Assembly: GCA_965217865.1 (NCBI GenBank)
Contig: CBDCJO010000002.1
Location: forward strand, 3,232,001 to 3,296,000
Reading direction: 5' to 3'
DNA length: 64,000 bases
From: Candidatus Latescibacterota bacterium
Lineage (GTDB): Bacteria; Latescibacterota; UBA2968; SICM01
Shown: in pieces, positions 1 through 64,000 of the stretch
How the letters are laid out: every line of letters starts with the position of its first letter
How positions within the stretch are numbered: position 1 is the stretch's first letter
Notes under the pieces: model-generated
What the model was told of the DNA's origin: nothing
The model's database searches: none
Seen by the model: only the letters and a program-made list of their open reading frames with translations
Position numbers and translations under genes: made by a program

Positions 1-293
1 GATGTTGACCAGCACGTCCTCGACCTGAGGCCGGCCGGGTTGCTCAATTCGTCGGCGTCGGGCAATGCGGACGCTGCTGTCAGCAATACCGACAGCGATC
101 ACGACGGGGGCGTGGAGATCGTGAAGCAATCCAGTGCGACAATCATATAGGCGCTACGGGCGGCTTTGACGCAGCAATGCTTGCACACGGTGCCATACTC
201 GGCGACAACAGGGGAGCAGGGACCGGCACCGCGGCGGACGTTGTGGGGATCATGAGCGCCGCGCATATGGGTCCGCCCGAAGGGGACAGGCGA

Positions 294-3200
294 ATGAGCA
301 ACGGCTTTCAGAGAACGTTGAACCACATACGATCCATCGCCGATTCCGAAGCCCACAAGGGGCGCCTCTTCGAAAGGCTGATGAAAACGTACTTTGTGGA
401 GGACCCTCTCTACAAGGAACGTTTCTCCCACGTCTGGCTGTGGTCTGAATGGGCGGTCCTGCAGTCCGGTTTCGATGGCGCCGATACCGGTATCGATCTC
501 GTCGCCGAGGAGCGCGAAGGCGGTTACTGCGCCATTCAGTGCAAGTGCTACGCACCGGGCACGCAGATTTCGAAGCCTTACCTCGATTCGTTCATCGCCG
601 CCTCGGCCCGCGGTCCCTTCACCGCCCGCATCATGGTCGACACCGGCGATGAGTGGGGGCCGAACGCGGTCAAGACCATCGCTCCGCTGAAGCCCGCATG
701 CGCCGTGCTTCGCTTCGGCGATCTCGCAAGCCGACCGTTCGACTGGCCCGATCTGGTCCACGGCGAACCGGAAGCGCTGACGTATCGGCGCGAACTGTTC
801 AGCCTGCGCGCGCATCAGAAGACCGCACTCGACGACGTGACTGGAGGCTTCAAGACGCGTGATCGCGGCAAGTTGGTCATGGCTTGTGGCACGGGCAAGA
901 CCTTTGCAGCGCTACGCATCGCGGAAGCCGTTGCGGGTATCGGAGGCCGGGTGCTCTATCTGGTGCCGTCGATATCGCTGTTCCAGCAGTCGATGCGCGA
1001 ATGGGCGACGCAACGGGCGATCCCGCATCGCTACATCGGGATCTGCTCCGATACCCGTGCCGGTCGCAACGACGAGGACGCGTCGCTTCAGGAACTCGAG
1101 ATCCCAGTCACTACGGACCCGTCGATGATTTCCCGGGCGTTGCGGTTATCGCGCCCGGACGCGATAACCGTGGTCTTTTGCACCTATCACTCGCTCGGCA
1201 TCGTGGAGCGCGCGCAAGACGACGGAGCACCGGCGTTCGATATTGTTCTTTGCGACGAGGCCCACAGGACGACGGGCATCGAGCGTCCCGGCGATCCGAC
1301 CTCGCCCTTCGTGCTGGTTCACGACGCCCAAAGAATTCGGGCCGCGAAGCGCCTCTACATGACCGCCACGCCGCGTCTCTACACGGAAGGCGCGAAAGCG
1401 AAGGCGGCAAGCCATGAGACGGAAGTATTCTCCATGGACGATCCGGTGACCTATGGGCCGGAGTTTCACCGCCTTGCCTTCTCCCGGGCCGTCGAGCAGG
1501 ACCTGTTGTCCGACTACAAGGTGGTGGTTCTCGCCCTATCCGAGCAGCATGTCGACGCCGCGTTGCAGGCGCATCTGGCTTCGGGCGACAGCAAGATTAA
1601 CATCAGCGACGCGGCGAAGATCGTCGGTTGCTGGCGCGCGTTGCAGAACCCGGAGAACAAGCGCCCCGGCGATGGACCGATTTCCCATCTCACCCGTGCG
1701 ATCGCGTTCACCAACACCATTAAATTCTCGAAGCGCTTGGTGGCTCATTGGGACAACATCGTCGGGCAAGCCATCGAACAGCTGCCCGAGGCGGCGCGGC
1801 CCGGTGCCTTCCGCTGCGAGACGCGCCACGTCGATGGACAGGACCACGCGCTCGAACGCAAGCGCCGTATCGAATGGCTCAAGGGCGATTCCGGGGGAAC
1901 GTGCCGCATTCTCTCGAACGCCCGGTGTCTTTCCGAGGGCATCGACGTGCCCGCGCTGGACGCCGTGCTCTTCATGGACTCCCGAAAATCCCAGGTCGAC
2001 ATCGTGCAGGCCGTGGGCCGCGCCATGCGCAAGGCTGCGGGCAAGCAGTACGGCTACATCGTGCTTCCGGTCGCCGTTCCGGCGGGCGTCGATCCGGACA
2101 AAGCCCTCGACGACAACGAGCGGTTCGCCGTTGTCTGGGGCGTCTTGCGCGCACTGCGCTCGCACGATGACCGGTTCGATGCCGAGATCAACAAGATCGA
2201 CCTCAATGACACGCCGACGGATCGGATCATCTTCAGCGGCGACGGGATCGACGGACGGGGTGACGGTTCCAGCCCTCTCGAACTGCCCTTTCCGCCGCTG
2301 GATCTGCCGCCCGGAGCGATCTTCGCCAAGGTCGTCGAGAAATGCGGGGACCGGAAGTACTGGGAAACCTGGGCCAAGGATGTGGCCGACATCTTCTCGC
2401 GGCTCGTCCACCGGATCGAGAATCTTCTGGCCAGTTCCGATAACGAAACCCTGCGTGAATGGTTCGATGCCTTCCACGAGGAACTCAAGGTCTCGATCAA
2501 CGAGTCGATTACCCGCGACAACGCCATCGAAATGATGGCCCAGCACATCCTGACGCGGCCAGTCTTCGAGGCGCTGTTCGAGCATTACGATTTCGCCGCC
2601 GGAAACCCGGTGGCGCGGGCGCTGGACGCCTTGCGACAGGATTTCGGGGAGTTCGGGCTGGAGAACGAGACGCGGGATCTGGAGCGCTTCTACGAGAGCG
2701 TGCGCATGCGCGCTCTCGGCCTCGACAACAGCGAAGCGCGCCAGCACGTGCTGATGGAACTCTACGAGAAGTTCTTCGCCACGGCCCTCAAGAGGGACGC
2801 GGACCGCCTCGGCATCGTCTACACGCCGGTCGAGATCGTGGATTTCATCCTGAACAGCGCCGATCGCGTGGTGCGCCGGGAGTTCGGTCGAAGCCTGAGC
2901 GACGAGGACGTTCATGTCCTCGACCCGTTCACCGGCACCGGCATCTTTCTCGTCCGGCTGATCCAGTCCGCGCTAGTCCGGGAGTCCGATCTCGGGAGGA
3001 AATACCATGGAGAGTTTCACGCCAACGAGATCGTGCTGCTGGCCTACTACATCGCGGCCATTCACATCGAAGAAGCATTCCACGGGCGGCGCGGCCCCGA
3101 GAGCGCCTATGAGCCTTTCAAGGGCATCGTACTGACCGATACGTTCAATCTGCACACCGACAGGACCGGATTCCCGAAGAATTGGCTTCCGGTCAACAGC

Positions 3201-5066
3201 GCACGGGCGGAACGCCAGCAGGATCTACCGATCCAGGTCATCGTCGGTAATCCACCATGGTCGGCAGGGCAGAGGAGCTCGGCGGACGACAACCCCAACG
3301 TCGACTATCCCGAGCTTGAGAAGCGCATCGCAAAAACCTATGCGGCGCGCTCGAAGTCGACAAACAAGAACAGTCTCTATGACACCTACAAGATGGCAAT
3401 CCGCTGGGCGTCGGACCGGATCGACAAACAAGGCGTGATCGCACTCGTCACCAACGGCTCCTGGATCGACGGCAACGTGGACTCCGGCGTTCGCGCCTGC
3501 CTGGCCGAGGAGTTCAGTTCGATCTATGTTCTGAACCTGCGGGGCAATCAGCGGACTCAGGGAGAACGCTCGCGCCAGGAGGGCGGCAAGGTATTCGGCC
3601 AAGGCTCCCGTGCGCCGGTCGCGATCACGATCCTGGTCCGGAACCCGGAAGCCGTTCATGACGGCTGCCGCATCCTCTACCGCGATATTGGCGACTATCT
3701 CAGACGTGAGGAGAAGCTGGCGGTCCTGCGCGAGGCGGGGTCGATCGCTGGCATCGAGGATTGGCGAACGATCACGCCCGACCGGCATCACGACTGGATC
3801 GGCCAGCGAAGCGAGGAATTCCAAAAGCTCTATCCGGTGGGTTCAAAGACCGCGAAGGCCGGGAAGGTGGACGAGGCGATCTTCAAGCTGTTCAGCAACG
3901 GCTACTACACCGGAAGAGACGCCTACATCTACAACTTCTCCCGCAATGCTTGCGCCGAAAACGCCCGCAGAATGGTGGATGACTATCTCGGAGCCCTGCG
4001 GGAGTTGAGCAAATTCAAGAATGGATCACCCTCGGACGAGGTCATTCACGAGATCACAAGCCGCCACTCCGCAAACATTCGATGGGATCAGACACTCAAA
4101 AACAGACTGCCGGCGGGCAACCAAGCGGCCTTTGACGGAAAAAATATTCACAAAACCGTGTACCGTCCATTCATCGCCATAAACTGTTATGCCGATCAGG
4201 TCTTTGCAAAACGACCTGGTCCGAGTAGCTGGATGTTTCTTACGGGAAACCGGCAACAAAACCGTGCGATCTGCGTTCCGGGAATCGGATCGACCAAGCC
4301 GTTCTCGGCTCTCGTGGTCGACAAGATGCCGGATCTTGAACTGATATCGAAGGGCCAGTGTTTCCCTCGCTACCGGTATCGGGAGCGGGCGGAGGTGCAG
4401 CGTGAGCTTCCGGGGATCGAATCGGGCCGGGAGCGCATCGACAACATCTCAGACACGGTCTTGCGCGCCTTCCGCGTGCGTTACAACGACAACACGATCA
4501 CCAAGGACGCGATCTTCGATTACGTCTACGGCGTTCTGCATGCGTCTGCCTACCGGGAACGCTTCGCCAACGATCTGGCGAAGGAACTGCCGCGCACTCC
4601 GCTCGCGCCCGATTTCCATGCCTTTGCGAGAGCCGGGCATGAACTTGCGGAACTTCACCTGGGTTACGAGACCTGCGAGGAGTATTCGCTGGACGTTACG
4701 TTCACACAGCCCGGAGAACCGCGACCGGAGCAGTTCCGTATCGGTGAGCGGGCGATGCGATTTGGCGACGACGAAAGGGCGGTCCTCCACGTCAACGAGT
4801 ACATAAGGTTGGGCAACATTCCGGCGGCCGCACACCAGTATCAGGTCAACGGGCGGACGCCGCTGGAGTGGTTTATCGACCGCTACAAAATAACGCGGGA
4901 CAAGGAAAGCGGCATCGTCAACGATCCCAACGCCTGGTTCGAGGACCCACGGGATCTGGTCGTGGCGATCCGCCGCATCGTATATGTCAGCTTGGAGACG
5001 GCCCGCATCGTCGAGGGCTTGCCGGAGCCGTTCGATCCTGCGGAACGTCTGCAAGGAACCATATGA
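294..5066 (+). CDS. Type ISP restriction-modification enzyme (Mrr-type nuclease, SF2 helicase, N6-adenine MTase, TRD; LlaGI/LlaBIII family)
   Basis: DTGIDL...AIQCK nuclease motif, GTGKT, DEAH, TAT, QAVGRAMR helicase motifs, DPFTGTG and GNPPW MTase motifs; ATG at 294 preferred over TTG 177. Confidence 0.92.
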   Translation: MSNGFQRTLNHIRSIADSEAHKGRLFERLMKTYFVEDPLYKERFSHVWLWSEWAVLQSGFDGADTGIDLVAEEREGGYCAIQCKCYAPGTQISKPYLDSFIAASARGPFTARIMVDTGDEWGPNAVKTIAPLKPACAVLRFGDLASRPFDWPDLVHGEPEALTYRRELFSLRAHQKTALDDVTGGFKTRDRGKLVMACGTGKTFAALRIAEAVAGIGGRVLYLVPSISLFQQSMREWATQRAIPHRYIGICSDTRAGRNDEDASLQELEIPVTTDPSMISRALRLSRPDAITVVFCTYHSLGIVERAQDDGAPAFDIVLCDEAHRTTGIERPGDPTSPFVLVHDAQRIRAAKRLYMTATPRLYTEGAKAKAASHETEVFSMDDPVTYGPEFHRLAFSRAVEQDLLSDYKVVVLALSEQHVDAALQAHLASGDSKINISDAAKIVGCWRALQNPENKRPGDGPISHLTRAIAFTNTIKFSKRLVAHWDNIVGQAIEQLPEAARPGAFRCETRHVDGQDHALERKRRIEWLKGDSGGTCRILSNARCLSEGIDVPALDAVLFMDSRKSQVDIVQAVGRAMRKAAGKQYGYIVLPVAVPAGVDPDKALDDNERFAVVWGVLRALRSHDDRFDAEINKIDLNDTPTDRIIFSGDGIDGRGDGSSPLELPFPPLDLPPGAIFAKVVEKCGDRKYWETWAKDVADIFSRLVHRIENLLASSDNETLREWFDAFHEELKVSINESITRDNAIEMMAQHILTRPVFEALFEHYDFAAGNPVARALDALRQDFGEFGLENETRDLERFYESVRMRALGLDNSEARQHVLMELYEKFFATALKRDADRLGIVYTPVEIVDFILNSADRVVRREFGRSLSDEDVHVLDPFTGTGIFLVRLIQSALVRESDLGRKYHGEFHANEIVLLAYYIAAIHIEEAFHGRRGPESAYEPFKGIVLTDTFNLHTDRTGFPKNWLPVNSARAERQQDLPIQVIVGNPPWSAGQRSSADDNPNVDYPELEKRIAKTYAARSKSTNKNSLYDTYKMAIRWASDRIDKQGVIALVTNGSWIDGNVDSGVRACLAEEFSSIYVLNLRGNQRTQGERSRQEGGKVFGQGSRAPVAITILVRNPEAVHDGCRILYRDIGDYLRREEKLAVLREAGSIAGIEDWRTITPDRHHDWIGQRSEEFQKLYPVGSKTAKAGKVDEAIFKLFSNGYYTGRDAYIYNFSRNACAENARRMVDDYLGALRELSKFKNGSPSDEVIHEITSRHSANIRWDQTLKNRLPAGNQAAFDGKNIHKTVYRPFIAINCYADQVFAKRPGPSSWMFLTGNRQQNRAICVPGIGSTKPFSALVVDKMPDLELISKGQCFPRYRYRERAEVQRELPGIESGRERIDNISDTVLRAFRVRYNDNTITKDAIFDYVYGVLHASAYRERFANDLAKELPRTPLAPDFHAFARAGHELAELHLGYETCEEYSLDVTFTQPGEPRPEQFRIGERAMRFGDDERAVLHVNEYIRLGNIPAAAHQYQVNGRTPLEWFIDRYKITRDKESGIVNDPNAWFEDPRDLVVAIRRIVYVSLETARIVEGLPEPFDPAERLQGTI

Positions 5067-5209
5067 ACGGCGTTGTAGTCATGTGCACGCATAGCCCAAT
5101 GGTTCTCTGGTGTTAGTGGAATTCTCAGGACTTCACTGATCACGCCGACCGCTTTACTGAGATATCAGCAGCGGTCATGCGCGCCATTTCAACATAAGGG
5201 AACAAATCA

Positions 5210-5483
5210 GTGATTGACGTAATTTCCAAACCCGCTGATCAAATTGGCTTGAGTGACATTGAGGCATTAATCACTTCACAAGTCCCGGAAGGCGAGCAGA
5301 TTGAATTCAAGGAGAGCTTGTCCGAAAAAGGTAAATCTTCCGATCCCTGGATGGAAGGTAAGGTTCGAATTGGTGACCGAGCGAGAAACAAGGTGCTTGA
5401 GGAGGCCGTTGCCTTCGCAAATTCTCATGGTGGCGCTCTGCTGATTGGTATCAAGGAGTCCGGTACGAAACCTCCTGTTGCTA
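5210..5483 (+). pseudogene. Schlafen/AlbA_2-domain protein, truncated
   Basis: EGEQIEFKE and AFANSHGGALLIGI motifs, then abrupt switch to unrelated sequence. Confidence 0.8.
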
Positions 5484-5560
5484 CCATCGCCGCGCGTTCC
5501 TCCCACGCCTCATCGCTGTTCTTTACGCTGGAACCGCTCTTGGGGGGTGTCACGGCTTGA
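5484..5560 (-). pseudogene. Short fragment of a primase-tail-like gene
   Basis: Reads DEAWEERAAM, resembling AFDERAGIMEHEGG at ~31640-31680. Confidence 0.4.
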
Positions 5561-5576
5561 AGATTCTGCTTTTGAC

Positions 5577-6551
5577 ATGATTCAAATCCACCGAAGATTT
5601 GTTCTGCAGCTTGAAGGATTTGTCATGGTTGCGGCAGGTCTGTCCTCCGCAGTGATGGCGCCGCTTGAATTCTCTCTCTTCAAGGATATCACGAAGGACC
5701 TTGTCGGATTCGGCTACCTTGGCTTTGCGGCGCATTCAGGCCAGATTTTTGGCTTTTATCTAGTTGCCCTTGTGCTTCTTCCACTTGGGTACGGTCATCT
5801 TCTTCTAAGATCCTGGGCACACAAGCTCAGCTTAACGGCCCTGTGGTCGTGGCTCATATTAGGTATTCCATGTATGGCATTCGTGATGTACATCTTTGTC
5901 GCTTACAAGAATCCCACAGATCTCACCACGCTATTTTTTGGTGTATCTACTCTATTCATTTATCCGGTTCTGCCTTTTGCCCTCGTTCTGTTCTATCGTA
6001 GTTCAGATACGCAAGCACAGTTTCATAGCAAAGACCATCTCACTTGGATTGAGACAGCGCCACAGCCGGTGCTAATCCTTGGCTCAGTCGTGACCTTTTA
6101 TGTCTTTGCTTTTCACTTACCCCTATTTCTGAACGGGGTTGTTCCGTTTGGATGTGTCTTTCTGTCAGGCCTCGGAGGCTACACGCTCGCAGCTACAGCA
6201 ATTCTGGGATTATCATTCGTTGCGTTGGGATTGTTCAATCAACGCCGTTGGGCATGGTTCGGTGGGATGGCATGTTTTACTACGATGGCAATGGACTTCC
6301 CCCTCGCGTTCTTGTGTTCTGGTTCGACAGAATTCCTCCGGCAACTTGGGGTATCGGATTTGGACGTGTCTTTGGTCGAGCTACAATTTCCAAGTGCACA
6401 GATCGCACTATTTCTAGCACTTCCAACAGTGAGCGCTCTGTTCACCTTATTGTTTAACCGTCGATATTTTGATCGGGTTGCGACAAAGGCGGAGCTTTGG
6501 ATGGGTCTGCTGGCCGTGGTGATTCTGATTCGCCTTTGGTCTAAAGTCTGA
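5577..6551 (+). CDS. Multi-pass membrane protein, integron cassette (5' end probably lost)
   Basis: Many hydrophobic segments; attC R'' box 16 bp after stop. Confidence 0.6.
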   Translation: MIQIHRRFVLQLEGFVMVAAGLSSAVMAPLEFSLFKDITKDLVGFGYLGFAAHSGQIFGFYLVALVLLPLGYGHLLLRSWAHKLSLTALWSWLILGIPCMAFVMYIFVAYKNPTDLTTLFFGVSTLFIYPVLPFALVLFYRSSDTQAQFHSKDHLTWIETAPQPVLILGSVVTFYVFAFHLPLFLNGVVPFGCVFLSGLGGYTLAATAILGLSFVALGLFNQRRWAWFGGMACFTTMAMDFPLAFLCSGSTEFLRQLGVSDLDVSLVELQFPSAQIALFLALPTVSALFTLLFNRRYFDRVATKAELWMGLLAVVILIRLWSKV

Positions 6552-6817
6552 TTTTAAGGATACTGTATATAACACCGAGTGCCCGCCTCCGCTTCGCTCC
6601 GGAGGAACCTGCTGCGCAGGTTCGGGCACTCTTGAACTACATGCGGAAAGTCAAGAGCAAAGTTGACGATTTCGAGGTTGGATGAGATTTTTTATGCCGG
6701 TTTTCTCAGCGTCAAGGGGTGTAAAGTGGACATTCTTACTATGTTCGGAGCGCAGTTCGCCCTTATGGTGCAGGACCGGTCTTTGAAGAGGGGCGAAGCT
6801 CCCGTGTGGGGGGTGGT

Positions 6818-6985
6818 GTCTTCCGATACCAACTTACATCCGCGGCCGGCACTCTTGTTTGTGTGAGTAGGTGTGCCGGTCTTCGCGCATTTTCTAATCC
6901 GATCCAGGAAGACGGGGAGGCCTGCGGATCTGTTAGCCGAAGCGACTCCTATCGGAGCCCTCCTCTCAAGCCAGTTCTGCAGGCC
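6818..6985 (-). ncRNA. Candidate bridge RNA of IS110 element A
   Basis: Two stem-closed internal loops (6919-6985, 6818-6913) containing short matches to target and donor junctions. Confidence 0.55.
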
Positions 6986-7095
6986 GCCCCTGGCCGCCTT
7001 GGAAGGCGGCAGCTTGTGTAACCGGTCCGGCAGGAGACTGCACCGGATGTGAATCGAGCAGCGATGTCAAAGAGCGAGTGTGACCGCGGCAGCGG

Positions 7096-8427
7096 TCAGG
7101 CGGCGGCGCGAGCGCGCCGTCGGGGATGCTGCTTTTTCTTGTAGCGCTTCATGTAGCGCCTCTCGAGCGTTTTGAGGGATGCCGCGGGGTGGTCTCTCTC
7201 CTCGTAGAGACGATTTTCTCTGAGCAGGGCTACGATGAGCCGTAGGAGCTGGGACGAGGCGGCCACGATATTCTTGCGGTAGCACTTCTTCCTGAGCTCG
7301 CGTTCGAGGAAGCGGCGGCGGACCTGGGGCACGACCCGGGCGGTCTGTTCGGTCATCTGGTAGATGATTCGCCGCAGCCGGGGATTGCCGATCTTGCTCA
7401 TCCGCCTTTTGCCTTTGTACTTTCCGGAGTCGGCGATGCGCACGTTCGTGCCGGCGAGCTTCTCGATCTGTTTGAAGTGGGTGAAGCGGGTGGCCCCTCG
7501 CGTCTCCGCGGTAAATTGGGCAGCCAGGTTTTTGTTGATGTTGGGGATCGAGTCGACGATTTGGAAAGTCGGATCCTGCTGAGTGCGGGCGATCATCGCC
7601 TGCTCCACAGCTTTGAGTTGCGTCTCGGTCCGCCGGAGCGCCTCGATCCAGCCATTCAGGATGATGCGGAGGACATCTTCCTGGCCCTCGACCGGGATCC
7701 CGATGGAGGTCCGGGCCTCCTCCTTCAGCTTCTGCAGCGTCGCCACCCCGTAACTGCCTCTTGAGATCCGATGGATCTGGCGGCCCTCCTCTTCGATGTC
7801 AATTTCCTCGAAGTGGCGGGGCAAGAAATATCGCTCCAACAGGTAGCGGGAGGTCTTCGTACGAATGTTGACCGCGTGGAGGAACTCCGGGAAGACGCGT
7901 TCCATCAGAGACCGGGTGCGGAGCAGGGACTTTGTGAGGTCCTTCCGGAGCTTGTCGTAGGCGATTGAGAGCTGGTGCGCGGCCTCCATGTGAGGCTCGA
8001 ACGTCCTGAAGAGATCATAGCTTCCCTTCTGTGCGCTGTCGGCCACCAGAAAGGCATCCCTGGGATCCGACTTGGAGAAATCGCGGTGCATCATCGGTCT
8101 TGCGTGATACGTCGTGAGGGGGCTCACCAGCAGCACGCGATACCCCTTCCCCTGGAGGTAGTGGGCCAGGGTAACCCACAGATTGCAGGACGTCTCGATG
8201 GCCACCACCATCCGATCCGGCCCGCAATCTTTGATGCGTCGCTCCAGATGCTGCCAGAGGGTATGGTCATATCCCGCTCGCGTCACGGGGAATGAGAAGG
8301 CCCCGCCTTGCTGAAGTCCGGAGGGATCGAGCACCGACCCGCTGTGTTTTTCCTTGCCCGGATCGATCCCGAGGACGAAATTCTGGGAGATGGCCTGTCG
8401 TTTAAGGTGGAAGATTTTCGACTTCAT
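7096..8427 (-). CDS. IS110-family DEDD recombinase
   Basis: GID, IETS, KSDPRDA, DSGK, GNPRLR motifs all present. Confidence 0.95.
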   Translation of the reverse strand: MKSKIFHLKRQAISQNFVLGIDPGKEKHSGSVLDPSGLQQGGAFSFPVTRAGYDHTLWQHLERRIKDCGPDRMVVAIETSCNLWVTLAHYLQGKGYRVLLVSPLTTYHARPMMHRDFSKSDPRDAFLVADSAQKGSYDLFRTFEPHMEAAHQLSIAYDKLRKDLTKSLLRTRSLMERVFPEFLHAVNIRTKTSRYLLERYFLPRHFEEIDIEEEGRQIHRISRGSYGVATLQKLKEEARTSIGIPVEGQEDVLRIILNGWIEALRRTETQLKAVEQAMIARTQQDPTFQIVDSIPNINKNLAAQFTAETRGATRFTHFKQIEKLAGTNVRIADSGKYKGKRRMSKIGNPRLRRIIYQMTEQTARVVPQVRRRFLERELRKKCYRKNIVAASSQLLRLIVALLRENRLYEERDHPAASLKTLERRYMKRYKKKQHPRRRARAAA

Positions 8428-8597
8428 CGTATACCTCCAGCGTTGAGGGTTGAGTTTGCTTGCGCTTGCCGAATCTTAAGACACCTTGCCTTGCAAGGGA
8501 AGATTCAGCCCCTCAACGCTGTTTTTTCCTCCTTTACTCAATATAGAAATCGTTATCCGGCATAGGGGTTCGAAGGGGAAATGATTTCGTTGTTGTA

Positions 8598-9002
8598 GTG
8601 GGCAAACATCCAGTATCGGAGCAACAGATGGATCCGAGGGTGGTCAGACATTACGAGACGGTCAAAGACGAGGCCACTCGCCTAGCCCAGGGAACTTGCC
8701 GAGTGGAGTTCGAAAGGACGAAAGAGGTTCTGCTGAGATACTTGCCGGGCCCTCCGGCTCAAATTCTCGACATCGGAGGTGGGCCAGGTGCTTATTCATT
8801 CTGGCTGGCGGAAAAATCGTACAAAGTCCATCTGATTGACATTGTGCCCCTCCACGTGGAGCAGGCCAAGAGCAGGGAAGGTGGGGCACTTCTTGCCAGC
8901 ATCGGCCAGGGAGACGCAAGTAGACTCGACTTCGAGTCTGACTCGATGGATGTGGTGCTGCTGCTCGGTCCACATCTTCTGACGATGGCCAAGAAGAAGT
9001 GA
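8598..9002 (+). pseudogene. Class I SAM methyltransferase cassette with large in-frame internal deletion
   Basis: LDIGGGPG motif; LLLGP joined directly to C-terminal HLLTMAKKK; cassette ends complementary (TAGGGGTTCG / CGAACCCCTA). Confidence 0.75.
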
Positions 9003-9071
9003 AGACTGGTGCTGCCTGGCTGCCCGCGTCTGACTAGACTGGAGACCCCGAACCCCTACGTCCGCCTAACA

Positions 9072-10703
9072 CATATTAAAGGCCCCGGGTCAAGAAAAAA
9101 AGACTCCTCCATCACGATTTTCACCGTTTTTTTGCGACCCTAACGTTCGGGGCGTGCAATGAGCCGATCCGAAGAGGTTTGGCGATGTTCGGATCTTTGT
9201 CAGTCGTCGGTCTGACTTGATTTTCACAAACCGGGCTAGATGTGAGCCATCTGCACCAAACACGTATCGGGAATCAAGCGCCTCTCACGGTATACTGTGG
9301 AGCGCCCTGGGAGAGGCATTGTCCTCTCCCTCCAGAAAATAATCGGTACCCCTTGAGTCCCAATCAAGAAGGATGGCTGTTCTCCCCTTTTATGAGGGGG
9401 AACGCCAGTTAGGTTCGGGTTCATCGCGGGGGCAGACGGACTGACTGTCTCAGATCCGCTCATCTATGTTCTAAATAAGGGGTGAAGGCGGCTTCCCAAT
9501 CAAGCCGATGAGCTGGGCTATTGTCCGGACGTTGCCCTGCCAGTTAGGCGCCGGGTTAACCGCCCCACCCATTATGCTACAAACCGTTTCTCGTCGAATG
9601 CCTGGCCGTTTTTGAGCATTTGGTAGGCGGCCACGCCGAATTTGTGAGCGATGACGCTCTTGGCTTTTCCCGGACCTTGTTTGCTTTTGAGCTTCTCGTA
9701 GTATCTATTGATCGGTTCTGACCATCGCTGGGCGACGAGGATGATTTCTGAGAAGGCCCACTTTAGGTGTGGGTTGCCGATTTTGTTATTCCCGTCCTTT
9801 GTCTTCTTTCCAGCGGACTCTCTCTCGACTTTGATCAGCCGGCTGTAGGAGGAGAAGGCTGAAGCGGATTTGAACCGTTCAATCGTGTGGATTTCATACA
9901 GGATGGTCATGGCCAACATCTCCCCAAGTCCGGGAACCGTCATCAGGATAGACAGGACATTGCGATCGTGATGTTTGGCCTGTGCCAAGACTTGCTTCTC
10001 GACTTTGTAGATCATTTTGTCCAGGGAGTCAACCAGGTCCAGATCGCAGTCCACAGACATACTCAGATCTGGGTCGGCCAGACGTTCGCACAGCTTTCTC
10101 CTGTTGCTCTTCTTTTTGACCTGGTCGCTGAGAGGATCCAGGATAGCTTGCTGAGAGAAGGTGTTCTGGATGTGGGTGTAACACTCAGCCCGTAAGGCCA
10201 CAAACCGGTGTCTTCGCCGGAGCAGGTCCCGGGTTGCCCGCATCTCTTGCGGATAGGCATAGGCCATCGGGAACAGGTTGCAGCGCATCAGCTCAGCCAG
10301 CATTCTGGAATCGAGACGGTCGTTCTTTTTCTTGCCCCCATGGATCGCCTTCATATACAGGGCGTGTCCCAGGTAGAATGGAATCCCGGCCTTGTGACAC
10401 CCGTCAGCCAGCCAGTACCAGTTGAAGGTTGACTCCACCCCGACGGCGATGCTACCGAGGTGAGTTTCCAGCACCTGCAGCAGGAGCTTGAAGTCGTTTT
10501 TCAGGTTGCGCTGGAACACAATCTCTCCCATCTTGTCCATGATGCAGACAAACATCGTTCTGGCGTGGAGATCGATGCCACAGAAATAGTTCGAGTCGAT
10601 CCTTGCGTATTGCATAAGGCCCTCCTGTGGGAGAAAGGTGATTGAGATATCCGGATCTCAATTATAACCTCTCCTGACAACGAGGGCCTTTATATTAATA
10701 TCA
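9072..10703 (-). mobile_element. IS110/IS1111-type element B with sub-terminal IRs and 500 bp 3' non-coding end
   Basis: TAAAGGCCC / GGGCCTTTA sub-terminal IRs; CA core at both junctions. Confidence 0.88.
9572..10615 (-). CDS. IS110/IS1111-family DEDD recombinase
   Basis: GIDLH, VEST, KNDRLDS, ESAG, GNPHLK motifs. Confidence 0.95.
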   Translation of the reverse strand: MQYARIDSNYFCGIDLHARTMFVCIMDKMGEIVFQRNLKNDFKLLLQVLETHLGSIAVGVESTFNWYWLADGCHKAGIPFYLGHALYMKAIHGGKKKNDRLDSRMLAELMRCNLFPMAYAYPQEMRATRDLLRRRHRFVALRAECYTHIQNTFSQQAILDPLSDQVKKKSNRRKLCERLADPDLSMSVDCDLDLVDSLDKMIYKVEKQVLAQAKHHDRNVLSILMTVPGLGEMLAMTILYEIHTIERFKSASAFSSYSRLIKVERESAGKKTKDGNNKIGNPHLKWAFSEIILVAQRWSEPINRYYEKLKSKQGPGKAKSVIAHKFGVAAYQMLKNGQAFDEKRFVA

Positions 10704-10779
10704 CGCCGCTTGCGGCTCGTGCCTGCGGCACTCGACAAAACCCACTCCGTGGGTTCGCAAGCGGCAAACGTTATACGAC

Positions 10780-11531
10780 ATGAAAGAACAGAGATACAAG
10801 GGTGTTTTCTTTGACCTCTATGGAACGCTTCTCGTCTATGGCGACATGGAAAGAGCCTGGGAGGAGTGGTTGGACTCTATACTCGCTTCCATGCGCAAGA
10901 ATGGCGCGGAGATTGAAAGAGATTCTCTGAGAGAGATCTGCAGTGGTTTTTTCAACAAACCAGAACCTCCGCGTGAGAGCAACCACACAATCTATGAGCG
11001 ACGCATTGGCGCTCTCGGTGAGCAGCTTGGGATTACTCTGGAGGGGTCTGAAAAGACTGCGATTTCGGATCATAGTGTGCACTCTTGGACAAAGTACACC
11101 ACCGTCGACCCCGAGGCGACGCGGCTACTTGGCGAAGTTCATGGCTCGATGCGTACCGCACTGATATCCAATTTCATCATCCGTCTCACGTGCGATCTCG
11201 ACTTCAGGAATCGGGGTTCGAGCGGTATTTCGACGTTGTGGTGATATCAGGTGAGGTTGGGATCAAGAAGCCCAGTCCGGAAATCTTCTCAATTGCGATT
11301 GCGGAGACCGGATTGCAGCCGAGTGAGGTCGCGTTCGTCGGTGATTCGATCGACGACGACATGATGGGGGCAGCCGCAGCTGGTCTCACGCCGATCCTGA
11401 TCGACAGGCACGATGGTAAGCGGAGGGTTGCGTCCGACTACGGTGCGGATCATGACTCGAAACCTCGTGGGCCAGACCCCATGATGGTAATTGCGTCACT
11501 GGGAGGCCTACGAGAGATTTTGTTCGATTAG
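10780..11531 (+). pseudogene. HAD hydrolase cassette, frameshifted near 11177
   Basis: FDLYGTL in one frame, KPSPEIF and VGDS in the other; one added G restores SNFDHP. Confidence 0.85.
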
Positions 11532-11540
11532 CTTCACGTC

Positions 11541-11660
11541 GTATAACACGCCCGTGCCCGGCTTCGGGCGTTCGCCCTCCGCGCAACCTGCTTCCACCTT
11601 CGCGGCTAACGCCGCTTCGGTGGACAAGTCGCAGGTTCGTGGTTGCCGAGAACGTTACCC
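11541..11660 (+). other. attC site 3
   Basis: GTATAAC...GTTACCC; GTCGTATAAC is complementary to cassette start GTTATACGAC. Confidence 0.88.
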
Positions 11661-11751
11661 GCAATGCAGATTTTGAGACTATTGGGAAACAAATGGGGGC
11701 AAAATACAGCCTTCCAACCACCCACTCCGTATTTATCATAGCAGTTGTCCC

Positions 11752-12282
11752 GTGATTATGCATAAACAGAAACTTAACTACGGAATTCGTCTCGCTGACA
11801 CAGCTGACCTGCCGTTCCTGCAAGAGATGCTTTATGAAGCAGCTTACTGGAGAACGGATCGAGAGCGTCCTCCAATTCATAAAGGATTAGCACGTCCAGA
11901 CATTCAAAAAGTTCTTCACAATTGGGGTCGCCCTGGAGATACAGCAGTAATTGCCGTCGATGGAAACGATATGCCGTTGGGTGCTGCTTGGTACCGGTTT
12001 TGGACGTCAGAGTATCATTCCTTTGGTTTTGTGGATGAATCGACCCCCGAGGTTGGAATTGGCGTGCGAGTAGAGAAAAGAAGGCAAGGAGTGGGAACGG
12101 CCCTTTTACAAGCTCTGCTCAAGCAGGCTGCTAAACAAAGGATACAACGTGTAAGTCTCAGTGTCGACCCGGATAATTACGCCCGTAAAATTTATGAGAA
12201 GATTGGCTTTAAGAAAGTAGATGTCCCTGACAATTCTTGGACGATGGTGGTGGATCTGGCGTCAGAAAAGAAAAAGACATAG
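11752..12282 (+). CDS. GNAT acetyltransferase cassette
   Basis: RRQGVGTALL motif, YEKIGF; bounded by attC sites. Confidence 0.9.
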   Translation: MIMHKQKLNYGIRLADTADLPFLQEMLYEAAYWRTDRERPPIHKGLARPDIQKVLHNWGRPGDTAVIAVDGNDMPLGAAWYRFWTSEYHSFGFVDESTPEVGIGVRVEKRRQGVGTALLQALLKQAAKQRIQRVSLSVDPDNYARKIYEKIGFKKVDVPDNSWTMVVDLASEKKKT

Positions 12283-12331
12283 AGGCCTGTCTGCCCATTT
12301 ATGGTTTTCCTGTTGTCAAAATCTGCCAAGC

Positions 12332-12412
12332 GGGTAGCATGTGGCTCACGGCTCCGCTGCGTTGCAGCTTCGGAGGATAAGACGCGGGTTCGTGAGCCAC
12401 TGAAGGTTATGA
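12332..12412 (+). other. attC site 4, degenerate shortened copy of attC5
   Basis: R'' mutated to GGGTAGC; 32 bp missing between CCGCTGCG repeats; R' GTTATGA. Confidence 0.85.
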
Positions 12413-12443
12413 GAAATGCGATTAAAAGCAGGAGATTGATCAT

Positions 12444-13181
12444 TTGACCACTTGGCCAGCAGAGATGCCTACCGTCGAATGCAAGGTCCTTGGTGAGACG
12501 TTCAGCATCGAGTGTGTGGAGATGTATGGCGGGTGTCTTCCCGAGGTTGGTCATACATCCACTCGGGCTACATACACATACCCCCACGCGAAACAGGTCT
12601 CACTGAGTCGCTGTGAGGTGATTTGTGAGCTTAAGCATAGCGACATGGCAGTCTATGAGATTGCTGAGTCATCACCAGGTTCACAGGACCTTCCAGATCT
12701 GTGGTATGAAGGACAATCAAACGAAGGTGTCTTCGGTCTGTTTCTGTTCAAACGCAGCAAGCACGAGATTGGCTATTTCGAGCAGTATTCGGGGCAAGGG
12801 GAGCCTGATACGCCACTAATGCTTACGCCTGGGTTTCACCGTGAATACGAATGGACTGAGAACGTGCAGGGTGTAAAGGAACCATGGCTTGTGGTCAATG
12901 ACATTTCCGGTGCAGTTAGGCTGCGACTGGGTGAGAAGGAGTTTAAATGCTTGGTCTTTGAAGAAATGATTCTCACTACACAACGACAGCCGGTCCACTT
13001 CAATGTCTCATACCTGAACACTAGTGGTAGGCGTGTCCTCATTCGTCGATGGGAGGGAGCCAAAGGAGCCAAACAGGGACTCCTTCAGGGATGTGATACC
13101 AAGACTTTCAAGGGATATACCTGGCGGCAGCATTACGACGTTGTCGGCGACGTGTTCCTGAATGGTGACGACACGGGCTGA
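12444..13181 (+). CDS. Hypothetical protein cassette
   Basis: 245 aa ORF filling the attC4-attC5 interval with GGAG RBS; no motif recognised. Confidence 0.75.
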   Translation: MTTWPAEMPTVECKVLGETFSIECVEMYGGCLPEVGHTSTRATYTYPHAKQVSLSRCEVICELKHSDMAVYEIAESSPGSQDLPDLWYEGQSNEGVFGLFLFKRSKHEIGYFEQYSGQGEPDTPLMLTPGFHREYEWTENVQGVKEPWLVVNDISGAVRLRLGEKEFKCLVFEEMILTTQRQPVHFNVSYLNTSGRRVLIRRWEGAKGAKQGLLQGCDTKTFKGYTWRQHYDVVGDVFLNGDDTG

Positions 13182-13210
13182 GTCATAGGCAGAGCGAGAC
13201 GTCGCACTTC

Positions 13211-13323
13211 TCATAACATGTGGCTCACGGCTCCGCTGCGCTCCGCACCAACCCGCTTCCTCCCCCGCTGCGTTGCAGCTTCGGAGGATAAGACGCGGGT
13301 TCGTGAGCCACTGAACGTTATGT
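13211..13323 (+). other. attC site 5
   Basis: TCATAAC, GTGGCTCACG/CGTGAGCCAC stem, GTTATGT. Confidence 0.9.
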
Positions 13324-13403
13324 GTAATGCCAGCCCTGGTGAAGCATACATCGAACTATGAAAGATGATCCAGTCTCAGTGTGAATTGATCCGGAGGAGG
13401 TAG

Positions 13404-14423
13404 GTGGAACTCGACGAAGATCGTTTGAGGGCTATTCTTAGCGACACGCATTCATTCTATGGGTCAAAGCCTGCACAGTACCGAACCGATGAATGGGTTA
13501 GTCCGAATGCACGTGACCTGATAGTCGCCCAGTTTCGATCAGATTCGCGGGTTCTTGACATTGGGTGTGGAAATGGGGTCACACTTCTTGAGAACTGGGG
13601 AGCCTTTCGAACGGGCGTTGGGCTAGACAACGACGTTGTCGCAGGCAGAAAATTATCCAGAGACTTCGGGATGGATTCGAGAAGTAGTATTGTTCTAAAC
13701 GAAACGGCGATAAAAAGGTTGGGGTTTGAGTCACCGGCTGATGCTATCAATGAACCGTTTGAAGGATTTTATGATTCCGGATATGATGAGTTTAAGGGAG
13801 GGAAGATCGTGGGTGTGGTGAAAGATTTTCATTTCAAATCGATGCACTCCAGGATTGAACCTCTCGTTATCCACATCTGGCCCTGGCTTAATTACCTTCT
13901 GGTGAGAATTAACCCTGAAGAGATCTCAGGGACATTGGCCTTTCTGGAACGCAAATATGAAGAGCTCGATTCAAACCATCCATTCGAATTCTCCTTCCTG
14001 GACAATCGTTTTGACAAAATGTATCGGTCTGAAGAAAACCTCACGCATATCTTCGGTTCGTTTTCTATGCTGGCCATTCTCATAGCATCTCTCGGCTTGC
14101 TTGGTCTGGCGTCTTTGACCCTTGGCCAGCGGACCAAGGAAATTGGTATTAGAAAAGTCCTTGGAGCTTCAATTGCTAACATCGCCTTCCTGATTTCAAA
14201 GGATTTCTTAAAGCTGGTGCTCATTGCCAACTGTTTCGCGTGGCCGGTTGCATATTATGCAACGACTCATTGGCTGAGGAATTTTGCATATCGGATCGAT
14301 ATTGGACCGGCGGTTTTTGTGTTGGGCGGTATTATGGCATTCGTAGTCGCTCTAATATCGATCAGTGTTCAGACTCAAAGGGCAGCGTTCACCAATCCTG
14401 TAAATGCGCTGCGTTATGAATGA
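13404..14423 (+). pseudogene. Chimeric ORF: methyltransferase N-terminus fused in frame to MacB/FtsX-type ABC permease C-terminus
   Basis: VLDIGCGNG, junction ~13636, then RTKEIGIRKVLGAS and NPVNALRYE. Confidence 0.85.
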
Positions 14424-14424
14424 A

Positions 14425-14812
14425 CGTGGTGGTCTGAGAAGGATGAAGTGAAACAGTATGAGCGCCGGATTGCTGAGTTGGAGCGTATGCTGGGCCAGAA
14501 GGAGGTTGAACTGGCTCTGGCGAAAAATTGTTTGGACGGTCGCTGACGGTGGATGAGAAGGTGGATCTGGTAAAGAAAAATCGCTGTCGATTTGGTCTGA
14601 ACAGGTGCTTGATAGCTCTGGGGCTGTCGAAAGGCACCTGGCACCACCGCCAACGCCGAAGGGATGCCACAGGCAAGGATATGGCACTGAGGCGGCGGAT
14701 CACATCAATCATCAAGAGGAATCCTGGTTACGGACATCGACCGATCCTGGCCGAGTTAAACGAAGGAGGTAAAAACCGGGTTAACCACAAGCGTTTGCTG
14801 CGCGTTCTGGCT
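14425..14812 (+). mobile_element. IS3-family fragment
   Basis: orfA end (IAELERMLGQKEVE) and orfB start (PGYGHR, VNHKRL). Confidence 0.7.
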
Positions 14813-14907
14813 GACACGGCCACTTCTGCAACCCCTGACCGTTAAATGCAATCGTGGTCCCAGATACGATATGACAAAACTCTGGCGAAGTACGATTCGA
14901 ATAAAAA

Positions 14908-15390
14908 ATGAGACACCTTCCAGCCATAGCATACCTGATCAAGCACAAGTTCCGGGTGTTCGTTCACTCGGTATTGATGGGTGTCCCTTTGCGGGGGATC
15001 CTGCATGACTACAGCAAGATTTCCCCCACAGAGCACTTTGGGATTGGCCGTCACTTCTATCCCAGCAACCCATCTGAGAAAGAGCGCCACAGGGATCTAT
15101 TCAAGAAAGCGAAAGCCCACCACATTGCAGGGAATGATCACGAACTGCCCTATTGGTATAGAGAAGACGGTAGTTGCAGTGAGATTCCTGAATCAGCTAG
15201 AAGGGAGACAGTCTGTGACTGGGCCGCATTCCAGGGTCTTGCCTTCTCTCTGAAAGGAGTTAGAGAGAAGGCGAGGATGTCCTATACCCATTGGGCGAAG
15301 AACTACAGGATGCACCCCAGCACTAGACAGTGGTTTGAGCACTTCCTGGAGCTTCAGGGGAAAAAGGAAGGGGACCACGACAGCATTTAA
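14908..15390 (+). CDS. DUF5662-like (HD-related) protein cassette
   Basis: LHDYSK, HH...NDH, E..CDW; starts after GTTAAAT (14841), ends at ATTTAAC (15385). Confidence 0.7.
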   Translation: MRHLPAIAYLIKHKFRVFVHSVLMGVPLRGILHDYSKISPTEHFGIGRHFYPSNPSEKERHRDLFKKAKAHHIAGNDHELPYWYREDGSCSEIPESARRETVCDWAAFQGLAFSLKGVREKARMSYTHWAKNYRMHPSTRQWFEHFLELQGKKEGDHDSI

Positions 15391-15417
15391 CACAGCACTC
15401 CCGAGCTTCGGCCCTAG
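15385..15417 (+). other. attC site 6, truncated by IS insertion
   Basis: ATTTAAC overlapping the stop codon, IS end at 15418 after CTAG. Confidence 0.7.
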
Positions 15418-15892
15418 CAGCCTGTTGAAAAAGTGCGTTTATGCCAAGATGACTGTTGTCTTTCCTTGTGGTTTGGTCCTATGATATATCAGGTTCAAAC
15501 TGAGAAGGGAGGACGAGCAAATGGCAATGGGAAAACGAGGACGACAGAGACAGGAAAACCTGTTCATCGCATCGAACACTTTGGTGAAATCTCCGGGTCA
15601 TCCGTTCTACGAGAAGCTGAATCAGGTATTGGGGGCGAACGGCTTCGACGAGTTCGTCGAGGGGCTTTGCCAGCGGTATTACGCTCCTCATATGGGTCGC
15701 AAGGGCATTCCGCCCGGGGTTTATTTTCGGATGCTTTTGATTGGGTATTTCGAGGGACTTGATTCGGAACGTGGGATCGAATGGCGTGTATCTGACTCGC
15801 TGACGTTGCGCCGGTTTTTGGGGTATGCCCTTGACGAACAGACCCCGGATCATTCCAGCCTGTCTCGCATCCGGCATCGGCTTCCCTTGGAA
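15418..15892 (+). mobile_element. IS1182/IS5-like element, 5' fragment
   Basis: Matches the 5' end of the full copies; IR CAGCCTGTTGAAAAAGT. Confidence 0.9.
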
Positions 15893-16945
15893 TTAACTGA
15901 GTTTGCGGACGTGTTTTAGCCGGGGTGGACGGACTTGTCCCTGTGATGTTACGACGACAGGTGCTGACATGGCAGTCAGGCCGGTTTGAGCCATCTGATT
16001 CTGTTCCAGGCCGGGAAGAAGTCAGTCATCCACCGGTTGTAGCCCAAGACACGATAGATGATCTGTCTTCCCCGGGTCACGATCTGGCAAGGGATCCAGA
16101 TCAGATTCTGGAGGAAGGCGCGAAACTCCATTCTCAGAAGTTGATCGCGACGCTCACGCTTTCGGATCATCAACGCGAACCAGGCTTTGAGGTTCCACGC
16201 CAGGGCGGTCATGACCATGTAAGCCCAGTTGCTCATCAGGTTGTCGACGGGCATCCGCATGGCGTTGACCCCGTTCTTGAGTTGTTCAATCACGTTTTCC
16301 TGATCGCACCGTCGATTGGCCAGCCTCACGATTTCCGCGGCCGCAAGATCTTTTCGGGTGGTAATGTAGAAGAAATAGCGCTTGTCATCGAACAGGGCGT
16401 TTTCGCCGCGTTCGACGCTCAGGTTCTTTTCGAGGATCACGAGTCGACAGGTCTTCTTGCATCGAGCAGGACGATACGAAACCCCGGCAACACGTTCACT
16501 GGCAAGCCGGATGTTTTTGAAGCCGCGCTCCCGGATGATCCGGGCTTTCACGTTCTCGCGTTTCTGTCTCTGGGAGGTCTTGACCTGGTATTTGGGTTGT
16601 CGTTCAAAGGGCTCCCAATCGCTCTGTGACAGGGATTTGGCGATCTTGACCAATCCCCGGTAAGCATCCATGCCGAAGACGAAGTCGACCTTTTCCGACC
16701 AACGATCGAAGTGCCGGGTGAGTGAGAAGCCGGTGTCTCCGCGCAGGCAGATGCGTTTGGCGAAAGGGGCGACCAGCGCGATGGCGCGATCGATCCACTT
16801 TACGGCACCGTCGTGGCTGGGCACATGGCCGGGTCGATTCACAAGAAACAACACCTCCCTGGTGTTCGCCAGAGAGACCACGAGAGGATGGTATCCCCAG
16901 ATACCGTTGTATGACAGGGCCATGCCCTGCTTGCGTCGCAACCGA
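15893..16945 (-). mobile_element. IS1380-family transposase, C-terminal half
   Basis: SYNGIWGYHPL, LRGD, RCDQENVIEQLK motifs. Confidence 0.85.
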
Positions 16946-17469
16946 TTGGGTGTCTGTGTAAGATCGCTTAGCTCGATCAAACGCTTCGAACGGAAGTTCG
17001 GCACGGGCTATTGCCGCCACGTCATCTAGGGACGCAACTGAAATAGCTTCACAAATCCGCACGACTGCCTCAGTATGCATATGGGAATTATAAACTTGCC
17101 GGTCAGAAGATTTAGTCCTCTTACCGCTGACCTGCCTGAATTCTTCGGACTTTTTCATGGAGAATGGCTCCTTCAGGTACCTCTGTTGATCGGCTGATGA
17201 ACTCCTTCGGAGTCAGATTTCCCCAGACTTGAATGGGGCCGAACCTCGTTGTAGCACCGACGCCTCTTCTTCATCTCATCTCCCTCCGTCCGCCCGCCTG
17301 ATCTTTGCGCTGATTCCGTCGAAGTTGGTCAAGAACTGGACCCCTCAGCTTCGTTGCCCGTCAAATGCCCACTGTGCATCCTTAGTGGCTCGGACCTTGA
17401 CTGGATCATTCCGCTTTCCCGTCCCAGGGTTGTTCATGTGCCCCCCACATCTACCCGTAATTCCCCCGA

Positions 17470-17730
17470 CACTAGCTTGGGCAGGAGCGCGTCGCGCAGG
17501 GCGGTGAGGGCGCGGGATTCTGCAATGTTTGACCTCCCATGGGCCGAGCGCATGAATCGAACGCTTCAACGATGTTAGGGTTTGGCTCAATCACCCGCAA
17601 GGTTTCAAACTGGCTCTTGTTGACAGCACCGAACACTGTCCCTGTATGCTCGTATTCTTGGAGTACCGACTGAATCGTCCAAGTGGAATAGTAGCTGAAT
17701 GACATCGTATCTGATTTGTGCCTCAGCGCC
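17470..17730 (-). pseudogene. Type I RM specificity subunit fragment
   Basis: GTVFGAVNKSQFETL...P, HsdS-like C-terminal pattern. Confidence 0.65.
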
Positions 17731-17822
17731 CCTAATCAGCTACGGGACTGACAGGGACTTTCCCCTCTCTCAATATCTCTTCCGAGTAACCAATCCCCGG
17801 GGGCATTTTCTCGTCCTCATAT

Positions 17823-18278
17823 TCAGGTGAATATGTCAGTAAGCTCACTTAGTGAATGGATGATGAAATTCGGTTGGCCTGTTTTCTCATCTGGCATTAC
17901 ATTGGCGAATTTGCCATTTTGATACCAAACTGTCGTTGCCCCCGCTTGATTTCCCCATGCGATCCCTCTGATAACATAGTCATCCACAACAGCAACTTCA
18001 TGGGCTTTGAGATTAAATTCCTGAAGAAAATTATTGTATTCTTGCGATTTCTTATCAACATCGTTGGTAAATCGAATGACGTCGAAACATCTTAGGATTC
18101 CATTTATTTTCAACACATCAATCCGCTCGGCCTCATTCTCTTTGGTTGAATAAGATACAATGCTAAGCTTATATTTCCTTGAAAGCTGCTTAACTACAAA
18201 CACCGCATCGGGAAATAATTGATCTGTTTCTCTGTCATACAAAGTCCGGCCATAATCAAAGATGATCATTCTAATCAT
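17823..18278 (-). CDS. HAD-family hydrolase (cassette-like)
   Basis: IIFDYGRTL, VVDD; follows attC on minus strand. Confidence 0.8.
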   Translation of the reverse strand: MIRMIIFDYGRTLYDRETDQLFPDAVFVVKQLSRKYKLSIVSYSTKENEAERIDVLKINGILRCFDVIRFTNDVDKKSQEYNNFLQEFNLKAHEVAVVDDYVIRGIAWGNQAGATTVWYQNGKFANVMPDEKTGQPNFIIHSLSELTDIFT

Positions 18279-18318
18279 ACAATAATCTAAAGAACCTTCG
18301 TGTTTGCTTGCCCATTAC

Positions 18319-18430
18319 GTATAACGTTTATGCATTGCAGAAGTGGCCGTGCTTACAAGCTGAAATATAGTGGGTGGCCTCAGTTGAAACAACAGACGTT
18401 TGCACGGCCATTTGGGAAGGGTGGTTGATG
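18319..18430 (-). other. attC site, inverted relative to the first block
   Basis: AAACGTTATAC on minus strand; shares CACGGCCACTTCTGCA with attC remnant at 14815-14830. Confidence 0.7.
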
Positions 18431-18470
18431 TGATGAGGGACTGCTTGGGGTGGTTTTCCTTCTTACCGAA

Positions 18471-18836
18471 TCAACCAAGGAACTCAGACAAAACGGGCTC
18501 TATCTGATTTGGCTCTATTATTTTATGAAATGCATGGTACATCATAACATCATCTGGGCAAGCATTGAAGTCTATTCCTACAGTGAGCTTCCCCCACGCA
18601 TAGGCCATACCAGTTTCAGCCGTCAAATCCCTTCCATAATCCTTCAAAACGGCCACGAAAATATCCGATCTCTTGATTAGCTCAACGTTCCTATGGAAAA
18701 TGTCATCCAAGGCCATATCTTGAGGAGTATCGATAGCTGCACAGAGGACTTTGAAACCTAGTCTCTCGATTCTGCTTATCAGTTCCCGATTCAGATCACC
18801 TAATTTGAGAGGTGAGCACAGATATACTGTTTTCAT
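18471..18836 (-). CDS. Nucleoside 2-deoxyribosyltransferase-like protein
   Basis: VYLCSP, IKRSDIFVA, AETGMAYAWGK. Confidence 0.75.
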   Translation of the reverse strand: MKTVYLCSPLKLGDLNRELISRIERLGFKVLCAAIDTPQDMALDDIFHRNVELIKRSDIFVAVLKDYGRDLTAETGMAYAWGKLTVGIDFNACPDDVMMYHAFHKIIEPNQIEPVLSEFLG

Positions 18837-18965
18837 AACATGATTCTCGGCTATTTGGTCATCTGCGGATACGCCTATGCGAGAAGCGCGGTTTTATGCG
18901 ACGACGAAGCCCGTTAAATAGAGTCCGTCGAGTACTCTTTTGTTTCGTTGTCTAATGACAAACCC

Positions 18966-19586
18966 TCATCCCTGCAAAAAGGAATGGACCATCCTTGTTG
19001 CCTCTATCCAGTTGGGGCAGCGGACTACTATATCCGTTCTAAACGGATCTTTTAGATTCCACGGACGGTCCAACAAAAGCACCGGGATCTTCAACTGCTC
19101 GGATAGAAATTGTGCTACCTCAGCTGAATCCTCGACGGCGAACGAGAAGCCAAATCTGTCCAACTCGTTTAATGCGACCGTTGTGGCCCCCGACGGAGGT
19201 GCGGAAGAGGAGAAACGACCATATTTGTCTACAAAGAGCAGTTCTTGAAAGGGCATTTTCTGGTCGGTGAGCCATTGTTCAGTTACCCTATTTGTAGTTG
19301 GAGGACGACCAGTAACCACGAAAATCTCGTATCCAAGGTCAACCCATTCACGTAGACAAGTCATGGCCCCTGGGCGTGGGGGAATCTCCAGGAGTATCTC
19401 GGGGTCATGAATCTTCCTCATTAGCTTACGAATTTCACCGGCAGATAAGCCAAATGATACACCTAAATCAAATGAATGGATGTGCTCGAAGCAGATGGTT
19501 TTGGAAAACATATTCTGCGCGATCTCCATCACCCTCTGAGCTGTTTCGCAGAGGACATCATCTAGATCGACATATATTCGTTTCAT
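18966..19586 (-). CDS. 5'(3')-nucleotidase-like HAD protein
   Basis: IYVDLDDVL, VTGRP, VEDS, DRPWN; ATG at 19586. Confidence 0.8.
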   Translation of the reverse strand: MKRIYVDLDDVLCETAQRVMEIAQNMFSKTICFEHIHSFDLGVSFGLSAGEIRKLMRKIHDPEILLEIPPRPGAMTCLREWVDLGYEIFVVTGRPPTTNRVTEQWLTDQKMPFQELLFVDKYGRFSSSAPPSGATTVALNELDRFGFSFAVEDSAEVAQFLSEQLKIPVLLLDRPWNLKDPFRTDIVVRCPNWIEATRMVHSFLQG

Positions 19587-19649
19587 GAGCATTATCACGC
19601 TGATTCTCGCGGGAGCTCCGAAGATGTCTCGCTGGCTGCGCCACAACGT

Positions 19650-19883
19650 CGGCAGAGACGGCGTCTCGGCAGGCCGCGTCTGCATGACTTGCGGCATACC
19701 GCCGCCAGTCACGCCGTCATGTCCGGCGAAAACCTTCCGCTCGTGGGAAAATTGCTCGGGCATCGGCGGCACCAGACCACGGCGGGCTATGCCCACCTAG
19801 CGGATGCGCACCTTATCGAAGCGGCGGAAAGGGTCGGAAACGTGATTGCAGAGGCGATGGCCTGTACAAAGGAGGCGATGTAG
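19650..19883 (+). pseudogene. Tyrosine integrase C-terminal fragment
   Basis: HDLRH, LLGH, TTAGYAH. Confidence 0.85.
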
Positions 19884-19909
19884 TTACAGTTACAATATTG
19901 GCGTGAGGA

Positions 19910-20989
19910 CTACGCATCCGAAGCGCGTGTAACCCTAAACATCCGGTACATCATGCTCCGCAGATCGTCGTCCCAATCAATTTCGGCGGCTTTCAACGCC
20001 ACAATGAAGTCCACTTGTTCCTTGCTATGCGGCGGGCGGCGTAATATCTCGCGTAGGGTCTCCGGATCAAAAAATCTATGAAGATAATCGTAAGGATTCT
20101 TTCCGCTTGCTATCTGCCCAACCCTTATCTTCGCCCACTGCCTTCTTCCCTGTCGCTTGTGGCTGTCCTCGATATCGAAAAAATCTTTCTCTGAAGGAGT
20201 TACATTCCTAGCGAACACATTGTTAATTTCGCGAATAAGGTCATTTAACAATCTGAAATGCATGCGAATTATGCCGGATAGCTGCACCTTTTCGCCGTGA
20301 AGGGTCAAGACAAAGTTTCGAGACCTGTCATTCCATTTTCCAGACTGTATCAAATTATCAATATAATACATCATGGAGCCCGTGCTATCTTGTTGTTCAA
20401 AACCATAAGAAATTTCCCACTGTGGAATAATTACTCGTCCATGCAAAAGATTATTTCTAAGCTCTCGCAGAAATTCTGAAATATCTCTATCGAATAAACC
20501 ATCCTTTAGTTCAGATATATCATCGGCAATATCGACTCGCAACTTTTGACTTTCTTCAAGTGTATCCCTGATCCCAAATGCTAGAGCGCAATAGGCAACT
20601 GCGTCCTTTTGCGCAGCGTGTCCGACCGTGTGATCTACTTCATCCTCAAAATTTTCTGAACGTGCCAGTTCTCCGAGGGCTGCATCGTGGCGACAGATAT
20701 CCATAGATGCTTGATGGGAAGCATGAACAAGAGATGCCATACCTTGACGCAATATCCATTCCTTCCAGAATATATGATGGCGCAAAACTTGTTGTCTTGT
20801 TTCTCCAACAAGAGAATTTATTGTCTTTCGAATGGCATCAGGAGTAGGAAGTTGGTGTCTTTTTAGGCAAGATATACACCGATCTACTTCATATTGTTGT
20901 TGTCTGTTTTGAAGTTCGACCATTTTTTGAAAGGATGATAGCGGTTCATTCGTCTCATTATTTCCATACATTACCGGAGCCCTTTGCAA
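19910..20989 (-). CDS. Hypothetical protein with HEPN-like RxxxxH motif
   Basis: ELRNNLLHG; AT-rich uninterrupted ORF; start uncertain. Confidence 0.6.
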   Translation of the reverse strand: MQRAPVMYGNNETNEPLSSFQKMVELQNRQQQYEVDRCISCLKRHQLPTPDAIRKTINSLVGETRQQVLRHHIFWKEWILRQGMASLVHASHQASMDICRHDAALGELARSENFEDEVDHTVGHAAQKDAVAYCALAFGIRDTLEESQKLRVDIADDISELKDGLFDRDISEFLRELRNNLLHGRVIIPQWEISYGFEQQDSTGSMMYYIDNLIQSGKWNDRSRNFVLTLHGEKVQLSGIIRMHFRLLNDLIREINNVFARNVTPSEKDFFDIEDSHKRQGRRQWAKIRVGQIASGKNPYDYLHRFFDPETLREILRRPPHSKEQVDFIVALKAAEIDWDDDLRSMMYRMFRVTRASDA

Positions 20990-21229
20990 ATTCTCGACAG
21001 AAAGGGTATTGACTACCCGTCAGTATTCCGCAGATACGCCGCGCCATGTTCGTGAAGTGCTGTATCTCGTCGGCGCGTAGCGGACGGTCAAGGATGTCGC
21101 GCTCCCGGTAGGATAGCCATTTCTTGAGGACCTGGTAGCCGCATTTGGGCCGGGATTATCGCATGTCGCGGACTCGACCCTGGTGAACGAGGACGTTGGC
21201 CCAACTGCAACCGCTCCCGCATCGATCCG

Positions 21230-21400
21230 GCCTGACGTGTCGGTTGGTAACACCCGAATTCCCTCCGGCGCGATGCCCACGATGCGTGCGGCCCTGATCT
21301 GTGCGCTGTGACTCTGATCGCTCATGTAAACGACCGGGCGAACCGGATTGTCGGCCGCCTCGCGTGCTGCGCTGCCCGGCGGGCGGAGCCTCGACGCCTT
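21230..21400 (-). pseudogene. PLP-dependent decarboxylase-like fragment
   Basis: YMSDQSHSAQIRAARIVGI. Confidence 0.55.
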
Positions 21401-21409
21401 CCTGCTCCC

Positions 21410-21665
21410 GCGATATGCCCAGGGCCTCGGCCAGTTGCAGGGCGCTGAGTCGCTGCTTCACAACCTTCTTCTCTGCCCTTGTCATGGCTGCTCCCGCTCT
21501 GTCTTCTTCCAGGGGTTCTTCTTTTCCCTTTGAATGATATCATCTGTTCGGGAAGAGTCCTAGCCGTACACCCTATCTGTACACACATCGGAACATGTCA
21601 ACAATTTTGAGACACTGAAAGTTGGAATTTAGTGAAGTTTCCGGCCGTCTCCATAGGAGGTGTCA
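21410..21665 (-). mobile_element. IS481-like 5' fragment adjoining an IS21-like end
   Basis: RLSALQLAEALG; end-like sequences TGTCAACAATTTTGAGACACT and ...ATAGGAGGTGTCA. Confidence 0.45.
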
Positions 21666-21895
21666 TCGGCAACCGGCGAGCGTGTTCAAGTAGTGGTCAT
21701 TTCCTCCCCGGGGGAGGTCGATTACCTGGAGGTTGACTGATGTATAAGACGCACCGCCCGTGGGCCCCCACCGCGCCCGTATCCGTGGCCTCGTGGAGGG
21801 AGATGAAGACATTGTTGATCTTGTCCGGTTTAAGGTTGGAGTCGAAAACGCTCGCACCCGCCTCGACCAGCTTCGCATAGTCCACCATCCCCTAA

Positions 21896-23421
21896 CAGCC
21901 CGTTGAAGAACTACCTTTCAACGCACATAAACGGAAAAGACGCCTGGAGTGCGGGTCGGATAAATCAAGGTAAGGAGATTGAGCAGGAGACGCTGATAAG
22001 AGGTTAAAAAGGTGACCGAGGGCAGCAAACGTGATTGTAGGACGAGCAGTAGACGCTGCAAGGCCTTGGCCAGGTCCTGGAGGGCCTTCGGAGTACCTAC
22101 GCCCATCACTTTGCGCATGAGCAGAGCCAGGTTGCAGCCCCCGATGTGGATCAGCAAACGCTTGAGGATATTGCCGCGGTCTCTCAAGTGCAACCTGCGC
22201 ATGCCACCGGTATCATATGTGTGAGCGATGGTTCTTTCCACCCGTTCTGCACGACTTCGGCGCAAGGCCTTGCCGCGATCTCCCTTGATCCGGCGTCGAT
22301 TCGCATATACCGCGGCCTGCTCATCTCGTCGGCCGTTCCACTTGCGGCGTCCCCGATCCGGTTCTGAAATGTAACTCCGGATGCCGCCTTGCTTCAGACT
22401 GGTCAATACATCGTTGCTATGATATCCTTTGTCCGCAACCACCTCCCGTATACGCTGTCTGTGCAAACGTTTGGCAGCTTTTTCGTCCTTCGCGACCTGC
22501 TTGAGATTGAGCTGCGCCTCGAGCAGCGTCCAGGGCAACGACTCGGTATCTCCTTCATCTGCTCCCGACAACGCCACTGCCACAATGGCATTGGTGTCCA
22601 GATCCACCGCGTGCTCCACCTTGTGCGCCATGTGCGTGCGACCGTCCTTCATCTTAGCGATCTTGGCATCCGGGTCGTGCGGGTGCTCCCAGTCCTGGTT
22701 CGATCCCTTCTTCGGTCGCTTCTTATCGATCTTGGACAAGTCCTCGCGGGTAGGCGTTTCAATGCCCGAGGCCTTGGCCAGATTCTCAAGGAATGCCTGG
22801 TAGCCTTCACCCGTGTCACGGCGTACAATGCTGCGCATCGCGGCGTTGGCCTCCAGTGTCGTAGCATCCACGCCCAACGTCTTCCCCTTCACCAGACCCG
22901 CTTTGCACAAGACCCTCAGGATCCACTTGAAAACCGCTTCGTGAACTTCCAAGGGAAGCCGATGCCGGATGCGAGACAGGCTGGAATGATCCGGGGTCTG
23001 TTCGTCAAGGGCATACCCCAAAAACCGGCGCAACGTCAGCGAGTCAGATACACGCCATTCGATCCCACGTTCCGAATCAAGTCCCTCGAAATACCCAATC
23101 AAAAGCATCCGAAAATAAACCCCGGGCGGAATGCCCTTGCGACCCATATGAGGAGCGTAATACCGCTGGCAAAGCCCCTCGACGAACTCGTCGAAGCCGT
23201 TCGCCCCCAATACCTGATTCAGCTTCTCGTAGAACGGATGACCCGGAGATTTCACCAAAGTGTTCGATGCGATGAACAGGTTTTCCTGTCTCTGTCGTCC
23301 TCGTTTTCCCATTGCCATTTGCTCGTCCTCCCTTCTCAGTTTGAACCTGATATATCATAGGACCAAACCACAAGGAAAGACAACAGTCATCTTGGCATAA
23401 ACGCACTTTTTCAACAGGCTG
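21896..23421 (-). mobile_element. IS1182/IS5-like element, full copy 1 (transposase 21918-23318)
   Basis: 17 bp imperfect IRs, CTAA duplication, VDAT / ADKGY / RVER DDE motifs. Confidence 0.93.
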
Positions 23422-23499
23422 CTAAAGGCCGCTTTTGTGTGTTCGAACTCCCTGGAGATCAGCCGGTTTCTCACCAAAGCCATATTTTCACTAGCCAGC

Positions 23500-24075
23500 T
23501 TAACTTATATCTTTTTTTAATAACTCATCAGCGAGAATTGGCAAGTACTCTATCAAACTGTTATACACCCCACGCTTGCGAGCAGCCAAGTAATTTTTTA
23601 GACTGTGAAACACAGGATCTGCCAAATGAATGCCGTGCTGACTCTTCAATTTAGAAAGTCCACGTTGGGCATGGCCTTTCCCTTCGAACTCGTCACGATA
23701 CAAAGCGGTCGATGCTTCGATAAGGATTTCAGTGAAACGGCTTTTCCAATCCGGGTACATATCAGGAAACCATCCTCTGAACTTCATTTCGGCCTCCAAT
23801 GGAGCCATTCGGTCGATAAATGATGGATGGGCATGCAGCACTTTTCTCCAGTAAGAATGTGCCATTTCGTGAAAAACAAGATACCTTTGAGATCGATATC
23901 GTTTGAACCTAAGGGGAAGTGGACTAAATCGAAATACAACAGGCGGACCCCACAAGGCGAACGAGACCTTTGCATTTGATATCTCAAAACCAAAGGATGG
24001 TGGACAAAGTGGATTTGGGACTAAGGTCAAGTTGTTAATAGAAAACCCAAATAAAAGGTTCATAAATTCGTCAAC
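23500..24075 (-). pseudogene. C-terminal fragment of HExxH protein (DUF4932-like)
   Basis: FHEMAH plus downstream E; 5' end replaced by integrase sequence. Confidence 0.5.
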
Positions 24076-24079
24076 TCTG

Positions 24080-24515
24080 CAGCCTTCGTCCGAACGGTGA
24101 AGAAGCCGGGCAGGTACGGCGACGGGAACGGACTCTATCTGCTTGTCACGCCGACCGGGGCGCGCTGCTGGGTGCAACGACTAACGATTCGCGGACGGCG
24201 GCGCGAGCTCGGCCTGGGCGGCTTTCCCTTGGTGACGCTGGCCGAAGCCCGCGAGAAGGCATTTGCCTACCGCAAGCTGGCCCGTGCCGGCGGCGACCCG
24301 CTCACGGAGAAGCGCAAGGATCAAGGCGTGCCCACGTTCGAGGAAGCCGCCGCGAGGGTGATAGAAATTCACCGGCCGTATTGGAAGAGCAGCGGCAAGA
24401 GCGAGGCGCAATGGGAACATTCGCTTCGTCATTACGTGTTCCCGCGCCTGAGCCGGTGTTCGGTGTCGGAGATCACGACGGCTGACGTGCTGGAGGTCTT
24501 GACTCCGATGTGGCC
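24080..24515 (+). pseudogene. P4-like integrase N-terminal arm fragment
   Basis: GRYGDGNGLYL, LGLGGFPLVTLAEAREKA. Confidence 0.9.
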
Positions 24516-24630
24516 CTGACTCGTTCCGCCCGACTAAAGCCGTAACGCGTTCGAGCGGAATCCAGTTACTGTCGTCGATATTGCGATAATTCAGAACTCT
24601 GAATCGTTTCGGGAGCAATTTCATCAAGAC
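24516..24630 (-). pseudogene. ABC/OLD-type ATPase N-terminus cut at Walker A
   Basis: NYRNI...VTALVGRNESG. Confidence 0.7.
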
Positions 24631-25089
24631 TGTGCGGCGGTCCTGCGGACCACAACCGTCCGCTTGCTTCATCCGTCGTGGTGCCGGCAGGCATGGTTTA
24701 CTTGACAGTGCCAGATGGTCAGTGGCGGCGGTATGCGCCTCGTCCGCGCGGGCGATTGTGGGTCGCTTCGTCAAGGCTCTTTGCAGCCGCATACTCAGTT
24801 TTCCCGCCGCTTTGGTCACCAAGTTGGTGCTACCCGCGTTTACGTAAGCGATTTAGTTCGCGCTGGACGATTTCGAGCGAAAGGCACATGACCCCATGAA
24901 GTAGAACTCAACTCCGTCTCGGGACGCCGAATATGGCTGGGTTTACGGTGTCCACTAATGGCCAGATTTGACCCGTCCGCCGAGAATGGCCATGGCGGTC
25001 AGGGTCCCGATCGCGGCCCGCGTCGTGCGTCAGCACCTCGCTGGCGCACGAAACGGTACTCACGGCCCTGTCACGCGCAGTATGGCAAC

Positions 25090-25352
25090 GCAGACCGCAG
25101 CCGAATCTGATGATTCATTCCGATCGAGGTATTCAGTATTGCTGCGATGGCTTCCGAAAGGCCGTCGACGCGCATCAGTTTGTTCAAAGCATGAGCAGGA
25201 AGGCCGATTGCTGGGACAATGCCGTCTCCGAGTCATTCTTCAAAACCTTGAAGACCGAATGGCTGTATCACGTCGACTTGATCGACCTCGATCATGCAGA
25301 GCGCGAACTCTTCGAGTACATCGAAATGTTTTACAACAATCAGCGGCTGCAC
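25090..25352 (+). mobile_element. IS3-family integrase core fragment
   Basis: HSDRGIQY, DNAVSESFFKTLK, YNNQRLH. Confidence 0.9.
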
Positions 25353-25450
25353 GCTTGGAGGTTAACGTTCCCGTGCCGGTCTGTGGATGATAACTCCCCG
25401 CGCTGTGCGTGCTCACCCTCCCTGCTTCCGACAGGCCGTTATGCCTGACA

Positions 25451-28363
25451 TTAGTCCAAAAGATCAAATCGGCCCAGACGGAGCAAGTTTTCACGCGCAC
25501 GTTCTGCGGTCTGACGCACGCTTTCGTCGCTGCTTTCAAGACCTGCAGCCACAATGGGTTTTGCGTCTTCGGTCCGAATGTATATCGAGTCACTTTCAGT
25601 CCTAGACTCTGTGATTCTCGCAAAACACTTGACCACCATTGCGGTGTGATCTGGAAGCATTTTGCGCAACGCTCCCAACTCAATGTAGATCGGACGGTCT
25701 TTGGACGTGTCGGCATCCAGATCCAGAATCCTAGAATATGCATCCAATCGCCATGCCGCACTCAGGCATTCGGCTTCCAACCAAAAGGTAAACTTTTGAA
25801 GCTCTGTCGGCTCCCTGGCTTCAAGCCGACATTCGAAAAACTCAATAAGCCGGTCCTTCAAGGCCTCATCAAGGTGCCTCCCGCTGTTCTGTAAAAACCT
25901 GCCCACGTAGTCAAACAACCTTGCCCAGCGTTTTGGGTCGCCGTCTGTCTCTTGGTAATAACGCTCAAGAAGGCTTTCTTCTCCCGCGAGCGGATACACG
26001 TCCCACAAATAGTACATAAACAGATGCTGTCCGAGACTATCAATCGGTTCTCGACGAGGTAGGCCTTGTTCTCGGAGCTCGGAAAGATGTTGCAGGGCAA
26101 AATCGAAATTTTCGACAAGAATCTCGAAAGTCGGCTTGTAGGGGTTAGTGAAATGCAGGAAGTTGCCGAATGCCACTGACCATGTATCCAATACATCTTT
26201 GGGAAAAAAGTCTGCTCTATGCTCGGTCGCCCATACCTCATTGATGCCGAATATCTGGACGTAGTTTTTACCTAAAATGGCATACTCCGCCAGCGTCAAA
26301 GGATACCTCGCATCCAAGCCAAAGCGTTTTTCAAGAATTGTAGCTACCTCTGGAACTTCGGTCTTCGAATGACACCTCCGTACCCACAAACCAAATTTAA
26401 CCAAGTCTTCCAGTGCGCGGCTCCGGATATTATTGATGGCCTCGCTGATCGGAGCCTCTATGTTCAAAAGCGTTGGCATGTTCCGGTCTAAGCGCCAATC
26501 AAATTGTGTGCAAAGTATATCAAGAAGCCTGGATAGTTGCCCACGGAAGGAAATCGGCACATTCACATCCTCTTCGAGACAGCCTCCTATAAAGTCACCG
26601 ACTGCTCGCCGTGAGCTATGCCAATCGGGATGCTCCCGGGATTCACCACCAATTCTGCCGAGGCTATAGCTTTCTTGGTGTTCTTGATCAGGATGTGAAA
26701 GCAACCATTTGCAAAATGCTAGCCATTCGTTGAGCTTATCGAAGTTCTGTGCTCTGACGTTCTCGTGCATTCCATCAATCATCACCCGTACGTAAATGGG
26801 CCGCTCAATCCTTTCGCGATTCTCGATCCAGAATCTGAGTCTGTTAGGATCCGGAATAATCGAATCCCTGAAAGCGGTTTTAAAAGCTAAGGCGAGAGCT
26901 TCGATATTGACAAAGCAGATGGTTTTTTTATCAAGGTGTTCTTCCTGCCATTCGTTTATGTAGTTTAGTAGCTCCTCACTCGAGAGGCTTGCGAGATCCT
27001 CGGGTGGTTTTGGGCTGAGATGAGACACTATCCCGCCTTCGCCGCTTGCTTCACCAACTATCGAATAGTCTTCATCGCCAGTCTGTTTGTTGACCTCGGC
27101 TTCTAACTCCTGGAAGTAGGATAAAAATTCACCAAATAACACGGAAGCAAAGGGCTTGAACTGCATCCGGTGAAAACCTCGCTGGTACTGCGCGAACAGT
27201 TCCTCCGTAAATTGTTCTCCCATCCGTTCGCGGAAATCCGCCTTCGATGGACCGCTGCGAATGGCATCGAAGATTCGCGTCCGCTCATCTTCAGTGAGCA
27301 ACTCCGCGCCAAAACGCTCACAGGCCAGCCGTATCATCCGCTGAAATTCATAGTGGTGTTCCCATTTGCCATAATCATCATGCGCCAGGACCAACTTCCG
27401 AATCCACGGCTTGGTTTGCTCGCTCGGATGTAGAGCGTAAAGGTGTTGACGAAGGCGTACGAAGAGCTTCCATCGGTTCTGGCGTAACGCCTTGTCTAAG
27501 ATTCCGACTAATTGCGGCAACTTTTCAAACACCATCTCGCACGCGAAGTTCAACGTATGAACAAGTGTTTCCTTGGAGTCCTGGTCCTCTCTATATACGC
27601 TGTCGACCCGTGGACACCATATTTCTGAGAAATCCTCCTCTCCGCTCTTATTGGGATTCTCTTGGTGTGCTTCAAACTGAATCACATTGGCCGTGGCCTT
27701 AATGAGCATACAAGCAACCTGATAGGGTTCCTTGTCCGCCAATGGGCGTAGCCCTTTCTCCATTATTTCTCCATATTCCCAGCACTCGAACCGAGGAGCC
27801 GACTCTAGAAGCGTCCTCAAATCATCTGGATTTTTCCTTTGACGCTTCAGCTTTTCCTCTGATTGAGGATCGGGGGCAAACTCAACCAGCATCTTGGAAA
27901 GTTCTAATGCAGCCAATGTTTGATCTTGTTCCGTCCAATGGGCTAACAATTCTGCGTATCTGTAAGCCTGGAATTGGTGCTTTATCTTTGCATATTCGAG
28001 TATTTTTGGCTTCAACCGGGCAGACTGATTTCCTTGGAGCTTCAATGCAATATCCAAAATCTCATCATAGACCCTTGGATTATCGACTCTGGGCAACTGC
28101 AATACGATGTTTATGACTTTATCTGGCTCGTAATCGGACACGTTCTTGAGGTATTGAAGCTCTGGCCAAAAAGGGAATTGAACAGAACCATCAGGCAAAT
28201 CCCTGATTTTCGGAGGGCACTGAAAATAGTCTCTCTCGACCAAAGGCTGAATCCACAAAGGATTTTGCAGCCGAGAGAAGAAATATTTCCGGTCAGTCTC
28301 CTTCTTAATCGACGACAGAGCTTTTTCTACCATTTCATTGGTTGGTTTCTTCCAGGATTTCAT
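25451..28363 (-). CDS. Large predicted alpha-helical protein
   Basis: ~970 aa uninterrupted ORF overlapping the upstream gene; YFFSRLQNPLW N-terminus; no NTPase motif seen. Confidence 0.8.
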   Translation of the reverse strand: MKSWKKPTNEMVEKALSSIKKETDRKYFFSRLQNPLWIQPLVERDYFQCPPKIRDLPDGSVQFPFWPELQYLKNVSDYEPDKVINIVLQLPRVDNPRVYDEILDIALKLQGNQSARLKPKILEYAKIKHQFQAYRYAELLAHWTEQDQTLAALELSKMLVEFAPDPQSEEKLKRQRKNPDDLRTLLESAPRFECWEYGEIMEKGLRPLADKEPYQVACMLIKATANVIQFEAHQENPNKSGEEDFSEIWCPRVDSVYREDQDSKETLVHTLNFACEMVFEKLPQLVGILDKALRQNRWKLFVRLRQHLYALHPSEQTKPWIRKLVLAHDDYGKWEHHYEFQRMIRLACERFGAELLTEDERTRIFDAIRSGPSKADFRERMGEQFTEELFAQYQRGFHRMQFKPFASVLFGEFLSYFQELEAEVNKQTGDEDYSIVGEASGEGGIVSHLSPKPPEDLASLSSEELLNYINEWQEEHLDKKTICFVNIEALALAFKTAFRDSIIPDPNRLRFWIENRERIERPIYVRVMIDGMHENVRAQNFDKLNEWLAFCKWLLSHPDQEHQESYSLGRIGGESREHPDWHSSRRAVGDFIGGCLEEDVNVPISFRGQLSRLLDILCTQFDWRLDRNMPTLLNIEAPISEAINNIRSRALEDLVKFGLWVRRCHSKTEVPEVATILEKRFGLDARYPLTLAEYAILGKNYVQIFGINEVWATEHRADFFPKDVLDTWSVAFGNFLHFTNPYKPTFEILVENFDFALQHLSELREQGLPRREPIDSLGQHLFMYYLWDVYPLAGEESLLERYYQETDGDPKRWARLFDYVGRFLQNSGRHLDEALKDRLIEFFECRLEAREPTELQKFTFWLEAECLSAAWRLDAYSRILDLDADTSKDRPIYIELGALRKMLPDHTAMVVKCFARITESRTESDSIYIRTEDAKPIVAAGLESSDESVRQTAERARENLLRLGRFDLLD

Positions 28364-28976
28364 TGACACCCTTTATTCGTTCTAATGTACTGCTTGCAGC
28401 GATGTACAAATAGCTATCAAGCGTTTGAAGAAAATGCCTTCGAACTTTAGATGGTGCATCCTGTGAAAAGGCTTTTTCTCGCAGATGAGCATGTTTGAGA
28501 AACCATTTTTTCGCCGTTTTCCATTCCTTTATAAAATTCTGGGGGATTTTATCGCGGTCTTTGTAGTCCAAAAAGGTACTAAAGAAAATGTAATCAGCCT
28601 CTGATGCTTTGAGACGGACAGCTTTATGCTCATCAATCAGTTTCTTTATCTTCTTGCAGGTTTGATAAGGAATTAAATGGCCGTTTTCAACACAATCCAT
28701 TTTATTAAACCCTTCCGTTCCCCATTCGCTTTTCCATTCGTGTTGGAACTTATCCACGAGAGCCTTATACTGAACGTGCTCCGTATTGATGCCCTGCACA
28801 CTCCGGGCAAGAGTATTCATCAAATCCCTACCCGTATGCGACACAAAGGTAATGTAGCCTGACGATTTCTTGTCCAGGAGATCCAATGCGCCTTTGTAAG
28901 CTTCAGCAAACACAGGTCGCTGGAGCTTTTTGTTTAGCCAATCAAAGATGCGTTGTTGTTTCTGTGTGAGCATCAT
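28335..28976 (-). CDS. Hypothetical protein, possible degenerate HEPN domain
   Basis: 213 aa; SHTGRDL and WFLKHAH segments. Confidence 0.65.
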   Translation of the reverse strand: MMLTQKQQRIFDWLNKKLQRPVFAEAYKGALDLLDKKSSGYITFVSHTGRDLMNTLARSVQGINTEHVQYKALVDKFQHEWKSEWGTEGFNKMDCVENGHLIPYQTCKKIKKLIDEHKAVRLKASEADYIFFSTFLDYKDRDKIPQNFIKEWKTAKKWFLKHAHLREKAFSQDAPSKVRRHFLQTLDSYLYIAASSTLERIKGVNEILEETNQ

Positions 28977-29119
28977 GCAGCGTAAATGCCTCCTTGAGGA
29001 CGGTGTGGAGGAGGAGGGCAGCGCATCCCATCGTGCTCTTGAGCTCCAGCGTTCCGGATTCGCCTATCGCGCGGCCAGCGCTGTTAATCTGTTCAGGCTG
29101 ATATGACCCGGGAAAAGTG

Positions 29120-29645
29120 GACAGTGGTTTAAGCCGCTTTCTGGCGGCTCTCCTCCGGCTCGCCGTTGATGTCGGGATAGCCGAACAGGCGCTTTTCCGT
29201 TCGCACATCCTCCCGCCGATCGAGTCCGAGAATAATGACGTGCACATGCGCCTTGCCGCGCGCGTCCGATCCCCACGCGAAGGTGCGGTGTGCGAAGGCC
29301 ACCTCCAGCTTGCAGCGCCCGAACAGGACAGGCCACAGTTGCGCGACCTGTTCGCCTTGCGTGATCGAGTTGGTGGCGACGAAGCCGATCTGGGCACGGC
29401 TGCCCTGCAGATACTCTCCCGCCTTGATGAACCACGCGGCGACGTAATCGAGCGTGCCGCCGCTCTTGCCCAGCGCCGTGATCCCGCGCACTTGGGCGCG
29501 TTGGTCCCCCGTCTGATACTTCGCGCCCACGAAGGGCGGATTGCCGAACACGAACGAGCAATCCTCCGGCGGCAGCAGGTCCGCCCAATCGGTTTCCAAC
29601 GCATCGCCATGGACGATGTGCGGCGACTTCTCCAGAGGAATTCGG
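29120..29645 (-). pseudogene. MmeI-like (type IIL) RM fragment
   Basis: GNPPFVG, TNSITQGEQV, FAHRTFAW. Confidence 0.85.
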
Positions 29646-29649
29646 GCGT

Positions 29650-29830
29650 AGGCGCCCTGTCGGGCGCGAGACCCGATCCTGAACCCGTTTCCCTTGCCCC
29701 CGCTCGTACTCCTCGGCCCACTTCGAAAGTTTCAGCTTGCTCCGGTTCAACCCCGCCGCCTTCCCTTGGCCGGATCGACCCCGAACTGCCGGTAGATGGG
29801 TCTTCCGCGCTACAGGCGAAGTGAAGGTGT
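29650..29830 (-). pseudogene. Relaxase-like fragment
   Basis: NRSKLKLSKWAEEYERGQGK. Confidence 0.45.
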
Positions 29831-29849
29831 CCTTGACGTGCGTCGAGTT

Positions 29850-30367
29850 GTCTGGTCCTCGGTCCTCGTGACCAGCGAGACCGTGGAGTTGAACAACCGA
29901 TCCATCTGGTTACGTAACAGCGTGCGGTCGCCACGGTTGCTTCCACCACTCATGTGCAGGCCCAGCTTGCCCATAAACTCGGCCAATGATTTCCCTAAAA
30001 CCAACACGGGGGACTGAGTTTTGACGCCCTCAGTCGAGACCCAGGCAAGCAAGAGGCGCGGCAGGGTGCCGAAAGGCAGCTTACTGCCTGCCGTAGCGGT
30101 CATGTAGAGCGTGTAGGGGCCGTTCTGTCGCTTGTATTGAAGGCGGTTGCCGGGGTTGGTGCGGGGCAGGGAGCACAGCGCCATCGTCCGCGCCATGAAG
30201 CCGAGATCGGGGTCCGCTTCGCTAGCCGTAACAAGCTGGTTCACCTGATCGGCCTGGGTGAAGTGGTGGCGGGATTGGGGCGAGGCGTCGCGAATCGCCT
30301 TCACTGGCCCGCCCAGATCGGCCAAGGCATCACCGATGGGAACCAACTCGTTTCGTTGACGCTGCAT
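29850..30367 (-). pseudogene. repA: Plasmid RepA (RepA_C / IncW-like), truncated
   Basis: ALCSLPRTNPG, LPFGTLPRLLLAW, LRNQMDRLF. Confidence 0.85.
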
Positions 30368-30400
30368 GGCTTTGCCGCTGAGTAGGTTGTAAATCTTCAA

Positions 30401-31420
30401 TCAATTGATCTTCGGGTCAACCGGATAGTCGTGGAGGATCACGCCGCCCCCTTCCGTTACCCGGTAGACGTCCTCAAAGCGCACACCGCCAATCTCTGGA
30501 ATCGCCAGTATCGTGTGACCGATCGTCATTGTCATATCTGCCCGTATCTGCGTTTTTCGATGAGCCGGAATAATCGTCGACGCCGGATTTTCTTCGAAAC
30601 GCAGGCCGATACCGTGAGAAACCCCGTTGATGTGATATTGCTCCAGGTCATGCCGAACACATACTTCTGCGCCTACAGCGTCCAGATCGGAGACCGTCAC
30701 TCCCGGCTTCAGTATCTTCCACGTCGCTTCGCGAATCTCGTTGTAGGTATCGAGCAGCAGTTGTTCCTGCTCACCCGCATCACCCATGACAAATGTGCGA
30801 GCCAGATTTGCGCAGTAGCCTTCGAACAGCGGGGTCAAGTCTACGACGACGAGGTCCCCCGCCTCAATCGGTGTCCGGTCAACTTTCCCGTGAATCCAGG
30901 AGCTGCGAAGCCCCGAGTTTATATAGATCGGCGTGCTCGTTCCGTCAGCCCCCGCTTTCATCATGGTGTAGAGCGCTTCGGTTGCGATTTCATGACCGGT
31001 AGCCCCTGGTTTCAAGAGTTCCCGAACACGATCCATCCCGATTGCGGCAATGGCCTGCGTACGCTTCATCAGTTCGATCTCGTCCGGCTCTTTGACCATG
31101 CGTAGTTCGTCCATCACGGGATCAGAGGAAACCAGATCGACCTGAGGGTTGACCTTTCTAAACAGGTCGACAAGAAACGCGGGCGTGTGAAACCACAGTT
31201 GCATTCCCACCCGTGGCCTGCCGCTCGCCGGCAACTTAATTCCAGGCGGTGGGCCGCCATAGAGTTCACGAAACGTTTCTCTGACGTTAGAAATCTGCTC
31301 GCCCACATGGCTAAATACTTTGAACGATTCATCACCGAGTTCACGGCGTAAATCGGCTTCCTCGCCCGCAAATCCAACAAAGACCGGTGAACCGCTAGCC
31401 GGTATTCTGGCGTGGGTCAG
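30401..31420 (-). pseudogene. Xaa-Pro (M24) peptidase lacking N-terminus
   Basis: LRMVKEPDEI, HGIGL, GGVRFED. Confidence 0.85.
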
Positions 31421-31569
31421 TGGCGAGCTCGAGACAGCGTTGAGGGCACAGATCCGGCCCGTGTGCGACTTTCTTTCTGAATCCGGGAAAAGGGGGACGC
31501 GACCTCCACAAAACGGGCGGCACGTGGGCGAAGTGAGAAGGTCCCGGTCCCGTGGATTTGCGGCCCGGG

Positions 31570-31960
31570 ACCCCACTCGTGATCGGGGTCGAGCATCTCG
31601 AGAGCCCGAGCTTCGGCTTCCTCGCGAGTCATCCCACCCTCATGCTCCATGATCCCCGCGCGTTCATCGAACGCCTTGATGTCATCCTCCGTAGATGTCG
31701 CCGCAGTGTTGGGGGGATCAAAGCGTGACACCGTGACATTCTTTTGTTTACAAGGACTTACATGATGTTCAAAGCGTGACATCGTACCATCCATGTCACG
31801 CTTTGAAGGGGGAGATATGTGCGCGTTCGGCTTGGAAACATCGTCCGAGTCGTCCTCCATGTAGCTATCCCATGCAGAGAAGAACGCTTCCCACAGGTAG
31901 CCCTTTCCCCTTGCCGGCCCATCCAGACCACGCAGATATTGATAGGGGATCATAAATTCT
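31570..31960 (-). pseudogene. Primase-tail-like fragment of a mobile element
   Basis: FDERAGIMEHEGGMTREEAEARA. Confidence 0.55.
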
Positions 31961-31967
31961 GGGCTTT

Positions 31968-33095
31968 TCACGGGACACCATCTGTACCAGCTAATGCCGG
32001 TTTGCTGGCTGGTAATTGTCCGAAGCGGCCAGCAACCTCTACAACGTATTTTTGCCATATGCTTGGTGTTCTTAAATACCAGCCGCGTAGATACGTTTGT
32101 AAATCCTGATCATGCCCCGACGATATCGGACCGTGAACATTCAGATAACGGACAGTATTCCACGCTTCCGGGTTGTCCTCGAAAATATCAATCAGGTTGT
32201 GAGCGATCATATGGTGAGACCTCTGATAGTAAGGGTCTTTCTTTAATCCGACATGTTGTACCTTAAACCACCTCTTAAATTGTTCAGGCCCCATTCTATA
32301 GCCGGGGATAACATATTCTATGAAGTCCAGGATTCGATTCATCATGTTTGGAATGGAAACAGTTATTTGATGCCCTGCATTGATCTTGTCGTGCAGTTTC
32401 CTAAAAGTGTACAGTGATGCCATGCTTGACAATGATTCATCAAGCCATCTATTCCGTATGGTCGGTGTCTGGTAATAGTTGGTCATAATGTGACCATATT
32501 CGTGGGCGAACAGATGGATGTTCTGCAAAACTTGTAGACCTGCCGTGTCCAACAAGATCATGTGAGAACCGGTTGAGGTGCGTGAGTATAGTATTCTTGT
32601 TCCATTTGATGAGTGCCGAACCAAGATGTCAGAATCGAGAGCATAGACCAGAGGTTCCGTCAAGACTTCCTGGACCTGCTCACAGACACCCTGAACCACC
32701 CTTACTGATTGTCGCCATGCACCAGGCTCAATGGTGATTGATGGTAACAACTTGGGAAGGTCTTCGTAAACCGTTTCGATGATCGGGTCAGAAACAATTA
32801 CCGTTGTGTCTCTTACTACAAGAGTGTCTCGAACCACGTTGTTGACGACAAGGGTATCGCGTATTATGTGGTTGACGATAAGGGTATCAACTCTGATATG
32901 TTCCGGGTCGAATATTTCTCCGCCTGTCCTCCCGAAATTGGAAGAAAACATGAAGAAGTCATCCAGATCAACCTTGCCGTTTCCGTCAAGGTCGCCGAGT
33001 AATCTTTTCTGTGACGCATACGTGATCCCATAAGCAAACATTGAAGCAATGACAAACAACACCAGAAAGCGATGCATATACCTTCCTTTGGGCAA
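31968..33095 (-). CDS. Secreted protein: dockerin/EF-hand-like motif, VRDT repeats, HExxH metallopeptidase-like domain
   Basis: Signal-like N-terminus, GDLDGNGKVDLDDFF, HEYGH...WLDE. Confidence 0.75.
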   Translation of the reverse strand: MPKGRYMHRFLVLFVIASMFAYGITYASQKRLLGDLDGNGKVDLDDFFMFSSNFGRTGGEIFDPEHIRVDTLIVNHIIRDTLVVNNVVRDTLVVRDTTVIVSDPIIETVYEDLPKLLPSITIEPGAWRQSVRVVQGVCEQVQEVLTEPLVYALDSDILVRHSSNGTRILYSRTSTGSHMILLDTAGLQVLQNIHLFAHEYGHIMTNYYQTPTIRNRWLDESLSSMASLYTFRKLHDKINAGHQITVSIPNMMNRILDFIEYVIPGYRMGPEQFKRWFKVQHVGLKKDPYYQRSHHMIAHNLIDIFEDNPEAWNTVRYLNVHGPISSGHDQDLQTYLRGWYLRTPSIWQKYVVEVAGRFGQLPASKPALAGTDGVP

Positions 33096-33249
33096 AAAAA
33101 TAGGGCCTTCGTATAACCGAAGACCCTAATAGAATTGGATGATGCTATAATGCATACCTGCAAACCACCCGTTATTATACCCCACATAACTAAAGGGAGC
33201 TGTGGAGAAGGTAAGACCGTGTGGTGGGATTGTCAAGTGGGTTTTTTGT

Positions 33250-33635
33250 CCATTGCCCGCTGTATGAGGATCTTCGGGGCCGCAGTAGGGTGCACGTGTT
33301 TGTTCAAACTTTTTCAGTGCATTACGGACCGTTCCACCGATATCGAAGCATGTCCCTGTGGAGCTCAGGTGGCCTTCCTTATGCCATCTGGTGTATCGTT
33401 CCAACTGGTCGACGGGATCGAAGTCATTGCAAGTGATAAGACTTTCAGCCAGACAGAGGGCCATCGAGGTGTCATCAGTCCACTGCCCGGGAACCAGACC
33501 AAAAGGCCCGCCTCCCACCATATCGTCGATAGGCTTGAATTCTCCAGGTCTGGTGAATTCGAGGGTTGTACCGAGGGCATCTCCCACGGCAAGGCCGAGA
33601 AGGCATCCTCGATAGCGTTCCCTTAATGTTAACAC
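33250..33635 (-). pseudogene. ADP-ribosylglycohydrolase, truncated
   Basis: GLAVGDALG, WTDDT, ends at AGNG. Confidence 0.88.
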
Positions 33636-34222
33636 GATCGCCAGTTAGAGATAATTCCCCCACGTTTAGCACGAAAAGGTTTGAACGGAAGGGCGTACTG
33701 AATCGATTCGCTAATTATTTACTAGAAAATGTTCAGAATCACCTTCCTGATGGACTGAAAATCATCATCCAAAAAGTTGGACCATATAATTTTCACCTGG
33801 TCTGAGAGAAATTCTAGATCTGTCTCTTGGTACTCTTTGGATTTTAGGATGTCCCTTGTGTAGATCTGTGTCCATTTTTCGCCTGGCCTACTACCTATTC
33901 CCTTGAATATACCTTTGTGCCATTTCGCGTAATCGAAGATTGTCTTCCGAATCTCCTGGTCACCTGGACCAATCAAGAACTTGAGACGGAGACTGGTTTG
34001 GGAATTCCGGAAAGTCCATGAATCCAGGGGCTACACCCATCAGTATCTCCCGGGCTACTTCTTCGGGTGTCGATTGAAGAACGGCAGGCACTTCGCTCGG
34101 GGGGACATAGGGACGTCGGGCGTTGTCAGAGGCAGCGATGTCCGAACACCATGCCAGCATGGAATAAAGCACGGCAAAGCATAATAGAAACCGGAAGACA
34201 ACTGGGAGATTCCCGGCATTCA

Positions 34223-34732
34223 TCATCGGACTACGGCCTCCTTTCTCAGAACAGAACCGTCTGGCTGAGACACTAAAAAGATCCACTTACCAACCCTCAG
34301 AGGTGGATAAAACTCTAAGATGTGGTCCCGATTCCATTCAGGATTCAGGTATCTCACTGTTCCGGGACAGACATCTGAAGGGATTTCTATTCCCCATAGG
34401 CTCACTTTGTACCCGACCAGATTGTACTTGAACAGATCAATTCTCGTCACGTCAATATGAGAAAACACCTCACATCCAGAGCCCACCCCGCCATAAAATC
34501 GTACGTGCATGGTATCAGAGACCGCCAACGGGGATGTAGTTTTCACCAGTAAGGTTCGGAATGTACCTTGTAGGGGATCAAAGACCCTCAAGGGGGATCC
34601 AACCGACACGCTGTCAACATGGATTTTATAAATCTGATCATCAGGGTCCGGTTTATCCGAGTTAAAAGGGTTAAGGCCGCAGGACACCATCAGGAAGGTC
34701 AATGAGACAAGGACCGGGATTTTTCGTCGCAT
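34223..34732 (-). CDS. Putative lipoprotein
   Basis: MRRK...LMVSC lipobox-like start with GGAG RBS. Confidence 0.6.
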   Translation of the reverse strand: MRRKIPVLVSLTFLMVSCGLNPFNSDKPDPDDQIYKIHVDSVSVGSPLRVFDPLQGTFRTLLVKTTSPLAVSDTMHVRFYGGVGSGCEVFSHIDVTRIDLFKYNLVGYKVSLWGIEIPSDVCPGTVRYLNPEWNRDHILEFYPPLRVGKWIFLVSQPDGSVLRKEAVVR

Positions 34733-35308
34733 GACCGATGCTCCTTTCTCCTCCCTTTGTGGCAATCCCGAAGAGGTCGTCAGTCCCGCCATCTTGAGCG
34801 TCCCCACTCCTCGATGATGGCCACACCGATAGAAGGTACGAGCGATCAGTGGGTTCCAGGGCCGACTCACCTCTCTGTAATTATAATATACCCTGCCATA
34901 TGGTGTCAACATCTCATTCGGCTACCTCGAAAGCTCGTTCTCTCGTTCACCTGTTGCCCGACCACATCTCCTTCCGGCGAGACACCGAACAGCACCTGCC
35001 CGCCGCTATGATTGAGCATGGCGCACACCGTTTGGGCCGCCTCGCGGCGCGTTCCCGTTGTGCTCTTGAACTCGAGCGTCTCTGATTCGTCTGTCTGGGC
35101 CAGCGATTTCGTCTGTTAAAGCGTCATGGACGAGTCCCGTTCTTACGTCGATTAGTCTGGGTTCATGGCGACAAGTAATTCCTCAAAGCAGAAACGCCTC
35201 GGAATTCGTTCCCATAGGTAGCGACAAATGTCGGCAGCTGTTCTTCAATGGACTCTTCTTCAGGTACACGAATGTGGACATTAAGCAGACGAATCCGCTG
35301 ACCTGATA

Positions 35309-35620
35309 ATGAGCTCCAACGGCTTCGGTCCGGGAGCCGGGTTCTCGGGCGGCCTCAGTGCAGGCTACGACTTGGGCAGGCTGCGCTTCGAGGTCGAACA
35401 CCTTTGCCGCTACCAAGGGGATGACGTTTCGCCCCTCCGCGCGGCGGGCGGGGGGAATGAAGTGCTGGCAGGCAAGTCCGGCGAGTGGAGTCCGGAAGAA
35501 CCGCCCTCGGAGAGAATTTCCGGTTTCCGCGCCCACCAGTTCTTCGTGAACGCATACTATGATTTCGAGAACGACTCGCCTGGAGGCCCTATGTGGGCAC
35601 AGGTGCCGGCTTGCCCGCGC
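35309..35620 (+). pseudogene. Outer-membrane beta-barrel fragment
   Basis: AGYDLGRLRFEVE, NAYYDF. Confidence 0.65.
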
Positions 35621-36658
35621 ACGGCCGCTTCCGCTGTCCGGTGAACTGCCGTAAGCTGGTGACCGGACCCACCGGATCCGGCTTCCAGTGAATACGTATC
35701 GGAAGACCTTCCCAAACGTCGAACCAGGCTGTTAAATAAGGCCGACGGGAAAAACAGAGAATCAGAGAATCCGGAGGAGATATCTCTGCTCAGCGGACGC
35801 AACCCCACGGTTGTGGTCGGACACAGGGGGAAACGCTTCGAAACAGAGAATCGGCAGAGAGGGGAAGGAGGTGGCACAAGTGTTTGTGAATACGACAGAA
35901 ACGACAAGACCCCGAAGGGGTTGCCCCACGGGGTCTGGCGTTAACGGACGACCGCCTAAGTTGGCGGATTGGAATATGGCTCCCCATATGATCCTCTCCC
36001 CGGAACCATTCTCTGTTCGCAAGACGTAACTTGCTGTATTGAACGGAGCTATCGTAATTACGCCCGCGCCGCAGACGCGGAAGACAGCGTCAAGACGACT
36101 TCCACCCTTCAGGTCAAAACAGCCACTTCTCCGACATGGGATCAGGATATCCGGGTCGTCGTTACCCGCGCTGTTCACCTTGGTGCTGACGGCGCGCCTT
36201 TCGTAGGGGCCAACACAGGCTTCACGCATCAACTCGAGAAGCCGTGGTGAGGTCGTTATCCACGTTCTGGACGCCTCACGCTGTCGGAAGCTGTGGCGGA
36301 GGAACCGTTTAACCTGAAGAAATTCTACATAGTGCGGCGTGCGGCGCAAATCTCAAATCCCCTCTTCCCACACCCGCCAAATCGCCATCACTCTTATCTT
36401 CCCCTCCATCCGCTCGTAGCTTCTGATCGCTCGGATCTGAAGCCTCCCTGGTTGACAGCTTCCGGCCAAACGGCTATATTACTCGATTGTCTGACTGCCC
36501 CTAATCGTCTTGGCTCCCAGTCTCGCGCACCCCCGGAATGCAGTGAGGGGCAAGACCACGCTCGTCGAAACCGTGGCGGGCGCGTGGGGAGCAGGAAGCC
36601 ACGCCCTTCCGGGGGGCATATCGGGTTCTCAAATATGAACAGGGAACAGAAGCAGAGT

Positions 36659-36770
36659 ATGAAGCTGGAAGATCTCCAGGCCAATGCTGCGGTGCATGGC
36701 ATCCTATCCGACTCCCTCGTCACGGTGGTCAGCGTGCAGTGGTTCGGCTCCGAAGCGCTTGAGTTGACTG
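36659..36770 (+). pseudogene. SNF2-type helicase N-terminus cut by IS256
   Basis: MKLEDLQ...VTVVSVQWFGSEALEL; helicase-like fragment also at 39760-39940 (-). Confidence 0.55.
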
Positions 36771-38078
36771 TTCCGAAGAATCTTCCTGTATTGTCTCATC
36801 GTAAGCACATCCAAAGGTCAAGTCTTAAGCGTCCTGCAAAATGCAAGCCTTCAACTGGAGGTCCAGTGAGGTTCAGGCAACGGCTACCATTTCAGCCGGT
36901 GGTGCGATCTGTCGTTCCTCATAGAGCAGCTGGAGCTGGAGCAGTTCGGTGGACGTGATGTTGATATTCTGCCACCTGGCAGCGGCACGGATGAGAACAG
37001 CATAGACGAGCTTCAGGCAACTCTTTTCGGAGAAGAATCGCGGCAATGTTTTGGTTCGGCGGCGTTCCTCGACAAAGCTGCGTTCGATCAGGTTGGTGGT
37101 GCGGGCGAACTTCCGGAGTCGCCAGGGAAGCTGGAGGTGTGCGAGGAGAGCTTCGAGGTCCTCCGTGAGACACTTGCACAGACCGGGGAACTCCTTGCTG
37201 AACTTCTCCAGAAACTCTCGCACCGCACTTTGGCCGGCCTGAAGATCCGGGGCGTCACGAATCATCACCAGATACGGCTTGATCTCATGCCAGCGCGCAT
37301 CGGGCACCTTGGCTTCAAAGTTGCGCATCCGATGCACCCAGCAGCGTCCGCGCAGACTCTTCGGCCACATCTGGTCGATGGTCTGGATAAGCCCACCGGC
37401 TCCGTCGGTCGTGACGAACAGGGGTGCCGGTAAACCACGCCGGTCGAGATCCCGGACGAACTCAAGCCATGCCTCGCCGCTTTCTTTGCTGCCCAGACCC
37501 AGGGAGATCAGAACTTTCCGGCCGTCCAGTGTGATGCCCCAGGCGCACAGCACGGCCTCCCGGGTGATGCCGTGGGTACGAAGCGGCTCGTACAGGCCGT
37601 CCAGGAACAGGCACAGGAGAGGAAAGTCGCTGAGATCGCGTTCCTGGAAGGCCTGGTATTGTTCCCAAAGGACTTCGGTGACTTCGCTGACCTTGCTGCG
37701 GCTAAGCAGGCAACGCCCCTGCTCATCAGTGAAGGCGTCCTCGATGTCCCGGGTAGACAGTCCACGCGCGTACATCCCGGTTGCCAGGCGCTGCACCATC
37801 CCTGAGTCGCCGCGCAGAAGATCGTAAAGGCTGCACCGGTAGGGCTCCTCTGGATCCCTGACCTGAGGAATCGCGACCTCGAGGCGGCCTTCGGCAGTAT
37901 CCAGATAGCCCGGCTCATAGCCGCTACGGTAGCCTCGACGACCTTCACCGCGTTTATACCGATCGACACCCAGGTGGTCCCGCTGATGCGCCTCAAAACC
38001 CTCCTGGCAGATCAGCCGGGTGGACAACTGAACTAGCTGAGTCAACGCCTCCTGGGCGCTCTCGACATCCTGGAGTCC
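36770..38078 (-). mobile_element. IS256-family element lacking its 5' end
   Basis: YRSGY, GLSTR, FLDG, TTDG, RCWVH, RTTNLIER. Confidence 0.9.
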
Positions 38079-39486
38079 TTCGCCCGATGGGACGATGCTC
38101 GCTTCCGGATCATGGGATGGCACGGTCAAGCTGTGGGAGGTTGCGACGGGCGAAAATATCGCCACCCTTGAGGGGCATACGTCTTGGGTCCGTTCCGTAT
38201 CGTTTTCGCCCGATGGGACAATGCTCGTTTCCAGGTCAGGGAAGGACAGGATTCTGCTGTGGGACGTGGCGACGGGAAATGCTGTTGCCCTGGAGGGGCA
38301 TACGTCTTGGGTCCGTTCCGTATCGTTTTCGCCCGATGGGACGATCCTCGCTATCGAGTCATGGAATGACAGGATTCTGCTGTGGGACGTTGCGGCAAGA
38401 GAAAATATCGCCACACTCAGGCATGGTGGGTCAGTCCGTTCCGTATCGTTTTCGCCCGATGGGACGATTCTCGCTTCAGGGTCAAATGATAGAACGGTCA
38501 GGCTGTGGGAGGTTGCGACGGGCGAAAATATCGCCACCCTGGAGGGGCATACGAATCGGATCAGGTCCGTATCGTTTTCGCCCGATGGGACGATTCTCGC
38601 TTCAGGGTCAAATGATAGAACGGCCAAGTTGTGGGAGGTTGCGACGGGCGAAAATATCGCCACCCTGGAGGGGCATACGTCTTCGGTCGAGTTTTTATCG
38701 TTTTCGCCCGATGGGACGATTCTCGCTTCCGGGGCATATGATAGAACGGTCAGGCTGTGGGAGGTTGCGACGGGCGAAAATATCGCCACCCTTGAGGGGC
38801 ATACATCTTGGGTCACTTCCGTGTCGTTTTCGCCCGATGGGACAATGCTCGTTTCCGGGTCAGGGGATGGCAGGATTCTGCTGTGGGACGTTGCGGCAAG
38901 AGAAAATATCGCCACTCTCAGGCATGGTGGGTCAGTCCAATCGGTGTCGTTTTCGCCCGATGGGACGACTTTCGCTTCCATAGCAGGGGATGGCACGGTC
39001 AGGCTGTGGGACGTTGCGGCAAGAGAAAATATCGCCACTCTCAGGCATGGTGGGTTCGTCCAATCGGTGTCGTTTTCGCCCGATGGGACGATTCTCGCTT
39101 CCGGGGCAGATGATGGCGTTGTCAAGCTATGGGGCGTGGCGACAAGAGAAAATATCGCCACCCTTAAGGGGCATACGTCTGGGGCCGGGCTCCATTCCGT
39201 GCCGTTTTCCCCCGATGGGACAATGCTCGTTTCCGGGTCAAGTGATGGCACGATTCTGCTGTGGGATATGTCGCCGTACAGCACACCTCAAGCCCCTAAT
39301 TCCGACTTTGATGGCGATGGTACTGTTGACCTTGCCGACTTTTTCCGGTTTGCCGAACAGTTTGGATCAAGTCAAGGCGATAAGGGATATGAAGCGCGGT
39401 ATGATCTGGATGGGGATGACATAATTGGGCTTGGTGATTTTTTTATCTTTGCCAACGACTTCGGCAAGGAAGCGTCATCAAATTGA
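38079..39486 (+). pseudogene. WD40-repeat protein with C-terminal dockerin/EF-hand-like domain, 5' truncated
   Basis: 10 FSPDG...LW repeats (first partial), DFDGDGTVDLADFF. Confidence 0.9.
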
Positions 39487-39939
39487 CCTGTCTGTCCGTG
39501 CAGGCGGATGTCTTTCACTTGAGAAGAGCATAACCCGATGCAAAAAACCGTTCTTCGCCTCACCTCACCAATCAGATTGAGTGCTTGCCTTTTCGCGTTG
39601 ACCGGTTTCTTTCCCGGACCGTCTCTGGGCCTCCCTCGGGTGGACACTCTGAACGGATCGCGCCACGCCAATATGCCGACGACGGCGTGTGGCGGGTTGC
39701 CTGGAGGACTCCAACGGAAAACCTTGCTTCCTGAAAAACGGGAGTTCCTGTCGAGATCGACGGCTCGCGCCCGGGGGTCGTCGCCCTGTGAGGCGGCCCG
39801 GGCGCTCTGCCGTTTCACGAAACGCGTGATCTTCTGATACAGCTCGAACTCGGGACCATCGATGGCGAAGTCGGCGGTGCGCGGGATGCGCTTGGTGAAG
39901 ACCGGCTTCGCGGTCCATGTTCCGTCCGTCTGACGATCC

Positions 39940-40055
39940 CCCCGGAATGCCTGCCGGGTGGCGCGCATCTCCGAGCGGGCTTTCTACAACTGGCTCAAAC
40001 GGGGCGAGATGGCGAAGTCTGGGCGATTTCTGGAGTTTTTGGAGTCCCTAAAAAA
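39940..40055 (+). pseudogene. HTH / terminase-small-subunit-like fragment
   Basis: NACRVARISERAFYNWLKRG; paralogs at ~43240-43310 and 62404-62842. Confidence 0.55.
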
Positions 40056-40272
40056 GGGGAATTATATACAATAGTGCCAATATTCGTGTTGGCGTACAGC
40101 GTTCCCAATATGCGATGCCTACGAAAAAAGAATTGGAAGAACGCATTCATCTTCCAGGCCCATCACCAGAAGCCGTTGCTCAATCAGTGATGCGTGGCGG
40201 TGCTAAACGTCGGATTGAAACTGTAAAATCTAAAAAGCAACTCCTCGCCGGCACTATCGTATATAATTCCCC
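40056..40272 (+). mobile_element. IS1595-like mini-element with small ORF (40115-40291)
   Basis: 22/23 bp IR GGGGAATTATATAC(A/G)ATAGTGCC; no target duplication. Confidence 0.65.
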
Positions 40273-40470
40273 TTTGATTTCCTATTCGTAGAGTTCCGTT
40301 AAAATATAATCTTCCGCCGTGCGCTCGGCAAGTTTGTGCAGTCCCTAAAAGGGGCGAGGCGCCGACACAGGCGCCTTATCCTCTGTGGGAAAGCGTACCC
40401 GCGCTTCCGTCACCAGGGACTCCCAGGCCAAACGGAGAAATGCCGTAGGATGCCCGCGAGACTAGCTGAT

Positions 40471-41508
40471 TTAGGCCGATTGTGGTCGCGAACTGTCAAT
40501 CTCGATCATTTGCAAATTCTTCTCTTTAAAAAACTTCGTCAAGGCTTGGGTGTACTCGTTCATGGGTGCCAGATCGACAATCCTTGACAACTCCTGACCT
40601 GATCGGGTCAAAGCAACGCCGTGTATCCTAAGCTCTTGGCCTATAGCTCGTTCGGTGGTCGACAACAAAACCCAATTTCGACCCTGAAAACTGAAAGGAA
40701 TACCCACCTTGACCGGGTTCCGTCCGGACGGAAAGACGCCTGCGCACAAGCTATAGTTAAACCAAGAGTTGTAGTCGGAGATTACGAGTCCATGCTCGTT
40801 GAGCACATTGAGGTTGCCAAAAGAGAGTCCGTACTCTCGCAACGCATTGCGTCCCGCATTACCACCCAATGAAGGAACTCTAGCATCAATGAACTGATTC
40901 CCATCCGGCCTGAGCGATATACAAGTGGAGCAGAGCTTCCCAAAAAGTCTAGCCGTCGCTTGGTCAAGATTTTTCAGAATGCTTAGAGTCTGAATGGACG
41001 TACTCCCAGGTTTTTCAACCTCGCCAGCGAGCACTTTCGCCCAAAGCAATTGCATCTCTTCCGAAGATACGTCCTGTATGTCGTTAAAGAATCGCGCCGT
41101 CCAGTCGTGATCGGGTTTATGATCAGAAACTTCCTTGTCGCCAAGCTCATCGGCCGTGACCTCCACGACGGATCTGGTATTTGCTAGGCGTTTTCGTCCT
41201 TGAAACTCAATTGACTGGGTAATGTCTTCACGGGTGATTTCCACCACGCCGCGTCCTGACTCAATCGTCGTGTCAATGGACTGCCGAGCCTGCGCCTGTG
41301 CCTCGGCGATGATCTGCAAGGAATGGGCGTTTGATTCCGTTTCAACGCGATGCACTTCCGCATCGATGCGGGCGGAGGTGAGTCTTGCCTTTCCTTCTTG
41401 GGATGCTCTCCAATTGGCTATCATCGGTCCGGCGATCGCTCCGACTCCGCTGGCGACATAATCCAAGAGTTTTTCTAGCCCAAGAACTCGTAGTACGTTC
41501 ACATCCAT
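40471..41508 (-). CDS. DUF2806-family protein
   Basis: DWTARFF...SSEEMQLLWAKVLAGEV..PG.S..TL. Confidence 0.85.
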   Translation of the reverse strand: MDVNVLRVLGLEKLLDYVASGVGAIAGPMIANWRASQEGKARLTSARIDAEVHRVETESNAHSLQIIAEAQAQARQSIDTTIESGRGVVEITREDITQSIEFQGRKRLANTRSVVEVTADELGDKEVSDHKPDHDWTARFFNDIQDVSSEEMQLLWAKVLAGEVEKPGSTSIQTLSILKNLDQATARLFGKLCSTCISLRPDGNQFIDARVPSLGGNAGRNALREYGLSFGNLNVLNEHGLVISDYNSWFNYSLCAGVFPSGRNPVKVGIPFSFQGRNWVLLSTTERAIGQELRIHGVALTRSGQELSRIVDLAPMNEYTQALTKFFKEKNLQMIEIDSSRPQSA

Positions 41509-41554
41509 AGTCTTTATTCGCCCCGCTGTCCCGATACGTTCCCACGCAGTCTAT

Positions 41555-43080
41555 CAGCCCGTTGAAGAACTACCTTTCAACGCACATAAACGGAAAAGAC
41601 GCCTGGAGTGCGGGTCAGATAAATCAAGGTAAGGAGATTGAGCAGGAGACGCTGATAAGAGGTTAAAAAGGTAACCGAGGGCAGCAAACGTGATTGTAGG
41701 ACGAGCAGTAGACGCTGCAAGGCCTTGGCCAGGTCCTGGAGGGCCTTCGGAGTACCTACGCCCATCACTTTGCGCATGAGCAGAGCCAGGTTGCAGCCCC
41801 CGATGTGGATCAGCAAACGCTTGAGGATATTGCCGCGGTCTCTCAAGTGCAACCTGCGCATGCCACCGGTATCATATGTGTGAGCGATGGTTCTTTCCAC
41901 CCGTTCTGCACGACTTCGGCGCAAGGCCTTGCCGCGATCTCCCTTGATCCGGCGTCGATTCGCATATACCGCGGCCTGCTCATCTCGTCGGCCGTTCCAC
42001 TTGCGGCGTCCCCGATCCGGTTCTGAAATGTAACTCCGGATGCCGCCTTGCTTCAGACTGGTCAATACATCGTTGCTATGATATCCTTTGTCCGCAACCA
42101 CCTCCCGTATACGCTGTCTGTGCAAACGTTTGGCAGCTTTTTCGTCCTTCGCGACCTGCTTGAGATTGAGCTGCGCCTCGAGCAGCGTCCAGGGCAACGA
42201 CTCGGTATCTCCTTCATCTGCTCCCGACAACGCCACTGCCACAATGGCATTGGTGTCCAGATCCACCGCGTGCTCCACCTTGTGCGCCATGTGCGTGCGA
42301 CCGTCCTTCATCTTAGCGATCTTGGCATCCGGGTCGTGCGGGTGCTCCCAGTCCTGGTTCGATCCCTTCTTCGGTCGCTTCTTATCGATCTTGGACAAGT
42401 CCTCGCGGGTAGGCGTTTCAATGCCCGAGGCCTTGGCCAGATTCTCAAGGAATGCCTGGTAGCCTTCACCCGTGTCACGGCGTACAATGCTGCGCATCGC
42501 GGCGTTGGCCTCCAGTGTCGTAGCATCCACGCCCAACGTCTTCCCCTTCACCAGACCCGCTTTGCACAAGACCCTCAGGATCCACTTGAAAACCGCTTCG
42601 TGAACTTCCAAGGGAAGCCGATGCCGGATGCGAGACAGGCTGGAATGATCCGGGGTCTGTTCGTCAAGGGCATACCCCAAAAACCGGCGCAACGTCAGCG
42701 AGTCAGATACACGCCATTCGATCCCACGTTCCGAATCAAGTCCCTCGAAATACCCAATCAAAAGCATCCGAAAATAAACCCCGGGCGGAATGCCCTTGCG
42801 ACCCATATGAGGAGCGTAATACCGCTGGCAAAGCCCCTCGACGAACTCGTCGAAGCCGTTCGCCCCCAATACCTGATTCAGCTTCTCGTAGAACGGATGA
42901 CCCGGAGATTTCACCAAAGTGTTCGATGCGATGAACAGGTTTTCCTGTCTCTGTCGTCCTCGTTTTCCCATTGCCATTTGCTCGTCCTCCCTTCTCAGTT
43001 TGAACCTGATATATCATAGGACCAAACCACAAGGAAAGACAACAGTCATCTTGGCATAAACGCACTTTTTCAACAGGCTG
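41555..43080 (-). mobile_element. IS1182/IS5-like element, full copy 2 (transposase 41577-42977)
   Basis: 1526 bp like copy 1, two substitutions noticed; flanks CTAT / CTAG. Confidence 0.93.
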
Positions 43081-43636
43081 CTAGGCAAGACCACAAGGGG
43101 ACGCGCGCTGAGATTTACATTAACTTTCCCACCAATATTCGCTTCTGGTTGTCGCTTGGCGTTCCAAAGCGAATTACTCCTCCGGCGTCTGGCGGGATTG
43201 TGTAGCGACGGATGACATGATTTTCCTCTTGTATTTGAGGAAGTTGTGGAACAGGGACGCCTGCCGGGTGGCGGGAATCAAGGAGACGACTTTTTATCGC
43301 TGGCTCCAGCATGAAGATGGCGATAGCAGGAAGAGAACAGACACCCGGATTTGGCAGCAACCTAATAGTGTTCCGCCCAAAATTTTATTACGACTTTGAA
43401 CGTTGGATTTGATTCACTTTCCGAAAAGCTTTAATAAGCTTCGCCTCGTTACTTATGCATTCGGGGTTCGCCAAAAGATTTTGAAGAACATTTCGGACTG
43501 CGTGTAAATACCACTCTTCCTGGTTGTCAAATTCCGTCCTTTCGAGAAAATTCTCAAACTCCTCTCGAAGAATCTCATAAGATCCACATGAAGCTTCCCG
43601 CGATGCCCGCTCTAGAGCAACCTGTTCTCCAAATAC

Positions 43637-44254
43637 CTCATTACCCCTCATGGGGATCAGAAACAACGGCTACGAGGTCCTCCGGACGCCTGGTTCCCCT
43701 GGCTCATTACCCCTCATGGGGATCAGAAACACGCGTCTGTTCATTCTGGTAAGTTACTGAGACAAGATCTCATTACCCCTCATGGGGATCAGAAACACCG
43801 CAAATGGAGAAAGAAACGTCACGACAAGGGCAATCTCATTACCCCTCATGGGGATCAGAAACACGCTCGCCGCTCTGTCTGCACTTTGGTCGGAAGGAAG
43901 CTCATTACCCCTCATGGGGATCAGAAACAGTGACACGTCGGGCGCAGACGGAATCGTCACGCGCTCATTACCCCTCATGGGGATCAGAAACAACCTGCGG
44001 CTCGATATACGCGGCTTGGCTCTGCAAGCTCATTACCCCTAATGGGGATCAGAAACCTGTGAATTTGTCCACCACGCTCACCACGTTAGAGATCTCATTA
44101 CCCCTCATGGGGATCAGAAACTCCTGAATAACGCGCTTGGTGTCACAATCGGATTCCTCATTACCCCTCATGGGGATCAGAAACACCCAGGATGCCGGAG
44201 CGGCGCATGAAGGCGATCCGGTGCTGCTCATTACCCCTCATGGGGATCAGAAAC
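43637..44254. CRISPR. Orphan CRISPR array, 10 repeats and 9 spacers
   Basis: 28 bp CTCATTACCCCTCATGGGGATCAGAAAC; spacers 38,38,38,38,35,37,37,35,42 bp; repeat 7 has one substitution. Confidence 0.97.
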
Positions 44255-44439
44255 AACTGGATGCGCGAAGCAGAGAGGCGTGAAAGGCGGACATTCACGG
44301 CTTCCTGCAAATCGGACCCGGCCTTCGTCAAATCGTCGTGCCAGCGGCCCTTTTGGGCGCGCACCGAAAGGGCGAGCGGCGAGAGCATGACCGTCGGCAG
44401 CGTCGCCTATTCTCGCGGCGTAGGCGTCTGACCCGAGAC

Positions 44440-44670
44440 TTGTTTCCGGGTCGTGACGCATCTTGACCGCTGGTGCTTGAAGACATTGAGCTGCGCCGGC
44501 AGGATGCCACGTTCCTGAACGCTTTGGGCGCTCAGCGTCTCCCGGATCCGACCACAGCAGGCGACTTTACACGTCGTTTCCGGCCATCGGATATCGAGAC
44601 GTTGATGGATTGCATCAACCGGGTGCGCACCCGGATCTGGAAAAAGCGCGCCAGGGGCGAACTCAAAGGG
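44440..44670 (+). mobile_element. IS1380-family internal fragment
   Basis: LEDIELRRQD, PDPTTAGDF. Confidence 0.8.
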
Positions 44671-44767
44671 ACGAAAGGGCCGCCATTTCATCGGTCGGGT
44701 AAGTGGGTGGACTTGACATTCTGGGGTCATTTGGCTATAATCATTTCGGGAGTTTTGCCAGTCATTT

Positions 44768-45111
44768 GGCAATTATATACTTGACAAAGTAAAAAGAGGA
44801 GAAATGACATGGCCAGTCACGATTTGAACGGGAGCGCTGTAAACCTTGCGAAGGCGTTTCAAAACGTGATTGTTGAAGCCATTGCGTCGATACGTGCGGA
44901 TAATCGCCTTAAAACAAACGACGAGAACACGCAAGCTCAGTTTGCAGACCAGCGAGCCGCTACGGAAAAGAAGATTGCTGAAATCAAGTCGGATATGGTT
45001 GAACTCAAGCGGATCGTGATCAAAAACGGGAGTTGATCTATACGAAGCATCCCTTGAGGAATGGACCAAACACGTTTGGTTCATTATCACTTTGTCAAGT
45101 ATATAATTACC
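44768..45111 (+). mobile_element. IS1595-like non-autonomous element carrying a 75 aa ORF (44809-45036)
   Basis: 22/23 bp IR GG(C/T)AATTATATACTTGACAAAGT, 8 bp duplication AGTCATTT. Confidence 0.88.
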
Positions 45112-45511
45112 AGTCATTTAAAAGGACCGGGGGACAAGCCGCCATACTTTGGTGCGTTAGGATCACAAAACCGGCAATCTGATCTTTTGGTGGCCACCTG
45201 TTTAAGGCCAACCTTCGAATCAAGGCCTTTTCCGGCACTTCTCCCAATGCCGTGAAGACACGGATCCGGATCGCCATCAGCGTTTACGTGCTCGTCGTCA
45301 TCATCGAGAAGCGGCTGAACCTTCTCCACCACAAACTCAGCCAAACCCTCCCCATTTCCCTACCACCCTGTTTCTGCGCCGCCTCGGCACAAGTCGGATT
45401 CCGGTTGACATTCCGCTGTGGGCACATAGCTTAGAATCGTCCAAACGGTGCCCGACACAATTTCAAGAATCAGCTTGATCCATATTGAGGTGTCAAACTG
45501 GAGGAAAGTGC

Positions 45512-46267
45512 ATGAACTGCGCACTGTGCAAGGAGACAAGAGAATTGAATAAATCCCATATTATACCTGAATTCCTGTACAAACCGCTATACGACGAAAA
45601 ACACAGAGCCCATGTACTTTCAACGGCTCAGAGACATTCAGAACCTTACATACAAAAAGGTTATAGAGAAAAAATTCTCTGTCGATTTTGTGAAAATCAG
45701 TTCTCTGGTTACGAAAAATACGCAGCAGAGGAAGTTTTCGGTCATAAACTTAGAGAGATGCCAATGGTCTACGGGGACAAATTACAGAGGATTGGAGGGA
45801 TTGATTATAAACTCTTCAAGATTTTTCAATTGTCCATTTTATGGCGCGCTTCAGTATCTCAAGGTAGATTTTTTTCTCAGGTTAACCTTGGTCCGCATGA
45901 AGAGCGTGTGAGACGTCTTTTGCGATCAGGATATCCAGATATATCGGCCAAATATCCCTGCGTGATAATTTCAATTCATTCCGATGATCGTCTTATTAAA
46001 GACTTTATAGATTGTCCCGAACACATTCGAGTAAAAGGTCATCACATGTATCGGTTCTTTTTTGGAGGGTTTTTCTGGTTATATTTTATTTCGAGGCATG
46101 ACTTGCCACCATTTGTCAAAGATTTAGCAATTTCTGAAGAAGGAACGATGAAAGTGTATATCGGAAAGAAACTTGAAGACATTGAATATTTGACTAACTT
46201 CTCGGTTGAATTGAACAACAAAAACCGGTTGCCAACACCTACTGAATATCGCGGTAAGGATTCATGA
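45512..46267 (+). CDS. HNH-like Zn-binding protein
   Basis: CALC, SHIIP, LCRFCEN; GGAGG RBS. Confidence 0.7.
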   Translation: MNCALCKETRELNKSHIIPEFLYKPLYDEKHRAHVLSTAQRHSEPYIQKGYREKILCRFCENQFSGYEKYAAEEVFGHKLREMPMVYGDKLQRIGGIDYKLFKIFQLSILWRASVSQGRFFSQVNLGPHEERVRRLLRSGYPDISAKYPCVIISIHSDDRLIKDFIDCPEHIRVKGHHMYRFFFGGFFWLYFISRHDLPPFVKDLAISEEGTMKVYIGKKLEDIEYLTNFSVELNNKNRLPTPTEYRGKDS

Positions 46268-46870
46268 AAGTATTTGGACTTGGATACCCCTTCCTTTGGA
46301 AGGGGAGGAAAAGTTTAGCTTGCCGAAGGCAAGCTAAAAGGCTGTCTTATCGTGTGCAGACCACTGAGACTCATATCGACTCAGGAGGCATACGATGGGA
46401 CTCCGACGGACCAGTCACGCAGTCTATGATAGCCAGTATCCTCTGGTATGGGCACCGAAGTATCGGAAATGGATTTTGCGAGGTGACCTTCGAGAGTATG
46501 TGGGCAAGCTGTTTCATCGGATAGCAGAGGATTTTGGTTTTGACATCCAAGAGATGGAAGTGGCCGAAGATCATGTGCATATTTTCTTGTCGTTTCCTCC
46601 CCGGTATTCGATTTCTAAGGTAGTGGGCATTTTGAAGAGTATTTCGGGCAGCGGGGTCTTCCGAGAACATCCAGAGGTGAAACGGGAGTTATGGGGTGGA
46701 GAATTCTGGGAAGATGGTTATTTTGCCCGCACCGTAGGCGACAAGGTGACTTCTGAAGTGATTGAGCAATATATTCGGTATCATCGTCAAGAGCAGAAAG
46801 GGCCCCTACAGTTGGATCTGTTTGGGGATGGGAGTGGTTAATGCCCCGCCCTTTGGGCGGGGTGGTTTAC
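46266..46870 (+). mobile_element. tnpA: IS200/IS605-family element with tnpA only (46395-46841)
   Basis: DHVH HUH motif, EQYIR; terminal hairpins; follows TTCAT in both copies. Confidence 0.92.
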
Positions 46871-47354
46871 TTCGATTTTCCTGAAATCCAGACCATCACG
46901 AGAACATGGATGCAGGCTAATGAACAGGGAATCTTTATGGCCGCTGTTGTGTTAGCCCTAATGCTTGCGAGCTTTATTACGATGGGCGGCCAATAAACTT
47001 CAGAATTTCCCTTCCGATTAGCAAGATCACTATGCCGCCTCCCAATTCTCCAGGTAACGCGATCAAAGCGGCACCCCCCATTATTACCCCCCCGTCGGAA
47101 CGTCCAGGCCGGGAGCTGGGGCCTGACGCGGTGGTATGCCAACCAAATCCAGAGCCTCATCGAGACGCGGTCGGCGCTCGAGTTCGAGAGTCCAAGAGGC
47201 GCTCCAGATCATCGAGCGGATCGAACAAGACACTTGGGGCGTGAAACTCGTCGAAGTCGACGGGAGGCGCTTCGCGATCCTGCCGGAGAGCACCCCGGAA
47301 AATCCGCTCTTGACCATGGACGGACGGCCTACCGTCAGGCTATCGAGCGAGTGA

Positions 47355-48213
47355 GGGAGCCTGGTTAGGCGCCGTTGCCACCAGGCGAGGCGCTGGATGG
47401 TTCGGATGTCTGAGCTGGTTTCGGCGTTCCCGGACTTCCTCGTGTGCCTTCAGGATGCGATACATCGTGCTGAGTGAGCAGAAATACAGGCCTTCATCCA
47501 GCAACTCGGCCCAGACCTGAGGAGGGGCTTTATCCATAAACCGTTCGCAGTGCAACAGATCCAAGACAGTCTGCTGTTCGGGAGGGGCCAGGGCCCGATG
47601 CGACCTGTGCTTTACCCGTGTGGTGGGGGCCTGCCGCCAACGATACAGACTTGCCCGAGACACCGACAGCGCATCACAGGCAGGCGCCACCTCAACTTTG
47701 CGGGAGAGCTCCTCTGCGGCCTGTATCAACCGCTGTCGTCTTCGTCGAGCTGGCTCAGGGGGATCCCCAGGAGATCGGAGGCTTTTTTTGGATCTCCAGC
47801 ATCGCCTCCGCACGCTGTAAGCGCCGCTTCAGGCGGGCGTTTTCCCGCTCCAGTTGTTTGACCCTGGGATCTTCCGGCTTTGCCTTGGGACCTCGCTTCT
47901 TTTTGGCAAGGCCTTCCCTGGCGACTTGGTCTATCTGCCGCCGCCAGGTGGTCAGGTTTGAGGAATGCAGGCCTTCCCGTCTGAGAATCGCCCCAACCTC
48001 CTTGGGGGCCTTGTACTGATCGACTTCCCGGAGAATGTGCAGCTTGTATTCTGTCGTGAAACGGCGGCGCCTCGCCTTCTCCGAAACAGCCGGGTCCGGC
48101 ACCGAACCATCCGCTCCTGCCACCCCATCGGACAAACTCAGTGACTTCATCATCCAATCCGCCTCACCCTCTCCACTAAACTCAGCCGGGAAACTGTCTC
48201 ACTATTATAGACA
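47355..48213 (-). mobile_element. IS3-family element, truncated in orfB
   Basis: RRRFTTEYK orfA, A7G slippage site, orfB ends at ATAPNQ. Confidence 0.85.
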
Positions 48214-48219
48214 CGGAGG

Positions 48220-48328
48220 GGGAGATCGCCGAAGTATTGCGCGGGGTTTGAACGCAATCTGGAAGAGGCAGCAGCAGGCGCGGGAACGTCAGCGTGGGCC
48301 GGAGCGAGACTTTGGCCCCATCCGTTAG
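48220..48328 (+). pseudogene. Relaxase-like C-terminal tail
   Basis: QQARERQRGPERDFGPIR-stop pattern. Confidence 0.45.
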
Positions 48329-50963
48329 TTTTCCTCCGGTGGCTTTGTCCCGGGAGCGTGGGGAGAATGAGCACTCCCGATATAGCAAGGAGCATACTCG
48401 AACAGTGATCACAGATGGTGCCCAACTACTTAGCCAGGACGGTGCCGCGACTGTCACCGCTACGAACCTTCTCGAACGCCTCGACCTCGAACGTCTAGAC
48501 ATCTCCAATCGCCTAGCTGTCGATCCGAAGCGGCGGGCCGATCTCGGGCAATTCTTCACCCCGGCAAGTGTGGCCGCTTTCATGGCGTCCATGCTCAAGG
48601 CACCCAACCCCCCGAAGGAACTCCGCATCCTTGACCCCGGAGGGGGAAGCGGTGTCCTGATGTCCGCTGCCGTAGCTGAGATTTGTGCTCGTCCTAGGCA
48701 TATGCGGCCAGCCGTTTTACACGCAACGGTTTGGGAGATTGACGAGCTTCTCTCCCGGGATATAACCCGCACGTTTGAGCACTGTCTTAGCGTGTGCCGT
48801 GAAGTCGGCGTTGCGTTTACAGGAGAACTCCGCCAAGAAAACTTCATCTTAGACGCCACAGATTTCGTTGGTGATCGTGGACTCTTCGGTTCAGAGGATC
48901 GTCCACGCTTCCATGTGGCGATCATGAACCCGCCATACCGCAAGCTCCGTAGCGACAGTCCAGAGAGAGCATGCTTGCGTGCGGTCGGCATTGAAACAAG
49001 TAACTTATATTCGGCCTTTGTCTGGCTGGCGATCAAGCTTCTTGAAGAGGACGGAGAACTTGTGGCGATCACTCCTAGGAGCTTCATGAACGGGGCCTAC
49101 TTTGGCCCGTTCCGACAGGCACTCGCTCGCGGCTTCTCTTTCCGGCGCGTCCACGTTTACGATGCGCGCGGCGACGCTTTCTCAGGTGATGGCGTCCTCC
49201 AAGAGAACGTCATCTTTCATGGAGTTCGGGGACGATCCCCTGCGCCGATCAAGATCACAACATCCTTCGGACCGTCTGACAGCGGTCTCGTCGAGCGGAC
49301 GATCCACCCCACGGACCTAATTTACCCAGGCGATAGCAAGTTCGTCCTGCACGTGGTCCCGGACGAAACCGCTGCCCGAATCTCTCAGCAGATGAGGGCT
49401 CTCCCGAATACACTCGCCGAACTCGGGGTTTCCGTCTCTACGGGTCGAGTTGTAGGCTTCCGGGTCAAGGAGCGCTTGCACACTGAAGCCCGACCAGGAG
49501 ACGCCCCTTTGATCTTTCCCGGACGTATCCCTGACGGCTTCGTGTCCTGGCCAAACTCCTCCGGCCAGAAGCCAAACGGACTGGCCGTGAGTGGGCCTAA
49601 TGATGAGTTGTTGCTTCCCTCTGGTTGGTACGTTCTGATCAACCGTTTCAGCGCCAAGGAGGAAAATCGCCGCGTTGTCGCTGCGCTTTATGATCCTGCC
49701 CGCATCGCCGCTGCTGCCGTCGCTTTCGATAACAAGTTGAACGTCCTGCACCGCGATAACGGCGGCCTCCCCGAAGACTTAGCAAAGGGCCTTGCGGTTT
49801 TCCTCAATAGCACCACTGTTGACGCTTACTTCCGACAATTCAGCGGCCACACCCAAGTCAATGCTACCGATCTGCGCGCGTTGCGTTTTCCAGACGCCGA
49901 GGACATTGAACAACTAGGCAGGCGCATAAGCGACTCGATGCCGCTGCAGGACGAGATCGACAAGCTAATCAGAGAGGAGATTACCGCAATGAGGGAAGGG
50001 GACGACCCCGTAGAAGTCAAACGAAGGATCCAGGCTGCCTTGGGGGTTTTGAAATTCCTACAAGCACCCAGAGGGCAAACCAACGAACGCTCGGCGCTCA
50101 CACTCCTCGGGTTGCTCGATCTTGCTCCCTCGGCTCCATGGGCCACGTCGAGTGCCCCGCTCTGCGGCGTCACTGAGCTGATGGACTGGATGGCCGCGAA
50201 ATATGGACGAAAGTACGCGGCCAATACACGCGAGACAATCCGCCGATTTACGCTTCACCAGTTCATAGAGATGGGCCTCGTGCTACTCAATCCAGACGAC
50301 CCCGCGCGCCCGCCAAACAGCCCGAAGAATGTCTACCAAATCGAGCCCTCCGCCCTTGAGCTGCTGCGCTGCTTCGAGACTAACGCTTGGGATTCGAACT
50401 TGTCCGCTTATCTCGATTCGATGGCAGACAAGAACCGCCTTATTAAGAAAGCGCGGCAGATGGAGCGTATCCCTGTCACGCTTCCCGACGGCAAGCAGCT
50501 TGAGCTCACCCCCGGCGGTCAAAACGTGCTCGTCAAGGAGATCATCGAGCAATTTGCGCCACGCTTTGTCCCCGGCGGACACGTGGTCTATGTCGGCGAC
50601 GCAGGCGAGAAGCACCTTCTCTATGACATCGAGTACCTGAATGGTCTTGGCGTTGAGATCGACCCGCACGGCAAGATGCCGGACGCGGTAGTGCATTACA
50701 TCGAACGCAACTGGCTCATTCTCATCGAAGCTGTTACGTCGCACGGTCCGGTAAATGTACTGCGGCACAACCAGCTCAAGGACCTCTTCGCCGGTTCGAC
50801 GGCGGGCCTAGTGTTCGTAACGACATTCCTCGACCGCGCGGCAATGCGGGAGTACCTGCCCGAGATCGCTTGGGAGACCGAAGTCTGGGTGGCTGATGCG
50901 CCAGACCACCTCATCCACTTCAATGGAGAGCGGTTCCTCGGACCGTATGAAACCGCCGAATGA
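48294..50963 (+). CDS. Eco57I-type N6-MTase fused to BsuBI/PstI-family restriction endonuclease (true start probably later)
   Basis: LGQFFTP, LDPGGGSG, NPPY, GHTQVNATDL, then NTRETIRRFTLHQF, GKMPD, IEAVTSHGP, AWETEVW. Confidence 0.9.
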   Translation: MGRSETLAPSVSFPPVALSRERGENEHSRYSKEHTRTVITDGAQLLSQDGAATVTATNLLERLDLERLDISNRLAVDPKRRADLGQFFTPASVAAFMASMLKAPNPPKELRILDPGGGSGVLMSAAVAEICARPRHMRPAVLHATVWEIDELLSRDITRTFEHCLSVCREVGVAFTGELRQENFILDATDFVGDRGLFGSEDRPRFHVAIMNPPYRKLRSDSPERACLRAVGIETSNLYSAFVWLAIKLLEEDGELVAITPRSFMNGAYFGPFRQALARGFSFRRVHVYDARGDAFSGDGVLQENVIFHGVRGRSPAPIKITTSFGPSDSGLVERTIHPTDLIYPGDSKFVLHVVPDETAARISQQMRALPNTLAELGVSVSTGRVVGFRVKERLHTEARPGDAPLIFPGRIPDGFVSWPNSSGQKPNGLAVSGPNDELLLPSGWYVLINRFSAKEENRRVVAALYDPARIAAAAVAFDNKLNVLHRDNGGLPEDLAKGLAVFLNSTTVDAYFRQFSGHTQVNATDLRALRFPDAEDIEQLGRRISDSMPLQDEIDKLIREEITAMREGDDPVEVKRRIQAALGVLKFLQAPRGQTNERSALTLLGLLDLAPSAPWATSSAPLCGVTELMDWMAAKYGRKYAANTRETIRRFTLHQFIEMGLVLLNPDDPARPPNSPKNVYQIEPSALELLRCFETNAWDSNLSAYLDSMADKNRLIKKARQMERIPVTLPDGKQLELTPGGQNVLVKEIIEQFAPRFVPGGHVVYVGDAGEKHLLYDIEYLNGLGVEIDPHGKMPDAVVHYIERNWLILIEAVTSHGPVNVLRHNQLKDLFAGSTAGLVFVTTFLDRAAMREYLPEIAWETEVWVADAPDHLIHFNGERFLGPYETAE

Positions 50964-51001
50964 GTTTCACGCCGATCAGGGGCACATGGGGAGAATAAGT
51001 C

Positions 51002-51040
51002 ATGCAGCGTAAACGAGACAGCTTACTGCCCATCGAAGAT
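51002..51040 (+). pseudogene. repA start fragment
   Basis: MQRKRDSLLPI with the same upstream CATGG-GAGAATAA leader as 52762. Confidence 0.65.
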
Positions 51041-51076
51041 AGACCCTAAAAAACCCCGTTTGGAGCATTAAAATAA

Positions 51077-52687
51077 GTGCCCTTTACGTTTTCTGTTCCC
51101 AGCCTAAACGGCCAAACCGAAATCAGTATAGAGCCTGGATCTTCCGTGGTTTTTGTGGGTGCTAATGGCGGGGGAAAAACCAGACTCGCCGTGTATATGG
51201 AATCCGTATTAGCCCTGAACGCGCACCGTATTTCTGCGCATCGGGCGCTTACGCTCAATCCGGGCATCTCCAAAATCAGTGAACGGGCCGCTCTATCCGG
51301 CCTGAGGACCGGATATCCCGACGAAAAGTCCACATTGGACTACCGAGAAGGTTACCGATGGCATAGTAACGAGGCCACTTGGCTACTTAACGACTTCGAC
51401 TTCCTAGTACAGGCCCTCTTCGCCGATCAGATGATCATATCTCTGAAGACGCATCAAAGAAACCGTAACGGCGATCATAGTGTCGCCGATCCTACAAAGT
51501 TTGAGAGTCTCGTCACAATCTGGGAACGCTTGCTGCCAGATCGTCAACTCCATATTTCAGGGGACAACATCCAGGCCTCCGTTTGCGGATCGGAAGAGTA
51601 CTACACGGCTTCCGATATGAGCGACGGCGAACGCGCGATTTTCTACATGATAAGTCAGACTCTCACCGCCGCCTCAAATTCGATCCTCATATTCGACGAG
51701 CCAGAACTCCATGTGCACAGCTCGATCATTGCCAAGGTTTGGGACGAGTTGGAGGCTGCCCGACAAGACTGTGCTTTCGTGTTCATCACCCACGACCTGG
51801 GATTTGCTGCCTCTCGCGTGGCCCAGAAGTTCATCATCCGTGACTTCGATCCTTCCCCTCACTGGACCATCGAAAAGGTTCCGGAAAACACCGGGTTTGA
51901 CGAAGAAATCACAACTCTTATACTCGGCAGCCGACGGCCAATTCTCTTTGTTGAGGGTGATGAGAATAGTCTTGATCAAGCAATCTATCGATGCAGCTAT
52001 CCTGACTGGACTGTTATTCCGAGAGGATCTTGCCGGGACGTCATCCACTCCGTTGTAACGATGAGGAAAAATCAGGAGCTCACCCGCGTAACCTGTTCGG
52101 GCATCGTAGACGCTGACGACCGTCAAGCCGATGAGATTGCCCAGCTGGCCAGTCTCGGTATTGCCGTCTTGCCAGTCCCGGAGATCGAGAACGTCATCCT
52201 TCTGCCGCCGGTCAGTCGAGCCCTCGCCATGAGCAATGGCTATAGGGACGACGCTCTCGAAACCAAATTGAATGAGTTGAAGGCAGATGTTTTTGCAACT
52301 CTGAATTCAGCCGAAGCGATCGACGCTGTGGTAACGCGGTATTGCCGTCGGCGGATCGACCGATTCCTAAAACAAATCGACCTTAAAGAAGCCACCAACG
52401 TTTCCAACATCACGGACGAATACGATCGCCAGATAGCTGCACTCAACATTCCAGCTATTGCCCAACAAGCTAAAACTCGCATTGAAGAGGCCATTCGTGA
52501 CAACGACCTTCCAAAACTTCTGGCCAACTACGACAACAAAGGCTTGCTGCAACTGGCGGCCAAACATCTGAAGAGTTTAAAGCTGGCAGATTTTAAGGGT
52601 TGGCTTACCAGGGTCTTAAGGAATAACACTGAGACCTCACTGGTCACGGCCATTGACAACTTCCTCCCAAAAATTGAGCCTCAATGA
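51077..52687 (+). CDS. ABC-ATPase fused to TOPRIM/DUF4435-like domain
   Basis: GANGGGKT, SDGER, DEPE, THD, FVEGD, VDAD, EIEN. Confidence 0.85.
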   Translation: MPFTFSVPSLNGQTEISIEPGSSVVFVGANGGGKTRLAVYMESVLALNAHRISAHRALTLNPGISKISERAALSGLRTGYPDEKSTLDYREGYRWHSNEATWLLNDFDFLVQALFADQMIISLKTHQRNRNGDHSVADPTKFESLVTIWERLLPDRQLHISGDNIQASVCGSEEYYTASDMSDGERAIFYMISQTLTAASNSILIFDEPELHVHSSIIAKVWDELEAARQDCAFVFITHDLGFAASRVAQKFIIRDFDPSPHWTIEKVPENTGFDEEITTLILGSRRPILFVEGDENSLDQAIYRCSYPDWTVIPRGSCRDVIHSVVTMRKNQELTRVTCSGIVDADDRQADEIAQLASLGIAVLPVPEIENVILLPPVSRALAMSNGYRDDALETKLNELKADVFATLNSAEAIDAVVTRYCRRRIDRFLKQIDLKEATNVSNITDEYDRQIAALNIPAIAQQAKTRIEEAIRDNDLPKLLANYDNKGLLQLAAKHLKSLKLADFKGWLTRVLRNNTETSLVTAIDNFLPKIEPQ

Positions 52688-52761
52688 CCGGGGCGGCATG
52701 GACTTGTAAACCTTTCTCACGTGGCTCCCTGTCTTGTCTGAGGAACATGGGAGAATAAACC

Positions 52762-53045
52762 ATGCAGCGTAAGCGCGGCGAGTTGGTTCTGATCGGCGAG
52801 GTCGTCTCCGGCCTGGATGACGTGCCGGCGATCCACGACGACTCGCCCCAGGCGCGGCACCACTTCACCCAGGCCGATCAAGTGCATCAGTTGGTGACGG
52901 CCAGCGAAGCGGACGCTGATCTCGGCTTCATGGCGCGGATGATGGCGCTGTGCTCGTTGCCCCGCTACTAACCCCGGCGATCGGATTCAGTACACAAGCG
53001 CGTCAACGGTCCTTACACGCTCTACATGACGGCAGGCGGCGGCCA
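52762..53045 (+). pseudogene. repA: repA N-terminal fragment with frameshifts
   Basis: HHFTQADQV...LGFMARMMALCSLPR, paralog of 29850-30367. Confidence 0.85.
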
Positions 53046-53049
53046 GGCC

Positions 53050-53440
53050 GCGCTGCCGGACCAGTTCCTCGAACCGGATCGCCAGGGCCGTCAGTCTCGA
53101 TATGCGAGGTATATTCCCCGGCTCGACATTCCGGTCCTGATCCGTGTGGCGGCAGCCGTTGTTCCGGCCGTTTCCGGGCTGGAACGTGAAGGACACTTCC
53201 AGGGGTCCGGGTCCGGCCCGGGTCGCATCGGATGCGCGACCGCTCATCGCATGACCTCCTGACGGTTGAGACCCGCCTTCCGGCACAGCGCCTCGATGCC
53301 GGGTGGGCGAAAGGTGACGGTCACCGTGCCGTCCCGTCCGTCGTAGCCGACCCGCTCGATGAGCAGCCGGAGGCTCCGGACCTGCTCCCTCGGGGCCAGC
53401 GCCGTCCAGACCGGGTCGAAGACCTCCAGGGCCTGATGTT
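53050..53440 (-). pseudogene. Large serine recombinase module fragments (N-terminal piece also at 54765-54865)
   Basis: LLIERVGYDG C-terminus; LDAQRE...YDDGGFTGGN. Confidence 0.7.
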
Positions 53441-53553
53441 CTGCGCGATCCCTGCCTCTTACCCTCGTGACCACCCAAGCCTGCCGCGGAGGCGCGCGCA
53501 CCCAGGAGGCGCTCGAGACCGCGGTGGTTACCGCCCGGCGTGGAATCCATCTC

Positions 53554-54291
53554 TCAATCGTGAACAACCTTATGAGCGACGACTATCATCTGACGACTAC
53601 CTCGACGGTAAGGTTCACGGTTCAGCGAACCATAGACGTTCTCCACCTTGAGACCCAGCGAAGAAAGCAGGTTTCGCATCTGTGACAACGTGTAGAGGCG
53701 TTGAGATGATCTGCTTTCGTACTCTGCAATGCCGTCAACCACACATTGCCCAATGAGACGCTCTTCACGAGGATCCCACTTCGATTGAGCAAGCACACCA
53801 TGCCTGACGCCTACAGGACGGAAATTCCGAAGTATCCGCTCGCGATTCAGTTGGTCGATCAGAAGTCGTCCTCCTAGACGCAATGCCCGGGAGAATCGCC
53901 TCACCACGTCAATATTCTCGCCGTCAGAGAAGTATCCAAAGCTGTTGAACCAGTTGTATATAGCGTGAAATTCGTTCTCAAAATCGATAGAACGCAAGTC
54001 CATGCTCCTGAGATCGGCTTGCACGCCCTTTCTTCTGAATCTCCGTTTGGCCCGCTTTACGAAGGTCGATCGCAGGTCAATGCCGACTACTTCTACCCCT
54101 TGCCTCGCCAGATGGTAAGCGACACGTCCCGCACCACAAGGAGCATCCAGGACACGTTGTCCACTTCGGATATGTAAGATCCGTCGGAGAGAATCTGCTT
54201 CATTCTCTCCTCCTTCATCCGGGCGAAGCCATAAGCTGTCATGTAGGGTGTTGAACCACTCACTCTTGTCGTATTTAGCCTGTTTATTCAT
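53554..54291 (-). CDS. Class I SAM methyltransferase, cassette-like
   Basis: VLDAPCGAGR, NSFGYFSD; AAACGTTATCT R' box just before ATG. Confidence 0.85.
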   Translation of the reverse strand: MNKQAKYDKSEWFNTLHDSLWLRPDEGGENEADSLRRILHIRSGQRVLDAPCGAGRVAYHLARQGVEVVGIDLRSTFVKRAKRRFRRKGVQADLRSMDLRSIDFENEFHAIYNWFNSFGYFSDGENIDVVRRFSRALRLGGRLLIDQLNRERILRNFRPVGVRHGVLAQSKWDPREERLIGQCVVDGIAEYESRSSQRLYTLSQMRNLLSSLGLKVENVYGSLNREPYRRGSRQMIVVAHKVVHD

Positions 54292-54864
54292 GTCAGATAA
54301 CGTTTCCACGGTTTGCGACCCCGAACTCTTTTTGACCAATGTTATCAGGAGGAAGCCAAACGGATTGCAGACAAGATCGACATGCATTTCACACCCTAGC
54401 GCGGCAGTTGGCTCAACATCACCTGCAGTTGCCGCAGCTCATCGAGGGCAGCGAAAGCGTCTGCATCGCCGAACGGCAAGCCGCGACTCAACAGGTCGCT
54501 GATCTCTTCAGTGATCGAAAAGTCGAAAGCTCCCCTGCCTTCAACCTCGTCCCGCACAACCCGCAGCTTCCGGCATACGAGGATACCCGTGTCATGCTGT
54601 GTGCTAGGTCCTGCATGCGTGTGATGGTCGCCTCGTTCTTTGCGGCTTCCCTTGCCTGATCAAGGGCAACCTCCATCCATTCAAAATCAGATTTTCCATT
54701 CAATTCGATTGATTGTTGAAGAAAAAATATATAGTATTCCCGATTGGGGGTCAAAATGTTCCCGCCGGTGAAGCCGCCGTCGTCGTAGCGTCCGGCAAGG
54801 CAGCCCCAGCCCTCCTGCCGCTGGCTGGCGATGCAGGCCTCAGCCGATTCCCGTTGGGCGTCCA

Positions 54865-55160
54865 GGAGGTGTCTCCAGTGTTCTGTCGGAAAGTCGAAGA
54901 AGGTGAGCATTCGATCCCAGTCTCGATCAAGGGCTTTAACTGCCTTCGGGAACTGGCTTTGGTATCGTGCGATGAACTTCTTGCGGAGCTTCCCGGCATC
55001 TGTAAGGGTGTTGGCGTAGGGGATCTGAACGAGCAACGCCCGAGCCTGGACCTGTTGGCGCTTATGGATCTGGTTGACCACGTTGAGGACCTTGTGGTTC
55101 CAGCACCGCTGCTGCCGGGTCTGTGGCCAGACCTGATTGACCGCGGACCAAAGACGATGA
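54865..55160 (-). mobile_element. IS256 internal fragment, diverged paralog of the neighbouring element
   Basis: WSAVNQVWP.TRQQRCWNHK shared with 55373-56641. Confidence 0.85.
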
Positions 55161-55256
55161 CCACATGTGGGCGGCTGGAGACCATTATCGGTTTCCTGTA
55201 TCAGAGCCAACTCTGCAACCAAACAGACCAACCTTTAGCCGCTTAACAACAACGTC

Positions 55257-56733
55257 GTGTAACAACCGGTTGCCACTGCGGCGCGTGCACGGAGCTACAT
55301 TCGAAAGGTGTGGAAAAAGAGAGAAGGCGACCCTAAACTTCCCGTGAGATAGAAATATCCACAAGATGCCGGGTGATTGGCCCGGTGGGAAGGAGGATCG
55401 CCGTGAAGAAACATACGTCAGACACACCGTGTTTGTCCATCCCTACTTGGGAGACCCTGGAAGGGTGGATTCGAGATGAGATCGAGGTTCGCATCCAGTC
55501 GATTGCCGAGGAGGAAGTGACCCAGTTCCTGGGACGGGGGTGGTATGAGCGTAAAGGAACTGTCGATGCGGCCCCCGGTTATCGCAACGGCTACGGGAAG
55601 CTGCGCCGATTGTCGACCTCTTGTGGCACGATAAAGATCAAGCGGCCCCGTGTTCGTGGATTGAAGGAGCGCTTCGAGAGCCGGATCCTGCCCTTGTTCG
55701 CGCGTCGCACAAAAGAGGTGGGAGAACTGCTCCCAGAACTTTATCTGCACGGTCTGGCTCAAGGCGACTTCGAGCTGGCCTTGCGGGGTCTGCCCGGAGA
55801 TGGAGCGCCGCTGTCTTCATCGTCGATTGCCCGACTCCGCGGCCAATGGGAAACCGACTACCAGACCTGGCAGGAACGACGCCTGGATGATCGCGAGCTG
55901 GTCTACGCCTGGGCAGACGGCATCTATGTCAAAGCCGGCCTGGAGAAGGATAAGGCGTGCTTGCTGGTCATCATCGGCGCAATGAGCGATGGCCGCAAAG
56001 AGGTTCTCGCCCTGGTGTCCGGCTACCGAGAGTCCACCGAGTCCTGGCTGGAGGTCCTCAGAAACCTGCGCGATCGTGGCCTGAGCCCCCCTGTCCTCGT
56101 CGTCGCCGACGGCAATATGGGCATCTGGTCCGCAGTCAATCAGGTCTGGCCACACACCCGGCAGCAGCGGTGCTGGAACCACAAAATCCTCAACGTAGTC
56201 AACCAGATCCATAAACGCCAACAGGCCCAAGCCCGGGCGTTGCTCGTTCAGATCCCCTACGCCTACACCCTTCGGGATGCCGAGAAGATCCGCAGGCAGT
56301 TCATCGCACGATATCAAGACCCGTTCCCGAAGGCAGTCAAGACCCTTGATCGAGACTGGGATCGTATACTTACCCTCTTCGACTTCCCAAAACCACACTG
56401 GAGGCACCTGAGAACCACCAATGCCGTCGAAAGCCCGTTTGCCTCCGTCCGCCTCAGAACCAACGCGGCCAAGCGATACAAGAAGGTCGCTGCGGCAAGT
56501 GCTCTGATCTGGCGCACGCTGATGGTCGCTGAGAAACGCTTCCGACGACTTGATGCACCCCATCTGATGCCGGATGTCTACGCACAGCACCACCGTAAAA
56601 AAAAGATCACTATCGACTCGGGAGAGAAGCTGGCCGCCTGACCTTTTTACACACCTCTTGACGAGAGCTCCGTGCACGCCTTGGCCTTCGGCAACCCGCT
56701 ACGCGGGTTCGGCAACCGGGAAGACGATACGAC
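55257..56733 (+). other. Degenerate attC split by IS256
   Basis: GTGTAAC, CCGGTTGCC/GGCAACCGG stem, AACCCGCT/GCGGGTTC as in attC5; R' lacks TT. Confidence 0.65.
55292..56670 (+). mobile_element. IS256-family element, complete (transposase 55403-56641)
   Basis: GAGCT... imperfect IRs, 8 bp duplication CGTGCACG, WADG, VADG, RTTNAVES. Confidence 0.93.
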
Positions 56734-56774
56734 AGAACATTTAGTTCCTATTTTTACTTTTTGATTCTTTGTTT

Positions 56775-57465
56775 TCGAACTCCGGTATGTCGTCACTCGC
56801 GACCGCCCAGTCTTCGCCGACCGGCGGATCGTCGCGACGGTAACTCGGCCCCGGCGGAGTCCACCACGCTTTCTCATCTGAGGCGAAGGTTGGGCTTAAC
56901 TCGAACTCACCATCCTCGTTGTGCTTACGGGCCGGAGGCGGCAGTGTCGGGTCGATATCTCGGCCGAAGAACTGCCACGGCCCTGCATAGGTCACCGGCT
57001 GATCATCGAAGAAGTCTGTCATGTGGAAGTTGTCCGCGATCCTTGCGGCCAGTTCGCGAAGGGCTATCCACTGGTACTTCTTCCCGAAGCGTTCAGCCTT
57101 GTGCTCGCTGCTGTGATCGGTCTGATGTCCTACTTGGTGCTGATCAAATTTGGCGAATGCCCGCGGGGTCCAACCAAGAGAGAGCACACGTTCGAAAACC
57201 CAGCGCTGCCCTAGCTCTACGGGATACTCCGCTTCTAGGTCACGCCTTGGCTGGACCGAGGAGAGCGGATACTGGCTGAAGTCCCGGAGTTTGGGTTTGA
57301 TGACATACTTTCCGAAGTCGCCCCAGAAGATCGAGATAAACAACTTTCTATACGGCCAATCTACACCGTCGTGCTTGTCCCTGTCGTACGCACGCTCAAG
57401 CTGTTTCTTCGTACGCGGTTTCCCGGGTGGAGCGGAGCCGTGCCCGGGCCGCACCTTGAACGGAT
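56775..57465 (-). pseudogene. Internal fragment of a large Avs/STAND-like defence protein
   Basis: AERFGKKYQWIA, RDIDPT motifs. Confidence 0.55.
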
Positions 57466-57479
57466 TGAGCAGACCGGAC

Positions 57480-57950
57480 AGGCCGCCTCCATGACGGCGC
57501 GCGGCGCGTCGGTGCGTTCCGACGCCCAGTCGCGGAAGCTCGACCGGAACCCGTGAGGCACCGCCGGAATGCCGAGTTCCCACAGCAGCTTGGAAAGTGT
57601 TGCGTCTGACAGCGGTTTGCTATATCTTATACCGGAAGATACCAGACCGGTCTCCTCCTGGGCGAGAGTCCGCGCTACGCTCAGGACTTCCAGCGCCCGC
57701 CCGGACAGCGGCACCCGGTGGGGACGCTTCGCCTTCATGCGCTCGCCGGGGATGGTCCACTGGCGGGCTTCCAGGTCGATTTCGTCCCACCGGGCCAGGC
57801 GGACCTCGCCCGAACGGCACGCCGTCAGCACCAGGAACTCGAAGGCCAGCTTCGCGGCCAGAGAAGCTATCCGAAGCCTGCACCGCCTCTATTGCGCATG
57901 CAACCTCGCCGTGGGGAAGCGCCCGCTGGTGGCGCTTGATATCGCCTTCT
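57480..57950 (-). pseudogene. P4-like integrase catalytic fragment
   Basis: LTACRSGEV, RMKAKRPHRVPLS, HGFRSSFRDW; catalytic Tyr region missing. Confidence 0.9.
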
Positions 57951-59029
57951 CGGGATGCCGGCCACGCCTGCGCCCGGGCGCGCGCCGAAGTGATTATGAA
58001 TATTGAACCCAATAAGCTCAATGTCGGCGGTCAGGACTTCCGCGTCAAGTATAATCCATCGGCTCTGGGCGGCGCTTTTGTCTATAGCCCGAAGACGCGG
58101 TACCGGGGTGTCCAGCGCAATCTAATCTGGTGGGCGCCGGTTCCGAAGAGGGGAGGTACCGTTAAGGTCTATCCCTTGAATGGCCCGTCTCAGATGGTTA
58201 CGCCGGGCCTGGAATTTCCTATGCGGGCGGGTTTAACTAAAGCGCCCCAGGCGTACAAGGTTAATAAGTACATCTGGGGACGATAGTATAAAGGATACCC
58301 TTCGCGATATGAAGTGGATTGTAGGATTGATCGACGCGAGGGCATCAAAGCCGAACCGTCCAAAGACCTACTCCCCTCGAATTTCAAACTGAGACCCATA
58401 TTCGTCAGATCTGGTGGAGCAAAGGGAAGTTCAAGGAGGGAAGATGCCCCATCCCCACGGCAGTATCCGGTTTTCAAACCGTTCTTCCAGACCCCGTACA
58501 AGGTCGCTTTACCTCAATCGTGCCACCCGTCAGGTTCAGTTTTCGAGGCTTGCCATACCCATTGCGATAGCCAGAAATTAAATCGACTCCAGAATGCCGT
58601 TCGTAAGGACATCGACCCCAAAAGGCGGTTACCTTTTCCTCCTGCAATCTCCTTTGAATCTCACCGTGTATCCACTCTTTAAGCGCCTCCCAAGGCTCTC
58701 GATGGGGCGATCACCAAAGCATCCGTGGGGGTAGACAGGCCACCGGTTAAGCCCTGTGGACCGAAGGAAGCGGGGCACCTAGGTGCAGTGTGTTGACCGA
58801 CCGGCGGGGTGCCCCTTTGTCAGTCGTGGTGCCCCCTGCTAATACCCACAACAAAGACCGTCGCCCTGAAGACGCTGGATGTAATCGCGGTTGATGGGCG
58901 GAGTCCTTGAACGCGACCATATCCTGCACGGCGGAAAACGAGGTGAACTTCCACATACTTCTGCCACCGTCAAGAATCTACCCTGCTCGTCGCTGGGTCG
59001 TCGAATGTACCCACGCTTGGCACAACCCA

Positions 59030-59705
59030 GGGGGATGCGTCGCTTGAGGCATTGCCTGGTCAGTACGCTGAGCTCGATTTCGGCGATGTTGAGCCAGCTA
59101 TCGTGTTTCGGCGTGTAGCGTAGTTCAAGACACCCAACGCGCGTGCCTTCGAGGGTAGAAAGGCTTCGTAAAGCTGGCGGATCGATCCAGCCACTCGCGT
59201 TCTCCTTCTGTCAGACGAACAATGTACTTCTTCTTAGGCATACCGATGGCTCATTCACATGCGTAGTGCTGTAGCCGTCCCCACAACGATTCAATTTCTC
59301 GGCCCGTTGGCCGCATCAAGTATATAACTACGCTGCTTGAGGTGGACTACCCGGATGCGGAAGTCGTGGTCCTGGTCTGCGACAACCTCAGTACTCACAC
59401 CATCGCATCTCTCTACGAGGCCTTCCCACCCGAAAAGGCCCGTTCTCTAGCCAAACGCCTCGGATTGCGCTACACCCCCAAGCACGGCAGCTGGCTCAAT
59501 GTCGCCGAGATCGAACTGAGCGTCCTTGCCAGACAATGCCTGCACAGCCGCATTCCTGACCTGCAGACCCTCACCAACCAGGTGGAGGCCTGGAAATGTG
59601 ATCGAAACGAGAAACACAGAACCATTGATTGGCAGTTCAGGACCACCGACGCCCGCATCAAACTGAAGAAGCTCTATCCCAAGTTTTAGGTGTCAGGGTG
59701 TACTA
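59030..59705. mobile_element. Two divergent IS630 C-terminal fragments (59030-59175 minus; 59335-59705 plus)
   Basis: YTPKH.SWLN.AEIE in both. Confidence 0.85.
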
Positions 59706-59882
59706 GTTTGGGGTTGAAAAGCTTGTGGTAAACCTTCGCCTGATCAACGGAATGGACTGAAAGGGAGGGGATATGAGCATCAGGAAGAAGCCCGGAAGGA
59801 GTCTGCTCATACCACGGCCAAGTGCGATCGATCTGCCAAAACGAATGTTCGAACCGAAGATCAAAAGTGGAGAACCATCGGG

Positions 59883-60308
59883 ATGAAAAAGAAGGATTGG
59901 ATTCTATTAGCCCTTCTGGCCGCAAAGGACTACAGATTACAGCCGGTACAGTTACAGAAGAGCCTTTTTCTGTTGAGCGAATCCGGGCTTCTGGGGGGGC
60001 GCAGTTTCTACAAGTTCGAGCCGTATCACTATGGCCCGTTTTCGCATGAGGTATATAAAGAGGCCGACCGGATGGTCCTTGAGGGACTGATCGTCGTGTT
60101 GCCCGTACCGGGCGTGCGCTGGCGAGAATACTGGATCACAGAAGAGGGCAAGATAGCCGCAGAAAAAATCGCGACGAAACCGGAGCAGCCTTGGGAATAT
60201 TTGAAGCTGCTTGTCACGTGGATTCAGGATCTTTCGTTCCAGGATCTGATCAAAACGATCTACGCGCACTTCCCAGCCTACAAGGTCAACAGCGTTTTCG
60301 GAGAGTAA
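59883..60308 (+). CDS. YwgA/SocA(DUF4065)-like winged-helix protein
   Basis: LQKSLFLL, FEPYHYGPFS..VY, Y..TEEG. Confidence 0.75.
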   Translation: MKKKDWILLALLAAKDYRLQPVQLQKSLFLLSESGLLGGRSFYKFEPYHYGPFSHEVYKEADRMVLEGLIVVLPVPGVRWREYWITEEGKIAAEKIATKPEQPWEYLKLLVTWIQDLSFQDLIKTIYAHFPAYKVNSVFGE

Positions 60309-60310
60309 CA

Positions 60311-61090
60311 GTGACTCTGATCGTAGGGATCTTATGTAAAGACGGAGTGGTCGTGGGATCAGACGGAGCGGCGACACTCGGATCACTCGGTTCCCAGACG
60401 GCTCGTCAGCCAACGAAAAAGCTCTGCGGCGTCGGGAATCGAATCATCGTTGGCGTATCTGGCCCCGTTGGGATGTCTCAACTACTGGTTGATCAAGTTG
60501 AATCTCTCAATGGGACAAACAAGCTGTCCAAAACGCAGTGCAAGAGCGCTGCTGATGCCATGCGTACCATCAGCACTGAATTCAAGAAAGACATCATCCC
60601 AGCAGCGCAAACGGCGCAAAGTGTAGCCAATCTCGTCGGACATCAAAACGCAGCCACGAGTGCCTTATGTTCAAGTGTTGTGGCCTTGCCGGTCAAGGGA
60701 AAGCCCACACTTCTTCAGTTCGATTACCAAGGTGCCGGAGAAGCTGCGAGCGAGGATCTTCCCTTTCTTTCGGTCGGGAGCGAACAGAAGACGGCAGACC
60801 CATTCTTGGCGTTTATCAGAAGGCTATTCTGGGAGAAACGTTTGCCAAAATTGGCGGAAGGCGTCTTTGCAACCACTTGGACGCTAAAGCAGGCAATCCG
60901 AACGAGCACCGGCGGGGTTTCGGATCCTATCCAATTGATGGTGCTGGAAGCAGATAGGGTGAGGGATATCACATCTGAGTTGGATGACCACGAAGCGAAT
61001 GTTGAAGCCTTGGAAGATCATATCAGAGAATTCAGCACTGAATACAGCAAAGTAGAGCCTGATTCGATGCCCAAACCGCCTGAACCCTAA
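60311..61090 (+). CDS. Proteasome-beta-like Ntn hydrolase
   Basis: GTG start then TLIVGILCKDGVVVGSDG (Thr1, Asp17), TKKL, VGVSG, SVGS, GGVSDPI. Confidence 0.75.
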   Translation: MTLIVGILCKDGVVVGSDGAATLGSLGSQTARQPTKKLCGVGNRIIVGVSGPVGMSQLLVDQVESLNGTNKLSKTQCKSAADAMRTISTEFKKDIIPAAQTAQSVANLVGHQNAATSALCSSVVALPVKGKPTLLQFDYQGAGEAASEDLPFLSVGSEQKTADPFLAFIRRLFWEKRLPKLAEGVFATTWTLKQAIRTSTGGVSDPIQLMVLEADRVRDITSELDDHEANVEALEDHIREFSTEYSKVEPDSMPKPPEP

Positions 61091-61159
61091 GCAAACCGTA
61101 TAAAATGCAATGATGTAATTGTTTATACGCGGCATAGAAAAGGCGATTTTTTCGTATGA

Positions 61160-61600
61160 GGTCAGTCGAGTTCGCCACGCAGCCACCGGGCCAGCGCCTT
61201 CTTCGGAGAAGAGATCTCCCTCACAGACGTATAGTAGTAGTCTTCCCACCCCCATTCAGGGAGACCGGTGAAGAGCATGAGGTTCAGGGGATAGACTTCG
61301 GAGTCTGTACATCTTCTTAAATCGTCGCGGAAGAGGAAGGTCTTCCGAGTTCTACCATGACGCCTTCGTCGGGCGGGGTACCGTTCACGATCGCAAAAAT
61401 ACCGTCCGCCTCGACAACGTCCTTCAGGTCAGCCTGTCCCACCTTGTATGCCCATCCGGACGCGGTGAAGTCGATCTGATTGTTTCGCTCCCACACCTCC
61501 GCTCCCAGCGAACCGATCGCCTCTACAAAGGCGGGAAGCAGTCCTTGTCTCTGCTGCTGTGAAAACCCGTAGGGGTTTGCCAGGTAAACGCTCTTCTTCA
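61160..61600 (-). pseudogene. Nucleoside 2-deoxyribosyltransferase-like gene with small deletions
   Basis: VYLANPYGF, PDEGVMVELG, frameshift to TFLFRDD. Confidence 0.8.
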
Positions 61601-61844
61601 CGGTCGGACTCCTTTCTTGAACGGTCACGGATGGGCTACAGCATCCACGGATGAAGAGAACCGGAGGTCCCGTGAGTTTCACGCAACCGGTTCAGCGTCG
61701 TTCCTTGACGAAGCTGCGTTCGACGAGGCTTGGCTATTACCTTTGTGGTGATTGCCGTCAGTGCAGAAAGTGTTATAGACGAAAGGATGCTACGTGACAT
61801 GAATGGTGAGTCGATATGGCGTCCGTGCAAGAGCGAAGACCCGA

Positions 61845-62161
61845 GTAAACCACCCCGCCCAAAGGGCGGGGCATTAACCACTCCCACCCCCAAAATCTTC
61901 TGCTATCCGATGAAACAGCTTGCCCACATACGCTCGTTGGTCACCTCCCAGAACCCATTTCCGGTACTTCGGTGCCCATACCAGAGGATACTGGCTATCA
62001 TAGACTGCGTGACTGGTCCGTCGGAGTCCCATCGTATGCCTCCTGAGTCGATTTGTGTCTCAGTGGTCTGAACACGATAAGACATCCTTTTAGCTTGCCT
62101 TCGGCAAGCTAAACTTTTCCTCCCCTTCCAAAGGAAGGGGTATCCAAGTTCAAATACTTTC
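61845..62161 (-). mobile_element. Internally deleted copy of the IS200-type element
   Basis: Both ends retained; 288 bp (46538-46825 equivalent) missing between TTTGG repeats. Confidence 0.9.
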
Positions 62162-62473
62162 ATGAAGCCCCCAGTATCCACCTCGCAGAGATGTGGGCTG
62201 GAGATTCCGTGTCAATAAAAGCCACCGGATCCTAGGAACCACGTGTAATAAAGCACATGAACGCATTGCACAACCGTCCCCTGGTCTAGGGATAACGACG
62301 ATGGTTTCCGCCAAGCATTGATCGCAACCCTTCGCCGATCGCTTGATCAATCCTGATGACCGTCTACGGAACAGAAGGCTGTTCCGGTCTCCTCCATCAA
62401 TGCTCATGCTTTCTCCCAATCAGTCCTGTCGTTTTCTTGTGTCTGGGGAACATGAGAAAATGACGGAAACCCA

Positions 62474-62545
62474 ATGCAGAGCAAACGAGACGGCTTGGTT
62501 CCCATCGGTGAAGTCTTCGGCGGCCTGGACGGGCCAGTGATCGTG
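62474..62545 (+). pseudogene. repA start fragment
   Basis: MQSKRDGLVPIGEVFGGLDGPV. Confidence 0.7.
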
Positions 62546-62842
62546 CTTCCATCCGGGTTCTGCCGGACATGCTCCTTGGCCGTGACCGTGGGCTCCAGCG
62601 CGGCCTTCTGGATAACAACAAGGTTCGAGACTTTGAGATCCGCCTCGGTCTTTTTTATGGACTCCAAAAAATGACAAAATTGACCCGATTTCGCCGCCGC
62701 GCCAGCTCGGAGCCAGCGATAGAAAGTCCTTTCGCTGATTCCCGCCACCCGGCAGGCGTCTTTGTTCGAGAGGCCCCTTCCGAACACTTTCAGCGATCTC
62801 GGCCCCGAGCTCGGGTGTCAGCTTTGTTTTACGTCCCACCAT
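62545..62842 (-). pseudogene. HTH / terminase-small-subunit-like gene, frameshifted and truncated
   Basis: GRKTKLTPEL then DACRVAGISERTFYRWL in another frame. Confidence 0.65.
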
Positions 62843-63412
62843 CGTTCACCTTCGCTGCCTTGAGCCGCGCCTGTCTCGCGCGCGGGCGAGGGTTGCCTTG
62901 TTCCGCGAGCCAGTGGGCCGTCCGGCTCCGGGGCGCCACAGGCGCGCCTCGATACCGGGGTGAGTCAAAGGCGCTACGGCCAAACCTCGACCTAACGGCC
63001 TTTTAGAGGGAGGCCCAAGGGGCCAAACTCAGGGGGTCTCGGCGCGCGTCTTCCTTATCCCTGAGGACGTGTGGAGCGTAACCCATCCTTGCCGCCCTCC
63101 CTGCCAACCGATCCAGGAAGGAGTTCGCCGCCGTGAGCCGTACGCCTGGGGGCGCTTCCGGGTCTTCGGCAATGTCTGCAACGACTTCAAGCATCGCGCC
63201 CAGCCGGTCCCTAGCGAGGACCTTGTCCTTGCTTGACGACGTCTGGCGAAGCCAAATAAATAGTCTTGACAAAACGATCGCGAGTTGGTCTACGCCTGGG
63301 CAGATACCCCGTCAGGGCACAAAAACCTGTACAAAGAATCCCCCGCCAAGCACCTTCGTCCTATGTGTTCCAAGTGTTACAGCATGGCCGTTAATTCAAT
63401 GAGGATCAGAAA

Positions 63413-63664
63413 GTGAACGTTCGGATTCAAAGGCGGCGGACCAAAGGATGGCGATCCCCACGGGGATCAATTTACGTCGGGCGGCCGTCAAGATGGGGAA
63501 ACCCTTTCACGGGGCCTGGCTGCGTGGATAAGTATCGGGTTTGGTTTTTATCTCAACCCGGCATGCTTGCCGAAGCGAAGGAAAAATTAACAGGCCATGA
63601 CCTGTCGTGCTGGTGTCCGCTTGGTGCACCTTGTCATGCAGACGTTATTCTGGATTATCTTTGA
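63413..63664 (+). CDS. DUF4326-family protein
   Basis: YVGRPSRWGNPF, LSCWCP, CHADV. Confidence 0.88.
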   Translation: MNVRIQRRRTKGWRSPRGSIYVGRPSRWGNPFTGPGCVDKYRVWFLSQPGMLAEAKEKLTGHDLSCWCPLGAPCHADVILDYL

Positions 63665-63678
63665 TGGGAGGAAGTGAG

Positions 63679-64000
63679 ATGTTCAAGACTATCTTTCTGT
63701 TATCGATGTTTGCGGTCGCGCCAATCGAGGCGAAGCTGCTGCCGCTTGGTTCTTACGTTTCCATCATCGGAGGACCTGTATTCGTAAACGACGCAGAGTT
63801 AATATCAAGCGGTCGCGTGCGTGGGTCGTTGATAGTGGCCCAAAACGTCTCTAAGTTTGACACTGGCTTTAATACTCGTGGGGCGTTTGGCAGCAAAATT
63901 AATGGATGGCCGTTCCGGGTCGAAGGTGAGATCGGATATCGCAATACTAAGATCAAAGCCCTTCCCTATAAATCCTGGATCAGAGATGGCAAATCCACCA
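63679..64000 (+). CDS. Outer-membrane beta-barrel protein, runs off window
   Basis: Signal-like start, FRVEGEIGYR. Confidence 0.65.
   Translation, partial: MFKTIFLLSMFAVAPIEAKLLPLGSYVSIIGGPVFVNDAELISSGRVRGSLIVAQNVSKFDTGFNTRGAFGSKINGWPFRVEGEIGYRNTKIKALPYKSWIRDGKST

Follow-up and report, generated by a model that had tools for sequence, protein, structure and literature searches.

Near-blunt joins in a patchwork of gene and insertion-sequence fragments on the chromosome of an uncultured Latescibacterota bacterium, and their possible origin in Ku–LigD end joining

How does a bacterial chromosome come to carry a tract in which fragments of unrelated genes and insertion sequences (ISs) are joined end to end? 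The question is raised by a 64 kb stretch (the window, analysed as a whole) of the genome of an uncultured Candidatus Latescibacterota bacterium. Laboratory break assays have shown that bacterial Ku–LigD can join ends mutagenically and capture DNA, while the role of the pair in natural genomes has been argued mostly from gene presence. A full-text literature search, in which subscription journals are thinly covered, returned no description of natural tracts scored for the overlap at their joins. Here, near-identical IS copies serve as built-in references, which allowed hundreds of natural breaks to be located at base resolution and the resulting joins to be scored. The first-pass annotation had described a window-wide patchwork bounded by microhomology, ascribed it to a larger region compacted by repeated deletion, and kept a chimeric assembly or amplification artefact as an alternative. 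The features of the window are collected in Table 1.

Table 1. Features of the window; the IS3 label of the piece at 14424..14852 is in part our assumption.
Positions	Strand	Feature	Basis or remark
5210..5485	+	AlbA_2 (Schlafen) 5' fragment	Pfam 1-44/118; DNA homologs in three relatives stop at 5485
5485		Join	X9 contig 4912-5733 bridges, 0 differences
6636..8555	-	IS110-family element, intact, inserted at attC-like site	Pfam; 7 full copies; flanks
8628..9002	+	Methyltransferase cassette, in-frame 432-bp internal deletion at about 8970-8973	Orthologs G036, G117
9067..10703	-	Second intact IS110-family element, at attC-like site	Pfam, flanks, full copies
12335..12419	+	attC4, 32-bp deletion at 8-bp direct repeat (slippage class)	attC comparison
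13214..13330	+	attC5, longer form	attC comparison
13404..14423	+	In-frame chimera, methyltransferase–FtsX-type ABC permease	Fused at about 13637; join bridged by contigs X4, X6, X7
14424..14852	+	IS3-like internal piece joined to 3' half of attC (14815-14852)	Pfam HTH_21; attC family comparison; join 14815 bridged by contigs X6 and X9
15411..15892	+	IS1182-like element, 5' 480 bp	92 copies continue differently
15891..16936	-	IS1380-like element, internal piece	37 and 30 copies continue at its two ends; 2-bp overlap with IS1182-like piece
21892..23422	-	IS1182-like element, intact	Empty-site allele in X4 and X6
23623..24516		DUF4932 fragment, blunt join (0 bp, 24078/24079) to integrase N-terminal fragment	Pfam, overlap scoring
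25025..25356	+	IS3-like (rve) element, internal piece	Pfam, copy comparison
29097..29652		46-bp IS end, 2-bp join to MmeI-type methyltransferase fragment	Pfam, copy comparison, overlap scoring
30374..31944		M24 peptidase piece, 2-bp join at 31405 to multi-copy fragment	Pfam, copy comparison, overlap scoring
33129..33644	-	ADP-ribosylglycohydrolase N-terminal half	Pfam 1-136/287; region bridged by X5, X6, X8 contigs
36814..39606		Truncated IS256-family element, 4-bp join (38079-38082) to WD40-repeat gene fragment	Profile match, copy comparison, overlap scoring
41551..43080	-	IS1182-like element, intact, polymorphic	Empty-site allele in X5-X8
43636..44255		CRISPR array, 10 repeats	No cas gene recognised beside array
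44476..44668		IS1380-like element, 193-bp shard, both ends internal	26 and 30 copies continue
46261..46871	+	IS200, full copy	Copy comparison
48294..52687	+	Defence genes, apparently whole, amid debris: BsuBI/PstI-type restriction-modification fusion and PARIS AriAB	Near full-length profile matches
53554..54387		Whole methyltransferase gene	
53881..53939	-	59 bp inside this gene	Identical shard elsewhere
54867..56670		IS256 fragment, 1-bp join at 55150 to another piece, then whole IS256 copy	
56774..64000		7.7-kb duplicated block, part in window	Block end 64505
61843..62166	-	IS200 derivative without 288 bp at TTTGG	Junction also at other loci

The patchwork in the window was confirmed as real genomic sequence of the chromosome. 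Taking as an internal break end any place where at least two other genomic copies continue but the window stops, we counted 37 in the window (a few small indels included), whereas 99 windows of this size have a median of 3. It ranks sixth of the 99, 24 of which are similar, and is one among several such tracts in the genome. Many Pfam domains in it are partial: DDE_Tnp_1_4 is present for 162-414 of 435 positions, the MmeI methyltransferase for 100-258, FtsX as its C-terminus only and integrases as halves, in addition to the AlbA_2 and ADP-ribosylglycohydrolase pieces. Rfam and tRNA scans of the window gave no matches. The break-end excess, the partial domains and the bridging contigs bear out the patchwork first described. 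An artefact of assembly or amplification could be suspected, since the assembly is of the metagenome type with a contamination score of 9.3%, and the bridging contigs cover no join between two multi-copy elements and none past 44200. Nevertheless, the joins at 5485, 13637, 14815 and 33640 are crossed with 0 differences by contigs from a second study (four samples), and some junctions recur in diverged copies inside the same genome, which makes such an artefact extremely unlikely. One run, with a 0.07 share, bears the label sponge metagenome, which does not establish a habitat.

Several individual deletions could be read directly. Compared with attC5, attC4 lacks 32 bp at the 8-bp repeat CCGCTGCG, and it is attC4 that is the deleted form because related attC sites carry the extra module. 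The methyltransferase cassette, reported to keep its ends without its middle, indeed lacks 432 bp relative to orthologs at 91% and 87% DNA identity, with an overlap of about 3 bp (CAC). In the chimera, the N-terminal part is the first 77 residues of a 271-residue methyltransferase (96% identity over residues 1-77 only), and the remainder is the C-terminal portion of an FtsX-type ABC permease (Pfam FtsX). The loss of 288 bp between the two IS200 copies is likewise real; its junction also occurs at C1:577676, at C2:3762166 and in the duplicated block, three independent loci, and the derivative therefore arose once and then spread. Both kinds of event are known, one as non-autonomous derivatives of IS200/IS605 elements and the other as slippage that deletes sequence between short direct repeats. 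They explain the IS200 and attC4 deletions but only a minority of the joins. The two deletions first offered as internal controls are thus not representative, as one is a short slippage-type event and the other a single event copied to several loci.

The overlap of bases at the joins was therefore scored across the genome. The junction table held 603 events after deduplication and 274 after removal of element ends and spanning copies; once insertion ends and tandem cases had also been filtered out, the count was 162 of 215 non-colinear. We take as the headline set the 95 of these 162 with a multi-copy side, because joins that have only a single reference on each side still include pairings by chance and crossovers between paralogs; 40 of the 95 were set aside for mismatches near the join, leaving 55 clean joins. 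Their overlaps are mostly 0-2 bp and only modestly above chance: 0 bp in 16 (30.6 expected), 1 bp in 18 (15.3), 2 bp in 12 (6.0), 3-4 bp in six (2.7) and at least 5 bp in three (0.3). The median is 1, with 34 joins at 0-1 bp, 46 at 0-2 bp and 52 at 0-4 bp. Over the full 162, an overlap of at least 5 bp is seen in 11 of 93 clean joins. The seven window joins with references on both sides agree, with overlaps of 2 (15891), 0 (24078), 2 (29142), 2 (31405), 4 (38082), 1 (55150) and 2 bp (56774). Microhomology as a general boundary thus does not hold.

These values also bear on microhomology-mediated (alternative) end joining, in which short repeats in resected ends pair with each other and the DNA between them is lost. 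Blunt joins are rarer than chance (binomial p 1e-4), 2-4 bp overlaps are about twice as frequent as expected, and the two deletions cited first have 8 and 5 bp. However, several bases of overlap at most joins, as this route would leave, are not what the 55 clean joins display. The 11 polarised deletions of at least 100 bp have overlaps of 0, 0, 0, 1, 1, 1, 1, 2, 3, 3 and 5 bp, and long repeats are concentrated in the shorter ones: overlaps of 7-11 bp occur in five of 14 deletions below 100 bp and in none of the 11 larger ones. Moreover, the AEP-TOTE family PF22548, which we take as a proxy for the primase-polymerase of the IS-excision enhancer (IEE), has no match in the genome (96% complete). 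Microhomology-mediated joining as the main route, the process first proposed, is largely refuted and we hold it improbable, whereas slippage at 7-11 bp repeats is a minor second process that explains short deletions such as attC4.

Breaks lie at scattered, mostly unique positions. Among IS1182-like elements 16 of 16 breakpoints are distinct, and among IS1380-like elements 28 of 29, and neither set departs from uniform scatter (KS p 0.55 and 0.82, respectively); those of IS110a are not uniform (p 0.006). It could be proposed that transposase-driven adjacent deletions and nested insertions chop up neighbouring sequence in an IS-overloaded genome, given that about 20% of contig C2 is repeated, DUF772 has 95 matches and IS1182-like copies are still polymorphic. 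An IS-mediated adjacent deletion needs an exact IS end at one side of the join, but only 13 of 445 unique break ends adjoin another element's end without resuming, a lower bound because ends are recognised only for elements with at least three copies; 12 of the 13 are nested insertions. A further 357 of the 445 adjoin no recognised element end, and the relatives G108 and G013 are IS-rich yet keep their copies mostly whole. We consider this explanation very unlikely.

Decay and repeated deletion of a larger region, as first supposed, are real, but compaction alone is insufficient because some pieces are copies of genes that are intact elsewhere. Three accD pieces (231-421 bp, 98.8-99.3% identity) have an intact source, as do shards of 59, 96, 56 and 444 bp and the 7.7-kb block. 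The 59-bp shard (C2:438920-438978) lies between unrelated pieces with overlaps of 1 and 5 bp and is 100% identical to its source in the window. The block is 99.86% identical to one at the C1/C2 contig boundary, has 2-bp overlaps at both ends and cuts an Avs2-like frame and an HsdR-like gene. Screening 2,016 core frames yielded about four plausible core-gene shards. A search for multi-copy elements interrupted only by a captured fragment gave 57 candidates, none of them clean, and the best was an artefact. An apparent 152-bp capture at C2:3568774 traces to an IS that sits within the copies used as references, and inserts of 214 and 775 bp are flanked by target duplications and resemble small mobile elements.

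Break repair is a likely process behind these joins, and the genome encodes machinery for it. Ku (285 aa; NCBIfam TIGR02772, 270 bits, cut-off 150) and LigD (774 aa; TIGR02776, 488, cut-off 373), whose polymerase, phosphoesterase and ligase domains each exceed their cut-offs, are adjacent and unbroken, and the first-pass suggestion to look for both was sound. AddA-like proteins of relatives match only UvrD-level paralogs in the genome and their AddB-like proteins match nothing; AddA-like genes were found in 46 of 105 genomes of the class and not in the present one, and recB has no match over the cut-off. RecA, RecO and MutS are intact. RecA is 99-100% matched on contigs of 5.78 and 5.46 Mb from other long-read assemblies of the species, and protein names point to Ca. 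Latescibacterota/Handelsmanbacteria at 87-88%. We lean, with modest confidence, towards rejoining of the breaks by Ku–LigD, with DNA loss and occasional capture, at joins of 0-4 bp. Double-strand breaks, perhaps from the many transposases, restriction enzymes or past CRISPR self-targeting, would start the process; Ku–LigD would reseal them once some DNA had been lost, occasionally with a copied piece from elsewhere as a patch. The absence of AddAB/RecBCD may spare DNA ends and loose fragments, and scars would pile up in dispensable tracts because they are purged elsewhere. The overlap spectrum, the scatter of breakpoints, the intact ku and ligD, the lack of AddAB and RecB matches and the duplicated shards all speak for this reading. 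Against it stand the missing clean insertion, the few core-gene shards, the non-uniform IS110a breaks and the intact RecA, RecO and MutS.

Break density was also compared with six relatives (400-kb IS-centred samples, with no Ku-negative genome lacking an AddA match among them). For every 10 kb of multi-copy DNA, the four Ku-positive relatives have 1.9, 1.7, 3.6 and 0.3 internal breaks and the two Ku-negative ones have 0.6 and 1.0; seven samples of the present genome give 1.2-7.8. The lowest value, that of a Ku-positive genome without an AddA match, may count against Ku–LigD, and Ku alone as an explanation is unsupported by these samples. Ku-independent illegitimate recombination is the alternative, in which replication switches template or topoisomerases err, so that DNA is deleted and joined at 0-4 bp, and IS-driven and homologous events supply duplicates that are later eroded from both sides. 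It fits the same overlap spectrum, the few added bases, the missing clean insertion and the breaks in Ku-negative relatives. Furthermore, accD adjoins an IS, and plain deletion can explain the join at 15891 because one other locus (n=1) has the IS1182-like and IS1380-like elements colinear and 1,183 bp apart. It would, however, leave an intact Ku–LigD pair without use and need a separate route for the 7.7-kb block, the 59-bp shard and other duplicates that no IS flanks. We regard it as rather unlikely.

The Ku–LigD reading can be set against known systems. In Streptomyces ambofaciens, Ku/LigD-dependent scars have 1-6 nt microhomology in 50% of cases and capture endogenous pieces of 30-83 bp (PMC5869714). 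The likeness lies in short-overlap deletions (there 0-6 nt), damaged dispensable regions and the presence of Ku and LigD. There, breaks were induced and Ku dependence came from mutants, whereas here the scars are natural and number in the hundreds, and their link to the enzyme is inferred. Added bases are present in 40% of the S. ambofaciens scars (PMC5869714). Untemplated single-base additions, a LigD hallmark, are scarce here, which may count against Ku–LigD: one-base gaps occur at five of 66 high-identity joins, one probably a coincidental pairing, three possibly substitutions and one unambiguous. In Sinorhizobium meliloti, Ku–LigD captured foreign DNA, a laboratory cassette, in a chromosomal break without homology (PMC6379672), whereas the pieces that can be traced here match sequence of the same genome at 94-100%. 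Symbiont pseudogenes show deletion-biased decay by small internal indels, attributed to alternative end joining (PMC6054270); IS richness and recombination-independent DNA loss are shared, but here unrelated pieces are fused at near-blunt overlaps and decay is confined to tracts. The IEE of E. coli O157 also ties end joining to IS activity and deletions, but it needs at least 4 bp in vitro and acts beside IS ends (PMC9943667), whereas the present genome has no AEP-TOTE match and few breaks adjoin IS ends.

A bolder extension is doubtful and is offered tentatively. With Ku–LigD present and the AddAB/RecBCD nuclease absent, ends and loose DNA might survive and be ligated almost at random, so that a quarter of the chromosome would be a shatter-and-stitch zone, a counterpart of chromothripsis. 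Parts of defence genes, of mobile elements and even of essential genes would be copied in and fused into in-frame chimeras such as the methyltransferase–permease. If the Ku–LigD link is true, the tract preserves in nature the way careless DNA repair remodels a bacterial genome. It would then illustrate the destruction and reshuffling of integron arrays, CRISPR loci and defence islands, and the birth of chimeric genes where homology is lacking; if the link is false, the window offers IS-era genome decay measured in unusual detail. Break-and-overlap scoring is a portable assay for complete genomes with or without ku–ligD and AddAB.

Two CRISPR spacers match the chromosome exactly; self-targeting as a current source of breaks was rejected, as the neighbouring cas3 is truncated and only one of seven cas1 matches is not a fragment. 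The whole IS256 copy carries an 8-bp target duplication, as in ordinary transposition, and the intact IS1182-like copy at 21892..23422 is younger than the patchwork.

The patchwork of gene fragments that a first-pass annotation had seen in the window is a real feature and part of a genome-wide pattern: partial Pfam domains are numerous, 37 internal break ends (places where at least two other genomic copies continue and the window does not) were placed, and public contigs cross four of its joins with no differences. The source genome (G000; 6.43 Mb, two contigs, 96% complete) has a RecA that shares 87-88% identity with proteins labelled Ca. Handelsmanbacteria or Ca. Latescibacteria. Repeats of at least 90% identity make up about 20% of its contig C2, clustered in tracts, and near-identical copies served as references for base-level placement of breaks. 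The window, which spans C2:3,232,001-3,296,000, ranks sixth of 99 windows in internal break ends (median 3); since 24 of the 99 hold at least 15, it belongs to a wider group of such tracts.

A chimeric assembly or amplification artefact, the alternative raised initially, is barely credible. The region is present in nine public runs, and contigs from six were compared over window 4,500-44,200, each time on the best 32 of about 2,650 pieces. Among the matches listed, the joins at 5485, 13637, 14815 and 33640, which are other than joins of two multi-copy elements, are crossed without differences, including by contigs from a second study (four samples); two of the runs, X4 and X5, possibly represent the source sample itself. 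Two whole IS1182-like copies in the window have empty-site alleles in public contigs, and thus transposition continues atop an older, shared patchwork. The end of contig C1 and the start of C2 overlap by 6.3 kb within a 7.7-kb block duplicated in the window, which is probably the cause of the assembly break.

We paired break ends genome-wide, counting each event once and excluding tandem cases as well as the ends of elements and of insertions. Clean alignments were obtained for 55 of the 95 joins between two fragments of which at least one is multi-copy. Bases common to both pieces numbered 0 in 16 joins, 1 in 18, 2 in 12, 3-4 in six and at least 5 in three, against 30.6, 15.3, 6.0, 2.7 and 0.3 expected from random breakpoints in the same references. 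The pull toward common bases (median 1 bp) is real but small. Microhomology-mediated joining, as first proposed, would account for the deficit of blunt joins and the excess of 2-4-bp joins, but it is improbable given that 34 of the 55 overlaps are 0-1 bp and so few reach 5 bp. 'Microhomology-bounded' therefore fails as a rule, and the feature is better described as near-blunt end joining. The seven scorable joins inside the window overlap by 0-4 bp. Among 25 deletions polarised by at least two intact copies, the 11 of at least 100 bp overlap by 0-5 bp (median 1), and five of the 14 shorter ones by 7-11 bp.

The individual deletions first noticed were borne out: 32 bp are gone from attC4 at CCGCTGCG and 288 bp from the second IS200 at TTTGG, and the methyltransferase cassette has lost 432 bp in frame, with an overlap of about 3 bp relative to a 91% identical ortholog. 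Another methyltransferase cassette breaks off after its first 77 residues, and its reading frame continues into the C-terminus of a permease. The attC4 deletion falls in the short class and is most simply read as slippage; the junction in IS200 is also present at two independent loci beyond the duplicated block, so it formed once and then spread. Given the overlap spectrum of the other joins and deletions, these two internal controls are exceptions.

Breaks are scattered within elements. In the IS1182-like and IS1380-like families, 16 of 16 and 28 of 29 internal ends are distinct and fit uniform scatter, which IS110a breakpoints do not (names IS1182, IS1380, IS256 and IS3 are our reading of Pfam domains, partly presumed). 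Of 445 unique break ends supported by at least three copies, 357 have no recognised end of an element beside them; the others include 42 internal deletions, 21 small indels and 12 nested insertions. Adjacent deletions made by transposases would leave break ends at another element's end; these number 13, a lower bound as low-copy ends are missed. Such deletions are thus minor, and very unlikely as the main source. Further features are collected in the table; the IS110-family elements there resemble the attC-targeting IS110/IS1111 group.

Features observed in the window and elsewhere in G000 (window coordinates unless prefixed C2)
Feature	Position	Strand	Observation
Type ISP restriction-modification enzyme, BsuBI/PstI-type fusion, PARIS AriAB	177-5066, 48294-50963, 51077-52687		whole-looking defence genes that survive among the fragments
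IS110-family elements	6569-6636, 10699-10775		both found at attC-like sites, as are other genomic copies
HAD hydrolase cassette	10780-11531		frameshift near 11175 splits frame; homolog in relative G028 spans it
Modular attC sites	12335-13330; C2:1605293, 4208844, 4232137		same arms with and without inner hairpin module of 30-90 bp
972-aa frame	25451-28369	-	no Pfam or NCBIfam match; partial match to PADLOC Dsr1 model; homologous DNA at 63-67% in numerous genomes of the class
Proteasome beta-subunit-like frame	60191-61090	+	inside duplicated 7.7-kb block
Type I-E-like CRISPR array (outside window)	C2:140200-141020		two adjoining spacers match chromosome exactly (C2:3321102, C2:5507872); cas3 alongside cut short; cas1 matches fragmentary in 6/7

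Compaction by repeated deletion was also proposed. Deletion is certain, but it does not cover pieces copied from intact genes elsewhere. In 64 of 98 low-copy joins, the two references are separated by more than 50 kb. The single gene accD is represented by three pieces (231-421 bp, 98.8-99.3% identity) in distant tracts; at C2:438,920, flanked by unrelated sequence, is a 59-bp shard with 100% identity to part of the whole methyltransferase gene in the window; and shards of 96, 56 and 444 bp derive from other single genes. The 7.7-kb block, which includes the window's final 7.2 kb, has 99.86% identity to its counterpart at the contig boundary; both of its ends show 2-bp overlaps, and neither has an IS end. 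The permease and IS3-like pieces are flanked by integron cassette material, in two halves of the same orientation. Against capture, core-gene shards are rare, and each could be the eroded remainder of a larger duplication; 57 candidates yielded no clean fragment insertion in otherwise contiguous multi-copy elements.

The suggested check of Ku/LigD status found ku and a three-domain ligD adjacent and intact in G000; recA, recO and mutS are intact too. For recB there was no match over the cut-off, for AddAB-like pairs from four relatives no ortholog, and for the IEE-type family no match in this genome. We consider it somewhat more probable than otherwise that Ku-LigD end joining made the joins: breaks would be rejoined near-blunt, with small copies patched in, and the pattern would work like laboratory NHEJ scarring. 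The Ku/LigD-dependent scars of Streptomyces (PMC5869714) resemble the joins here in their overlap spectrum, in the scatter of breaks and in small copies that seem to be patched in, as does capture in Sinorhizobium (PMC6379672); a difference is that added bases are scarce in G000. This scarcity favours Ku-independent illegitimate recombination, as do internal breaks in the Ku-negative relatives G108 and G018 (small samples); we regard it as a possible but distinctly less probable source than Ku-LigD joining. The ingredients of the pattern are known, and the literature searched held no natural, base-resolved record of such joins on this scale.

Among 105 genomes of the class, Ku occurs in 18 and AddA-like genes in 46. 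Both are patchy by genus (AddA-like genes in 20 of 21 in g4 and 1 of 26 in g10, for example), and several genera yielded neither with the queries used. IS-centred samples of about 400 kb from six relatives gave, in internal breaks per 10 kb of multi-copy DNA, 1.9, 1.7, 3.6 and 0.3 for Ku-positive G011, G013, G029 and G039, and 0.6 and 1.0 for Ku-negative G108 and G018 (small samples, IS age uncontrolled); seven samples of G000 gave 1.2-7.8. This comparison neither supports nor refutes a Ku link and shows that Ku is not sufficient. G029 (samples L219-L238), Ku-positive with no AddA match, has the highest density of the six and may hold tracts like those of G000.

Follow-up and report, generated by a model that had tools for sequence, protein, structure and literature searches.

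The window analysed here, 64,000 nt of a Candidatus Latescibacterota genome (contig CBDCJO010000002.1), raises the question of what brings an insertion sequence to within one base of the crossover point of an integron attC site. The analysis points with good confidence to an intact member of an attC-homing clade of the IS110 group, inserted antisense one base before the GTT of the R' box, which is likely a bridge recombinase with a likely single-base core. Judged from its sequence, the element appears to work like a bridge recombinase of the IS110 family; it is not an IS1111-attC element and, by its core and by the position of its RNA, not of the IS621 type. The element and its site consist of the following parts.

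6567-6573, plus strand: attC R'' box (ATATAAC) of the upstream cassette, read from the sequence and matched by the nhmmer attC model
6574-6637, plus strand: attC hairpin body (L'' to L', spacer), from the fold of the reconstructed empty site and its empty twin at G000:C2:4314621; 6637 is the shared core C
6638-8551, minus strand: IS110-family element
6638-6642, minus strand: right-end terminal 5-mer, the donor half for the right donor guide
6649-6654, minus strand: -35 box TTGACT of a predicted circle-junction promoter, 17 nt from the -10 box after end joining
7096-8427, minus strand: recombinase, 443 aa
8428-8551, minus strand: left end, with the -10 box TATATT at 8540-8545 and the terminal GATTTCT
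8552-8558, plus strand: attC R' box (GTTATCC), with which the next cassette begins; an ORF follows at 8598-9002

The attC consensus has an R'' box of the form RYYYAAC and an R' box of the form GTTRRRY. The site in the window has these boxes around an imperfect hairpin, follows an ORF and lies in an array; its R' box, GTTATCC, departs from the consensus at one position. The 1914 bp element is antisense to the cassette array and sits between the C and the GTTAT of the R' box. The first-pass annotation had proposed that removing 6638-8551 restores the C-GTTAT crossover context, and in silico excision does so, yielding ...CTCTTGAAC-GTTATCC. Moreover, an empty attC that is 97% identical (G000:C2:4314621-4314692) reads CTCTTGAAC-GTTA, and the boundary of the element is therefore not arbitrary. 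The C at 6637/8551 is common to both junctions, so that the element ends are ambiguous by one base. The insertion is specific in site and orientation and has no longer target duplication, as in the IS110 family in its broad sense. The coordinates given earlier for the element and for its named motifs and stems all proved exact.

The non-coding ends measure 124 nt on the left and 458 nt on the right, the latter on the 3' side of the recombinase gene. A long sub-terminal inverted repeat is absent from the window element, whose 7+3 positions carry just AT/AT, and none of 37 complete elements has an inverted-repeat run above a few bases. When joined, the ends of the window element spell TTGACT-17-TATATT, a predicted junction promoter; in relatives, the search patterns themselves required TTG, TAT and the spacing. 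In contigs assembled from four DNA runs, the element was found with varied flanks, together with an empty allele of the attC family of the window; these contigs held neither an end-to-end circle joint nor an empty-site joint, and assembled contigs cannot show the absence of either. In RNA contigs from one study, the 3' end was partly covered in three of four runs and the gene in all four, at a depth of 3-6, unstranded and with coding and non-coding parts alike, a pattern that does not speak for a bridge RNA.

The recombinase combines PF01548, the N-terminal DEDD RuvC domain, with PF02371, the C-terminal domain with the conserved serine, which is the domain pair of the IS110 family in its broad sense, and it scores above the NF033542 cut-off. 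The residues D22, E78, D121, D124 and S334 are intact and lie among the invariant columns of a 46-protein alignment, the neighbours of D22 being the exception. The predicted structure (pLDDT 90) best matches ISCro4 and IS621 (E about 1e-12, about 20% identity), which are also the top matches by sequence search; the TM score to their structures (8wt6, 9t56) is 0.75-0.78 by target length. The protein is about 110 residues longer than that of IS621, and the nearest named transposase found is ISBth13-like, at 25.6% identity.

Relatives were collected by word search (170), with 135 loci fetched and 80 of 271 metagenome matches kept. In a profile search, about 18 clusters have E below 1e-110 and are followed by a sparse tail, beyond which most IS110 proteins appear at about 1e-65. 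In a FastTree phylogeny of 79 proteins, 61 element proteins and two unplaced ones formed one branch with a support of 100, with ISBth13 outside it. The proteins of the clade are about 430-457 aa long, and the titles of their records name Nitrospirota, Bacteroidota, Ignavibacteriota, Calditrichota, Marinimicrobia, Rhodothermota and others as hosts, with the caveat that bins may be mis-assigned. Within the phylum of the window, one of 167 other genomes carries a clade member (G151, a gene with stops). Plasmid and phage collections contained no member, their best matches reaching 28% and 26%. Six clade motifs were absent from the curated transposase file of PMC11187229, in which the positive control was found, and four clade motifs had no match in the searched portions of the PMC11208160 supplements. 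Among the titles and abstract openings covered in the open literature, there was no description of an R'-side attC clade or of a one-base core; the works compared included PMC11616780, 10.1101/2024.04.26.591405, 10.1101/2025.05.14.653916, PMC13626964 and 10.64898/2026.08.31.748434. The clade is widespread and apparently undescribed.

The insertion sites of these relatives resemble that of the window. Ends and guides were parsed by motif patterns, which pre-selects regular members. The left-end motif occurred once in 102 of the 135 loci, twice in one and not at all in 22; the remaining 10 had no DNA upstream. The flank before the left end reads TAAC in 84 and TAAT in 4 of 99 loci with a single unambiguous left-end motif, and the base next to the right end is G in 46 of 48 loci, a base that the pattern did not demand. 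By an arm-pairing test, an attC-like hairpin flanks the element in 22 of 31 relatives (23 of 32 non-redundant loci with the window included, leaving nine that are not attC-like), the rate at TAACG control sites being 6 of 300 for genomic and 55 of 524 for local ones; an earlier and stricter hairpin test gave 30 of 59 loci versus 19 of 150 controls. Further, among 29 loci the next ORF begins antisense to the recombinase gene in 19 and in the sense direction in one; antisense is what an insertion at R' should give. At one locus (L017) the array is headed by an integrase above the TIGR02249 cut-off, and such an integrase is present in two of five host genomes checked. The non-coding region downstream of the gene spans 359-618 nt in nearly all parsed loci.

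The 458 nt 3' end of the window element folds more stably than its shuffled versions (z -2.29; 0 of 100 shuffles as stable), and on the minus strand it is predicted to carry a two-armed RNA with the following parts.

6785-6995 (ends approximate), minus strand: predicted bridge RNA with closing stems, target-binding loop and donor-binding loop, in a conserved fold
6919-6985, minus strand: target-binding arm, closed by 6919-6925/6979-6985, with an inner stem at 6938-6963
6970-6974, minus strand: left target guide position CUGGC
6966-6970, minus strand: CUUGA, neighbour of the left target guide, matching 6631-6635 of the window site
6932-6936, minus strand: right target guide CUAAC, complement of R' GTTAG
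6928-6931, minus strand: target-loop spare base 6931, core-pairing G and handshake AU, which match the left-end GAT
6818-6913, minus strand: donor-binding arm, closed by 6818-6824/6907-6913 (helices 5-7 of the 37-pair structure)
6888-6896, minus strand: left donor guide, in the register U-AGA-(bulge 6892)-AAU-G
6835-6839, minus strand: right donor guide AUGUA
6831-6834, minus strand: donor-loop spare base 6834, core-pairing G 6833 and handshake UU 6832-6831

Both closing stems are complementary on the minus strand, as first noticed, and the loop motifs read there at the outset (GAAC at 6974-77, CUAAC at 6932-36, UAGAAA at 6891-96, AUGUA at 6835-39) are all present. The anchored RNA region was taken from 91 loci, 67 without near-duplicates, of which 45 were used to count structure. 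Across these 45 relatives the two-arm fold is kept: a 37-pair structure is 86.8% paired, versus 71.7% in shuffled and 40-54% in slid alignments, and 35 of its 37 pairs show two-sided changes, above all 500 shuffles and all slid controls. RNAalifold by itself gave the target arm; the donor arm was placed by hand and then counted. Helix 4 is 67% paired only, and the long-range stem enclosing the RNA is weak (7.6 versus 6.8 nt; both motifs in 13 of 44). Rfam has no family in the window, and its sole hits for the RNA of 14 loci were part of a group II intron in a flank and a fortuitous microRNA match. Overall, the comparison suggests a conserved order of target loop followed by donor loop, as in a bridge RNA.

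Guide tests, run on the aligned relatives and scored against shuffled guide-DNA pairings, indicate that all four guides covary with the target and donor DNA, with relatedness partly controlled. Right donor guide and right-end 5-mer are identical in every one of the non-redundant loci compared (43 of 43, 23.5 expected), across five variants, which backs the earlier assignment of AUGUA. CUAAC was likewise borne out as the right target guide, its last base agreeing with the target in 47 of 48 loci (43.3 expected); this guide is nearly invariant and its covariation rests on two independent C-to-U guide changes. The unbulged UAGAAA that had been read as the left donor guide fails, matching in 23 of 49 loci (24.4 expected), whereas in a bulged register, AGA-x-NAU, the guide agrees with the variable base of the left end in 47 of 49 (20.8 expected). 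GAAC had been put forward as the left target guide; the covarying guide lies instead 7-11 nt before the inner stem and corresponds to the L'-box region, at a distance that varies. When the 5' strand of the target loop is set against the left side of the target, 25 of 40 cognate pairs contain a match of 5 nt or more (7.7 expected), with shifts of -3 to +3 and mostly on TTAGC-like L'-box sequence. No single fixed register emerged for this guide; the floating one did, and it was picked post hoc and then tested against shuffled pairs and two controls, the reverse-complement guide and the right flank, both flat. The covariation of the left target guide at these positions is family-wide and is weak within the source genome.

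On the tree, guide and DNA change jointly 9 times for the left donor guide (7 guide and 7 DNA changes), 7 times for the right donor guide (7 and 7) and 3 times for the right target guide (2 and 3); the unbulged left donor register gives 13 joint changes. Joint and single changes are thus almost equally frequent for the registers that hold up, and not for the unbulged one. Tests on independent pairs had at most 5 starred pairs among those listed and none reached p<0.05, so the shuffles overstate significance. Insofar as sequence and covariation can establish them, the position and orientation of the element, its two-arm fold and its guide-DNA correspondence are established.

The source genome contains further copies, which bear on how sites are chosen. 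By blastn there are 17 element hits: eight are 1630 nt or longer, the other nine are partial, and the ends are identical. The attC-side junction is readable in 11, and all 11 have AC at their end; the full left-end junctions continue with GTTA in ten, two of which share a duplicated flank, and with GGAA in one. Nine of the 11 sites are attC-like, five through the nhmmer model and four by eye, one of the latter with a degenerate R''; of the other two, one copy lies inside a reading frame at CAC-GTTAT and one site is rearranged. The proposal that the element homes to the R' side of attC is thus supported by its own genome. A home-made attC scanner found 45 sites versus 78 in its reversed-sequence control, and was replaced by the iterated nhmmer model, which gave 65 hits in the genome and 0 in the reversed sequence; 56 hits had a parsable R', 51 of them empty and 5 occupied. 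The only integrase sequences in this genome are fragments below the TIGR02249 cut-off. A second IS110-family element in the same genome uses the opposite end of the same attC sites, and once both occupy one site.

It is possible, if doubtful, that pairing with duplex DNA suffices, so that a RAC-GTTA motif and a loose left guide specify the target, and that attC enrichment reflects survival outside genes and local hopping in arrays, with no recognition of the hairpin. The copy in a reading frame and the one at a non-attC site would fit, as would the match of the left guide to L'-box sequence across the family and the abundance of empty RAC-GTTAD sites (402 in the genome, mostly in ORFs, 31 of them attC). 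However, the preference for attC persists when ORF sites are excluded, where 72-131 non-attC motif sites stand against 31 attC sites and 9 of 10 insertions are in attC (P 6e-4 to 2e-5; if 8 of 10, P 5e-3 to 2e-4). In addition, the left-guide score of occupied sites in the source genome (4.1) is neither above that of empty attC sites (3.8, p 0.22) nor separated from that of non-attC motif sites (3.8, p 0.20), and linear guides therefore do not explain the choice of attC here. A stem-loop in the target is a second determinant for ISPpu10, according to bioRxiv 10.64898/2026.03.19.712850. That element shares with the one in the window a short, mismatch-tolerant left guide and a stringent right guide, and differs in its REP target, CT core and left-end RNA. 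Recognition of the hairpin as a second determinant is thus demonstrated for ISPpu10 and suspected, from these analyses, for the window element.

The bases around the insertion point suggest how the core is read. Behind each right guide come a spare base, a G and a further two bases. For IS621, pairing of the right guides covers positions 10-14 and is followed by the CT core; G80 and G165 are core-pairing, A81/U82 pair with donor A6/T7, and once strands are exchanged the handshakes A81/U82 and G166/U167 base-pair to the opposite DNA (PMC11208158). The G-A-U order of IS621, the core-pairing G followed by the handshake, is the order in the predicted RNA of the window element. Its handshake guides are matched to the non-cognate DNA, as in a bridge RNA, partially so for the donor loop: the first donor-loop handshake base agrees with target position -2 in 26 of 41 loci (10.4 expected) and the second with its target base in 21 of 41 (11.4 expected). 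The target loop carries GAT in 59 of 64 parsed loci, its AU matching the left end. The UU handshake of the window element accounts for the AC before all 11 sites, and A occupies target position -2 in 11 of 11 occupied sites versus 37 of 51 empty attC sites; the AC that precedes the insertion is better explained by these donor-loop handshake bases than by a GAAC guide. A dinucleotide core paired by all four guides was not found; instead, a single C is shared, the five-base right guides directly abut it in the DNA, and the donor-loop spare base has no partner (12 of 41 agreements with flank bases, 11.9 expected). A core of this one C is likely, and each right guide then carries one spare base.

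A two-base core with a tolerated mismatch, as in IS621, is unlikely, and would make the one-base reading an artefact of register. According to PMC11208160 and PMC11208158, all characterised systems of the IS621 type have a dinucleotide core, and the spare base is A more often than any other base, as in IS621 (for the target loop in the 64 parsed loci: A 34, G 15, T 14, C 1). Nevertheless, only the C is common to both junctions in all copies, the spare base covaries with no flank base, the covariation of the handshake falls on flank positions 1 and 2, counted from the G, rather than on 2 and 3, and the right guides leave no gap before the C.

The element can be compared with its known relatives. 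IS621 and ISCro4 share with it the DEDD RuvC and serine domains in the same fold (PMC11208160, PMC11208158; PDB 8wt6, 9t56), the target loop preceding the donor loop, left and right guides, a handshake after the core-pairing G, a junction promoter (predicted here) and the lack of long sub-terminal repeats. They differ in length (about 326 versus 443 aa, at about 20% identity), and the IS621 RNA lies upstream of the gene, in the left end, whereas that of the window element lies downstream. Relative to IS621, donor and target are read opposite to the gene orientation, a likely one-base core with a spare guide base, a bulged left donor guide and a floating left target guide are present, and the target is the R' box of attC rather than REP. 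The long ISBth13-like elements of the IS110 group, the source of the nearest named transposase, are of a similar size class (395-455 aa; PMC11187229), differ in that their non-coding region is long upstream and short downstream, and fall outside the clade in the tree. Group IIC-attC introns are also attC parasites in the bottom-strand orientation, and differ in being retroelements inserted near the attC 5' end (PMC3001079).

The IS1111-attC elements (ISKpn4, ISPst6, ISPa21, ISPa25; PMC11187229) share with the clade the attC target, the orientation antisense to cassettes, a 3' non-coding guide RNA (predicted here), the 7+3 end spacing and the guide order relative to the gene. It is nonetheless very improbable that the window element is a diverged member of that group or borrows its targeting RNA, as ISPa25 does. 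Its long downstream non-coding region, end geometry and guide order are IS1111-like (PMC11187229), and guide RNAs can move between transposases, as ISPa25 shows; the IS110 group, too, has exceptional elements whose non-coding region is at the 3' end (PMC11187229). In contrast, the insertion point of IS1111-attC elements is close to the 5' (R'') end of attC rather than at R' (PMC3001079), with ISKpn4, ISPst6 and ISPa25 at TTGAA*CGAATTGTTAG-type sites (PMC13604230 Table 1), and IS1111 members have 11-13 bp sub-terminal repeats and transposases of 330-350 aa (PMC11187229). The clade inserts at R', lacks such repeats and encodes proteins of 430-455 aa; the protein of the window element has 443 aa, and the nearest named relative found is ISBth13-like, at 26%. 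The first-pass annotation had proposed an IR-less 443-aa lineage of the IS110 group, which stands as distinct from IS1111-attC, and from the sequence distance and the different site we infer that this lineage came to be guided to attC independently. That the protein rather than an RNA finds attC, the loop matches being relics of end duplication or composition, is similarly improbable: the guides are just 3-6 nt long and the protein has its extra residues, yet guide and DNA change together on several independent branches, cognate left-guide matches are well above those of shuffled pairs with flat controls, and the loops are unpaired within a covarying fold.

Guidance by a bridge RNA, the preferred reading, would operate as follows. 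The predicted circle would join the element ends into a promoter, and a two-loop RNA transcribed from the 3' end would pair with donor and target around the likely single-base core. The right donor guide would read the right end and the bulged left donor guide the left end, while the right target guide would read GTTAG of R' and the floating left target guide the L'-box region. The target-loop handshake would then pair with the left-end AT, and the donor-loop handshake with the two target bases before the core. By analogy with the chemistry of IS621, the top strand would be cleaved after the core C and exchanged through a serine linkage, with a stagger of one base rather than two, and the guide position whose IS621 counterpart pairs with the core T would stay unpaired. 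The attC hairpin would presumably add the specificity that the short guides lack.

Integron integrases cut attC between the G and the TT of R'. With the cut at that point, the element is placed one base into the cassette and separates R' from the attC hairpin, and its insertion may freeze the cassette until the element leaves. A broader reading has a real but less than even prospect: that the clade spans phyla, uses one base as its recombination core, retains an unpaired guide position as a vestige, makes part of its target choice through the donor-loop handshake, and reads attC as a folded structure, with the right guide on R' and the floating left guide on the L' arm.

Bridge recombinases, which are engineered for genome writing, are limited by their dinucleotide core, and a clade with a likely one-base core makes the pairing rules testable; its bulged guides and its table of natural guide-target pairs are direct material for such tests. 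If attC is indeed read as a folded structure around a single base, the clade would offer a structure-gated, minimal-core tool for genome writing and would represent a natural, reversible off-switch at the integrase crossover. Integron biology gains one more attC parasite, apparently of separate origin, that sits at the crossover box and is common in environmental phyla. With a second IS110-family element in the same genome, the partitioning of attC among guided elements is open to study in one host, and an R'-side attC parasite could explain frozen and scattered cassette arrays.

The element occupies a setting of scattered cassette arrays, found in window 5445-20000 and elsewhere in its genome (G000), that contain at least 56 attC sites and are heavily interrupted by insertion sequences. 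The integrase persists in this genome only as fragments, at C2:1657178-1657988 (split) and C2:4999306-4999473. The window also carries the following features:

177-5066, forward strand: Type ISP restriction-modification enzyme, 1629 aa
5210-5560: truncated AlbA_2 ORF, after the Type ISP enzyme
9072-10703, reverse strand: second IS110-family element, ORF 9572-10615

The second IS110-family element, which is barely related to the element at 6638-8551, encodes a 347 aa protein and has sub-terminal repeats of about 13 bp and a 3′ non-coding region. In G000, 11 of its copies retain an intact N-terminal domain; they lie at the other end of attC sites, directly after the R″ TAAC, with an apparent CA duplication. 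At C2:1983185-1985344, a single attC holds both IS110-family elements, one at each end.

In the same genome, the copy of the 443-aa element at C2:3759594-3761495 is 12 nt short at its end and is joined at a different C straight to GTTAGG, a junction also seen in sequencing run X1; this copy may reflect use of an alternative donor C. Further, 8 of the 51 empty attC sites end in ATC-GTTA (for example, at C2:927149, 2880896, 4315664 and 4179156), resembling the element's left-end junction, and these could be natural variants or footprints.

Among the relatives, 21 loci of one sub-branch (including L007, L009, L011, L032, L066, L104, L108, L113, L122 and L124) carry an additional RNA-like element between the left end and the recombinase start codon. 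It is about 125 nt long, multi-stem, highly conserved and possibly pseudoknotted, and it has no match in Rfam. At another locus, Rfam gave a match just below cut-off, about 80 nt beyond the element's right end:

L131:3259-3333, reverse strand: group II intron domain V/VI

Two relatives, P0045 and P0046, are 578 and 697 aa long, possibly through N-terminal extensions or mis-called starts.

Four relatives (L021, L025, L118 and L014) are flanked by TAAT instead of TAAC, and three of them show the matching guide change. Because the hairpins at the L118 and L014 insertion sites failed the attC test, some TAAT-flanked members may have been retargeted.

Follow-up and report, generated by a model that had tools for sequence, protein, structure and literature searches.

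The window, a 64,000-nt stretch of DNA from a Candidatus Latescibacterota genome, contains attC-like sites at approximately 6567, 9064, 11543, and 13211, and at the second of these the attC is interrupted by a 1632 bp IS110-family element on the minus strand (Table 1). The ends of the element were fixed by comparing copies, as the genome holds seven identical full copies and two full copies at 94.6% identity, along with seven partial matches. The dinucleotide CA is present at both junctions (9070-9071 and 10702-10703), and depending on the assignment of the A of this core the element may also be written as 9072-10703. An earlier, sequence-only reading of this locus had given the span as 9064-10776, which takes in both halves of the attC site; the element proper is confined to 9071-10702. 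Its 347-aa product (stop codon at 9572-9574) matches both domains of IS110-family transposases, PF01548 at 62.6 bits and PF02371 at 68.9 bits, each above the cut-off, and the nearest solved structures are those of IS621 (8wt6; E 6e-8) and ISCro4 (9t56; E 8e-8).

Downstream of the transposase gene lies a non-coding tail of 500 nt. The sub-terminal repeat is 12 bp long, with 9/12 bases matching and a 9-bp perfect core, in a 7 + 3 spacing relative to the ends. When the ends are joined in silico, TTGACC and GATATT come to stand 17 nt apart, forming a predicted junction promoter. The contigs of four sequencing runs, which are informative for presence only, contained neither an empty site nor a circle joint, and Rfam gave no match within the window. 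Homologs of the element are scarce among the relatives of this genome (1/60). Among the other copies, a variant copy at C2 2463919 stops exactly at the DNA of loop 2 (see below), where GTTAGGT resembles an attC core site, with an integrase-type crossover, another insertion, or a deletion as candidate causes, and a copy at C2 1604244-1604718 has an internal deletion, with its right end joined to the gene interior at a short shared AAGGCCCC-like stretch.

Table 1. Features of the attC-inserted element and its surroundings (window coordinates; guides and loops are predictions)
Feature	Position	Strand	Basis
Neighbouring IS110-family element, 443 aa, distantly related	6636..8555	-	just before R' box of preceding attC
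attC R'' box GCCTAAC (left target; last C is first core base)	9064..9070	+	sequence; rejoined site folds as hairpin
IS110-family element	9071..10702	-	common ends of seven identical and two full 94.6% copies
Right sub-terminal inverted repeat, with 3-nt extension 9071-9073	9074..9085	-	9/12 bases match left repeat
TTGACC, predicted -35 box	9088..9093	-	17 nt before GATATT formed across circle junction (in silico)
Right donor guide GAUACG + UG, then handshake UU complementary to AA of R''	9259..9268	-	handshake fits target in 63/74 types
Left donor guide AUUAUUUUC	9335..9343	-	7/9 to left end of element
Loop-2 right arm CUUCU + UG	9365..9371	-	right target followed weakly
Loop-2 left arm AACCUAAC, containing second GTTAGG (9408-9413)	9408..9415	-	follows only four core-proximal target bases
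Loop-1 hairpin, predicted target-binding loop (seekRNA-like domain)	9480..9570	-	consensus and single folds
Right target guide CGGCU + core UG, then handshake AU (first two donor bases)	9499..9507	-	handshake in 40/44 loci
Left target guide GCGCCUAAC (8-mer plus one base)	9543..9551	-	covaries with targets in genome and 76 element types
DEDD transposase/recombinase, 347 aa	9572..10615	-	motifs GID 13, GVE 59, KND 97, RLD 100, ESAG 266
Left sub-terminal inverted repeat, with 7-nt extension 10696-10702	10684..10695	-	sequence
Remainder of attC, ending in R' GTTATAC (10770-10776)	10703..10776	+	sequence; hairpin of rejoined site

The target on the attC top strand reads CGCCTAA-CA-CGCCG, with CGCCTAAC as the left flank (9063-9070). 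The element splits attC at R'' around the CA core and lies antisense to the cassettes; removing it in silico restores an attC-like hairpin, GCCTAAC...GTTATAC, over 9064-10776. Eight of the nine full copies in the genome lie within attC or attC-like sequence. At five sites, an attC is rebuilt when the flanks are rejoined, its R'-like box lying no more than 160 nt away; at one site the R' end is taken up by a fragment of the neighbouring element, and at two others the flank begins like an attC left arm with no good R'. One full copy (C2 2534054-2535685) instead lies at the 3' end of a putative glycosyltransferase gene, in a guide-like sequence (CGCTTAA-CA-GGGCC) around which no attC hairpin was found.

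No TIGR02249 (integron integrase) match above the cut-off was found in this genome, a 96%-complete assembly in which the top score was 117.7 of 265 bits, and the arrays are therefore provisionally read as CALINs in this assembly. That top match (C2 ~1657178-1658351) is a tyrosine recombinase gene split over two frames, near an attC-like site at 1655214. Several sites, at 12335-12413 and 13211-13323 in the window and at C2 527766, 2033651, and 4234020, form a near-identical attC family (ATGTGGCTCACGG...CCGTGAGCCACTGAAC), and the right spacer of attCs in this genome is longer than in textbook attCs. The cassette genes on either side of the element appear damaged, with a methyltransferase (8598-9002) ending at 134 aa and a HAD hydrolase (10780-11531) split over two frames. 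Upstream of the cassette array, an ORF of 1629 aa (177-5066) has helicase-like and methyltransferase-like motifs and resembles a fused restriction-modification enzyme.

The preceding attC is occupied by a different element, encoding a 443-aa protein and inserted just before the GTTA of R', a position found in the window and for the majority of those copies that have a right end. Consecutive attC sites thus carry two different elements at opposite ends of the site, both antiparallel to the cassettes, just as the sequence-only reading had described. The same reading had called the two elements unrelated; their proteins align only over 84 aa at 27% identity, but both belong to the IS110 family. 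Elsewhere in the genome (C2 ~1983190-1985350), a single attC is occupied by both, with the 347-aa element inserted at R'' and a fragment of the 443-aa one at the R' end. The 443-aa element has a long downstream tail and no clear 2-nt core at its junctions; a TAACAGAT box in its tail, common to one homolog (G033, L220), offers only a hint of a guide. Its homologs among the relatives of the genome number 1/167.

The tail of the 347-aa element contains an 8-mer, reading GTTAGGCG on the plus strand and CGCCUAAC on the transposase-sense strand (9543-9550), whose minus-strand sequence is identical to the left target flank. It begins at the 22nd base past the stop codon (offset 21), where the sequence-only reading had placed it when proposing it as a guide for the R'' box. 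Dinucleotide-shuffled versions of the 501-nt non-coding end contained this 8-mer, on one strand or the other, in 15 of 1500 cases (~1%), and the covariation described below is stronger evidence than these odds. The predicted fold of the tail has three protein-binding loops, the last of which, the donor loop, is multi-branched. Judging from the matches to target and ends, the guides are arranged as in IS621, with left and right guides and handshake bases, and the matches follow the order seen in IS1111.

To compare guides with targets across homologs, we fetched 160 loci, a further 31 from eight of their genomes, 16 others, and two plasmid loci. Right ends were placed by motif-based parsing, using a TTGAC-like box 16-17 nt before the core, inverted-repeat end-finding being too noisy. 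The right end was parsed in 135 loci and the loops were placed in 117; 115 of these had seven target bases and represent 76 types at 34-100% protein identity, and right-target counts come from 44 loci. Loci fetched twice, with unclear loops, or with too little flank were left out. Two loci in which loop 1 is repeated (L002 and L003) contributed one copy each, the best-fitting one in the case of L002.

Agreement between loop 1 and its own target extends over each of the seven left positions, at 0.60-0.98 per position versus 0.32-0.47 when shuffled (76 types, 115 insertions), and over each of the five right positions, at 0.61-0.98 versus 0.28-0.48 (44 loci); these rates may be somewhat inflated, because conserved motifs were used to place the loops by eye, with the targets visible. 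In tree-independent pairs, changes in the same direction outweigh those in the opposite direction by 58.7 to 8.0 at distal and 58.3 to 0.1 at proximal positions, sums taken over positions and letters together rather than over independent trials. The loop-1 handshake equals the first two bases of the donor in 40/44 loci, and the donor-loop handshake complements the last two bases of the target in 63/74 types (shuffle mean 18.7, maximum 30). Matches of the right donor guide, by comparison, are circular, since right ends were picked by their match to this guide. As the 8-mer is conserved in position and covaries with its target, matching its own flank at all seven positions among the 76 types, the proposal that it guides insertion at R'' holds.

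Targets ending in AA (the attC type) fill two deep groups of the homolog tree and other targets a third, though the tree, drawn by FastTree with a midpoint root, gives no order of events. Relatives with other guides occupy matching sites of other sequence. We considered whether the Blastocatellia and related insertions lie at R' in sense orientation, and rejected this reading, as their flanks read as attC tops from R''. Among AA-class insertions, a gene on the opposite strand ends at the right-end box in 32/59, with the alternative in 8 and neither in 22; the Blastocatellia genome alone was mixed on this gene-end test, and a hairpin test gave no call in 51/58. Two Chitinispirillaceae MAGs have two to three copies of loop 1 ahead of loop 2; in L003 the copies carry the same guide, and in L002 their guides differ, possibly forming a natural guide array. 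In a Vibrio campbellii plasmid (NC_022271.1, 68-3000), a homolog of the element adjoins an IS4321-like IS110-family element.

The genome itself contains a reprogrammed pair. In the 95% variant, the left arm reads CAGCUAAC rather than CGCCUAAC and the right arm CGCUG-UG rather than CGGCU-UG, while the loop-2 arms are unchanged. Although the samples are small (seven window-type and four variant targets), targets starting with CG make up 6/7 for the window type and 0/4 for the variant (Fisher p 0.015), as compared with 15/52 empty attC-like sites (p 0.006 versus window-type), and one variant site, CATCTAA-CA-CAGCG, matches the new right arm at 5/5 positions. The empty sites were collected with a looser attC finder, two other finders having overlooked obvious sites; with 2 hits in 5 Mb of shuffled single strand, ~5/52 of its sites may be false. 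As this finder forces TAACA, the comparison is limited to the distal four bases, which in occupied targets fit the guide better than do those of empty sites (p 0.001). At C2 372332, a variant copy is shifted by 2 nt within a CACA run, and the unshifted register fits the variant right guide 5/5.

The sequence-only reading had treated pairing of the 8-mer within a stem as a point against a guide, and the single-sequence fold of the free RNA partly goes that way: the CGCC half of the 8-mer pairs with the right arm, at an unpaired probability of 0-0.5. Holding every guide open in this fold would cost 13 kcal/mol, and across 52 types the left guide has a mean unpaired probability of 0.49. In contrast, the consensus of eight short-loop homologs (the window not among them) leaves both arms unpaired in an internal loop between stems; 7/14 flanking pairs are changed on both sides, as seen in 1/500 shuffles, with the structure derived from the same alignment. 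RNAalifold found no consensus for 16 mixed homologs, and paired three distal bases for the 4 closest. The CGCC pairing joins the two guide arms to each other and is not conserved.

The ends, CA core, position, orientation, and copy number of the element, like the covariation of the four guide arms and both handshake pairs, can be read from sequence. Together they make it likely that this element inserts at the R'' edge of attC by RNA guidance, with loop 1 choosing the site and the last loop reading the ends of the element itself. By analogy with work on IS621 and ISEc11/ISKpn4, the element would excise as a circle, the joined ends would form a promoter, and the tail RNA would bind the transposase. 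Loop 1 would then pair with both strands of NNNYTAA-CA-NNNNN, strands would be exchanged at CA, and the donor loop would read the element's own ends. attC sites would be targeted because the guide is most often matched by R'' with the A that follows it (TAACA), and the choice of one attC over another would fall to the distal guide bases.

The second GTTAGG, which the sequence-only reading had noticed near 9408, is indeed present at 9408-9413, in the left arm of loop 2. Across homologs, loop 2 matches target positions -4 to -1 at 0.68-0.91 (z 6.5-7.8) and is at chance at -7 to -5. This tracking holds across unrelated targets (TAA, GGT, and TGC classes), and in independent pairs amounts to 35.1 versus 1.9 at proximal and 14.4 versus 20.9 at distal positions. 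The idea of an invariant loop 2 was rejected. Over 115 insertions, the left target is fitted better by loop 1 in 87, by loop 2 in 3, and equally in 25, and at positions that distinguish the two loops the target agrees with loop 1 in 232 cases, with loop 2 in 31, and with neither in 57. As loop 2 tracks only the four core-proximal bases and so rarely fits better, it does not appear to hold a second address. Loop 2 is a conserved loop that probably reads DNA.

What might such a loop do? We tentatively suggest that loop 2 may work with the adjacent donor loop in excision, a step that would gain from tolerating imperfect flanks, and that loop 1 would serve as the search guide for insertion. In favor of this role, circle formation by ISEc11 requires target flanks (PMC11187229), and RNAs with only the target loop dominate in another IS110 element (10.1101/2025.10.25.684509). 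Against it, excision of IS621 is reported to be independent of the target loop and of a target match (10.64898/2026.08.31.748434). Handshake pairs with the donor average 0.86 for loop 2 and 1.88 for loop 1 (42 loci). The loop-2 handshakes show no fit to the target side (mean 0.24 pairs), and loop 2 of the present element retains a full AU handshake (2/42 loci, this element and its variant). The last two points also count against a role in excision here.

Alternatively, loop 2 could be a relic or a purely structural hairpin that pairs with no DNA and is kept similar to loop 1 by short-tract gene conversion. Here, the two loops have a 10-mer in common; in one shallow clade (L052, L076, and L209) loop 2 lags behind loop 1, and in L045 it did not follow a change of target. 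Yet the loops resemble each other only over the 5-6 bases that precede a UGG motif and show no excess similarity in the flanking stems, a pattern that speaks against recent duplication; loop 2 could be placed in 117 loci, down to 34% protein identity; and its right arm also follows the right target, if weakly (z up to 4). We thus consider a relic unlikely.

Less likely still is a two-address element, in which loop 2 would also work as a target guide and so extend the range across degenerate R'' boxes. The shared motifs of the loops and the full handshake of loop 2 in this element would suit such a role, as would the insertions that it fits better or equally well and the natural repetition of loop 1 in L002 and L003. 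However, loop 2 is at chance at its distal positions, where independent pairs do not change in the same direction, its handshake agrees with the donor in just 6/44 loci, it stayed unchanged while loop 1 was reprogrammed in this genome, and at none of the seven window-type sites is it better on the left side. Finally, that the protein reads the attC hairpin and the 8-mer is incidental seems very improbable, despite the location of 8/9 full copies and the specificity that a target stem-loop adds for ISPpu10 (10.64898/2026.03.19.712850), as changes in the guide are accompanied by changes in the target both in this genome and in the homolog tree, relatives whose guides differ are found at correspondingly different target sequences, and one copy lies where no attC was found; attC structure may contribute as a second filter alongside RNA guidance by loop 1.

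How does this element relate to those already known at attC? Like the IS1111-attC group (ISKpn4, ISPst6, ISPa25, and ISPa21), whose members insert near the 5' end of attC in antisense orientation (PMC3001079), it combines an IS110-family transposase with a downstream non-coding region, has 7 + 3 extensions, places the top-strand match 5' of the bottom-strand match, and likewise lies close to the 5' end of attC, running against the cassettes. The IS1111 group and its attC seekRNAs are set out in PMC11187229, where the repeats are by definition 11-13 bp, sub-terminal, perfect or nearly so, and flanked by 7-bp and 3-bp extensions. The layout of the present element agrees in its 500-nt downstream tail, its 347-aa protein (330-350 aa in the definition), and the order of matches. 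The sequence-only reading had called it IS1111-type, which is apt for the ends and RNA layout; the protein, in contrast, is ISGsu4-like. Identity to the protein at the ISPa21 locus is 71/347 (20%), background for a global alignment, and to IS4321 63/347, also background and short of a full-length relationship with the IS1111 group. In tblastn searches, the plasmid records matched by this protein numbered 316, led by Rhizobium, as compared with at least 5000, led by Klebsiella, for a query matching IS4321, IS5075, and ISEc11.

The cut point also differs. ISKpn4 and ISPst6 cut at AA*CG, 6 nt 3' of R'' (PMC13604230, Table 1), and in pME-1a, where the IS after smr was named ISPa21 (PMC7232449), the cut is likewise 6 nt further 3' than in the present element, which is cut at the edge of R'' and spacer. 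The sequence-only reading had suggested comparing the insertion position with described IS1111-attC elements, and the two do not coincide. The tail is ~260 nt in the IS1111-attC group, whereas here it is 500 nt and includes the extra target-type loop. The nearest named relative, at 35% identity, carries the RefSeq label 'IS110-like element ISGsu4 family transposase'. The source data of PMC11187229 class ISGsu4 as 'IS110', and in the matrix of supplement file 6 it is 17% identical to ISPst6, ISKpn4, and ISPa21. With ISGsu4-like elements it shares a clade, a TG core, similar ends, and, as in L209, the three-loop layout, while guide and target sequence differ from those of L209. The element is therefore outside the described IS1111-attC group, though it works like an IS1111-attC seekRNA element. 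Given the background identity to ISPa21 and the kinship with ISGsu4-like elements, its attC targeting likely arose independently of that group.

Two other systems invite comparison. With IS621 and ISCro4 (IS622), this element shares left and right guides for both target and donor, a core of 2 nt, and handshake bases whose pairing follows strand exchange, but their bridge RNA is upstream, with two loops and a CT core (PMC11208160; PMC13626964), whereas here the RNA would be downstream, with three loops and a CA/TG core. Group IIC-attC introns likewise insert at R'' on the attC bottom strand, in antisense orientation, and also occur in CALINs; their site, TTGT/T (PMC7923331; PMC3001079), is one to two bases from the core of this element. 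Unlike it, they are retrohoming ribozymes with a reverse transcriptase, with no ancestry or chemistry in common. The literature searched, which included 10.1101/2025.05.14.653916, PMC11616780, 10.64898/2026.10.21.760802, and supplement file 1 of PMC11187229, contained no paper on the RNA or targets of ISGsu4-like elements, and no description of a three-loop bridge RNA or of such elements at attC; figures, bioRxiv supplements, or ISfinder notes might show either.

As RNA-guided targeting of attC by IS110-family elements was already known, the core claim is not new, and the mechanism is known in kind; what sets this element apart is its lineage, its cut point, and its additional loop. That a lineage no closer to ISPa21 than background identity also targets attC, though at another base, suggests that both have converged on the single motif conserved among integron cassettes. 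The natural reprogramming pair in one genome, with several targets each, provides a test set for guide rules, and a conserved extra loop that covaries with exactly the core-proximal target bases does so across unrelated targets. For the host, with R'' parted from L'' by the element, the cassettes would be expected to be frozen in place. If loop 2 controls excision, it would bear on how bridge recombinases set direction, which is relevant to genome-writing tools. A broader and more doubtful possibility is that the ISGsu4-like clade as a whole, which would be widespread, uses a full-length target loop for insertion and a four-base target loop, next to the donor loop, for excision, and that one of its branches reached attC independently, near the base used by group IIC introns. 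If true, this division of labor between loops would be a natural RNA solution to the problem of recombination directionality.

What the first reader, a model, noticed from the sequence alone, without database searches (positions are those of the whole stretch)
59883..61090. YwgA/SocA-like gene tightly coupled to a proteasome-beta-like Ntn hydrolase
Seen: two intact ORFs 2 bp apart; the second begins GTG-ACT, exposing Thr1, with Asp17 and a Lys near position 33; the usual GSG reads GSE. The ORF track hides this start. Known: SocA is an antitoxin acting as a proteolytic adaptor, and Thr1 Ntn folds include HslV, Anbu, BPH and connectase. Inference: a stand-alone adaptor-plus-protease, TA or antiphage module; I know no described system with this pairing.
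Basis: partly seen in the sequence, partly recalled or inferred. Interest (0 to 1): 0.75.

Follow-up and report, generated by a model that had tools for sequence, protein, structure and literature searches.

The report
Antitoxin-like protein paired with proteasome enzyme
Two adjacent genes, one for a small antitoxin-like protein and one for a proteasome-type enzyme with a conserved catalytic threonine, occur together as a mobile unit in many uncultured bacteria, and they likely form an untested toxin-antitoxin or anti-phage module, which would give an orphan proteasome relative its first partner.

Summary
ORF1 (59883-60308) is a winged-helix protein. Its best solved match is the C-terminal domain of the antitoxin DarG; it is only remotely related to SocA/Panacea. 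ORF2 (60311-61090, GTG-Thr1) has the proteasome-beta fold, and Thr1/Asp17/Lys33/Gly47 are invariant in 129 of 129 aligned relatives. GSE is private to this copy (Gly in 125 of 129).

The pair is a real unit. The wHTH gene lies directly upstream in 141 of 145 loci from about ten phyla, the two trees agree (Mantel rho 0.59), and no third gene is conserved. The pair is cargo of IS1595-family elements with 8-bp target duplications; one genome has five copies. It also occurs in proviruses and in or near restriction-modification operons.

Best reading (inferred, 0.40): a type II-like toxin-antitoxin or defence pair in which the wHTH restrains the Ntn enzyme. Rivals are an adaptor plus hydrolase aimed at a foreign protein (0.27) and a transcription regulator plus protease (0.18). 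Toxicity, binding and defence are untested, and gene breakage shows no toxin-like asymmetry. The enzyme probably belongs to the described but functionless PHI homologues; I found the pairing in no paper searched.

The parts
59883..60308 (+). ORF1, 141-aa winged-helix protein of the DarG-C / DUF488-N / YwgA / Panacea superfamily (motifs PVQLQK, FxPYxYGPF, YP..NSVF); no C-terminal tail
   Evidence: AlphaFold2 pLDDT 92.5; best structure match DarG C-terminal domain 7yk3_D, Z 11.2, rmsd 4.3, 137 aligned, next PadR/MarR Z 10.0 over about 80 residues; PADLOC PDC-M19A N-terminus E 2e-16, HsdS C-terminus 2e-11, DarG 8.5e-5; hhalign E 3e-14 to one DUF488-fused wHTH, 2e-4 to Panacea, 2.3e-4 to DarG-C
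60300..60305 (+). GGAGAG Shine-Dalgarno-like site inside the last codons of ORF1, 5 nt before the GTG of ORF2 (translational coupling inferred)
   Evidence: sequence; in relatives the gap is -4 to +25 nt in 134 of 137 loci
60311..61090 (+). ORF2, 259-aa proteasome-beta-like Thr1 Ntn hydrolase without propeptide, with a helical insertion after H2 and a long C-terminal helix (PHI-like)
   Evidence: Pfam Proteasome E 1.3e-9, over the cut-off; below all NCBIfam beta/HslV cut-offs; pLDDT 94.6; Z 22.4 to archaeal beta 6z46_H (rmsd 2.2, 179 aligned), Z 21.5 to Anbu 5loy_A (rmsd 3.3, 215 aligned, the longest among the proteasome-family rows)
60314..60316 (+). Thr1 nucleophile codon; Asp17 at 60362-60364, Lys36 (=Lys33) at 60419-60421, Gly50 (=Gly47) at 60461-60463, family-invariant Asp162 at 60797-60799
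   Evidence: each invariant in 129 of 129 aligned proteins
60782..60784 (+). GAA (Glu) where the family has Gly (GSG to GSE); private to this copy, effect unknown
   Evidence: Gly 125, Val 2, Ala 1, Glu 1 (this copy) of 129; same letters in X1, X4, X6; the copy is not otherwise an outlier, with 2 deviations at 34 conserved columns, a count reached by 26% of rows
59773..59886 (+). 37-codon upstream frame with a strong ribosome site, overlapping the ORF1 start (ATGA); not part of the conserved unit
   Evidence: no homologue among upstream frames of 88 related loci or elsewhere in the genome
59332..59706 (+). IS630-type transposase remnant ending 177 nt upstream of ORF1; context, not part of the unit
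   Evidence: Pfam DDE_3; multi-copy in the genome

Best explanation
The two genes travel together as a mobile unit, and they likely work as a type II-like toxin-antitoxin or phage-defence pair in which the winged-helix protein would bind and restrain a proteasome-fold hydrolase. SHOWN by calls: the coupling, the gene order (wHTH first), the conserved Thr1/Asp17/Lys33/Gly47 set, the lack of a third gene, carriage in IS1595 elements and proviruses, and moderate enrichment near restriction-modification and mobile genes. INFERRED: start-Met removal exposes Thr1, as reported for Anbu; the enzyme would need no AAA+ partner; the wHTH would bind it through the conserved YGPF surface, as Panacea and DarG-C domains bind toxins; loss of the wHTH or its displacement by a phage product would release the enzyme to cut a host or phage protein. 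Because the Asp166/Ser169 positions are replaced and Ser129 varies, the enzyme is more likely a specific peptidase or amidase than a general degrader. This particular copy may be attenuated (GSE, IS remnant 177 nt upstream, no sigma-70-like promoter found), but that is not shown.
For: wHTH directly upstream in 141 of 145 loci; of the other 4, two are cut by contig ends, one has the Ntn gene itself cut by an IS (that genome has no wHTH hit) and one has a repeat that looks like an IS end at its start codon. Reverse survey in 168+401+401 genomes of three phyla: 26 of 26 tail-less wHTH loci have the Ntn gene adjacent, against 0 of 8 wHTHs with a 68-77-aa tail (kin are not independent). Tailed wHTHs sit upstream of other candidate effectors: DUF2335 membrane proteins (L158, L159) and a weak HigB-2-like ORF (L313, best E 0.067, all 5 rows HigB-2-type). 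This is the partner swapping known for Panacea (PMC8832971). The best structure match is DarG-C from a toxin-antitoxin complex. The predicted recognition helix is acidic (D/E in 94% at position 60 and 79% at 62 of 103 rows), unlike a DNA-reading helix. Trees agree: Mantel rho 0.59, permutation maximum 0.21, 30 of 100 splits shared. IS1595 cargo with inverted repeats and 8-bp duplications in L022, L047, L060, L061, L098; L006 holds little more than the pair and the transposase; G991 has 5 copies each beside the transposase. Defence or mobile gene within 2.5 kb in 16 of 43 genome loci against 1 of 40 control stretches, p 7e-5. Inside a type III R-M region with Fic genes in G052 and G055. G+C lower than the flanks in 46 of 54 loci.
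Against: No toxicity, binding or defence data exist. Gene breakage shows no toxin-like asymmetry: Ntn broken with wHTH intact in 5 loci, wHTH broken or absent with Ntn intact in 5 (L021, L084, L111, L112, L138), p 0.34 against gene length; many may be assembly errors. The defence-only enrichment is weak: 7 of 43 against 0 of 40 (p 0.012), and p 0.16 if two ambiguous control genes are counted. Most neighbours are unrelated housekeeping genes. In L337 the two genes are divergent, about 63 nt apart, not co-transcribed. A wHTH followed by an antitoxin-like tail also fits a DNA-binding role for the wHTH. No proteasome-fold toxin appears in the PanAT or NetFlax lists. Profile similarity to Panacea and DarG-C is remote (hhalign probability about 45%).
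Confidence: 0.4

Rival explanations
1. Adaptor or binder plus dedicated hydrolase. The wHTH would capture a foreign protein, such as a phage factor or an incoming toxin, and the Ntn enzyme would cleave it or remove a modification. Neither protein would be toxic.
For: SocA is a proteolytic adaptor for ClpXP (PMC8832971, passage). The nearest relatives of ORF1 are fused to enzyme domains: DUF488 (hhalign E 3e-14) and the DarG macrodomain. Intact Ntn genes persist beside a damaged or missing wHTH in 5 loci. The mobile and defence context fits equally well.
Against: No cognate toxin or target gene is conserved nearby. No Ntn-wHTH fusion was found, but that search is weak (2 hits among 7,994 scored candidates). 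Other Panacea antitoxins did not need ClpXP or Lon.
Confidence: 0.27
2. Transcription regulator plus enzyme. The wHTH would bind DNA and control the operon, and the Ntn hydrolase would be its regulated target or would cleave it, as in ImmR/ImmA-type switches.
For: PadR/MarR winged helices are the next structural matches (Z up to 10.0). When the Ntn gene is absent the wHTH carries an antitoxin-like tail, the layout 'DNA-binding domain + neutralising tail'. One divergent arrangement, L337. Slight excess of upstream inverted repeats, mean arm 5.60 against 5.35 +/- 0.10 in shuffles.
Against: Acidic recognition helix, Trp rather than a conserved Arg in the wing, median net charge 0. No shared operator motif; the enriched upstream words look like ordinary promoter and ribosome sites. 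No conserved regulated operon.
Confidence: 0.18
3. A stress or proteostasis accessory (a small ATP-independent protease with a chaperone-like or assembly partner) that merely hitch-hikes on mobile DNA.
For: 27 of 43 genome loci had neither a defence nor a mobile gene within 2.5 kb. Fuchs et al. proposed housekeeping-type roles for such homologues (PMC8665760).
Against: Very patchy distribution (6 of 168, 13 of 401 and 4 of 401 genomes), high divergence, low G+C and IS cargo status are unlike housekeeping genes. Every characterised relative of ORF1 that I could name is a conflict protein.
Confidence: 0.1

Closest known systems
[quoted passage not shown]
   Same: Thr1/Asp17/Lys33/Gly47 core, no propeptide, helical insertion after H2, C-terminal helix, highly diverged members, direct similarity to beta subunits
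   Different: Membership could not be tested by sequence. [quoted passage not shown]
PanAT / SocAB (Panacea, PF13274; PMC8832971, passages and supplement search; NetFlax PMC10440598, passages and supplement search)
   Same: Same winged-helix superfamily with a GPV-like motif (GPF here), two-gene layout, partner swapping
   Different: ORF1 has no PF13274 hit; no proteasome, Ntn or HslV partner occurs in the text or supplements of either paper; toxicity untested
DarTG (DarG C-terminal domain, PDB 7YK3) and PADLOC PDC-M19A (wHTH-DUF488)
   Same: Closest fold and closest profile to ORF1
   Different: No macrodomain or DUF488, no DarT-like neighbour; the wHTH stands alone and is followed by an Ntn hydrolase
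Anbu (PMC5666114, passages read)
   Same: Longest structural alignment within the proteasome family, including the C-terminal helix; Thr1 exposed by Met removal; no AAA+ partner
   Different: The Anbu operon (transglutaminase, ATP-grasp, Alpha-E) is absent; 16-20% identity; oligomer unknown
20S proteasome beta subunit and HslV
   Same: Fold and catalytic triad
   Different: No alpha subunit or HslU nearby; far below NCBIfam cut-offs; Asp166/Ser169 not kept; the host has its own canonical-type beta gene elsewhere

Membership tests
Proteasome-like (Thr1 Ntn) family | beta-subunit fold | tested here: met
   Z 22.4, rmsd 2.2, 179 aligned; Foldseek E about 1e-13; Pfam PF00227 over cut-off
Proteasome-like (Thr1 Ntn) family | Thr1, Asp17, Lys33, Gly47 | tested here: met
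   129 of 129 each
Proteasome-like (Thr1 Ntn) family | Ser129 / Asp166 / Ser169 support residues of beta subunits (numbering recalled) | tested here: not met
   Ser 110 of 129; Asp166 column variable (R/K/E); Ser169 column Pro in 115 of 129; an invariant Asp162 is present instead
Proteasome-like (Thr1 Ntn) family | hydrolase activity and oligomeric state | not testable with these tools
   needs biochemistry
PHI (Fuchs 2021) | long helical insertion after H1/H2 | tested here: met
   helices 80-104, 106-109, 111-116 before strand 121; 14-residue gap against a bacterial beta profile
PHI (Fuchs 2021) | no H3/H4 insertion (unlike PMI-2 to PMI-6); C-terminal coiled-coil helix in some members | tested here: met
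   H159-173 then H181-198; helix 221-247 with hydrophobic positions 220/224/231/234/238/241
PHI (Fuchs 2021) | belongs to the PHI sequence cluster (representative WP_012956871.1) | not testable with these tools
   cluster file and sequences not available; WPH or a separate cluster is not excluded
Anbu | operon with transglutaminase, ATP-grasp, Alpha-E | tested here: not met
   no conserved neighbour; none of these families among 275 neighbours scanned
HslV / 20S beta | curated score and adjacent hslU or alpha gene | tested here: not met
   32 bits against 224; 13 against 137-192; neighbours
SocA/Panacea (PF13274) | Pfam model score | tested here: not met
   no hit for ORF1; 5 of 75 relatives at E<0.01, best 6.4e-5
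SocA/Panacea (PF13274) | LxKL...GPV-type motif and homologous fold | tested here: met
   hhalign E 2e-4 over 111 columns with both motifs in register; control against proteasome beta E 0.44; G51 in 103, P52 in 102 of 103 rows
DarG / DarTG | macrodomain fused to the wHTH and an adjacent DarT | tested here: not met
   ORF1 is 141 aa; NF048014 15 bits against 250; no conserved neighbour
PADLOC PDC-M19 | wHTH fused to DUF488 | tested here: not met
   only profile positions 3-125 of 294 match
Type II toxin-antitoxin system | two-gene operon, coupled, antitoxin-type gene first, no essential third gene | tested here: met
Type II toxin-antitoxin system | one product toxic, the other neutralises it by direct binding | not testable with these tools
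   needs toxicity-neutralisation and pull-down assays
Type II toxin-antitoxin system | antitoxin rarely lost while the toxin stays intact | tested here: inconclusive
   5 against 5 loci, p 0.34, assembly errors likely
Anti-phage defence system | enrichment beside known defence genes | tested here: inconclusive
   7 of 43 against 0-2 of 40, p 0.012-0.16; 13 of 63 against 0-2 of 40, p 0.001-0.04; 4 of 6 loci in the own phylum lie near R-M genes

The most novel reading that the evidence does not exclude
A widespread, transposon-borne two-gene conflict system whose effector is a proteasome-fold Thr1 hydrolase gated or targeted by a DarG-C/Panacea-type winged-helix protein: the first toxin-antitoxin or anti-phage system built on the proteasome beta fold, and the first partner and function for one of the orphan prokaryotic proteasome homologues.
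Probability: 0.5. Interest if true: 0.85.

Novelty: new variant of a known kind. Interest (0 to 1): 0.66.

Why it matters
Twenty-two prokaryotic proteasome homologues were described in 2021 with no clue to function and no gene partners (PMC8665760). This pair gives one such family a near-obligate partner from an antitoxin superfamily, and makes a two-plasmid toxicity, binding and phage test possible with genes from cultured strains. If it is a toxin-antitoxin or defence system, it adds a new effector chemistry to the Panacea/DarG network and links the proteasome fold to bacterial immunity. A small, ATP-independent, partner-gated Thr1 enzyme could also be a tool, as connectase became.

Tried and rejected
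Complex prediction of ORF2 with ORF1: no verdict (best score 0.11, mark 0.32). No RNA holder listed. No match of ORF2 in the PLSDB plasmids or INPHARED phages, nor of a Mesorhizobium homologue in plasmids. No PADLOC model for ORF2. No PDB sequence match for the ORF1 profile. Upstream third gene rejected: largest neighbour cluster 6 of 111 groups, and it is the IS1595 transposase; upstream mini-ORFs of 20 aa or more exist in 45 of 88 loci but are unrelated except for one pair of close kin. GSE as a family trait rejected. Three genome copies as real amplification: doubtful, since two lie in 6.7-7.3-kb 99.9% repeats at contig ends; counted once. No enclosing IS1595 ends or transposase around the window copy. 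No promoter-like or terminator-like site in 59600-61400. The first beta-subunit alignment held wrong-frame rows; it was rebuilt, and only its use as a negative control is cited. The DUF488-N comparison rests on one sequence. Literature: 10 full-text searches with terms combining proteasome homolog, Anbu, connectase, NTN, Panacea, SocA, YwgA, DUF4065, DUF488, DarG, antitoxin, anti-phage found no description of the pairing. Searches returned mostly unrelated papers. Subscription papers, figure panels, bioRxiv supplements and large comparative-genomics supplements are not covered, so a prior mention is possible. The DarTG structure paper is not held; that DarG-C binds DarT rests on the PDB title, a passage in PMC8832971 and recall. 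Earlier scan notes held no finding on this pair.

Full report
OBSERVATION. The ORF list starts the second frame at TTG 60191, but 109 of 115 aligned homologues start Met/Val/Leu-Thr and the other 6 lack the N-terminus. Contigs of three public runs from two studies carry the same letters over GSE; these may include the source sample.

ORF2. It passes the Pfam Proteasome cut-off but is far below the NCBIfam beta and HslV cut-offs. The model (pLDDT 94.6) matches proteasome beta (Z 22.4, rmsd 2.2, 179 aligned) and Anbu (Z 21.5, rmsd 3.3, 215 aligned, including the C-terminal helix). In 129 aligned proteins (128 intact pairs out of 151 loci, plus the window) Thr1, Asp17, the Lys33 and Gly47 equivalents and a family-specific Asp162 are invariant. 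Ser129 is kept in 110, the Asp166 column is variable, the Ser169 column is mostly Pro, and the Glu of GSE is unique to this copy. There is no propeptide; Anbu likewise exposes Thr1 by Met removal (PMC5666114, passage). A helical insertion after H2 and an amphipathic C-terminal helix fit the description of PHI in Fuchs et al. 2021 (PMC8665760), but cluster membership could not be tested. The family is large and diverse: 134 proteins, and 173 clusters at 50% identity with E up to 1e-30.

ORF1. It has no Pfam hit; 5 of 75 relatives touch SocA_Panacea. The model (pLDDT 92.5) matches best the DarG C-terminal domain in the DarTG complex over its whole length (Z 11.2, rmsd 4.3, 137 aligned); PadR/MarR domains follow at Z 10.0 or less over about 80 residues. 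PADLOC matches are the N-terminal part of PDC-M19A, a C-terminal extension of a type I specificity subunit, and DarG-C. Profile comparison gives E 3e-14 to a DUF488-fused wHTH (one sequence), 2e-4 to 16 Panacea proteins and 2.3e-4 to 18 DarG-C domains. More distant hits (E 1e-6 to 1e-9) of about 190 aa lie downstream of 430-450-aa genes, the layout I recall for ywfO-ywgA (label recalled). So 'YwgA/SocA-like' is right at superfamily level only.

COUPLING. Of 145 loci found with the ORF2 profile (62 genome, 80 of 246 metagenome, 3 viral), 141 have the wHTH gene directly upstream, 2 are cut by contig ends and 2 lack it; the 141 include a few damaged wHTH genes. The gap is -4 to +25 nt in 134 of 137. 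Hosts named in record titles include Chloroflexota, Acidobacteriota, Pseudomonadota, Planctomycetota, Patescibacteria, Bacteroidota, Armatimonadota, Gemmatimonadota and KSB1. In the reverse direction I searched 168 genomes of the own phylum (hits to E 1e-30 followed) and 401 each of two others (E up to 1e-20). All 26 tail-less wHTH loci have an Ntn gene adjacent (25 downstream, 1 divergent), including more distant Ntn subfamilies (E 1e-4 to 1e-17 to my profile); none of the 8 with a 68-77-aa tail does. Duplicate copies in G000, G008 and G081 were counted as follows: the window copy left out, one locus each for G008 and G081. Exceptions outside this count: viral L186 (two tail-less wHTHs, no Ntn) and L184 (cut). 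Tailed forms precede DUF2335 or a weak HigB-2-like ORF, and nest among Ntn-paired wHTHs in a fast tree. Trees of 103 non-redundant pairs agree (rho 0.59); linked genes do that without touching, so this shows co-transfer, not binding. No third gene is conserved.

CONTEXT. The module is rare and scattered: 6 of 168, 13 of 401 and 4 of 401 genomes, and not found in the two same-family genomes. It is poorer in G+C than its flanks in 46 of 54 loci. It is cargo of IS1595-family elements with terminal repeats and 8-bp duplications in five loci, with repeats only in three more; 0 of 40 controls gave such a pair. G991 has five copies beside the transposase, one with a broken Ntn gene. Proviral copies lie beside portal or capsid genes (L144, L145). 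I scanned 279 of 515 neighbouring ORFs (those within 2.5 kb in 63 long, non-redundant loci) and 199 ORFs from 40 fixed-position control stretches of 23 of the same genomes, and sorted Pfam hits by hand. In the 43 genome loci, R-M, toxin-antitoxin or defence genes occurred in 7 (controls 0, or 2 if ambiguous hits count), transposases or integrases in 10 (control 1), either in 16. PADLOC gave 15 of 279 hits, several of them generic, with no control. In the own phylum two copies sit between a type III-like methylase and Fic genes, and two others near type II R-M genes. The window copy lies 7 kb from an AriAB-like gene and 2.3 kb from an Avs2 fragment. The context is thus mobile with a modest defence signal.

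MECHANISM. Shown: a self-contained, mobile two-gene unit with a conserved Thr1 centre and an antitoxin-superfamily partner. Inferred: how they act. I favour a type II-like guard (0.40) for four reasons: the wHTH is first in the operon; its closest solved relative comes from a toxin-antitoxin complex; its relatives swap downstream partners as Panacea does; and its acidic recognition helix argues against DNA reading. Against this, intact Ntn genes persist beside damaged wHTH genes as often as the reverse (5 and 5), one pair is divergent, and no proteasome-fold toxin is listed among 1,268 predicted PanAT pairs or in NetFlax. The adaptor or binder-plus-eraser model (0.27) has SocA and the DarG and DUF488 fusions as precedents. 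The regulator model (0.18) has the PadR-like fold, the tailed fusions and L337. A conflict role of either of the first two kinds has about 0.65-0.7 together.

NOVELTY. Neither domain is new, and the enzyme family is probably among those listed in 2021 without function or partner. The pairing was not found in 10 full-text searches, in the PanAT and NetFlax texts and supplements, in PADLOC, or in earlier notes of this scan; coverage limits are listed under Tried and rejected. Verdict: a new variant of a known kind (antitoxin-superfamily wHTH plus effector), interest 0.66, rising to about 0.85 if toxicity or defence depends on Thr1.

Noticed in passing
window 51077-52687 (+): Intact AriAB/PARIS-like ATPase-DUF4435 fusion gene (PADLOC AriAB E 1e-141), 7 kb upstream of the module
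   Followed up: no
window 56741-57583 (-): C-terminal fragment of an Avs2-like gene, between an IS copy (55373-56641; multi-copy) and an integrase remnant
   Followed up: no
window 56774-64000 and beyond: This stretch is repeated at 99.9% at the start of contig C2 and the end of contig C1; probably assembly overlap
   Followed up: partly
window 59773-59886 (+): 37-codon frame with a strong ribosome site, coupled to ORF1 by an ATGA overlap; no homologue found
   Followed up: yes
window 59316-59335: Sequence like the right end of an IS1595-family element, facing away from the module; the ISNwi1-type label is recalled
   Followed up: partly
window 61152-61761: Nucleoside 2-deoxyribosyltransferase gene piece, 93% identical to another place in the genome
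   Followed up: no
L158:1501-2683, L159, L162, L350-L352: Sister wHTH fused to a 68-77-aa tail, followed by a DUF2335 membrane protein in L158 and L159: a candidate separate toxin-antitoxin or defence pair
   Followed up: partly
L313:2756-3656: Sister wHTH with an antitoxin-like tail directly upstream of a HigB-2-like ORF
   Followed up: partly
L182:3389-4216: wHTH fused to a 120-aa domain, inserted between the terminase and portal genes of a provirus
   Followed up: no
L181, L321, L329: More distant 190-215-aa wHTH proteins each coupled to a downstream protein with hydrophobic, membrane-like stretches
   Followed up: no
L315:1030-8335, L316:943-8295: Module inserted between a large DNA methylase and two Fic genes; a ResIII gene follows in L315
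   Followed up: partly
L337:660-1932: The two genes are divergent, about 63 nt apart, the only such case seen
   Followed up: partly
L312, L338-L345: More distant Ntn subfamilies in Chloroflexota, some with a few residues before the nucleophile, also have the wHTH upstream
   Followed up: partly
L149:1411-1866 (G000:C2 about 5002160): Another, distant proteasome-like frame of 152 codons behind an IS in the own genome
   Followed up: no
P0355: wHTH of this family fused to a type I restriction specificity subunit
   Followed up: no
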